A DNA stretch of 20,000 nt from an uncultured virus (IMG/VR IMGVR_UViG_3300044445_000196) (Duplodnaviria; Heunggongvirae; Uroviricota; Caudoviricetes). The stretch lies in IMG/VR virus record IMGVR_UViG_3300044445_000196. One strand, 5' to 3'. The notes under the pieces were generated by a model. It worked only from the letters and a program-made list of their open reading frames with translations. It was not told where the DNA came from and did no database searches. Within the stretch, counting starts at the first letter, position 1. Every line of letters begins with the position of its first letter. Shown piece after piece: positions 1 to 20,000 of this stretch. The position numbers were made by a program, and so were the translations under genes.

Positions 1-335
1 ACGGCGATGACCATGATCTGCGGGTCGGTGGCGTATCCGCCCCGGGTGAGGTAACCCATCAGGTTCGGCAGCTGCCGCTGGATGATCTGGGGGACGCGCC
101 CCATCGAACCGGTGACGTCCACGAACGCCACGATGGGCGTGCTCTCCGGGTGCTCAGCGCTGTCGCGCGCCTCCCGCACGGTCGCGCCGAACGGGTCGAG
201 GCTGTCCGCAGCCTTGCGCTTGTCGCGGGCGACGTAGCGCATCTGGTCGCTGTAGCCGAAGTTCGACTGTCCGGTCGCGGCGCGGGTGGCCGCGGCCTGC
301 TGGTAGCCGGCGTCCGAGAAATTGCCTCCGCCCAT
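1..335 (-). CDS. VWA-domain protein, N-terminal part (runs off the window start)
   Basis: Not in the ORF track. Manual translation from ATG 335: MGGGNFSDAGYQQ...REARDSAEHPESTPIVAFVDVTGSMGRVPQIIQRQLPNLMGYL...DPQIMVIAV. Has a MIDAS-like DVTGS after a hydrophobic strand and an AGAGG RBS upstream. Confidence 0.8.
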   Translation of the reverse strand, partial: MGGGNFSDAGYQQAAATRAATGQSNFGYSDQMRYVARDKRKAADSLDPFGATVREARDSAEHPESTPIVAFVDVTGSMGRVPQIIQRQLPNLMGYLTRGGYATDPQIMVIA

Positions 336-380
336 GATGGGCCTCTTTTCTGTCGTGCCGTCGACAGACGGCGGGGTGGG

Positions 381-1265
381 TCAGGCCTTCGCGGGGAGGG
401 CGAAGAGTCGGAACCTGCGCGGCCCGTACAGGCGCTCGAGCAGGGTGTCGTATTCGCGCAACGCCTGTGCGGGGTTGAGCGTGTTGAGGTGGTCGGCGAA
501 GTGCCGCTGGCGCCCGCCGGCCGCGTCGAGGGTGCGGTCGAAGAGGTGGGCGATGGCGGTGTTGTCCTTGCCCTCCCCCTGCCATCCGGTCAGGACGATG
601 CCGTGACCTTCCGGGTGGACAAAGACGGTGTTCTCATCGAGTGCCCCATGCGCGGTGCCGGCGGTGTCGAGCACCATGAACAGTCGGCGGGCCATCCATG
701 CCCAGTCGCGGCCGTCGAGGCCGTTGGGGTAGGCCGCGCGGACCTCGCGGAGCGCGTGAGCACCGTCGGGGATGCGGTAGGCGATCCAGGTGCGCCCGGC
801 AGTCGTACCGGTGTCGAGCACGGTGGGGACGTACCCGGCGAGACCGACGGCGTCGAGCTTCGGGGTGATGGCGATGAGGGTGCGCACGGCGTCGTTGGCG
901 GCGGGGGTGCGGGCGATGTCGAGCCGGACCCCGTCGGTGTCGGTGAGGTAGGTGGCGATGGTGGCGCTGGCGCGTACTTGGTCGCGGAAAAGGTAGGTAC
1001 CGTGTGCGCCGACGACGTGCGGGGCGGCAGCGGGCTTCGGCGCCGCGATGGGGGTCTTGTAGCGCTCCCAGGCGGTGTTCAAGGCGATGGTCGCGCGCTG
1101 GGCGGCGTCACGGTCGATGCCTTCCTGGTCCGCGCGGTCGGGGTGCACGGCGAAGGCGAGGACGCGGTAGAGGCGGGTCACACGGCGAGTGTCCCCGCCG
1201 GCGGGGGCGAAGATGTCGCCGGCCTCGATGTGGGCGAGGGCGTCGGTTCCATTCCAGGTTCGCAT
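381..1265 (-). CDS. J-domain-like (HPD) / degenerate kinase-fold fusion protein
   Basis: N-terminal YRVLAFAVHPDR resembles a J-domain HPD loop. C-terminal AHGALDENTVFV...IVLTGW aligns with kinase catalytic-loop and DFG positions but lacks HRD and DFG. GAAGGAG RBS. Confidence 0.65.
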   Translation of the reverse strand: MRTWNGTDALAHIEAGDIFAPAGGDTRRVTRLYRVLAFAVHPDRADQEGIDRDAAQRATIALNTAWERYKTPIAAPKPAAAPHVVGAHGTYLFRDQVRASATIATYLTDTDGVRLDIARTPAANDAVRTLIAITPKLDAVGLAGYVPTVLDTGTTAGRTWIAYRIPDGAHALREVRAAYPNGLDGRDWAWMARRLFMVLDTAGTAHGALDENTVFVHPEGHGIVLTGWQGEGKDNTAIAHLFDRTLDAAGGRQRHFADHLNTLNPAQALREYDTLLERLYGPRRFRLFALPAKA

Positions 1266-1323
1266 TTCTTCTCCTTCTGAGAAATAACCTACGCCGGTCG
1301 CGGCTTGATCTCAAGACCCACGG

Positions 1324-1329
1324 CAGAAT
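1324..1329 (+). promoter_or_regulatory. Putative housekeeping-sigma -10 box (CAGAAT) for a leaderless GIY-YIG transcript
   Basis: GGCAGAAT lies 7 nt before GTG 1337 and there is no RBS. Confidence 0.4.
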
Positions 1330-1336
1330 GGGTCGC

Positions 1337-1870
1337 GTGAGCACCCGAGACGACCTGCTGAGCGGCGAACACCGCTCCCCCGCCGAAGTCACCCGCGTCA
1401 TATCGCCGGGCCTGTACGCGTGGTGGGACGACGAGCAGGCCCTGCCCTGGCCGGCCGGCTTCCCCTCGGTCGACCAACGGCTCCCGGTCTACGTCGGCAT
1501 CGCCGCATCGCAGAGCCTCGGGGCTCGCTTCGAGAAGAACCACCTTGCTCGCACCCGCGGTTCCGGTCTTCGCCGTAGCCTCGTCGGTCTTGTGGTCGGA
1601 CAGCTGGGCCTCGAACCGCACTTGGTCCTGAACGACGCCTCCCGCCCGTCGAAGTTCACCCTCGACGAGGAGGGCGAGAAGTGCCTGACCGCGTGGATGC
1701 TCGAGCACCTGCGTGTGACCTGGGTGGAGATGGCACACCCGGGGCGGGCCGAGGAAGCGCTCATCGCATCGCTCGTGCCGCCTCTGAACGACATTCACGC
1801 GACGGGGTCGCCGTACCGCGCGGCGATGCGTGCCGTACGTCAGCGGGCGGCGTTCAGCGCTCGGAGATGA
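1337..1870 (+). CDS. GIY-YIG family nuclease (177 aa; alternative start ATG 1328)
   Basis: PGLYAWW...VYVGIA...LGAR...H...SGLRRSL...EEALI...PPLN gives the GIY/YIG, Arg, Glu and Asn motifs. The upstream part of ORF 1004..1870 is a shadow of the opposite-strand gene. Confidence 0.8.
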   Translation: MSTRDDLLSGEHRSPAEVTRVISPGLYAWWDDEQALPWPAGFPSVDQRLPVYVGIAASQSLGARFEKNHLARTRGSGLRRSLVGLVVGQLGLEPHLVLNDASRPSKFTLDEEGEKCLTAWMLEHLRVTWVEMAHPGRAEEALIASLVPPLNDIHATGSPYRAAMRAVRQRAAFSARR

Positions 1871-2492
1871 CCGTGTCGGCGTGGTCGCGGAAGCCCCACC
1901 ACCGGTCGGTGTCGGACAGGGTGGCTCCAACCACCAGGCTCCCGCGCCACTCCGCCTCCCCCATGGACGTGAGCTGTTGACGCCAGAACTCCCGCTCGGG
2001 TATGGACGCGCGCTTCGTCTCCGCGACCGTCAGCGCCTGTTCGGAAACCCTCTCGAGCTCGGGGCCTTCGAGATCCTGGATCGAGCCGTCGTAGTCGAGG
2101 TGCTCGTAGTAGAGCGCGGCGACACCGCGGCGCATCCCGTCACGGAACTCTGCGGCCTCCTCGTCGTGCGACGCGAGCGAATCCGCGTCGCGGATCCAGG
2201 CGCGCGTTGCCGCCACCCGCTCCCGGCCCGCGACGCCGCGGGAGAGTTTGCCGTCCTGCACCGAGAAGACCAGCGGGTCGATGTACTCGTCGAAGACAGC
2301 GAGCCGCCCCCTCTTCACCTCGGTGACGTCCTCGCGGTCAATTCGGGGGTCCACCGGCGGGCGCGCTTCCCCGCCGGGCAGAGACGCAATCTCCGAGCGC
2401 CCGATGGCGAGCTCGGGTGCGCTGTGGTGCGCCTGCGCGAACCGCCCGGTACGGCCGTGGCGGGGATGCTGGGGCTCGTCGAAGGAGGTCAT
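1854..2492 (-). CDS. Hypothetical protein with shared N-terminal HPR..G.F..SAPE tag (212 aa)
   Basis: Begins MTSFDEPQHPRHGRTGRFAQAHHSAPELAI. The start is 10 nt after CCGCGCA. Confidence 0.75.
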   Translation of the reverse strand: MTSFDEPQHPRHGRTGRFAQAHHSAPELAIGRSEIASLPGGEARPPVDPRIDREDVTEVKRGRLAVFDEYIDPLVFSVQDGKLSRGVAGRERVAATRAWIRDADSLASHDEEAAEFRDGMRRGVAALYYEHLDYDGSIQDLEGPELERVSEQALTVAETKRASIPEREFWRQQLTSMGEAEWRGSLVVGATLSDTDRWWGFRDHADTVISER

Positions 2493-2502
2493 GATCGCCA
2501 TG

Positions 2503-2518
2503 TGCGCGGCGCCGCGCA
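2503..2518. promoter_or_regulatory. Back-to-back CCGCGCA motifs forming a perfect 16-bp palindrome between divergent genes
   Basis: TGCGCGGCGCCGCGCA. Each half lies exactly 10 nt from an ATG (2492 on minus, 2529 on plus). Confidence 0.75.
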
Positions 2519-2528
2519 TGGAGGAGCC

Positions 2529-3224
2529 ATGACCCCGACTGAGCCCGAAGCCGCCAATACCCCCATGCTGACCGAAGAGGCCGGCAACTCCATCCTCGAC
2601 ACCATCGCCGAAACGATGCTGCCGATGAAGAACGAAGCCGGGGACTGGGTCGACCTCCCCACGAACCAGCGTCTGAGCGCAGCCTTCGGCCCGCTTGCTG
2701 AGACGGTCGCCCGCATGATCTTCCTCGCCGCTGCCAGTGGCCACGACGCGGGTCTGCTCGCTGTCACCCCGTCCGGGGAGCGCACCGACATCCTCGCCGC
2801 TGGGCTGCGTCGTGTGCACACGGCCGACATGTTCGGCGACTGCGTCGAGGACGGTGACCACTACCCCTGCAAGACCGCGCGCATCCTTGACCTCGTCGCC
2901 GGGGCCCCCGAGCCCACCAGCGCAGGCGAAGCACCCGATGGCGCGCTCGAGGAGCAGACGCTCGGTCTTCGCGACCTCACCTTCCCGACCGAGGACGAAG
3001 CCGCGTTCATCGGTGACACGGTCATCCTCGGCATGGTCCGCCGCGACCAGCTGCAGGCGGGCGACACCGTGCTCACCGCGCAGTACGGCGTTCGCACTGT
3101 GCAGTCCGTGAACGTCCTCGGAACGACCGTCACGGTCGCCTACGAGCCCGCGGACGCCGAAGCCGCCCCCACGGAGTCTCACCCTGTCGACGCGCGCGTG
3201 CCGCTCGTGGATTCTCGCGACTGA
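2529..3224 (+). CDS. Hypothetical protein (231 aa)
   Basis: MTPTEPEAANT..., preceded by GGAGGAG and the CCGCGCA motif. Contains H...CVEDGDHYPC (possible metal site) and a C-terminal beta-rich segment (LQAGDTVL...VRTVQSV). Confidence 0.7.
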   Translation: MTPTEPEAANTPMLTEEAGNSILDTIAETMLPMKNEAGDWVDLPTNQRLSAAFGPLAETVARMIFLAAASGHDAGLLAVTPSGERTDILAAGLRRVHTADMFGDCVEDGDHYPCKTARILDLVAGAPEPTSAGEAPDGALEEQTLGLRDLTFPTEDEAAFIGDTVILGMVRRDQLQAGDTVLTAQYGVRTVQSVNVLGTTVTVAYEPADAEAAPTESHPVDARVPLVDSRD

Positions 3225-3245
3225 GGGCCAGCGGCAAGCTCTGCC

Positions 3246-4064
3246 CTACAGCAGCGAACGGAAGCTCGTGCGCAGCAGCACCCGCTGCAGCCCGGCGCGC
3301 GCTGCGGAGACCGCGGCCGCGGGGTCCTGGGGCACTGCCGGTGCCGGGGTGGCGAACCCTGACCCGTGGCAGAGCGCGTACGCGAACACATCGGCGCCGA
3401 CCGAGCCGCTCGCGACAGCGCCGAGGGCGCGGGCGAGTCCCCACGCCTTCTGCTCCTCGCTCTGCCCGTGGATGAGGGTGAGCACTCGACGGGAGGTGGG
3501 CGCGGCGTCGCGGCGGCTCTCCACGGCGTAGCCCAGGGCGGCGGCGGCCGCGCGCAGGTCGTCGACGAACCCGACGGGCGCGCCCTCGCTGAGCTTCGAC
3601 CAGGGGCGTTCGAGTTGCGCGCCGGAGGTGGCGGTGTAATCGAACATCGTTGCTGGCCGGTGCCATGCCTCCTCGACGACCAGCCGCCCACCGTCCCAGA
3701 CGGGGCGCCCGTTCTCACGCTTGACCCGCATCGACGGGGTGAGGACAGCGATGCCACGCTCGATGGTGCGCCGCTGCTGCGCCTGCCATCCGCGATGTGT
3801 GGACAGCCAGGTGGCGTGCGGCTGCTGGTCAAGGACCAGAAGGATGTTCGCCGGGCTCAGCCGGGGGAAGCGCGCGAGGCCGTCGAGGTACCGCGTCCAG
3901 GCGTCCGGCTCGTGCCACGAGCTCATGCCGCGGGCGACGACACCCAGCATCTCGGCCAGCCGGGCTTTCCGATCCGGGATGTCGTTGAACGAGTGCAGGG
4001 GGCGGGCTCGCTGGGCCCGCTCACGCAGGTCGGTGGGGGTCATCGTCGCAGTCACATCGGTCAC
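3246..4064 (-). CDS. ArdC N-terminal-like ssDNA-binding domain protein
   Basis: WTRYLDGLARFPRLSPANILLVLDQQPHATWLSTHRGWQ...GIAVLTP...MFDY matches the ArdC-N (DUF1738-like) pattern. No HExxH in the C-terminal half. Confidence 0.7.
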   Translation of the reverse strand: MTDVTATMTPTDLRERAQRARPLHSFNDIPDRKARLAEMLGVVARGMSSWHEPDAWTRYLDGLARFPRLSPANILLVLDQQPHATWLSTHRGWQAQQRRTIERGIAVLTPSMRVKRENGRPVWDGGRLVVEEAWHRPATMFDYTATSGAQLERPWSKLSEGAPVGFVDDLRAAAAALGYAVESRRDAAPTSRRVLTLIHGQSEEQKAWGLARALGAVASGSVGADVFAYALCHGSGFATPAPAVPQDPAAAVSAARAGLQRVLLRTSFRSLL

Positions 4065-4113
4065 GTATCGCTCGTCTCGTCCAGTGGCGAGATCGTAGCG
4101 ACCACCTCCGACA

Positions 4114-4971
4114 TCACATCTTCGCGAGCGACTCCTGCACCATCCGCTGCCCGACGAGACGGTCGTGTGCGGCCTTCCGGACCGGCTCGTTCTCGCTGGT
4201 CGCGAGAGCTTCGACGACGTCCTGCGGGGTGTCAGAGCGGAGCGCGAGTCGGTACAGCGCGTACGTCAGCTCGATGTCTTCGTCGTCGTCGTCGTCGAGC
4301 CGGCGGTCGCGCGCGGCGATGCCGCGGAGGTCCGTCTCGGTCAGCTGCGGGTTGTCGATGATGTGGTGCAGGCGGTCCTCGCGCTGCAGCTCGTCATCGA
4401 GGACGGCGCGGCTCAGGTTCGGGTGCTTCCCGGAGTGGGTGATGCGCTGGTCCCACGCGCGGTCGACCAGGTCGGTGGGGCTATGCGGGTTGCCGACGAC
4501 GCCGGTGAGCACGAGCCGGGATTCGGTGTACTCGGGGTGCGCATCGAGCGCGGCGTAGAACGTGTCGGGGTGGACGTTCGGGTGTTGCAGCGCGGCGATC
4601 CGGGTCTCCCAGTCGTACGCGCGGTCGGTGGTGATGGCGAGCTCGTGAAGAACCGGCGGCGGGGTGTGAGGGTTCAGTGCCACCTCGTGTGCGGGCCCGT
4701 GGACGCGGTCTTCGGCGTGGATGGCGAGCAGCGCACGGTCGGTGGTGGTGCGGGCGCTATCAGAGCGCGCGGCGAGGCTCTCCCCGAGCGCCCAATGGGC
4801 GGCGCGGGCGTCGGGGTCGGTGACGAGGTCGAGGTACTGGCCGCGCATCACCCGGTTGTGCGTGGCGATGTCGCGCTCAGGCGCAGCGAGGGTGACCTCG
4901 GGAGCGCTGACGGTCTTGGTGGTGAAAGTGCCGTCGGTGGCGCGGGGGTGCTCGCGGTCGTTGAAGCTCAT
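4114..4971 (-). CDS. SAPE-tagged protein with LRV/HEAT-like helical repeats (285 aa)
   Basis: Begins MSFNDREHPRATDGTFTTKTVSAPEVTL with a GGAG RBS. Repeated units ALNPHTP, LQHPNVH, VGNPHSP, KHPNLS, IDNPQLT, RSDTP. Confidence 0.75.
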   Translation of the reverse strand: MSFNDREHPRATDGTFTTKTVSAPEVTLAAPERDIATHNRVMRGQYLDLVTDPDARAAHWALGESLAARSDSARTTTDRALLAIHAEDRVHGPAHEVALNPHTPPPVLHELAITTDRAYDWETRIAALQHPNVHPDTFYAALDAHPEYTESRLVLTGVVGNPHSPTDLVDRAWDQRITHSGKHPNLSRAVLDDELQREDRLHHIIDNPQLTETDLRGIAARDRRLDDDDDEDIELTYALYRLALRSDTPQDVVEALATSENEPVRKAAHDRLVGQRMVQESLAKM

Positions 4972-5000
4972 GTGGTTCTCCGTGTTCGAGATGGCGGGCG

Positions 5001-5297
5001 TCAGGCGGCTTCGCGGGTGCTCCACCCGCACTTGGTGCAGGTGCCGCGGCGGATGGTGCCTTCACGGCGGCGGCCGGTGACGAGGGACTTCGTCAGACAG
5101 GGGTCCCGGTCTGCGTGGAGGGGGCAGAGCATTGGGGTGACGGTGCTGTCGCGATTGACCGCGCAGGCGCACCCCTTCTCCCGGACGAATGCGGGCGGTG
5201 CGGGCGCGACGTCCAGGCTCAGCTCGGGGGCGCTGTGCCGCTTGTCCGTGAAGGTGCCATTGCCAGCGCGGGGGTGCTCGCGGGTGTCGAAGGTCAT
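5001..5297 (-). CDS. SAPE-tagged small Cys-rich (putative Zn-binding) protein
   Basis: Begins MTFDTREHPRAGNGTFTDKRHSAPELSL. Contains CAC...CPLH...C...CTKC. GGAGG RBS; starts 1 nt after the upstream stop. Confidence 0.75.
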   Translation of the reverse strand: MTFDTREHPRAGNGTFTDKRHSAPELSLDVAPAPPAFVREKGCACAVNRDSTVTPMLCPLHADRDPCLTKSLVTGRRREGTIRRGTCTKCGWSTREAA

Positions 5298-5298
5298 C

Positions 5299-5649
5299 TC
5301 AGTCCTCCAGGGCGACGGTGATGGTGATGTCCCCGTCCTCGTCGGTGATGGTGAAGTCGGGGTCGGCGTCGAAGTCGGCGAAGGCGTTCGCAGTGTCGCG
5401 CTCGAAGATGACGGGGGTGGGCCCGCCGGTGGGGATGCCGCGGCCGTTGCGGTCGGCGTACCGGCTGAAGAGGAGCGCGTGCGCCTCGGGGTCGTAGTAC
5501 AGGTGCGCTGTGCGCGCTCCGATGGGGGCGTCCTGGCGGATGCGGTCGGCAGCGTCGACGTGCAGGGGCGCTTCGGGGGCGCTCTGGGTCTTGTCGGTGA
5601 AGCGACCGGTGCGCTCGCGCGGGTGCGCGGTCTCGACGAAACCGCTCAT
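5299..5649 (-). CDS. SAPE-tagged small protein with acidic C-terminus
   Basis: Begins MSGFVETAHPRERTGRFTDKTQSAPEAPL. ATGA overlap with the upstream gene. Confidence 0.75.
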   Translation of the reverse strand: MSGFVETAHPRERTGRFTDKTQSAPEAPLHVDAADRIRQDAPIGARTAHLYYDPEAHALLFSRYADRNGRGIPTGGPTPVIFERDTANAFADFDADPDFTITDEDGDITITVALED

Positions 5650-5879
5650 GAGTCGAAGTCTTCGAGGTCGAGGAGCTCGGCCTCGTAGCCGCCCATGTAC
5701 TCGTCGATGTGCGCTCCGGGGTTGGCGGCGCGGCCCTGGCGGGCGTCGGCGACGCCGCGCTCGTGGGCGTCCTCTTCCGTCTCGGCGGACAGGTCGAGCT
5801 CGGGGGCTGTGTGCTGCTGCGCGCCGAAGCGGCCGCTGGCGTGGCGGGCGGCTTCTCGGGCGGTGTCGACGGTGGTCAT
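5646..5879 (-). CDS. SAPE-tagged small acidic protein (77 aa)
   Basis: Begins MTTVDTAREAARHASGRFGAQQHTAPELDL. The start is 10 nt after CCTCGTA. Confidence 0.75.
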   Translation of the reverse strand: MTTVDTAREAARHASGRFGAQQHTAPELDLSAETEEDAHERGVADARQGRAANPGAHIDEYMGGYEAELLDLEDFDS

Positions 5880-5889
5880 GGCCACCATG

Positions 5890-5896
5890 TACGAGG
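5890..5896 (-). promoter_or_regulatory. Upstream motif instance CCTCGTA(CAT)
   Basis: 10 nt before ATG 5879; heads the operon of four tagged genes. Confidence 0.6.
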
Positions 5897-5903
5897 CGCG
5901 CGC

Positions 5904-6257
5904 TCAGGCCTGGTCGGCGCGGACGATGTCGAGGATCTGTTGGAGCGCGGCGTCGGAGAGGTTGGCGAAGCGGTAGTTGCTGTGGCCGTAGGCGACGCCG
6001 TGCGCGCTCAGCTCCTGGACCATCTCCGAGCGACGGGCCTCGGCCGCCTGCTCATCCTCGGTGCGGATGAACATGGCCGGGCCCGCGGTGTCTGCCCGGC
6101 GCTTCTCGACACCCGTGGTCTTGTCGAAGGAGATCTCGCGGCCGAAGTACATGACGCCGACGTTGACGCGTCCGACCCGAGTGATGGTGGCCTTCCGGGT
6201 GCGCCCGTCGTGGTTCAGGATGACTTCCTGGTCGAGGGTGAATCGTTCGCTGGACAT
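5904..6257 (-). CDS. Hypothetical beta-rich phage/plasmid-type protein (117 aa)
   Basis: MSSERFTLDQEVIL...ATITRVGRVNV...FDKTTG. CGGAG RBS; CCGCGCA at 6301-6307. Confidence 0.7.
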   Translation of the reverse strand: MSSERFTLDQEVILNHDGRTRKATITRVGRVNVGVMYFGREISFDKTTGVEKRRADTAGPAMFIRTEDEQAAEARRSEMVQELSAHGVAYGHSNYRFANLSDAALQQILDIVRADQA

Positions 6258-6300
6258 CTGGTGCGCTCCGTTCAGGTAGTGGACGACTGCACCCCGTCCA

Positions 6301-6307
6301 TGCGCGG
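6301..6307 (-). promoter_or_regulatory. Upstream motif instance CCGCGCA(TGG)
   Basis: Intergenic, 43 nt before ATG 6257, which has its own RBS. Confidence 0.55.
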
Positions 6308-6341
6308 GCGCCGCGGCCACCCGTGACACGAGCAGCAGTGG

Positions 6342-6539
6342 TCAGACGGCCCCCGACGCGGCGCGGACGGCGTCGGTGACGCGCCAGCTGTACACGTCGG
6401 GATAGAGGCGGACCTCCATGGGGAGCTGTTCGATGGCCTCGCGGATGACGTCGTCGAGTGGTTCGCGGGGGCGGTCGTCGGGGCGTCCGAGGGGGTAGCC
6501 GTTGGCGACGGTGGCTTCTTTGGCGTTGTCCTCGCTCAT
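6342..6539 (-). CDS. Small hypothetical protein (65 aa)
   Basis: MSEDNAKEATV...; ATGA overlap with the stop of 6536..6970. Confidence 0.6.
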   Translation of the reverse strand: MSEDNAKEATVANGYPLGRPDDRPREPLDDVIREAIEQLPMEVRLYPDVYSWRVTDAVRAASGAV

Positions 6540-6970
6540 GCGGCCACGGGGTACAGCTGGTCGGGTCCTGCCCACACTTCACGGTCCTCGTTGCACGGCC
6601 CGTCGTGCTCGCAGGCGAGGATGCACCAGTCGTCGTCCGGGCAGCTGAACGCGGCGGCATCCCCCTGGTCGGCGACCTCGTAGCGACCGTCGGCGCGCAG
6701 CCGCAGCATCCCTCCGAAGGTGGGGTCCCAGAAGATCTGGCTTGCGCGCAGCAGAAGACGGCGGGCGGCGCGGATGTCGGCGGTGGTCCACTCGGGATCC
6801 GGGTCGCGGCGGGGATTCGTTGCCGCGTCGGTGTTCCAGTGTTCCGCGAGGGCGTACGCCCCGAACGCGTCAGGGACCGTGAGCTGGTCTCCGGCGATGC
6901 GGAGACCGTTCAGGGCGAGGTTTGCGGGGACGGCGGGGTTACCCCGCTCGCTGTTGCTGCGGAACGGCAC
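6536..6970 (-). CDS. Hypothetical protein with Cys/His-rich C-terminus
   Basis: GAAAGGA RBS before GTG. C-terminal CPDDDWCILACEHDGPC. Confidence 0.65.
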   Translation of the reverse strand: MPFRSNSERGNPAVPANLALNGLRIAGDQLTVPDAFGAYALAEHWNTDAATNPRRDPDPEWTTADIRAARRLLLRASQIFWDPTFGGMLRLRADGRYEVADQGDAAAFSCPDDDWCILACEHDGPCNEDREVWAGPDQLYPVAA

Positions 6971-7015
6971 GAGTCGGTCCTTTCAGAGCCGCGGCGTGCG
7001 GCGTCCTGTGTCCCA

Positions 7016-7022
7016 TGCGCGG
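7016..7022 (-). promoter_or_regulatory. Upstream motif instance CCGCGCA(TGG)
   Basis: Intergenic, 45 nt before GTG 6970. Confidence 0.55.
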
Positions 7023-7046
7023 TCCCACGTCGGGCACGTGCCCGGC

Positions 7047-7511
7047 TCAGTCGCGCAGGTGCGTGAGCGCGTGCTGAGCCCAGGCGTCTGTCCGGGCACG
7101 CCAGTGCTCGACGTCCGTTTCGTCGCGGGGTGCGCCGATGGCGTCGGCGAGGTCGGTGCGGATGTCGGGGGTGCAGGCGTCGTCGTCGCCGTCGTGGAAG
7201 GTGGATTCGATCTGCGCGGCCCACTGTTCGGCAGTGTCGCCGTGCTCGATTCGTGCTTCACGGAACGCTTCGAGGATGGGGTTGTCCTCGGGCGAGCGAG
7301 GAGTGAGGTCGTCGATGTCGCGCAGGTGCCAGGGGACGCCGGTGACGAGGGGCTGCGACGGAAGCGCGGGGCGCTCGGGCGCGGTGGCGCGCGGGTGGGC
7401 GGGGACGGCGGTGATGGCGACCTCGGGGGCGGAGGTCGCCTTGACGCTGAACCGTCCGCTGCTCTCGCGCGGGTGGTCGGTGGGTGCCCAGGCGGTGATG
7501 GTGTCGGTCAT
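7047..7511 (-). CDS. SAPE-tagged hypothetical protein (154 aa; alternative start 7520)
   Basis: Begins MTDTITAWAPTDHPRESSGRFSVKATSAPEVAI. The start is 10 nt after CCGAGTA. Confidence 0.75.
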   Translation of the reverse strand: MTDTITAWAPTDHPRESSGRFSVKATSAPEVAITAVPAHPRATAPERPALPSQPLVTGVPWHLRDIDDLTPRSPEDNPILEAFREARIEHGDTAEQWAAQIESTFHDGDDDACTPDIRTDLADAIGAPRDETDVEHWRARTDAWAQHALTHLRD

Positions 7512-7516
7512 GCCGG

Positions 7517-8470
7517 TCATGTACTCGGCAGCTCGTCGAGGTACGCGACCGCGTCCAGGCCCGCGACTGCTCCGCTGCCGGCGGCGGTGATGGCCTGCCG
7601 GTAGATGGGGTCGATGACGTCGCCGGCGGCGAAGAACCCGGCGGTGGGGTACGCGACGCCGGGGACCACGGAGGTGCGTCCGATGGTGCAGATGGTGCCG
7701 TGCTCGCTGAGGGCGACCTGCCCTTGGACGAGGTCGGTGCGGGGGTCGCTGCCGATGGCGATGAACAGTCCGGTCACCTCGAGCACCTCGTCGATGGTGG
7801 CGGTGTGCTCGATGAGGACGGAGCGGAGCGCTCCGTCGTGCTCGTCGAGGATGGCGACGGTGCTGTCGAGGATGAGGGTGATGTTCGAGGTGGCGTGGAC
7901 GCGGTCCTGCATGGCCTTGGATGCGCGAAGTCGGTCGCCGCGCGCGACGATGTAGACGGTGTGGGCGTACTTGGCGAGGGCGAGGGCTTCCTCCATCGCG
8001 GAGTCTCCCCCGCCGACGACGGCGACGTACGCTCCGGCGAAGAAGGGCGCGTCGCAGGTGGCGCAGTAGCTGACTCCGCGGCCGGTGAGCGTTTCCTCGT
8101 TCGGGAGTCCGAGGGTGCGGTGCTGACTGCCGGTCGCGAAGATGACGGCGTCGAAGCCAATGGTGTCCCCTGCCGCGGTCGTGGCGGTCTTGCCTGCGAC
8201 GTCGAGGCGGGTGATGTCGTCGAAGCGGATGTCGGCGCCGGCTTCGATGGCCTGCTCCTGCATTCGTTCGATGAGCTCGGGGCCCTGGATGCCGCCGGGG
8301 AAGCCCGGGAAGTTGTCGACGGATGTCGTTGTGGTCAGGTCGCCGCCGGGGCGTTCCATGCCGGTGTAGACGACGGCGGGGTGTCCGGCGCGCCCGGCGT
8401 AGATGGCGGCGGTGAGCGCTGCGGGTCCGGCGCCGATGATGAGCAGGGGGATGTGCGACGAGGAAGGCAT
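7517..8470 (-). CDS. trxB: Thioredoxin-disulfide reductase
   Basis: FAD-binding IIGAGPAALTAAIY, VDNFPGFP, redox-active GVSYCATCD, nucleotide-binding VVGGGDSAMEEA, C-terminal FAAGDV..YRQAITAAGSG. Confidence 0.95.
   Translation of the reverse strand: MPSSSHIPLLIIGAGPAALTAAIYAGRAGHPAVVYTGMERPGGDLTTTTSVDNFPGFPGGIQGPELIERMQEQAIEAGADIRFDDITRLDVAGKTATTAAGDTIGFDAVIFATGSQHRTLGLPNEETLTGRGVSYCATCDAPFFAGAYVAVVGGGDSAMEEALALAKYAHTVYIVARGDRLRASKAMQDRVHATSNITLILDSTVAILDEHDGALRSVLIEHTATIDEVLEVTGLFIAIGSDPRTDLVQGQVALSEHGTICTIGRTSVVPGVAYPTAGFFAAGDVIDPIYRQAITAAGSGAVAGLDAVAYLDELPST
7522..7528 (-). promoter_or_regulatory. Upstream motif instance CCGAGTA(CAT), inside the 3' end of trxB
   Basis: 10 nt before ATG 7511. 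Confidence 0.5.
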
Positions 8471-8476
8471 GCCGCC

Positions 8477-8914
8477 CTATGCGCGCCCCTCCTGCTGAGT
8501 TCGCAACTGCGCGAACTTCTCAGCGCGCTCGGCTCGTGAGCTCTGCAGGCGGGTGATGCTCTGGACGAGGGCGGCGTACCAGCCGTCGAAGGGGATGAAG
8601 TGATGACCGTCGGCCGCGTATTGGCGCGCCCAGCGCGCCTCGTCGAGGTCGGCGACGCCGAGGGCGATGAAGTGCTCGAGAGCGCCGAGCAAGCCGTGGA
8701 CGCTCCACTGGTTGTGCAGCTGCAGACCGACCGTGCCGTCCGCGTAGGTATGGGGAGTGGCGCGTCGAAGGGCGCCTTCGACGCAGCTGAGGCAGGTCGC
8801 ACCAACGTAGGAGCGCCCGGCGCGTCTGAAGGTGCCGCCGCCGGTACGCGCAACCGGGTAGGTGTGCTCGCGGCGGAGCCTGCAGTACCGGCAAGTGCTT
8901 CTGGTCGGCGTCAT
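8477..8914 (-). CDS. Hypothetical protein with two CxxC pairs (putative Zn finger)
   Basis: CRYC...CLSC. The start is 10 nt after CCGCGCA (8925-8931). Confidence 0.65.
   Translation of the reverse strand: MTPTRSTCRYCRLRREHTYPVARTGGGTFRRAGRSYVGATCLSCVEGALRRATPHTYADGTVGLQLHNQWSVHGLLGALEHFIALGVADLDEARWARQYAADGHHFIPFDGWYAALVQSITRLQSSRAERAEKFAQLRTQQEGRA
8480..8486 (-). promoter_or_regulatory. Upstream motif instance GCGCGCA(TAG)
   Basis: 9 nt before the trxB ATG. Confidence 0.55.
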
Positions 8915-8924
8915 GCATGCCCCA

Positions 8925-8931
8925 TGCGCGG
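8925..8931 (-). promoter_or_regulatory. Upstream motif instance CCGCGCA(TGG)
   Basis: 10 nt before ATG 8914. Confidence 0.6.
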
Positions 8932-8948
8932 CAATGGCAGCCGTCCCG

Positions 8949-9764
8949 TCACAGGACGAACCCGTTGCGTTCCAGGTCGGAGCTCGGCCGGGAGCCGGGG
9001 GTGACGAAGGAGACAGCCTCGGCTTCGGCGGCGCGGGCGCCGTTCATCTTCATGGTGCGGGTGCCGTGCACGGGGTATCCAGCGCGGGCGAGGTTGCCGG
9101 CGGTGTCGAAGACGATGACGTCGAACGTTCGCGCGAGCTCGCGAGCCCGGACCCAGTAGGCGTCGTAGTCGAACCCGCCGTTCTTGTCGTTGTACGGGGT
9201 CTTCGTACCCTCGTAGGGCGGGTCGAGGATGACGAGGGGGTTCTCCCCCGCAGCGGCGATCTGCTCGTCGGTGATGTCGGCGTAGCTGGCGTTCACGACG
9301 GTGGGGGCGAGTTCCTGCCAGCGTGTGAGTGCGCGCTCGTACTCGGGGCGGAGGGCCATCGCTTCATGCCGGGGGCTGGTGCCGCGTTTGCCGGGTCCGC
9401 CGCCCTTGTGGGTGGCGTTGAATCCGCGGTCGGAGTAGCGGAACAGGCCGCTGAACGCCATCGCGCTCAGGCCGTATGCGTGGCGCCACCAGTCGTGGCG
9501 GACGCGGACGGCGTAGTAGTCGTCGCGGGTGAACACATCGGGGACGACCAGCTCGTCGTAGCGCCCGATGATACGGGCGAGCATCGGGTCCAGTTCGACG
9601 AGGAGTGCCGTGTCGGCGTAGTTCATGGCGATGGAGCCGGTACCGGCGAACAGCTCGACGATGGTGCGGCCGCGGAGGTGTTCGAGCCGGTGGATCCAGT
9701 GGGATTTCGAGCCGGCGTAGGAGGGCAGGAGGCGGACGGGCTCGTGGGAGGGGGTGGAGGCCAT
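8949..9764 (-). CDS. Orphan DNA adenine methyltransferase (Dam/D12-like)
   Basis: LPSYAGSK, SAM-binding VELFAGTGSI, AFSGLFRYS...FN and catalytic ILDPPY, in Dam-family order. Confidence 0.85.
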   Translation of the reverse strand: MASTPSHEPVRLLPSYAGSKSHWIHRLEHLRGRTIVELFAGTGSIAMNYADTALLVELDPMLARIIGRYDELVVPDVFTRDDYYAVRVRHDWWRHAYGLSAMAFSGLFRYSDRGFNATHKGGGPGKRGTSPRHEAMALRPEYERALTRWQELAPTVVNASYADITDEQIAAAGENPLVILDPPYEGTKTPYNDKNGGFDYDAYWVRARELARTFDVIVFDTAGNLARAGYPVHGTRTMKMNGARAAEAEAVSFVTPGSRPSSDLERNGFVL

Positions 9765-9773
9765 GCCCGCCTA

Positions 9774-9780
9774 TGCGCGC
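9774..9780 (-). promoter_or_regulatory. Upstream motif instance GCGCGCA(TAG)
   Basis: 9 nt before ATG 9764. Confidence 0.55.
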
Positions 9781-9798
9781 GTCCCCCCGGGAACGAAG

Positions 9799-9828
9799 GC
9801 AGGGCCCCCGCCGTGGCGGGGGCCCTGC
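9799..9828 (-). terminator. Intrinsic terminator-like hairpin after the BspA-like gene
   Basis: Perfect 14-bp inverted repeat GCAGGGCCCCCGCC-GT-GGCGGGGGCCCTGC, 14 nt past the stop and followed by CTTCGTT on the minus strand. Confidence 0.75.
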
Positions 9829-9842
9829 TCAGGTGGTGTGGC

Positions 9843-11351
9843 TCAGCGGCCGAGCTTGGGCTGCTGCGCGACGGGCCACGCCCACACGCTGGCGGCGAAG
9901 CGCGGGTAGGTCTTCACGGCCTTGACGTCCCAGCCGCTCAGGTTCTGCGAGTAGCGGTACGCGTTGCGGAACATGTCACCCATGTCCGTCACCTTGGCGG
10001 TGTTCCAGCCGGCGAGGTTCTGGTTGAAGAACTCCGCGTTGATGAACATGGCGTTCATGTCGGTCACGTTCGTGGTGTCGAAGGTGCTGATGTCCTGGTT
10101 GAACAGCTTCGCGAACGCGAACATGCTGCGCATCGTGGTCGCCTTCGAGGTGTCCCACGTGGACAGCGGCTGGTTGAACTTCGCCGCCTGGTGGAAGGCC
10201 CCGCTGAAGTCGGTCACGTTGGACGTGTCCCAGTTGTCGAGCGGCTGGTCGAACGCGGCCGCACCCTGGAGCACGTTGCCGAGGCTCACCACGGAGCTGG
10301 TGTCCCAAGAGTTCAGCGGCTGGTTGAAGCGCGTGGCCCCCGCGAACATCTGGCTCATGTCCGTGACGCTCGAGACGTCCCAGCTCGAGATGTCCTGGTT
10401 GAACCAGGGGTTCGACTCGAACATGTTGGCCGTCGTCGTGACCTTGGAGGTGTCCCAGGTGCCGAGGGGCTTGTTGTAGTTGGTGGCCCGGAACATGCCC
10501 ACCATGCGCTCGACGTTCGAGGTGTCCCAGCCGGAGATGTCCTGGTCGAAGGAGGTCGCCTGGTCGAACATGTTGCTCAGGTGCGTGGCGCTCGAGGTGT
10601 CCCAGCCCCCGATGGGCTGGTTGAAGGACTTGTTGTTCCAGAACATCGACCCGAACTGCTTGACGTTCGAGGTGTCCCAGTTGCCGATGGGCTGGTTGAA
10701 CGACCCGACGCTGAACATGTTGGTCATGTACTCAGCGGAGGAGGTGTCCCACTTGTCGAGCGGGCGGTTGTACTGCGAGTACCCGAACGTGTTGTGGAAG
10801 TTGGTGACCTGGGAGACGTCCCAGTCGTTCAGCGGGCTGTTCATCTGGGTCGCGCCGTAGAAGGCGTTCATCATGCTGGTGACGCCGGCCGGGATGGTGG
10901 CGGGGACGGAGCGCAGCCACTTCATGTTGTAGAACGCGTAGTCCAGGCTCGTGAGACCGGGGTTGCCGCTCAGCTCGGGCATGGCCCGGAAGCAGTCCTG
11001 CTGGACGCCGGTGCCGGACACACGCGAGTCGATGCCGGTGAAGGTGCCCTCGAAGGTCACCTTGTACTGGCCGTACGCGCCGACCGGGATGGCGGGGATG
11101 TTGCCGTCGAACGTGGTGGCGGTGTCCCACGTGCGACCGTCGCTGACGGTGGTCTTGCCGACGGCGTTCACCAGGGGCAGCTTGACGGAGGTCGCGACGT
11201 TGCACTGGAGGTCGAAGACGACCTTGCCGCCGGTGGCGGTGACCGCCGGTGCGGGAGTGTCGGCGGCGTTGGCGGGGACGGCGGAGAGAAGGGACATGGT
11301 CACGGCTGCGGCGGCGACGAGTGCGCCCCCGAGACGGGTCTTGCGATTCAC
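9843..11351 (-). CDS. Secreted BspA-family / DUF285 repeat protein (502 aa)
   Basis: GTG start after GAAAGAAAG. Sec signal peptide MNRKTRLGGALVAAAAVTMSLLSAVPANA, then about 13 copies of the FNQPLxxWDTSxVxxMxxMF repeat. Confidence 0.9.
   Translation of the reverse strand: MNRKTRLGGALVAAAAVTMSLLSAVPANAADTPAPAVTATGGKVVFDLQCNVATSVKLPLVNAVGKTTVSDGRTWDTATTFDGNIPAIPVGAYGQYKVTFEGTFTGIDSRVSGTGVQQDCFRAMPELSGNPGLTSLDYAFYNMKWLRSVPATIPAGVTSMMNAFYGATQMNSPLNDWDVSQVTNFHNTFGYSQYNRPLDKWDTSSAEYMTNMFSVGSFNQPIGNWDTSNVKQFGSMFWNNKSFNQPIGGWDTSSATHLSNMFDQATSFDQDISGWDTSNVERMVGMFRATNYNKPLGTWDTSKVTTTANMFESNPWFNQDISSWDVSSVTDMSQMFAGATRFNQPLNSWDTSSVVSLGNVLQGAAAFDQPLDNWDTSNVTDFSGAFHQAAKFNQPLSTWDTSKATTMRSMFAFAKLFNQDISTFDTTNVTDMNAMFINAEFFNQNLAGWNTAKVTDMGDMFRNAYRYSQNLSGWDVKAVKTYPRFAASVWAWPVAQQPKLGR
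9905..10850 (-). repeat. About 13 tandem 23-25-codon coding repeats (DUF285 type)
   Basis: Recurrent GTGTCCCA...GGCTGGTTGAA on the + strand with a period of roughly 72-75 bp. Confidence 0.85.
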
Positions 11352-11468
11352 GTGTTCTGCTTTCTTTCGGGTGAACACTGATTGCCGCGCACCCTGCGGC
11401 ACATCGCGCGTGTCGCGTTTCAGGCGTTGGGTGGAGACGGCTCCCCTACGCGGCTCGGGAGACGCGGA

Positions 11469-11498
11469 GAGGGGCACGGCTGTGGTGCCGTGCCCCTC
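11469..11498. other. 12-bp perfect stem-loop (terminator or 5' leader structure)
   Basis: GAGGGGCACGGC-TGTGGT-GCCGTGCCCCTC, 5 nt downstream of CCGCGCA at 11504-11510 (minus strand). Confidence 0.6.
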
Positions 11499-11533
11499 CT
11501 ACATGCGCGGTCTCTCGCGCTGGCGTGACCGTT

Positions 11534-12223
11534 TCAGTCCTCGTCGAGGTACCCTTTCGCGCGGTCCACGAGCGCGTCGGTGTCGACCCCGCGTGCGCGC
11601 AAGTGGGTGAGGATGTCCGCGATGGCGTCGGCGGCATTGTCCTCGAGCTCCGCGTCATCCGACCCGTGCAGGCCGATGAGCGTTGCGCCGCGCTCGGCGG
11701 CCGCGGCGGTGTAGGCCTCGTCGCTGTGGTCTGCAGGCGCGGGTGCCTCAGTCGCAGCGGCGACCCATCCCTTCATCGACGCGGTCGCGACGGCGCTCGT
11801 AGCGGCGTCTGAGCTCGAAGTCACATGGCCCTGCACGGCGCGGAGGTACGTCGCGATCTCCTCGTCGACGTCGTCACCGAGTCCGGTGGGCTCGTCTTCG
11901 AAGCTGGACCACTCGTCGTCGTACTCGTCGGACCCGCCGAGGGAGACGTGCACCTCGTCACGCTCGTCGGTGGCCGGGAACGTGATCGACACGAAGGGGC
12001 GACCGCTGCTGTCCTCGAGGTCGGCGGTGACGACACCGCCGGCAGGGATGGTGCTCGGGTACGGGATGTGCGGTGCGGTGTTCGGTGTGTAGTGCCCGAT
12101 AGTGGGCACGGTCCGCGGTGCACCGAGCGCCGCTTCCGGGGCGGAGTGGTTCTGGGCGCCGAAGCGGCCAGTGGCTTGGCGGGCTGCTTCGCGGGCGGCG
12201 TCGTGGGGGTCGTTGATGTGCAT
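11534..12223 (-). CDS. SAPE-tagged acidic hypothetical protein (229 aa)
   Basis: Begins MHINDPHDAAREAARQATGRFGAQNHSAPEAAL. The start is 10 nt after CCGCGTA (12234-12240). Confidence 0.75.
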   Translation of the reverse strand: MHINDPHDAAREAARQATGRFGAQNHSAPEAALGAPRTVPTIGHYTPNTAPHIPYPSTIPAGGVVTADLEDSSGRPFVSITFPATDERDEVHVSLGGSDEYDDEWSSFEDEPTGLGDDVDEEIATYLRAVQGHVTSSSDAATSAVATASMKGWVAAATEAPAPADHSDEAYTAAAAERGATLIGLHGSDDAELEDNAADAIADILTHLRARGVDTDALVDRAKGYLDED

Positions 12224-12233
12224 GCCCCCGATG

Positions 12234-12240
12234 TACGCGG
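12234..12240 (-). promoter_or_regulatory. Upstream motif instance CCGCGTA(CAT)
   Basis: 10 nt before ATG 12223. Confidence 0.6.
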
Positions 12241-12248
12241 CTGCGTCG

Positions 12249-12554
12249 TCAGCGGTTGTCGTAAGCGAGAAGCATGCGTGAGGGGATGCGCCCGTTGGTG
12301 GGGAGGCTGTATCCGTTCCCGCGGGCCCAGGCACGGACGGCCTCCGTGTCGTATTCGGCGTACGGCCGGGGGGCTTTGAAGGACCCGGCGATCCGGGCCT
12401 GGCTGATGAACGGGGCGAGCACATCCCGGAGGGCGGCTGAGTTCTGCGGGGACAGGTCGATCTCGTATCGGCGCCCCTCGAAGCCGAAGTGCACCGTCTC
12501 GGCGCCGGCGGACCCGTCGAGGTCGTCGACGACGAAGGTGGTTTTCAGATCCAT
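12249..12554 (-). CDS. lsr2: Lsr2-like nucleoid-associated protein (101 aa)
   Basis: Dimerisation domain VDDLDG...ETVHFGFEGRRYEIDLS..N...LR..LAPFI and DNA-binding domain VRAWARGNGY....NGRIP......Y. Confidence 0.9.
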   Translation of the reverse strand: MDLKTTFVVDDLDGSAGAETVHFGFEGRRYEIDLSPQNSAALRDVLAPFISQARIAGSFKAPRPYAEYDTEAVRAWARGNGYSLPTNGRIPSRMLLAYDNR

Positions 12555-12560
12555 TGCAGC

Positions 12561-12566
12561 ACCGTA
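12561..12566 (-). promoter_or_regulatory. Housekeeping-sigma-like -10 box (TACGGT) for leaderless lsr2
   Basis: TANNNT box 6 nt before ATG 12554; no RBS. Confidence 0.55.
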
Positions 12567-12646
12567 ACAACGGGGCTCCACGCGTTTCACGTCGCCCGGT
12601 ACGGATCCAGCCCGCTCCTGCCACGGCAAGGGGCGGCCGCGGGTAC

Positions 12647-13906
12647 CTACTCCCCCGCCGCGGCCCCTGCGGGAGGGGTCGCCGTTGCTGTCGTTTCTGG
12701 GGTCGGCGTCGCCGTCGGGATGGGCGTGCTGGTCGGGGTCGGGCTGGGGGTGGCCGTCGGGGTGGGGGTCGCTGTCGGGGTGGGAGTCGCGCTGGGGGTC
12801 GCTGTCGGGGTGGGAGTCTCGGCGCGCTGGCGGTCCTCCTCGGCGCGCCGAGCCGCTTCCTCAGCTTCACGGCGCGCGGCCTCTTCCGCCGCCTTCTTCG
12901 CCGCTTCCTCGGAAGCCTTGCGAGCTGCCTCCTCGCGGAGCACCTTCGTGTGGGAGGCTTTCGCGCCGGCGACGGCGCTCTGGTATGCGAGGAACCGTTC
13001 GATGGGGTCGAGTGTGCTCTGGGTGAGCTGGTCGATGCTGGACCTCAGGGCCGCCTTGGCTGCGGGCTCGGCCTTCGGGTAGGTGCGCAGCTTCGATCCG
13101 TAGTCGGCGGCGGATGCGAGCACGTCCTCGGTGAGGGCCCGGGCGTGCAGCATTTGCACGTCGAGGGCGTCCACGCTCCCGGTGAGCTCGTCGCGCTTGG
13201 TGTCCAGGCGGAAGGCGACCTTCGCGTTCAAGCGGGAGGCGAGCGTCAGCCCCGATGTCGTGGCCGGGTCCGTTTCCCCCGGCAGCAGCGGGGCCAGCCC
13301 TGGGGTGGGGACGCTGAGGGTGCCGTTGATCTCGCGCAGGTCGGCCTGTTCGCTGAGCGGGCCGGGGATGCTCGCGAGTTCATCGAGGGCGGAGGTGCTG
13401 GACAGAAGCCCCCGGTCGATGACGGCGACGAACGCTTCGATATCGCCGCGGGTGCGAAGCGCGCCCTCGGATGCGGTGCGGAAGGCGCCCTGCGCGCCCT
13501 GGAGTCCGGCGCTGGCTTCCTGCATCTGTGAGCGCGTGGCGGTGACATCGGCGACGAGCTGTTCATAGCGGAGCGCGTCGAGGACTGGCGGCCCGATGAT
13601 TCCCGCGACGATGAGGCCGGCGACAGCCATGGTGGCGGGGCGCCGGTACCGACGGAAGCTGTGTCCGCCCGTGCGCTCGCGCGGTACGCGGCGGAGGCCC
13701 GCTTCGCGTGCGGCGACCCGACGAGCGTTCTCAGCTGCTACCTCGCGGTAGTGCTTCCAGTCCTTCTCGGCCCAGTCGTCCGGGTGCCCCGCGTAGGTGG
13801 GCAGTGGGAGCTCCCGTAAGCGCGCGGGGATCCGCGCGGGGCGCGCGCTGCGCTTCTGCCGCAAGGGCTGCAGCAGGTCGTTCAGCATGTCGTCGTTGTC
13901 GGTCAC
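12647..13906 (-). CDS. Membrane-anchored coiled-coil protein with Pro/Thr-rich tail
   Basis: GAGGAG RBS. One hydrophobic segment (MAVAGLIVAGIIGPPVL), long helical region, EEAAR/K repeats and a TP/TA-repeat tail. Confidence 0.75.
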   Translation of the reverse strand: MTDNDDMLNDLLQPLRQKRSARPARIPARLRELPLPTYAGHPDDWAEKDWKHYREVAAENARRVAAREAGLRRVPRERTGGHSFRRYRRPATMAVAGLIVAGIIGPPVLDALRYEQLVADVTATRSQMQEASAGLQGAQGAFRTASEGALRTRGDIEAFVAVIDRGLLSSTSALDELASIPGPLSEQADLREINGTLSVPTPGLAPLLPGETDPATTSGLTLASRLNAKVAFRLDTKRDELTGSVDALDVQMLHARALTEDVLASAADYGSKLRTYPKAEPAAKAALRSSIDQLTQSTLDPIERFLAYQSAVAGAKASHTKVLREEAARKASEEAAKKAAEEAARREAEEAARRAEEDRQRAETPTPTATPSATPTPTATPTPTATPSPTPTSTPIPTATPTPETTATATPPAGAAAGE

Positions 13907-13958
13907 GTCACTGGCTCCTCGGTACGCCCAGGCGCGGGCGGTGCGAGGGGCCTATGCG

Positions 13959-14333
13959 CTACCGCAGGACGGTGAAGGTCGCGTCCCGGTGGAAGGTGAA
14001 GTCAACCGGCTCGCCGCCGTCGAGGTCGAAGGTGATGGCGTCGTCGGTGTGCCCGTCTTCGTCGGCGCGCTTGCGGCTGATGACGGTCAGCGCCTGCGGA
14101 TACCCCGCGGCGGCCCACCGCCTCCGGAGGTCGCGGGAGCGGCTGAGCGGGTAGTCGAAGTAGCTGCGCCCGTCGGCGTTGGGGGCCGTCTCCACCCGGT
14201 CGCCGGGTTCCACTTCGCGGGCGGTCAGGGCGAGGGTGTGAGGAAGGGTCGCTTCGGGCGCGGAGTGTTCCTGCGCGCCGAACTTGCCGTCGCGGTGGCG
14301 GGCGGTCTCGCGTCGCTGTTCCTGCTCGCTCAT
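13959..14333 (-). CDS. SAPE-tagged small protein with SH3/KOW-like beta segment
   Basis: Begins MSEQEQRRETARHRDGKFGAQEHSAPEATL with a GGAGG RBS. Contains AREVEPGDRV. Confidence 0.75.
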   Translation of the reverse strand: MSEQEQRRETARHRDGKFGAQEHSAPEATLPHTLALTAREVEPGDRVETAPNADGRSYFDYPLSRSRDLRRRWAAAGYPQALTVISRKRADEDGHTDDAITFDLDGGEPVDFTFHRDATFTVLR

Positions 14334-14402
14334 GTGTGCCTCCGGGGCGTTGGGGTCTCACCCATCCTGCCGTCGACGGCGAGTGGGTCATCATCCCCCA
14401 TG

Positions 14403-14409
14403 TACGAGG
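14403..14409 (-). promoter_or_regulatory. Upstream motif instance CCTCGTA(CAT)
   Basis: Just past the helicase stop and 69 nt before ATG 14333. GCCTCGTACATGG is identical to the copy at 5885-5897. Confidence 0.55.
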
Positions 14410-14414
14410 CGAGA

Positions 14415-16517
14415 TCAGGCGGCGATACCCAGCTTCGTCTGCGCGTCACGGATGAGTCCCGCCATCACCTCTTTGAGGTTCATCAGCTCGCGGTCGTCGC
14501 CCACGGCGACGGAGTTGGAGTCGTCACCGAGGATGGCTGCGAGCGTCTCGCCCTTCTTCGCGAGGGTGCCCTGGATGTGTTCGTCGAGGGTTCCGAGGGC
14601 GAGGAGGATCTCGGCGTGTACGTCTCGGGTCTGACCGATCCGGTGCTGGCGGTCCATGGCCTGCAGCATCAGCGCGGGGGTCCAGTCGCTCTCGACGAAG
14701 ATCGCGTTGGAGGAGCGGGTGAGGGTGATGCCGACGCCGGCGGCGGTGATGGAGCAGATGAGCACGGGGATCTTCCCCGCCTGGAAGCCGTCGACCAGGC
14801 GCATCCGCTCGGCGTCGCTGATGCCACCGGCGATGACGCCGGTCTTCACTTTCGCCTTGACGGCCGTTTCGTGGAGGGCGGCGATGACGTCCTTGTGGTG
14901 CGCCCACACCAGGACGGGCTCGTCGGGGTTGCCCTTGACCCAGTCCTCGACCATCTCGATGGCGATGGGGACTTTCGTCATGCCGGCGGCGCGGCGCAGG
15001 TCGGAGGCGTAGCGGAGGTTGTCCTGCGCGAACTCTTCGAGCTCGTTCTCGTTCGGCCAGCGGCCGTGCTCGGTGCGCACGGCCTGGAACCACTCGATGA
15101 TCTCGTCGACGAGGGCGGTGTGCGACTTCTTGTAGTCGGTGAGGCTGACATCCAGCGGGACGGAGGTGATGTGCTTCGGGGGCAAGAACGGGAGCACGTC
15201 GGCCTTGGTCCGACGGACCCACACGTGGGCGTTGAGCTTCGCGTGCAGCGAGGGCAGGGCGGCCTTGCGGGGGTGGAAGGCGCCGAAGCGGTCGCGGGTG
15301 CAATACGCCTCGAGGAAGGGTCCGGCCCCACCGAAGACGGGTCCGAGGTGCCCCGTGAACTCCAGGATGGGGACCAGCTCGTGGGGTCCTGCGAGCACGG
15401 GGGTGCCGGTGATGGCGATTCGTCGGGCGTGGGTGGCGAGAGCGACCGTGTCGAGCACCGCCTCAGAGCGCTTGGACCCCATGGTCTTCGCGCGATGGGC
15501 TTCGTCGTAGGCGACGACGACCTTCTCGAACTGCCCCATCCAGACGCCGAGGTGGTGGATGAGGTGCGGTCGAGAGGACAGCAGTGAATCCGAGATAATG
15601 ACGACCTTGGCGCCGTCGAGGGTTGGCTCTTTCCGGCCAGCGCGGAAGGTGACGATGTCGGTCTCGTCGAAGACGCCGCTCTTCACGACCTCGCGGGACC
15701 AGTTGGTGGTCACCACCGGTGGGCAGACGATGAGGAGGGCATTCGCTCGGAGGGCGGCGGTCGCGGCGAGGCTCTGGAACGTCTTGCCGACGCCCGGCGA
15801 GTCAGCGAGGAGGGTGTGTCCGCCGGCCACACCGTACGCGCCGACGACCTGGTAGGGGAAGAGGTCTACGCCGAACGCGCCGACGGGTCCGCCGAGGTGC
15901 GCCTGGATGGACTTGATGTGGCGGGCAACCGGGCGTGGTTCGAGGGCGTTTGCGAGGGCGGCGACGTCGAGGCTGAGTTCGGGGGCGAGCAGCGGGCTTT
16001 CGGCGTGCATCTGGTGGCCGCGTTCGATGGCGCGCGGGTCCCAGTGGATTCCGGGGCGCGGGGAGGCGCCTTTGATGACGTCGACGGCGCTCATGGTTAG
16101 TAGCTCGCGGGTCTTGTCCCAGACGCCGGCGTTGTCGATGAGCTTCTGGGTGCCGTCATACCCGCAGAAGCGCGTGCGGACGAGCACGGTGCGCTGGTTG
16201 GAGGCGAGCATCGTAACCGGCATGTAGAGCTGTTCGAGAGAGACGATGCTGGAGAGCTCGCCCTCTTCGGGGATCATGAGCTCGAACCCGGCGGCTGCGA
16301 GGGCCGCGTCCGGGTTCGGTCCGAGGGAGGTGATCTCCCAAGCGTTGACGTCGGGGTTCCAGCGGCGGCCGGGGAGCTGCTTGCACCACTCCACGAGGTT
16401 CTGGCCGGTGGAGGCGTGGGTCATGCCGTACCCGAAGCGCACGACGAGTTTCGGCTGGCGGATGGTGCCGACCAGCTCGGCGGTGCCGACGGACGTGCGT
16501 GTCAGGGCATAGGTCAC
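14415..16517 (-). CDS. SNF2-family helicase/translocase with HARP-like N-terminus
   Basis: LFPYQ, Walker A ADSPGVGKT, YDEAH, ITGTP, GVGITLT, QAMDRQHRIGQ. N-terminal KQLPGRRWNPDVNAWEI is HARP-like. GTG start 10 nt after CCGCGCA. Confidence 0.9.
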   Translation of the reverse strand: MTYALTRTSVGTAELVGTIRQPKLVVRFGYGMTHASTGQNLVEWCKQLPGRRWNPDVNAWEITSLGPNPDAALAAAGFELMIPEEGELSSIVSLEQLYMPVTMLASNQRTVLVRTRFCGYDGTQKLIDNAGVWDKTRELLTMSAVDVIKGASPRPGIHWDPRAIERGHQMHAESPLLAPELSLDVAALANALEPRPVARHIKSIQAHLGGPVGAFGVDLFPYQVVGAYGVAGGHTLLADSPGVGKTFQSLAATAALRANALLIVCPPVVTTNWSREVVKSGVFDETDIVTFRAGRKEPTLDGAKVVIISDSLLSSRPHLIHHLGVWMGQFEKVVVAYDEAHRAKTMGSKRSEAVLDTVALATHARRIAITGTPVLAGPHELVPILEFTGHLGPVFGGAGPFLEAYCTRDRFGAFHPRKAALPSLHAKLNAHVWVRRTKADVLPFLPPKHITSVPLDVSLTDYKKSHTALVDEIIEWFQAVRTEHGRWPNENELEEFAQDNLRYASDLRRAAGMTKVPIAIEMVEDWVKGNPDEPVLVWAHHKDVIAALHETAVKAKVKTGVIAGGISDAERMRLVDGFQAGKIPVLICSITAAGVGITLTRSSNAIFVESDWTPALMLQAMDRQHRIGQTRDVHAEILLALGTLDEHIQGTLAKKGETLAAILGDDSNSVAVGDDRELMNLKEVMAGLIRDAQTKLGIAA

Positions 16518-16527
16518 CTGAGGGCTA

Positions 16528-16534
16528 TGCGCGG
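16528..16534 (-). promoter_or_regulatory. Upstream motif instance CCGCGCA(TAG)
   Basis: 10 nt before GTG 16517. Confidence 0.6.
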
Positions 16535-16557
16535 CGGCGGTCAGCCGCCTGCACCAT

Positions 16558-16673
16558 GGTCAGAGCCGCCCGGTTGGGAGTCATCCCGGGCGGCTCTGGT
16601 GCTTCCATGCGCGGTGCACGGTCGCGGGTGGTGAGAACCGCCCGGGCGTGGACACAACCCGGACGGCTCTGGT
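16558..16673. repeat. Two tandem copies of a 43-44 bp palindromic element
   Basis: 16558-16600 GGTCAGAGCCGCCCGG-N11-CCCGGGCGGCTCTGGT and 16630-16673 GGTGAGAACCGCCCGG-N12-CCCGGACGGCTCTGGT. Confidence 0.75.
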
Positions 16674-16678
16674 CGGTG

Positions 16679-17986
16679 TCAGCGGTTCGCGGCCGCCCAG
16701 CGCTCGTTGGCGAGCATCGTGGCGGCCATGGCCACCAGCTCGTTGCCGTAGTGCTGGCCGCCGCCGTAGCCCCGCCCGAAGTTGAACGAGCCGGCGGAGG
16801 TGCGGAAGCCGTTCTCCTCGCTCGCGCGCTGGTAGAACGCCTGCGGGATCTCGCGCGGGGTGTCGCGGTGCTTTGGGTCGAAGTCGATGCCTTCGGCGGC
16901 GTATGCCTGGACAAGGAACGCCTCGGCATCCCGGGTGGTCTCGTCGGAGAACTCGCGGTTGACGAAGATGAAGTCGGGCCCGTAGCTGACGGACTGTGGG
17001 ATGCCGTCGGCGTCGTGCTCGGCACTGCGGATGTAGTCCTTGGAGTCCGTCATGCCGTCGAACGTGGCGCCGGAGTAGGCCTTGGCGACCGGTTCGGCGT
17101 CCTGCAGGGGCGGTCCGTCGACGTAGCTGACGTGCGTGGACGAGCCTCCGGCGTAGCTGTCCCCGCGGACGGAGAACTTCGTCTTGCCGAACGCGGTCTT
17201 CAGGTCCTGGCGGATGAGCGTGTTGGTGTCCTTCAGCGACACGTGCTTGGTGGGGCGCAGACGTCGGATGGTCTGCTCAGCGCGGGCGCGGTCCTCCTCG
17301 AGCGCGTCATCCCACACGGCGTCGGTGAGGGGGCCGAGGTGCGCCTCCTGGGCGTCGCGGTTCTCCCGGTCCGCCTGCTCGCGCTCGGCGCGCGAGCGGT
17401 GGATCTCCGCCGCGGCGGACTCGCCGAGGGTGCCCTTCGCCTGCTCGGCGCGGGCCCAGTTCAGCATGTACCCGAGGCTCTCGTCGTGGTAGTCCTTCAC
17501 GTCGTACCCGCGGGCGTCGATGAGGAGGGTGATGGCGTTCTTGACGTCGGGGTCGGTCTCGCGGTCGAGAGCGCTCGGCTCGTCCGTGTCGACGGCGAGG
17601 GCGGCCTGGCGGGCCTGGTACTCCTCCTGCGTGCGGCGGTTCGCGGCGTCACGGGCGAGGCCGTCCTGGATCTCGGCGAGCGATTTCTCCGGGATGTCGT
17701 CGCGGTCGATGCCGGCACGGCGGAGCAGGTCGGACAGCTCGAGGCGCCGTGCGGTGGCTTCACGCTCTTCGGGGGTACCGGTGTAGGTGTCCCGGGTGGG
17801 TGCGTCGAGGCTCACCTGCGCGGCGGTGAGGTCGTCGTCCAGCTCGCCGAGCTCGTTCATCTCGGTGAAGATGTCGTCGAGGCTCAGCTCGGGGGCGGAG
17901 TGTTCCTGCTCGCCGAACTTGCCGTCGTTCTGACGTGCGGCCTCGCGGCGGGCGGCGAAGCGGGCGGTTGCGTCGATGAGTGCCAT
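16679..17986 (-). CDS. SAPE-tagged protein with C-terminal LPD29 (large polyvalent protein-associated) domain (435 aa)
   Basis: Begins MALIDATARFAARREAARQNDGKFGEQEHSAPELSL. IRQDLKTAFGKTKFSVRGDSYAGGSSTHVSYVDGP...ATFDGMTD...FIFVNREFS matches the LPD29 pattern as I recall it. Confidence 0.8.
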   Translation of the reverse strand: MALIDATARFAARREAARQNDGKFGEQEHSAPELSLDDIFTEMNELGELDDDLTAAQVSLDAPTRDTYTGTPEEREATARRLELSDLLRRAGIDRDDIPEKSLAEIQDGLARDAANRRTQEEYQARQAALAVDTDEPSALDRETDPDVKNAITLLIDARGYDVKDYHDESLGYMLNWARAEQAKGTLGESAAAEIHRSRAEREQADRENRDAQEAHLGPLTDAVWDDALEEDRARAEQTIRRLRPTKHVSLKDTNTLIRQDLKTAFGKTKFSVRGDSYAGGSSTHVSYVDGPPLQDAEPVAKAYSGATFDGMTDSKDYIRSAEHDADGIPQSVSYGPDFIFVNREFSDETTRDAEAFLVQAYAAEGIDFDPKHRDTPREIPQAFYQRASEENGFRTSAGSFNFGRGYGGGQHYGNELVAMAATMLANERWAAANR

Positions 17987-17996
17987 GCCGCCTATG

Positions 17997-18003
17997 TGCG
18001 CGG
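17997..18003 (-). promoter_or_regulatory. Upstream motif instance CCGCGCA(CAT)
   Basis: 10 nt before ATG 17986. Confidence 0.6.
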
Positions 18004-18024
18004 CGGCCCCGCGAGGCGTGCGGG

Positions 18025-18855
18025 TCAGCGGGTGGTTGGGGGAAGTTCCCAGAGTCCGCCATGGCGGTCGGTCTCCACGAACGCCTCGTGCTCGTGACCG
18101 CGGATGTTCGAGGCGGCCCAATCGAGCTCGTCCCAGTCCACGTCGAGGTCCTCCGCATCCGCTCCGCGAAGCTCGCTGCCGTCGGCGAAGCGGACACCGA
18201 TGGGGTTCAACCACCGCCCGCCCTGGTCGGTCTCCTCGAGTAGAAGGGTCGCGCCGGCCGGGAGATCGCGGCGGAGGGTGTCCACCAGTTGCGCGGGGGT
18301 CTGCTCGTCGACAGGCACCCGCCCGGCGTTTGCGGCGGCGTCGCGGAGGGTGTCGAGGTAGGCCTCGCGCGAGGGCTCGTCGTTCGGGTCGATGCCGGCA
18401 CGGATGACGTCACGCGATGTCGCGGTCGTACCGGGCAGGATGATGTCGAGGTCGGAGTTGTAGTGCGGGTCCGCGGCGTCGGTGATTTCCGCCTCGCGCT
18501 GCAGACGCTCGAAGTTGGTCTCGACGCGGATTTTGTGATGCCCGGCAGCGATGCCTGCGGCGTTGACTTCGGTGTTCCAGTGGCCCGGGCCGTAGCCGAC
18601 GGTGACGCTCTTGGAGTCGGGGTGGCCGGGGCCTTCATCGCGGCGCTGGACGATGCAGGGGTAGTCGCGGCCGTCCTGGGTGAGGATGACACTTGCTCCC
18701 GGCTGCAGGGTGCTCATGATGTGGCGGGCTTCGGCCAGGGTGGGTGTTCCGACGGCGAGTTCGGGGGTGCTGCGCTCGTGGGAGGCGAACGACCCGGCGT
18801 TGGAGGATGCGGTGGTGGCGCCGCGGCGGACCGCGCGCTCGTCGAAGGTGGCCAT
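18025..18855 (-). CDS. Hypothetical protein with divergent SAPE-type tag (276 aa)
   Basis: Begins MATFDERAVRRGATTASSNAGSFASHERSTPELAV. The start is 10 nt after CCGCGCA. Confidence 0.75.
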   Translation of the reverse strand: MATFDERAVRRGATTASSNAGSFASHERSTPELAVGTPTLAEARHIMSTLQPGASVILTQDGRDYPCIVQRRDEGPGHPDSKSVTVGYGPGHWNTEVNAAGIAAGHHKIRVETNFERLQREAEITDAADPHYNSDLDIILPGTTATSRDVIRAGIDPNDEPSREAYLDTLRDAAANAGRVPVDEQTPAQLVDTLRRDLPAGATLLLEETDQGGRWLNPIGVRFADGSELRGADAEDLDVDWDELDWAASNIRGHEHEAFVETDRHGGLWELPPTTR

Positions 18856-18865
18856 GCCCGTGATG

Positions 18866-18872
18866 TGCGCGG
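18866..18872 (-). promoter_or_regulatory. Upstream motif instance CCGCGCA(CAT)
   Basis: 10 nt before ATG 18855. Confidence 0.6.
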
Positions 18873-18875
18873 CGT

Positions 18876-19241
18876 TCAGTCGAAGATGGCCCACCACACG
18901 CGCACGAGGATGTTCGGTCTCGGTCGTCGAAGAGCCGCGGATGCGTTGTCGTCGGGGACCCCGGGTCGGCGGTACGGGTTCCACCGGTTGTTCGCCCACG
19001 CCTCACGGTGCCAGCGCTGATTGCGGATGAACCAGTTGTGCCGGCGGCTGCGGAACCAGATGCCCATGCGGGTGTACTCCCCCGTCTCGCAGGCAAACCC
19101 CTGGTCGCAGACGTGGCATCCCCCGCGGCCGTGGTTGGTGGCCAGCGCCGTGGACGCGAGCACGAGGACCACGAAACCGAGTGCGAGGGCGGCCGGTCCG
19201 GCGACGACACCGATCCAGAAGGAGAGCCAGTCGAAGGTCAT
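18876..19241 (-). CDS. Small membrane-anchored hypothetical protein (121 aa)
   Basis: AGGAG RBS. N-terminal TM helix FWIGVVAGPAALALGFVVLVLA followed by CHVC. Confidence 0.65.
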   Translation of the reverse strand: MTFDWLSFWIGVVAGPAALALGFVVLVLASTALATNHGRGGCHVCDQGFACETGEYTRMGIWFRSRRHNWFIRNQRWHREAWANNRWNPYRRPGVPDDNASAALRRPRPNILVRVWWAIFD

Positions 19242-19249
19242 GGTCGCTC

Positions 19250-19465
19250 CTATGCGGGGTAGACCTCGCCCGCGAACGGACCGAGGTTCCCGTGTCGCTC
19301 GCCGGCGCAGCCACAGCCGATGAGGTTCGTGCCGAAGAAGTTGAGCAAGCCCCGTCGGCAGTTGACGCACTCCCCCGCAGCGCAGGAGGGGCACACCTTG
19401 TGTTCCGCGGTCAGGGACGCGGGGCTTCCGGCAGGCGCACGCCGCCCATCGGTGACGCTCGTCAT
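19250..19465 (-). CDS. Small Cys-rich hypothetical protein (71 aa)
   Basis: GAGGTG RBS. CPSC..GECVNC...CGC...H. CCGCGCA at 19506-19512. Confidence 0.6.
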   Translation of the reverse strand: MTSVTDGRRAPAGSPASLTAEHKVCPSCAAGECVNCRRGLLNFFGTNLIGCGCAGERHGNLGPFAGEVYPA

Positions 19466-19560
19466 GGCACCTCTTTCCGCGGGCGTTCGCCCATCCACTC
19501 GCACATGCGCGGTGCCCGCGATACTGGGGGACGTGGACGAGGACGAGGCGCGGCGGGTTG

Positions 19561-19567
19561 CTGCGCA
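19561..19567 (+). promoter_or_regulatory. Upstream motif instance CTGCGCA(TGG)
   Basis: 10 nt before ATG 19578. Confidence 0.55.
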
Positions 19568-19577
19568 TGGGGACGTC

Positions 19578-20000
19578 ATGTCTGACGGTCCCGCTCGCCC
19601 CCGCCCGCGCCCGTGCGCGTCCTGCCCCTACCGACGGAGCGTCCCGTCCGGCATCTGGCACGCGGAGGAGTACGACAAGCTCCCCCGCTACGACGAGGAC
19701 ACAGCATCACAGCCGGTCGCGGTGTTCATGTGCCACCAGGGTGACGAAGCCGGGCACGTCTGCTCCGGGTGGCTCGGCCACCGAGACCCCGCCGACCTGC
19801 TCGCCGTGCGCATCGGCATCGTCACGGGCGCGCTCGACCCCACGTGCGGGGAGTACACCACCAGCGTGCCTCTGTTCGCCTCCGGGGCGGAGGCCGTTGA
19901 GCACGGGCGCCGTGACATCGAAAGCCCATCACCGGCGGCTGCTGAGGCCATCGAGAAGGTGACGGTCACGCGGGCGATGACGGGGAACCCCGTGGTCTAG
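19578..20000 (+). CDS. DUF6283-like Cys-rich protein (140 aa)
   Basis: PRPRPCASCPYRRSVPSGIW..EEY.KL..YD...FMCHQ...CSGW. Ends with TAG at 20000. Confidence 0.7.
   Translation: MSDGPARPRPRPCASCPYRRSVPSGIWHAEEYDKLPRYDEDTASQPVAVFMCHQGDEAGHVCSGWLGHRDPADLLAVRIGIVTGALDPTCGEYTTSVPLFASGAEAVEHGRRDIESPSPAAAEAIEKVTVTRAMTGNPVV

Follow-up and report, generated by a model that had tools for sequence, protein, structure and literature searches.

A short N-terminal peptide shared by ten otherwise dissimilar proteins: a candidate portable address for effector modules of phages and plasmids

The proteins that travel together with the DNA of phages and plasmids are mostly unknown, and so far they have been resolved element by element by virion proteomics or transfer assays. 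The window analysed here, a stretch of 20,000 nucleotides (20 kb of a 146-kb contig, the gene content being read within those 20 kb), raises the question of why ten of its genes, with mutually dissimilar products, all begin with one and the same peptide. The first-pass annotation had proposed that this N-terminal tag serves as a common protein address. The tag itself was recovered in 10/10 genes and the peptides quoted were exact.

Alignment of the starts of the ten genes, all on the minus strand (Table 1), delimits a common N-terminal peptide of 25-36 residues with the pattern [F.E..HPR or REAAR]...G.F....H[ST][AT]PE-phi-x-L. The head, either F-x-E-x-x-H-P-R or R-E-A-A-R, is followed by 3-4 variable residues and G-x-F, and then by 4-5 residues, H, [ST]-[AT]-P-E and a short phi-x-L strand. 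Within the first 45 residues (n = 10) the alignment shows no variation at R, G, F, P and E and at least 90% conservation of S and A; every tag contains an A-P-E or T-P-E site. The proteins are encoded by separate genes, are 80-435 aa long and have at most one known domain each. The bodies behind the tags are as dissimilar as had been claimed, the best pairwise BLASTP match reaching only E = 0.49, and homology of the C-terminal parts was not seen.

Table 1. Tagged genes of the window and the DNA boxes at their starts. Genes are called in the text by the position of their ATG, the second coordinate.
Feature	Position	Strand	Length (aa)	Tag residues	Tag (nt)	Head class	Remark
Gene 2492	1854..2492	-	212	1-30	2403-2492	HPR	without known domain
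Gene 4971	4114..4971	-	285	1-28	4888-4971	HPR	body weakly LRV-like
Gene 5297	5001..5297	-	98	1-28	5214-5297	HPR	
Gene 5649	5299..5649	-	116	1-29	5563-5649	HPR	
Gene 5888	5646..5888	-	80	1-33	5790-5888	REAAR	
Gene 7520	7047..7520	-	157	1-36	7413-7520	HPR	
Gene 12223	11534..12223	-	229	1-33	12125-12223	REAAR	
Gene 14333	13959..14333	-	124	1-30	14244-14333	REAAR	
Gene 17986	16679..17986	-	435	1-36	17879-17986	REAAR	LPD29
Gene 18855	18025..18855	-	276	1-35	18751-18855		divergent tag
DNA box CCGCGCACA-N8-ATG	2490..2509	-					start of gene 2492
DNA box, CCGCGTACA variant	12221..12240	-					start of gene 12223
DNA box	17984..18003	-					start of gene 17986
DNA box	18853..18872	-					start of gene 18855

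A profile built from the ten N-termini, run against 401 six-frame segments, recovers these ten and no others (48.3-66.9 bits, the next best scoring 7.0), a result that is circular by construction. An independent profile, trained solely on 55 N-termini of the Curtobacterium plasmid pS16, detects 8/10 window tags with E-values from 3.4e-9 to 2.9e-4; gene 18855 reaches merely E = 0.23 and gene 5649 is undetected at E<=1. The syntenic homologue of gene 18855 in L008 bears a clear tag. The invariant residues are encoded by varying synonymous codons (Gly 4 codons, Ser AGC and TCC, Ala 4, Glu 2), and the conservation therefore lies at the protein level; the tag is selected as a peptide. The first 63 residues of the LPD29 protein are predicted to be disordered (AF2, pLDDT <50), and among its 11 homologues at 48-85% identity (the set holds 1 further identical row) the tag is nearly invariant while the remainder drifts. 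Predicted disorder together with the strongest conservation is typical of a binding motif. No entry of Pfam, NCBIfam or PHROGs and no PDB chain was found to cover the tag (first 35 residues). Position-specific, most conserved, predicted disordered and followed by unrelated bodies, the tag is supported by sequence and structure prediction as a portable motif rather than a paralogous domain. It was correctly recognised at the outset that it is not a Sec or Tat signal: the ten sequences are polar, with neither a hydrophobic stretch or core nor a twin-arginine (RR-x-FLK) motif. A type IV pilin or class III signal was considered because an A24 peptidase is carried by the Glaciihabitans plasmid described below, and it was rejected, G-x-F being followed by polar residues and no hydrophobic helix.

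Some of the bodies could be assigned. LPD29 in gene 17986 holds at 1.2e-15, while the LRV repeats reported for gene 4971 score 17.3 bits, under the Pfam cut-off of 21.6; a relative of this gene, P0051, matches LRV at 2e-10. The C-terminal part of the gene 5297 product is 64% identical to a portion of a tagged pS16 protein. For the putative ArdC-N protein (3246-4064) neither Pfam nor NCBIfam gave a match; it shares 26% identity with a pS16 peptidase of ImmA/IrrE type that is itself tagged. The window also encodes SNF2 and a D12 methylase.

Beyond the window the profile found 332 protein clusters at E<=1e-3, the majority with a single N-terminal copy. Among the best 150 of the 332, 125 have one N-terminal copy and a median length of 206 aa (3 of the 125 are the window's own proteins), and 21 are proteins of 683-3673 aa in which the first half of the tag recurs internally as [WF][DE]E..HPR...G[KR]F, with 3-7 copies at a re-scan threshold of 0.1 and at most 8 stretches reported by the profile search. 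These giant proteins contain ART-PolyVal, Peptidase_S78, Phage_Mu_F, FtsK, InPase, Zeta toxin and RelA/SpoT domains. A Pfam match was obtained for 11/119 N-tagged clusters (pentapeptide repeats, DprA, LRV, KTSC, Mg-chelatase-type AAA+, DUF7007, DUF3263), a cargo typical of establishment or anti-defence sets. The tag provides a sequence-recognisable label on hundreds of otherwise unannotated protein clusters.

The motif is identical to that at the seams of phage polyvalent and portal-fused effector proteins; as EHPRD..GKF it was found in at least 124 IMG/VR contigs, with 76 distinct ORFs, of which 68 were scanned for domains. It lies immediately behind a portal domain in approximately 22/68, behind DUF2213 in 5 of the 6 ORFs with that domain, after MuF in one and beside Peptidase_S78_2 in another, and at such junctions of viral contigs it precedes toxin-like domains. 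Other scanned ORFs are free Zeta-toxin, ADP-ribosyltransferase, topoisomerase IB, RelA/SpoT, LPD3 and PBECR1 proteins opened by the motif; at about 21 such free-effector loci the gene directly upstream is a portal in 8 and MuF in 3. There are also portals with the motif in the C-terminal tail, followed by merely 40-150 residues. The motif is found in phage head modules and on plasmids of conjugative type, and in phages and plasmids of both low-GC and high-GC hosts. As to the concern that it might occur at random positions or in chromosomal housekeeping proteins, the placement is N-terminal in most clusters but internal at the seams of polyvalent and portal-fused proteins, and 401 sampled actinomycete genomes gave no profile match at E<=1e-4, with 18 candidates scored per genome and no positive control.

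The relatives of the window are plasmids, not phages, and its ten genes belong to a "tag-first" set of big plasmids of Micrococcales-type actinobacteria. Three complete plasmids have profile matches at E<=0.01 (Curtobacterium 20, Glaciihabitans 9, Arthrobacter 4), and on a 546-kb plasmid the tag heads approximately 8% of the genes. All three share a colinear module of a VirD4-like coupling protein (T4CP), a hypothetical protein, a NERD nuclease and a giant FtsK/SpoIIIE protein, as well as a small FtsK/SpoIIIE gene adjoining tagged genes; none of the shared machinery proteins is tagged. The coupling protein is absent from the 20-kb window. No match was obtained for Phage_capsid (HK97) or TerL in pS16 or for MuF on the three plasmids, no prohead protease was found on them, and neither a MuF nor a portal gene is present in the window. 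A capsid route is unlikely for this element: its complete relatives, all three of them plasmids, carry VirD4-like and FtsK-like ATPases and gave no capsid, TerL or MuF match. As to the suggested co-occurrence with a delivery apparatus, the coupling protein is present on 3/3 plasmids, and capsid and prohead protease went undetected. Of the original address idea, the portable, position-specific, conserved and predicted disordered nature of the tag is supported, and its capsid version is unlikely here.

Several known systems resemble this arrangement in part. The capsid-targeting sequence (CTS) of T4 internal proteins and Alt, and the ejection propeptides of phiKZ and SPN3US, are likewise short N-terminal peptides on unrelated proteins, which are loaded into the head and co-injected with DNA. 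Such peptides are reported to be cut off behind a Glu that stands in the context A/S-X-E or L/I-X-E, the head proteases of SPN3US, phiKZ and T4 following an A-X-E-then-cut rule (PMC5694885). The window tags end in A-P-E, which resembles that X-X-E context and is a candidate cleavage site; however, the T4 CTS has no sequence likeness to the tag, the motif, unlike the CTS, is also found internally and behind portal domains, and the relatives of the window, unlike CTS phages, are plasmids without detected head genes. Polyvalent proteins, proposed to be delivered with the invading DNA, carry many domains (2-15) on one polypeptide (Iyer et al., 2017, PMC5512222), whereas the window has separate genes with a motif copy each. 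The repertoires match in LPD29, LPD1, LPD3, ART-PolyVal, SNF2, D12 methylase, ArdC-like peptidase, Zeta toxin and InPase, the window element contributing LPD29, SNF2 and D12 methylase, and ArdC-like by 26% identity alone; in the 21 giant polyvalent proteins the seams are repeatedly marked by the first half of the tag, and "HPR" is not mentioned in the main text of that study (PMC5512222). MuF- and portal-fused polymorphic toxins join a head-internal carrier to variable toxin domains (Jamet et al., 2017, PMC5576092), and in the scanned viral contigs the motif sits at that junction; the text of that paper has no mention of a linker, junction or conserved motif, HPR, cleavage or pre-toxin, and the window, unlike such loci, is without a MuF or portal gene.

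We tentatively favour, at somewhat under an even chance, the reading that the tag is a portable peptide for docking or addressing, carried by effector modules that are delivered with DNA. A disordered, conserved short linear motif at the N-terminus, with a body of any fold behind it, would link otherwise unrelated modules, effector or establishment, with the apparatus by which the element passes its DNA to the next cell; the modules would then arrive or act together with the transferred DNA. In tailed phages this apparatus is the portal/MuF/prohead-protease core of the head, and in the plasmid family its part would be played by the conserved coupling protein of VirD4-like type and/or by FtsK/SpoIIIE-type ATPases; binding by the tag, its partner and the transfer of the proteins are what we infer. 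Type IV and VII ATPases (VirD4, EccC-type FtsK/SpoIIIE) read short unstructured signals, and all the tag-bearing plasmids have a VirD4-like coupling protein and FtsK/SpoIIIE ATPases. Known signals of these systems, however, are C-terminal or relaxase-internal and unrelated in sequence, and we know of no T4SS signal that is N-terminal, as the tag is. The broader proposal is doubtful: here a single disordered peptide would generally tell proteins to "ride with the DNA", being read at the DNA-translocation gate of machines as different as the portal complex of phages and conjugative VirD4/FtsK-type ATPases, and a tagged module would reach the next cell either free or strung with others on a polyvalent chain. 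Against the address reading, phage and plasmid machines are non-homologous, and a single receptor is therefore not obvious. Portal tails with the motif and 40-150 further residues are also hard to see as cargo. Finally, polyvalent proteins hold one copy per module though one per polypeptide should suffice for an address, a pattern more in keeping with a cleavage seam or with a handle on each module.

Several motif copies within one polyvalent polypeptide make a protease seam a serious rival to a pure address, even if we consider it unlikely overall. The motif would be the recognition or cleavage site of a protease separating effector modules; phages would use the prohead protease, and the element of the window one encoded by plasmid or host. 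On single-module genes the tag would act as a propeptide to be removed, much as gp21 cleaves the T4 capsid-targeting sequence after Glu. Besides the copy per module, a prohead-protease domain opens 3/21 polyvalent proteins (in 2 it exceeds the Pfam cut-off), effector domains are separated by the motif from portal, MuF or DUF2213 domains, S53 and S1C peptidases bracket a tag cluster in pS16, and the [ST][AT]PE end of the window tags fits the reported A-X-E rule (PMC5694885). Yet the motif starts at residues 2-8 in the window and pS16, where a cut would free almost nothing, the SAPE part is not preserved in pS16, Arthrobacter and phage copies, the gene set common to the three plasmids includes no peptidase, and they lack a detected prohead protease, capsid or terminase. 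Rather less probable still is a handle acting after entry, by which each module would recruit a universal host factor, such as a chaperone refolding modules that arrive unfolded, or a common hub or target. A conserved host partner would explain both the per-module copies and the spread over phages and plasmids and low- and high-GC hosts, and a J-domain-type protein is encoded by both the window (381-1265) and pS16 (238739-239449); these two proteins, however, have no detectable homology outside the J domain, and to our knowledge the motif is unlike any Hsp70, ClpX, beta-clamp or SSB-tail binding motif.

Expression offers another, distinctly improbable, account, in which the N-terminus is part of a common start module with no role in delivery. 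This would be a box (promoter or short leader) together with the first codons, or else a degron at the N-terminus that keeps the level in the donor low. Four of the ten tagged genes are preceded at fixed distance by the box listed in Table 1 (4 matches against 0.01 expected), in pS16 17/17 strong tags stand exactly 8 nt behind the box CCGC[GA]CACA, and many tags start with M-T. The box of gene 17986 is unchanged in a strain variant whose immediately upstream bases differ. Such a start box (20 nt), for which no published description was found, is present at 46-67 genes per plasmid and points to an element-specific expression signal. It is nevertheless separable from the tag: on the Arthrobacter plasmid it precedes 67 ORFs of which 8 are tagged, and six of the ten window tags are without it. 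The synonymous codon variation, the occurrence of the peptide deep within polyvalent proteins and behind portal domains, and the lack of a stable RNA fold around the box also argue against this account. The arrangement recalls by analogy type III effectors, which have an hrp-box and an N-terminal export signal, unrelated effectors being recognisable by a common upstream DNA box plus an N-terminal feature; the machinery is different, though, the tag is a strict sequence motif and not a compositional bias, and the box of one relative also serves many untagged genes. That the proteins are ordinary paralogues, descended from one duplicated small protein of which the N-terminus alone is still recognisable, is hardly credible. 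The tagged genes are clustered and some bodies have tagged pS16 relatives, but the bodies are mutually dissimilar, the folds are distinct (LPD29, LRV, pentapeptide repeats, DprA, hexapeptide transferase, ImmA/IrrE peptidase, Zeta toxin, ART) and the tag is predicted to be disordered and outside the fold.

Should the address reading be true, a hidden repertoire of transferred effectors would become predictable from sequence, the "internal proteins" of phages would be linked to the "escort proteins" of conjugation, and a simple handle on early anti-defence and establishment functions would be at hand; if tagged proteins indeed ride with the DNA, the peptide could be used for loading foreign proteins. 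If it is a protease seam instead, the motif would define the module boundaries of polyvalent proteins.

As to the gene neighbourhood, the start of gene 7520 overlaps the stop of trxB (7517-8470), gene 14333 lies directly downstream of the SNF2 helicase gene, and the J-domain-type protein of the window contains the HPD motif.

In the ten tagged genes of the window, the N-terminal peptides quoted by the first-pass annotation proved exact when read from the sequence. In the alignment of the first 45 residues R, G, F, P and E are invariant, and S and A nearly so. Two classes of tag head can be delineated (Table), and either head is followed by x3-G-x-F-x4-5-H-[ST]-[AT]-P-E-phi-x-[LI], the tag of gene 18855 being divergent. 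A profile of the ten tags, when scanned over the six-frame translation of the window, matched those ten only (48-67 bits; next 7 bits), a circular test as the profile was built from the same ten. An independent profile, trained solely on 55 N-termini from pS16, the plasmid of Curtobacterium sp. MCSS17_016, recovered eight of the ten (E 3.4e-9 to 2.9e-4), gave only E=0.23 for 18855, missed 5649 and detected no further tagged ORFs in the window.

The proteins behind the tag had been described as unrelated, and indeed there is no pairwise similarity among them (best E=0.49); it is extremely improbable that the tagged genes are plain paralogues. Since synonymous codons differ at the invariant tag residues, both Ser codon boxes included, the peptide is the level of selection. 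LPD29 in the 17986 protein, recognized already in the first-pass annotation, is the only family named among the tagged proteins by Pfam, PHROGs and NCBIfam. Among the 11 homologues of this protein at 48-85% identity (and one identical row) the tag is almost invariant while the body diverges. In the AlphaFold2 model based on this alignment the body is folded (mean pLDDT 77) and residues 1-63 have pLDDT below 50. Conservation as high as this in a segment predicted to lack structure is characteristic of short linear interaction motifs. A Sec/Tat or a pilin-type signal was ruled out on reading the sequences, as was AT-hook-like DNA binding, the tags being near neutral with acidic residues ahead of them.

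When 1.84 billion representative proteins were searched with the ten-tag profile, 332 were matched at E<=1e-3. Among the best 150 of these, 125 (median 206 aa; three are the window's own proteins) have one copy inside the first 70 residues, and another 21, which are 683-3673 aa long, repeat just the first half of the tag internally, three to seven times when counted at a re-scan threshold of 0.1 (the initial search gave up to eight stretches). The rest are three spurious repeats, in which the SAPE half alone was matched, and one apparent merger of two tagged genes. A Pfam domain was found in only 11 of the 119 N-tagged representatives scanned (of 125): pentapeptide repeats and LRV in two each, and KTSC, Mg-chelatase AAA+, DprA, DUF7007 and DUF3263 in one each. 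The 21 giants are of the polyvalent type, and the consensus of their internal copies is [WF]-[DE]-E-x-x-H-P-R-(D)-x-x-G-[KR]-F-x-x-K. They contain ART-PolyVal in four (three above the cut-off), an N-terminal HK97-type prohead protease in three (two above), MuF in two (one above) and FtsK/SpoIIIE in two, as well as InPase, C39 peptidase, Zeta toxin with a TrxB-like domain, RelA/SpoT and GNAT; seven of the 21 had no domain match. In the polyvalent protein P0085 the motif flanks both the TrxB-like domain and the Zeta toxin. The FtsK/SpoIIIE-domain proteins P0019 and P0082 (2025 and 2533 aa) have five HPR motif copies each, several of which precede glycine/alanine-rich membrane-like segments; here the motif belongs to a translocase-like protein rather than to cargo.

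As for phages, at least 124 IMG/VR contigs contain a match to a DNA pattern encoding EHPRD..GKF, where approximately five would be expected (our own rough estimate from residue frequencies). Among the matches listed there are 76 distinct ORFs, 68 of which were scanned against Pfam; the three largest and five from loci L096, L104, L106 and L126 were left out. Among the matches listed, the motif stands straight behind a portal domain (Phage_portal_3 or _2) in approximately 22 of the 68 ORFs, where it is followed by topoisomerase IB, NUDIX or Zeta toxin, or else by a tail of 40-150 residues only. Six of the 68 listed ORFs combine it with DUF2213 (behind the domain in five), one has it after MuF and one beside an XkdF-type protease. 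Further ORFs encode stand-alone Zeta toxins, ADP-ribosyltransferases, topoisomerase IB, RelA/SpoT, GNAT-ART, LPD3 and PBECR1 proteins that begin with the motif in the form M-x(1-5)-[FW]-x-E-x-E-H-P-R-D-x-x-G-K-F, an architecture identical to that of the window proteins. The immediate upstream gene of approximately 21 stand-alone loci (32 upstream ORFs scanned) encodes a portal protein in eight and MuF in three, with terminase before. Judged from its positions in portal, MuF and effector ORFs, the phage motif marks the seam at which effector modules, whether fused or split, adjoin head-internal carrier proteins. No HPR..G.F motif was present in Pag-Yong1 and F116, two phages with polyvalent proteins; 50,697 phage records gave no match in a tblastn search with one window tag, and viral contigs yielded nothing for one tag alignment and nothing for the window SNF2 protein.

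The window proteins are found on a metagenomic contig of 146,171 bp, their close relatives are all metagenomic, and the window DNA is present in leaf metagenomes. A close-DNA search of plasmid and phage collections returned only trxB at 70% (plasmids) and nothing from phages, and a metagenome scan for related loci returned one 7.4-kb locus, distinct from the window's contig. With the tag profile no match at E<=1e-4 was obtained in 401 sampled genomes of the class, 18 candidates per genome being scored without a positive control. Complete tag-bearing relatives are pS16 (545,759 bp; 20 tag matches at E<=0.01) and the plasmids of Glaciihabitans sp. INWT7 (148,839 bp; nine) and Arthrobacter sp. 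zg-Y1110 (400,603 bp; four), and on these the tag starts are the PGAP gene starts; a Cryobacterium plasmid had no tag-profile match. Window proteins share with their pS16 counterparts 54% (TrxB), 52% (D12 methylase), 41% (Lsr2), 40% (SNF2) and 57% (DUF6283) identity. No match to HK97 capsid or TerL was found in pS16, where genes were seen for a VirB4-like AAA_10 ATPase, for two coupling proteins, for FtsK/SpoIIIE proteins and for a single sigma factor, the latter at about 360 kb; MuF was found in none of the three plasmids. Their common core comprises a colinear module (VirD4-like T4CP, hypothetical protein, NERD nuclease and giant FtsK/SpoIIIE of 1500-1700 aa), a small FtsK/SpoIIIE gene adjoining tagged genes, Tad-like ATPases, TrxB, RNA ligase and a PD-(D/E)XK nuclease. 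The tag is on none of the ATPases of the three plasmids. Also conserved on the tag-bearing plasmids are Tad/type-IV-pilus-like ATPases, together with a TadB/C-like protein and an A24 prepilin peptidase, a set that may represent a conjugative pilus. In the tag-alignment search of genome contigs Brachybacterium was the one real relative: B. equifaecis has three weaker tags, on hexapeptide transferase, LPD1 and DUF7007 proteins, beside a SNF2 helicase. Immediately upstream of this block is a full-length SecA gene, which an integrated element may have come to adjoin by chance.

Some tagged genes are preceded by a DNA box of 9 nt, CCGC[GA]CACA, whose distance to the ATG is constant at 8 nt. Four strict copies are present in the window (0.01 expected), each of them at a tagged gene, and the six box-less tagged genes are operon-internal; a looser pattern adds two matches, both within genes. 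In pS16 the pattern C[CG]GC[GAC][CT]ACA-N8-[AG]TG occurs 63 times, in 60 cases ahead of an ORF that is 100 aa or longer; 55 of these ORFs, by eye, start with a generalized tag, M-T-x2-6-R-x-[KG]-[DG]-x-G-x-P-G-N-G-G-x-F-x4-[HR]-x5-6-[DE]-[VI]-[TA]-L. This tag includes the HPR and REAAR forms as subclasses, and none of the 17 strong tags of pS16 lacks the box. Boxes stand ahead of tags in Glaciihabitans, Arthrobacter, Brachybacterium and a metagenomic locus as well. On the Arthrobacter plasmid, however, only eight of the 67 ORFs behind a box are tagged, and box and tag are therefore separable. No conserved bases were seen further upstream of the box, nor any common RNA fold or hairpin at it (z-scores -0.97, 0.15, 0.54 and 1.75). 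The sequence context of the box suggests a start or promoter cassette used across the element, probably one that supplies an element-specific promoter or a short leader.

We tentatively propose, as a possibility falling somewhat short of an even chance, that the tag is a portable peptide for docking or addressing, borne by modules that accompany transferred DNA or act together with it. Against this candidate role, the single copy per module in polyvalent proteins suits a seam better, the cargo idea hardly accounts for portals in which a short tail bears the motif, and it is hard to see which receptor the non-homologous machines of phages and plasmids could share. The main rival is that the tag is a protease seam. 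Polyvalent proteins that begin with a protease argue for it, as does the A-P-E ending of the tags, which corresponds to the A-X-E rule reported for the head proteases of T4, phiKZ and SPN3US (PMC5694885); yet the motif begins at residues 2-8 of free proteins and the SAPE part is not conserved elsewhere, and we consider such a seam unlikely. The chances of a recipient-side handle are slimmer, and an expression or degron cassette is quite improbable.

The tag region is covered by no Pfam, PHROGs or NCBIfam entry. No PDB chain matched the tag profile at E<=10, and a profile of the seam motif gave two non-significant matches only (9rku, E=1.1; 9r2i, E=7.1); in 9rku chain Af, a phage 'putative tail biosynthetic protein', PRDASGRF lies at residues 84-98. 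None of the strings HPRxxxG, HPRxxxxG, HPRxxxGxF, HPRxxGxF and HPRxxxGRF occurred in the papers listed by a literature search, 'HPR' is absent from the text of Iyer 2017 (PMC5512222) and Jamet 2017 (PMC5576092), supplements aside in both cases, and no listed title on polyvalent proteins or portal/ADP-ribosyltransferase fusions concerned such a motif. We found no curated family, solved structure or description in that literature, supplements aside. The tag is a new signal inside known concepts, namely capsid-targeting peptides, secretion signals and polyvalent proteins.

The window has approximately 70% G+C and nearly all genes on the minus strand. Besides the tagged genes it encodes a GIY-YIG nuclease, a ProQ-C-like protein, TrxB, D12 methylase, Lsr2, SNF2 helicase, DUF6283, a four-repeat DUF285/BspA protein and a vWA-like fragment. 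The 4971 protein gives a sub-threshold LRV match, and the protein taken for ArdC-N has no family match, its identity with a tagged ImmA/IrrE-type peptidase of pS16 being 26%. Very long antisense ORFs opposite real genes (up to 839 aa) are a high-G+C artefact, with no family match where checked. pS16 has a J-domain protein near an FtsK gene, not detectably homologous to the J-domain-like protein of the window. TrxB is among the few genes common to all three tag-bearing plasmids, and on the Glaciihabitans plasmid a BspA-family gene adjoins a tagged gene.

Table. Coordinates of the features in the window and in related elements
Feature	Record	Coordinates	Strand	Remark
Tag class F-x-[DE]-x-x-H-P-R	window	starts 2492, 4971, 5297, 5649, 7520	minus	from alignment
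Tag class R-E-A-A-R	window	starts 5888, 12223, 14333, 17986	minus	from alignment
Divergent tag	window	start 18855	minus	from alignment
Box of gene 2492	window	2490-2509	minus	
Box of gene 12223	window	12221-12240	minus	
Box of gene 17986	window	17984-18003	minus	
Box of gene 18855	window	18853-18872	minus	
Just upstream of 17986 box	window	18007-18012		four bases differ in strain variant (X4); box unchanged
J-domain-like protein	window	381-1265	minus	HPD motif; kinase-like C-terminal part (phrog_3043)
Protein taken for ArdC-N	window	3246-4064		
trxB	window	7517-8470		stop overlaps start of tagged gene 7047-7520
DUF285/BspA protein	window	9843-11477	minus	secreted-looking; four repeats; local G+C dip, 62% vs 70%
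Antisense ORF	window	1830-3224	plus	
Antisense ORF	window	8862-11381	plus	
SecA gene	L001 (Brachybacterium equifaecis)	6314-8932		
Tad-like genes	Glaciihabitans NZ_CP043654.1	99.5-104 kb		
Tad-like genes	pS16	275-291 kb

Follow-up and report, generated by a model that had tools for sequence, protein, structure and literature searches.

Two classes of promoter-like motifs separate peptide-tagged from untagged genes on a plasmid-like actinobacterial element

Many genes of the element represented by the window, which here means the whole 20,000-nucleotide stretch of uncultured virus DNA that was analyzed (IMG/VR IMGVR_UViG_3300044445_000196), begin 7 to 10 nt after a short GC-flanked motif. A reading of the sequence alone had claimed that the form of this motif tracks a peptide tag at the start of the gene product. 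It proposed that the tagged proteins form their own transcriptional class or that the promoter and the tag spread together as one head module. A promoter variant of their own would suggest that the tagged proteins are one co-regulated set, and the locus raises the question of whether the association is real and what could account for it.

The element and its relatives

The window DNA has a G+C content of 69% and, judging by its sequence, probably derives from a large plasmid-like Microbacteriaceae element. The element family includes circular 375- to 608-kb plasmids of Curtobacterium, Arthrobacter, and Pseudarthrobacter, which encode a type IV coupling protein, SSB, DnaE, and an SNF2 helicase, and its carriers are soil and leaf actinobacteria. 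Relatives of the window helicase are present on eight named plasmids of 375 to 608 kb, with 91 to 98% of the length matched and 36 to 41% identity. One family member, pS16, is a complete 546-kb Curtobacterium plasmid with 728 called genes, in which genes for a type IV coupling protein, SSB, NlpC/P60, and trxB lie beside the helicase gene. A capsid family was sought in the relative G001, and none was found. Gene calls and start choices were made with a simple in-house caller.

Tagged genes of the window

The tag follows the pattern [FW]xE..HPR...G.F..K, and all 10 tags in the window end within the first 37 residues. The later of two tag profiles, which was built without promoter information and is called the blind profile here, recovered all 10 tagged proteins (E ≤ 8e-5) and left the remaining 18 proteins of the window unmatched (best value, 0.17). 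The tagged genes are as follows.

T1, 1854..2501 (likely start 2492), minus strand, tag ..FDEPQHPRHGRTGRFAQAHHSAPELAI, no Pfam family
T2, 4114..4971, minus strand, operon internal, weak LRV repeat match
T3, 5001..5297, minus strand, operon internal
T4, 5299..5649, minus strand, operon internal
T5, 5646..5888 (likely start 5879), minus strand, first gene of a four-gene operon
T6, 7047..7520 (likely start 7511), minus strand, tagged
T7, 11534..12223, minus strand, tagged
T8, 13959..14333, minus strand, tagged
T9, 16679..17986, minus strand, LPD29 domain (large polyvalent protein associated domain 29)
T10, 18025..18855, minus strand, most divergent tag, ..SNAGSFASHERSTPELAV

An in-frame ATG of T1 at position 2501 falls within the motif ahead of this gene.

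Motif class and tag in the window

The motifs fall into two types, GYACAT (T type) and GCGCAT[AG][GT] (U type). The T-type sites are as follows.

2500..2505, minus strand, GCACAT in the context GCCGCGCACAT, 7 nt before ATG 2492 of T1
5887..5892, minus strand, GTACAT in the context GCCTCGTACAT, 7 nt before ATG 5879, heading the tagged operon T5-T4-T3-T2
7519..7524, minus strand, GTACAT in the context GCCGAGTACAT, 7 nt before ATG 7511 of T6
12231..12236, minus strand, GTACAT in the context GCCGCGTACAT, 7 nt before ATG 12223 of T7
14400..14405, minus strand, GTACAT in the context GCCTCGTACAT, 66 nt before ATG 14333 of T8, leadered
17994..17999, minus strand, GCACAT in the context GCCGCGCACAT, 7 nt before ATG 17986 of T9
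18863..18868, minus strand, GCACAT in the context GCCGCGCACAT, 7 nt before ATG 18855 of T10

The U-type sites are as follows.

2514..2519, plus strand, GCGCAT(GG), 9 nt before ATG 2529 of an untagged gene
6300..6305, minus strand, GCGCAT(GG), 42-nt leader, Phage_ProQ_C-like gene starting at 6257
7015..7020, minus strand, GCGCAT(GG), 44-nt leader, gene starting at 6970
8479..8484, minus strand, GCGCAT(AG), 8 nt before ATG 8470 of thioredoxin reductase
8924..8929, minus strand, GCGCAT(GG), 9 nt before ATG 8914
9773..9778, minus strand, GCGCAT(AG), 8 nt before ATG 9764 of D12 adenine methyltransferase
11503..11508, minus strand, GCGCAT(GT), ahead of a DUF285/BspA-like secreted protein with an uncertain start
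13954..13959, minus strand, GCGCAT(AG), 47-nt leader, gene starting at 13906
16527..16532, minus strand, GCGCAT(AG), 9 nt before GTG 16517 of the SNF2 helicase
16607..16612 (octamer 16605-16612), minus strand, orphan GCGCAT(GG), followed by a hairpin with a 13-bp stem, between T9 and the helicase promoter
19252..19257, minus strand, weaker CCGCAT(AGG) of the form CCGCATAGG, 10 nt before ATG 19241
19505..19510, minus strand, GCGCAT(GT), 39-nt leader, gene starting at 19465
19563..19568, plus strand, GCGCAT(GG), 9 nt before ATG 19578 of a DUF6283 gene

The T-type site at 2500..2505 overlaps the U-type site at 2514, the two standing back to back.

All seven T sites precede tagged genes, versus none of the 13 U sites (Fisher's exact P = 1.3e-5). 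The sequence-only reading had placed GYACAT ahead of each of the seven tagged genes that head a unit, and all seven sites were found where it put them, the hexamer ending exactly 7 nt before the ATG in six and 66 nt before it in the seventh. As it also noted, the remaining three tagged genes (starts 5649, 5297, and 4971) follow the gene at 5879 and have no motif of their own, and the 11 untagged genes that it listed with GCATAG, GCATGG, or GCATGT all carry GCGCAT[AG][GT]; a twelfth, starting at 19241, has the weaker form. The GYACAT-N7-ATG arrangement occurs seven times, versus 0.06 expected, and none of 200 shuffles reached seven; six of the matches lie ahead of tagged genes, and the remaining one (10716-10731) is within the DUF285 gene. 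GCGCAT[AG][GT] occurs 14 times, versus 2.9 expected (0/200 shuffles reached 14), with 11 sites ahead of untagged genes, 1 orphan, and 2 intragenic sites (646-653 and 10502-10509).

Motif class and tag in relatives

Rather than disappearing outside the window, the association persists in every related lineage read and in one complete replicon. On pS16, a regex census gave 43 T genes and 146 U genes, and the blind profile (cutoff, E < 0.003; no decoy matches) found the tag in 20 of the 43 T genes, none of the 146 U genes, and 13 of the 539 other genes; this table of motif variant against tag replicates the association (Fisher's exact P = 2e-15). Seven of the 43 T genes showed no sign of a tag at all, lacking a profile match, a G.F, and any variant recognizable by eye; these include an RNase_T exonuclease gene behind CCGCGTACAT and at least three weak-context sites. 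Chance regex matches among 3,280 internal in-frame starts numbered 28 for T and 9 for U.

The same split is seen in relatives whose helicases are 36 to 81% identical to that of the window. In L161, the close relative at 81%, the orthologs of T7 to T10 (4/4) keep GTACAT or GCACAT with proteins 43 to 64% identical and diverged spacers, and the orthologs of the helicase, the methylase, and the gene starting at 13906 keep GCGCATAG. The ortholog of T8 in L161 has a leaderless T-type form, versus the leadered T8 of the window. On other loci, the first tag profile matched 16 of 46 T genes and none of 68 U genes; a single additional "U" site picked up by the blind profile, GCATACAT, is really a hybrid. 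Since many of the relatives are orthologous, independent events are fewer than the counts imply. A NACA core heads the tagged genes in G001, L002, and pACHL01, as well as in L166, L169, and L175 (as CCGCCTACA) and in L190 and L191 (as CCGCCAACAA). In L166, L169, and L175, the untagged genes are served by ordinary promoters of the form TTGAC-N17-TAnnnT. The association between motif variant and tag is thus confirmed as an observation and reaches well beyond the window, which supports, at the sequence level, a separate promoter class for the tagged genes.

Promoter-like features of the two motifs

The class U consensus is (C.GC-N17-)cGCATAG/GCGCAT[AG]G, and that of class T is CGCCGCG-[CT]ACA[TC]. 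Their -10-like hexamers would be CATAGR and YACAYN, respectively, with A at -11 in both. Spacing to the start codon is tight: on pS16, ACA-N8-ATG with A at -11 holds in 38 of 38 T sites and CAT-N9/10-start in 142 of 146 U sites, and in the window, six T sites lie at N7 and six U sites at N8-9 after the CAT. The pS16 U sites also tend to have C.GC at a distance of 17 nt upstream, the position expected of a -35 element (C in 73% at -33, G in 55% at -31, and C in 71% at -30), and the T logo shows nothing upstream past an extended CGCCGCG at -19 to -13.

Canonical leaderless promoters of actinobacteria have TANNNT 6 to 7 nt before the start codon. Both motifs resemble these in that the hexamer ends 6 to 7 nt before an ATG or GTG, has A at -11, and lacks a Shine-Dalgarno sequence, and such canonical promoters serve the untagged genes of L166, L169, and L175. 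They differ in lacking T at -7, in having mostly C at -12, and in the conserved CCGCG flank. In the pS16 logos, neither class follows the TANNNT rule (T at -12 and -7): C occupies -12 in 94% of the T sites and, because the regex fixes it there, in every U site, and neither class prefers T at -7. By placement and spacing, both motifs resemble the -10 hexamers of leaderless promoters.

The motifs are specific to the element. On pS16, strict CCGCGYACAY-N7-ATG gave 17 matches, versus 0 in the control, and CGCATAG-N7-8-ATG gave 64, versus 0; in 61 Microbacteriaceae genomes, the latter occurs 0 to 6 times per genome, no more than the reversed controls. The element thus has two consensus sequences of its own, as would be expected of temporal promoter classes. 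Searches for an element-encoded specificity factor with Sigma70_r2 and r4_2 found one gene on pS16, the sole sigma-70 family gene there, which sits within a flagellar cluster, and none in G001, although a divergent factor may have escaped these searches. Neither of two polyA RNA runs yielded a read, a result that carries no weight for or against expression. Literature searches found no description of either motif.

The tag and polyvalent proteins

The products of class T genes start with a peptide of about 25 to 30 residues, of the form M[ST]F.E..HPR...G.F..K...(APE)..L or AREAAR...G.FG.Q. The tag motif matched 602 cluster representatives (E ≤ 0.001). Among the 150 matches listed, most align from residues 1 to 4, and at least 18 are proteins of 683 to 4,660 amino acids with three to eight motif copies. 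When 11 of these large multicopy proteins were scanned, 7 had a Pfam family above its own cutoff, the families being ART-PolyVal, GNAT, SNF2, DUF3990, ADP-ribosyltransferase exoenzyme, Pyr_redox_2, zeta toxin, LAGLIDADG_3, and sigma-70 region 2. ART-PolyVal was present in 2 of the 11 and just below the cutoff in a third, with other conflict domains in others, and in five (P0078, P0081, P0085, P0133, and P0184), motif copies flank domains on both sides. Polyvalent proteins are predicted to be delivered along with DNA and processed (Iyer et al. 2017, PMC5512222); the parts of that paper that were searched contain no mention of the short tag motif. The likeness lies in the motif, which recurs three to nine times inside ART-PolyVal, SNF2, GNAT, DUF3990, and zeta toxin proteins, and in LPD29, a Pfam polyvalent-type domain found in 1 of the 10 tagged proteins of the window (T9); the difference is that each module here is a gene of its own with an N-terminal motif and, if it heads a unit, its own promoter. 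Sequence comparison suggests that the tag is a free-standing counterpart of a motif found repeatedly between domains in giant polyvalent proteins from phages and conjugative elements. The best interpretation of the tagged proteins is therefore that they are putative unbundled effector modules.

Explanations of the association

The explanation that we favor, with moderate confidence, is that there are two promoter classes, with class T reserved for tagged effector-like modules made as one regulon and with heads copied onto new bodies. Class U would drive untagged genes, such as those for the helicase, methylase, thioredoxin reductase, and coupling protein, and class T only genes whose products start with the tag peptide. 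The transcription machinery would distinguish the hexamers through another specificity factor or a regulator and would produce the tagged modules together, and new members would arise by the copying of a head of about 100 bp, consisting of the T promoter and the tag, onto a further body.

Because the tag lies at the N terminus and the promoter is close by, only 7 to 21 codons away, some association is expected from co-inheritance alone. Taken to its extreme, this gives an unlikely reading in which T and U are functionally equivalent and T merely travels with the tag as one contiguous head, by duplication, recombination, or gene conversion. It draws on neighboring gene pairs (500495/501076 in pS16, 86420/86765 in G001, and 15396/17594 in L002) that are 90 to 100% identical in nucleotide sequence over the first 60 to 90 nt or so and then fall abruptly to about 30% where the tag ends, and on the otherwise unrelated bodies that share the tag, with no BLASTP match for 520 of 528 pairs of tagged proteins on pS16. 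Against it, nine positions of the T core (CCGCGCACA) are 92 to 100% conserved on pS16, but the spacer and remainder of the heads of about 100 nt diverge (median head identity, 62%), and the NACA core persists where the helicases are only 36 to 44% identical and the U-type promoters differ. Tag and motif also part company: three genes of the window and four of L169 that lie inside operons have tags without promoters, the T motif occurs with long leaders (window 14405; the L169 gene at 17545), and it precedes L166:175-978, whose tag-like peptide is C-terminal. In the window, the tag-coding DNA of paralogs is at most 77% identical, and no recent spread of heads is therefore indicated there. Both halves of the earlier inference thus found support, the separate class at the sequence level from a conserved T core in diverged heads and head grafting from the shared heads, and the two readings are compatible with each other.

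A somewhat less probable reading is that the motifs are not promoters but operators of an element-encoded repressor, or sites for a translation or RNA-binding factor at start codons. Mycobacteriophage stoperators and start-associated sequences are sites of this type. The motifs do lie immediately ahead of start codons, the hexamers do not fit TANNNT, and the sigma factor searches are consistent with it. A role at the RNA level is conceivable for the U sites because they have AGG 6 to 7 nt before the ATG, a Shine-Dalgarno-like distance, and some in the window hold a full GGAGG (2514) or AGGAG (19252). A plasmid motif overlapping a -10 element has, moreover, been read as a transcription factor site by the authors of the pMP7017 report (PMC10832533). 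Distance to the start is variable, however, with five U sites and one T site of the window 25 to 66 nt upstream, and those read closely (before 6257, 6970, and 14333, the last preceded by GGAGG) have a separate Shine-Dalgarno sequence downstream of the motif, as expected of a promoter rather than a translation signal. Also weighing against this reading are the second, partly conserved element of U at the -35 distance, the absence of a purine run in T, and the short intergenic gaps, many under 60 nt, with no other recognizable promoter. Chance has next to no probability. GC-rich words and CAT are common in such DNA, both bare hexamers occur often in the window on both strands (GYACAT, n = 21, of which 14 others are within coding sequence or lack the N7-ATG geometry; GCGCAT, n = 25, mostly intragenic), and the tag split could be a small-sample accident, but the geometry counts of the window, the absence of reversed-pattern matches on pS16, and the out-of-sample association there refute it.

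Comparison with known systems

In phage T4, late genes and internal proteins offer a parallel, in which promoters fall into temporal classes and a linked set of packaged proteins bears an N-terminal capsid-targeting sequence. As there, the element-specific consensus differs between classes, and one class shares an N-terminal peptide on unrelated bodies; the element here, in contrast, is plasmid-like, with a coupling protein and no capsid family found in G001, no specificity factor was found by our searches, and the peptide is unrelated in sequence.

In the conjugative megaplasmid pMP7017 of Bifidobacterium breve, a plasmid-specific 34-bp motif overlaps the -10 element in 19 promoters; it does not occur in host chromosomes but is also found on related plasmids (PMC10832533). 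This is likewise an actinobacterial megaplasmid with a conserved motif of its own at -10; however, that motif is AT rich and of other sequence, has a canonical TATACT -10, and forms a single class with no reported link to a peptide tag.

A short N-terminal peptide shared by otherwise unrelated proteins, as found here, is characteristic of delivery or targeting tags. According to the abstracts of two studies, proteins encoded by the F-like plasmid pED208 are moved into recipients via conjugative type IV systems (PMC8406263 and PMC11288057), which by analogy would offer a possible role for a tag shared by many plasmid proteins, although these abstracts describe no shared N-terminal signal or dedicated promoter class. 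On pS16, no Pfam family was assigned to 38 of the 47 proteins that are T class or tagged. Genes for S53 and S1C peptidases lie near tagged clusters on the same plasmid, an observation that is a lead only.

Motif class and peptide tag in the window

The motif that precedes a gene in the window is coupled to whether the encoded protein carries a short N-terminal peptide (the tag), and this association is real, far above chance, and general to a megaplasmid-like family of elements in Micrococcales. The window has a G+C content of 69%, with nearly all genes, including the ten tagged ones (T1 to T10), on the minus strand. Its 28 genes were placed by hand; our own gene caller, tested on the window, put T1 in the wrong place and did not detect the gene at 19465. 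Pfam families identified a GIY-YIG nuclease, a Phage_ProQ_C-like protein, a thioredoxin reductase, a D12 adenine methylase, a DUF285/BspA-like secreted protein, Lsr2, an SNF2 helicase, and DUF6283, and one tagged protein contains an LPD29 domain. The tags take the form ..HPR...G.F..K..SAPE..L or ..AREAAR...G.FG.Q.HSAPE..L, with G.F lying 13 to 21 residues from the protein start. A tag profile blind to promoters matched all 10 tagged proteins (E ≤ 8e-5) and none of the 18 others (best E value, 0.17).

The sequence-only reading had placed GYACAT motifs (class T) before seven tagged genes that head a unit and GCATR motifs (class U; GCGCAT[AG][GT] in the window) before 11 untagged genes. All seven GYACAT sites were confirmed at their positions, six of them with 7 nt between the hexamer end and the ATG of the tagged gene, and 11 of the 14 GCGCAT[AG][GT] matches precede the named untagged genes; the remaining three comprise one orphan before a hairpin and two matches within genes. 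The tagged genes at 5649, 5297, and 4971 lie downstream of the 5879 gene without a motif of their own, as had been claimed. GYACAT-N7-ATG occurs 7 times against 0.06 expected, a number reached in none of 200 shuffles, and its sole match not heading a tagged gene lies within the DUF285 gene. GCGCAT[AG][GT] occurs 14 times against 2.9 expected, with as many in none of 200 shuffles. Tagged genes follow 7 of 7 T motifs versus 0 of 13 U motifs (Fisher P = 1.3e-5).

Individual motif sites and neighboring features of the window
14400-14405, minus strand: T site 66 nt upstream of tagged gene 14333, whose start is preceded by a separate GGAGG
19241: start of a twelfth untagged gene with a U-type motif, reading CCGCATAGG
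2490-2531: putative T promoter (minus strand, T1) and putative U promoter (plus strand, gene at 2529), back to back
16545-16612: orphan U motif (16607-16612, minus strand), then a hairpin with a 13-bp stem (CAGAGCCGCCCGG..CCGGGCGGCTCTG), then the U motif of the helicase
646-653: internal GCGCATGG site in a kinase-like gene
10502-10509: internal GCGCATGG site in the DUF285 gene
6984-7122 and 8487-8945: stretches replaced in contigs of the public DNA run X7 by different sequence, similar in length (114 and 478 letters)

The motifs of T1 and the 2529 gene share a near-palindromic GC core, GTGCGCGGCGCCGCGCAT, so that the upstream flank of each is that of the other on the opposite strand. The orphan U motif and its hairpin could represent a small transcript, an attenuator, or the terminator of T9. 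The two internal sites may be chance matches or internal promoters; the kinase-like gene has a weak PHROGs kinase match and an HscB J-domain-like N terminus. In the X7 contigs, the flanks of both replaced stretches match the window at 95 to 99%, which looks like cassette replacement between promoters; the second stretch amounts to the whole untagged gene 8477-8914.

Relatives of the element

DNA nearly identical to the window was not found among phages, and among plasmids only a trxB match was found. Single-protein scans recovered no related loci; an alignment of helicase relatives was required, through which loci were reached in genomes, in IMG/VR, and in metagenomes. Full-length relatives of the helicase (91 to 98% coverage, 36 to 41% identity) occur on eight plasmids of 375 to 608 kb in Curtobacterium, Arthrobacter, Paenarthrobacter, and Pseudarthrobacter. 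On the complete circular Curtobacterium plasmid pS16 (NZ_CP126255.1; 545,759 bp), the helicase has trxB, a type IV coupling protein, SSB, HNH, and NlpC/P60 genes as neighbors, and on the Pseudarthrobacter chlorophenolicus A6 plasmid pACHL01, dnaE is also near the helicase. The related IMG/VR record G001 has the same SSB-HNH-NlpC/P60-helicase order as pS16 and further encodes DnaE, ligases, RtcB, Ter proteins, and WhiB; the Phage_capsid family had no match in G001 or in G002. A phage reading of the element was abandoned once the helicase relatives were found on plasmids, despite the IMG/VR label of G001 as a provirus. Given the plasmid relatives, the gene content, and the lack of that capsid family, we consider the family to be one of large, conjugative, plasmid-like elements in Micrococcales, of which the window copy may be free or integrated.

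Association in the relatives

The motif-tag table that the earlier reading had called for was drawn up with fixed expressions (T, C[CG][ACT]ACA-N7-8-start; U, GCAT[AG]-N7-9-start) on genes from our own caller, covering the 47 of 69 related loci longer than 4 kb, with a first tag profile at E ≤ 0.05. A blind profile was iterated on all 1741 N termini without promoter information; at E < 0.003 it matched 70 sequences and no reversed decoys.

Genes by motif class and tag (related loci, first profile; pS16, 728 genes, blind profile)
Related loci, class T: 46 genes; 16 tag matches and 1 C-terminal match
Related loci, class U: 68 genes; 0 tag matches
Related loci, no motif: 902 genes; 13 tag matches and 1 match far from the start
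pS16, class T: 43 genes; 20 matched
pS16, class U: 146 genes; 0 matched
pS16, no motif: 539 genes; 13 matched

The association holds on pS16 (T, 20/43; U, 0/146; Fisher P = 2e-15) and, with the blind profile, on the other loci (T, 16/45; U, 1/68; P = 7e-7), with many of the counted genes being orthologues, so that independent events are far fewer than genes. The lone U match, at locus L173, reads GCATACAT and hence contains TACA. With a stricter GC context, and with either a profile match or G.F within 40 residues counted as a tag, the fractions were 25/31 for T, 11/68 for U, and 104/902 for no motif. Inspection by eye of the 33 tagged genes assigned to the no-motif class showed that 17 have a T-like core missed by the expression, mostly CCGCACACA, 2 have CCGCACTC, 1 has a GCATAC hybrid, and 13 have no core and are operon internal or behind a ribosome site. 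Conversely, 12 of the 43 pS16 T sites precede genes with neither a profile match nor G.F; five of these have tag variants by eye (..TRFGAH.., ..GG.YYF..), and the remaining seven, which include the gene of an RNase_T exonuclease that follows CCGCGTACAT, have none. At internal in-frame starts, the expressions matched 28 (T) and 9 (U) times in 3280. Cruder statistics, namely raw k-mer enrichment and the raw density of motifs at each locus, had no discriminating power.

Loss of the association outside the window, which would have spoken against it, was seen in none of the lineages read. Locus L161, whose helicase is 81% identical and syntenic with the window, has GCACAT, GCACAT, GTACAT, and GTACAT before the orthologues of T10, T9, T8, and T7, with proteins 43 to 64% identical and differing spacers, and keeps GCGCATAG before those of the helicase, the methylase, and the untagged gene at 13906. 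In G001, inspection by eye showed CCGCGCACA[TC] ahead of at least ten genes with tag-like N termini and GCATAG[AG] ahead of more than twenty without a tag. In L166, L169, and L175 (helicase, ~40% identical), CCGCCTACA-N7-ATG is found at tagged genes heading a unit, and leaderless promoters of the ordinary TTGAC-N17-TAnnnT kind at most of the untagged ones. The lower-G+C loci L190 and L191 have CCGCCAACAA upstream of tagged genes, and in pACHL01 a tagged gene is preceded by CCGCACACA and the genes of the helicase, a methylase, and a nuclease by GCATAG.

The motifs as probable element-specific promoters

In the window, start-aligned T and U sites share a GC-rich flank, GCCGCG, ending 11 to 12 nt before the ATG. 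The pS16 T logo is cgCCGCGCACAt-N7-ATGAc, with ACA-N8-ATG spacing at 38 of 38 sites and a core conserved at 92 to 100%; the U logo is C.GC-N17-cGCATAG-N7/8-start, with CAT-N9/10 spacing at 142 of 146. Both pS16 classes have an invariant A 11 nt before the start codon, and positions -12 to -7 read CATAGR in U and YACAYN in T. Actinobacterial leaderless promoters have the same geometry as these motifs; neither hexamer fits the TANNNT consensus. Leaders of 25 to 66 nt are found at five U sites and one T site in the window, and a separate Shine-Dalgarno sequence lies downstream of the motif at the sites read closely (before 6257, 6970, and 14333), which favors a promoter and speaks against a translation signal. 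From these features, we infer that both motifs are promoters. Two polyA RNA runs, from the same study as a DNA run containing the element, gave no matching reads, an outcome that carries no weight either way. The alternative that the CAT of the T motif merely supplies the real start codon was rejected, since the hexamer runs on as CATC or CATA at 4 of the 7 sites in the window. An upstream in-frame ATG arises only where G chances to follow the T of CAT, and on pS16 only 47% of T sites have a T next to ACA on its downstream side, with the downstream ATG invariant.

A strict T pattern matched pS16 17 times (reversed control, 0). CGCATAG-N7-8-ATG occurred 64 times on pS16 (control, 0) and 5 times on pACHL01 (control, 0), compared with 3 times (control, 3) in the 4.5-Mb genome of Microbacterium gorillae and 0 to 6 times per genome, not above controls, in 61 Microbacteriaceae genomes, indicating that the signals belong to the element rather than to the host. 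U and T sites are distributed across the entire pS16, with T sites denser from 480 kb via the origin to 80 kb (29/43). A search of pS16 for the sigma-70 family found only one gene, which lies within a flagellar cluster. The tag motif occurs five times in P0184, a protein of 2256 aa that also has sigma-70 region 2 (36.9 bits) and, below threshold, region 4. Polyvalent proteins could thus carry a sigma domain, a lead to how elements of this kind might redirect the RNA polymerase of the host.

The tag and polyvalent proteins

No model of the tag was found in Pfam, PHROGs, or NCBIfam, and a protein atlas search gave nothing over chance level. A profile of 25 tags matched 602 cluster representatives among 1.84 billion at E ≤ 0.001. 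Among the 150 of these that were listed, most are 65 to 500 aa with a match from residues 1 to 4, and 18 are 683 to 4660 aa with 3 to 8 matches. In 11 large proteins, the motif [FW][DN]E..HPR...G[RK]F..K recurs every 150 to 350 residues, and its copies flank Pfam domains on both sides in P0078, P0081, P0085, P0133, and P0184, the five with enough named domains for placement to be judged. Seven of the 11 have a Pfam family above its own cutoff: ART-PolyVal, GNAT, SNF2, DUF3990, ADP-ribosyltransferase exoenzyme, LAGLIDADG_3, sigma-70 region 2, or a Pyr_redox_2 domain like that of thioredoxin reductase together with a zeta toxin. They belong to the polyvalent proteins as understood by Iyer et al. 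2017 (PMC5512222), which are predicted there to enter a new host with the DNA, perhaps being processed; the passages of that paper that were searched make no mention of the short motif.

The start of the stand-alone tagged proteins coincides exactly with the conserved F.E (M[ST]F.E), and the tagged genes of the megaplasmids thus resemble unbundled modules of polyvalent proteins; the T5-T4-T3-T2 operon, headed by the gene at 5879, looks like a split polyvalent protein. The peptide may serve as a docking signal, as a cleavage site, or in some other role. Pfam assigned no family to 38 of the 47 tagged or T-class proteins of pS16; LRV repeats, GmrSD_N, HA, DUF7007, or KTSC occur in the rest, except for the untagged exonuclease mentioned above, which has RNase_T. 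In tblastn against phages, the body of T3 matched Microbacterium phages. A Stenotrophomonas phage "RNA polymerase" (E ~0.1) was rejected as a tag carrier, its N terminus having no tag when read.

A regulon or a grafted head

Two alternatives had been put forward, that the tagged proteins form their own transcriptional class or that promoter and tag spread together as a head module grafted onto new genes, and at the sequence level both find support. Grafting is supported by adjacent gene pairs with near-identical heads and unrelated bodies: in pS16 500495/501076, identity is 100, 100, and 93% in the first three 30-nt blocks and then falls to 50% and ~30%, G001 86420/86765 and L002 15396/17594 show the same pattern, and 520 of 528 tagged pairs on pS16 have no body homology. 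Hitch-hiking on such heads accounts for part of the pattern but not for its conservation. Selection on the putative promoter itself is supported by a T core that is almost invariant against a median whole-head identity of 62% and by a NACA core that is kept in lineages whose other promoters changed. Operon-internal tags without promoters, T motifs with long leaders, and the T motif CCCGCCTACAAT before L166:175-978 (268 aa) point the same way; this last protein has no N-terminal tag, and a tag-like peptide, ..TAGSFAPKLGSDPEVSLS, forms its C terminus (profile E value, 1.5e-6). Among the window paralogues, tag-coding DNA is at most 77% identical. The reading of the motifs as promoters and of class T as a regulon is the best supported and is probably correct.

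One of the nearest analogies to class T and its tag comes from phages, in which temporal promoter classes go together with packaged proteins that bear targeting peptides at the N terminus. The other is pMP7017, for which a plasmid-specific motif at the -10 element of 19 promoters is described (PMC10832533) and which parallels the element-specific U and T motifs. Protein transfer by F-like type IV systems is documented, in abstracts that mention neither a shared tag nor a promoter class (PMC8406263 and PMC11288057). In the literature searched, no description of the U and T motifs, the peptide motif, or their coupling was found, the motif strings matching unrelated papers only.

A broader scheme, which we regard as speculative and rather unlikely, would have the megaplasmid family run its own transcription program through a specificity factor invisible to profiles, with class T and the [FW]xE..HPR...G.F..K peptide marking about 40 to 50 effector modules per plasmid. 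The peptide would direct loading into the transfer apparatus or processing, and delivery to the recipient with the DNA. In polyvalent proteins from phages and conjugative elements at large, it would then also act as the delivery or processing signal that has been missing. If the reading of the motifs as promoters and of class T as a regulon holds, widespread and unstudied actinobacterial megaplasmids would carry ~190 promoters per replicon in a grammar of their own, with one sub-grammar reserved for proteins with the peptide that punctuates giant polyvalent proteins. It would offer a cheap and direct handle on how large mobile elements insulate and schedule transcription in a host and on how polyvalent effector modules are recognized, cut, or delivered. 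The T motif and tag together would provide a simple rule for listing candidate delivered or antidefense proteins in Micrococcales plasmids, most of them without a family today.

Other features of the elements

Further features of the related elements
G001, ~40.7 kb (minus strand), and pS16, ~488.2 kb (plus strand): tRNA-like sequence (..GGTTCGAGTCCC.. / ..GGTTCGAATCCTG..)
P0002, P0012, P0058, and L161:10001-13159: helicase relatives of ~1000 to 1050 aa with a LAGLIDADG_3 domain
pS16, 351-364 kb: flagellar cluster (fliG, fliF, flgB, fliD, flagellin, flgK, flgL, and others) with its own sigma-70 family gene
L166 15135-19401, L175 12749-17967, L169 13716-17527, and pACHL01 locus L278 26113-30795: conserved four-gene block

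The tRNA-like sequence ends a few bases before the T motif of a tagged gene in both elements. The LAGLIDADG_3 domain in the long helicase relatives points to an intein within the SNF2 helicase; the window helicase (700 aa) is without it. A 1026-aa protein of G001 had no relative in PDB. The flagellar stretch of pS16 contains few U or T motifs. The four-gene block encodes, in order, a small membrane protein, a protein of 150 to 160 aa, a family-less giant secreted protein (987 to 1452 aa), and a tagged protein, and may be part of the transfer apparatus.
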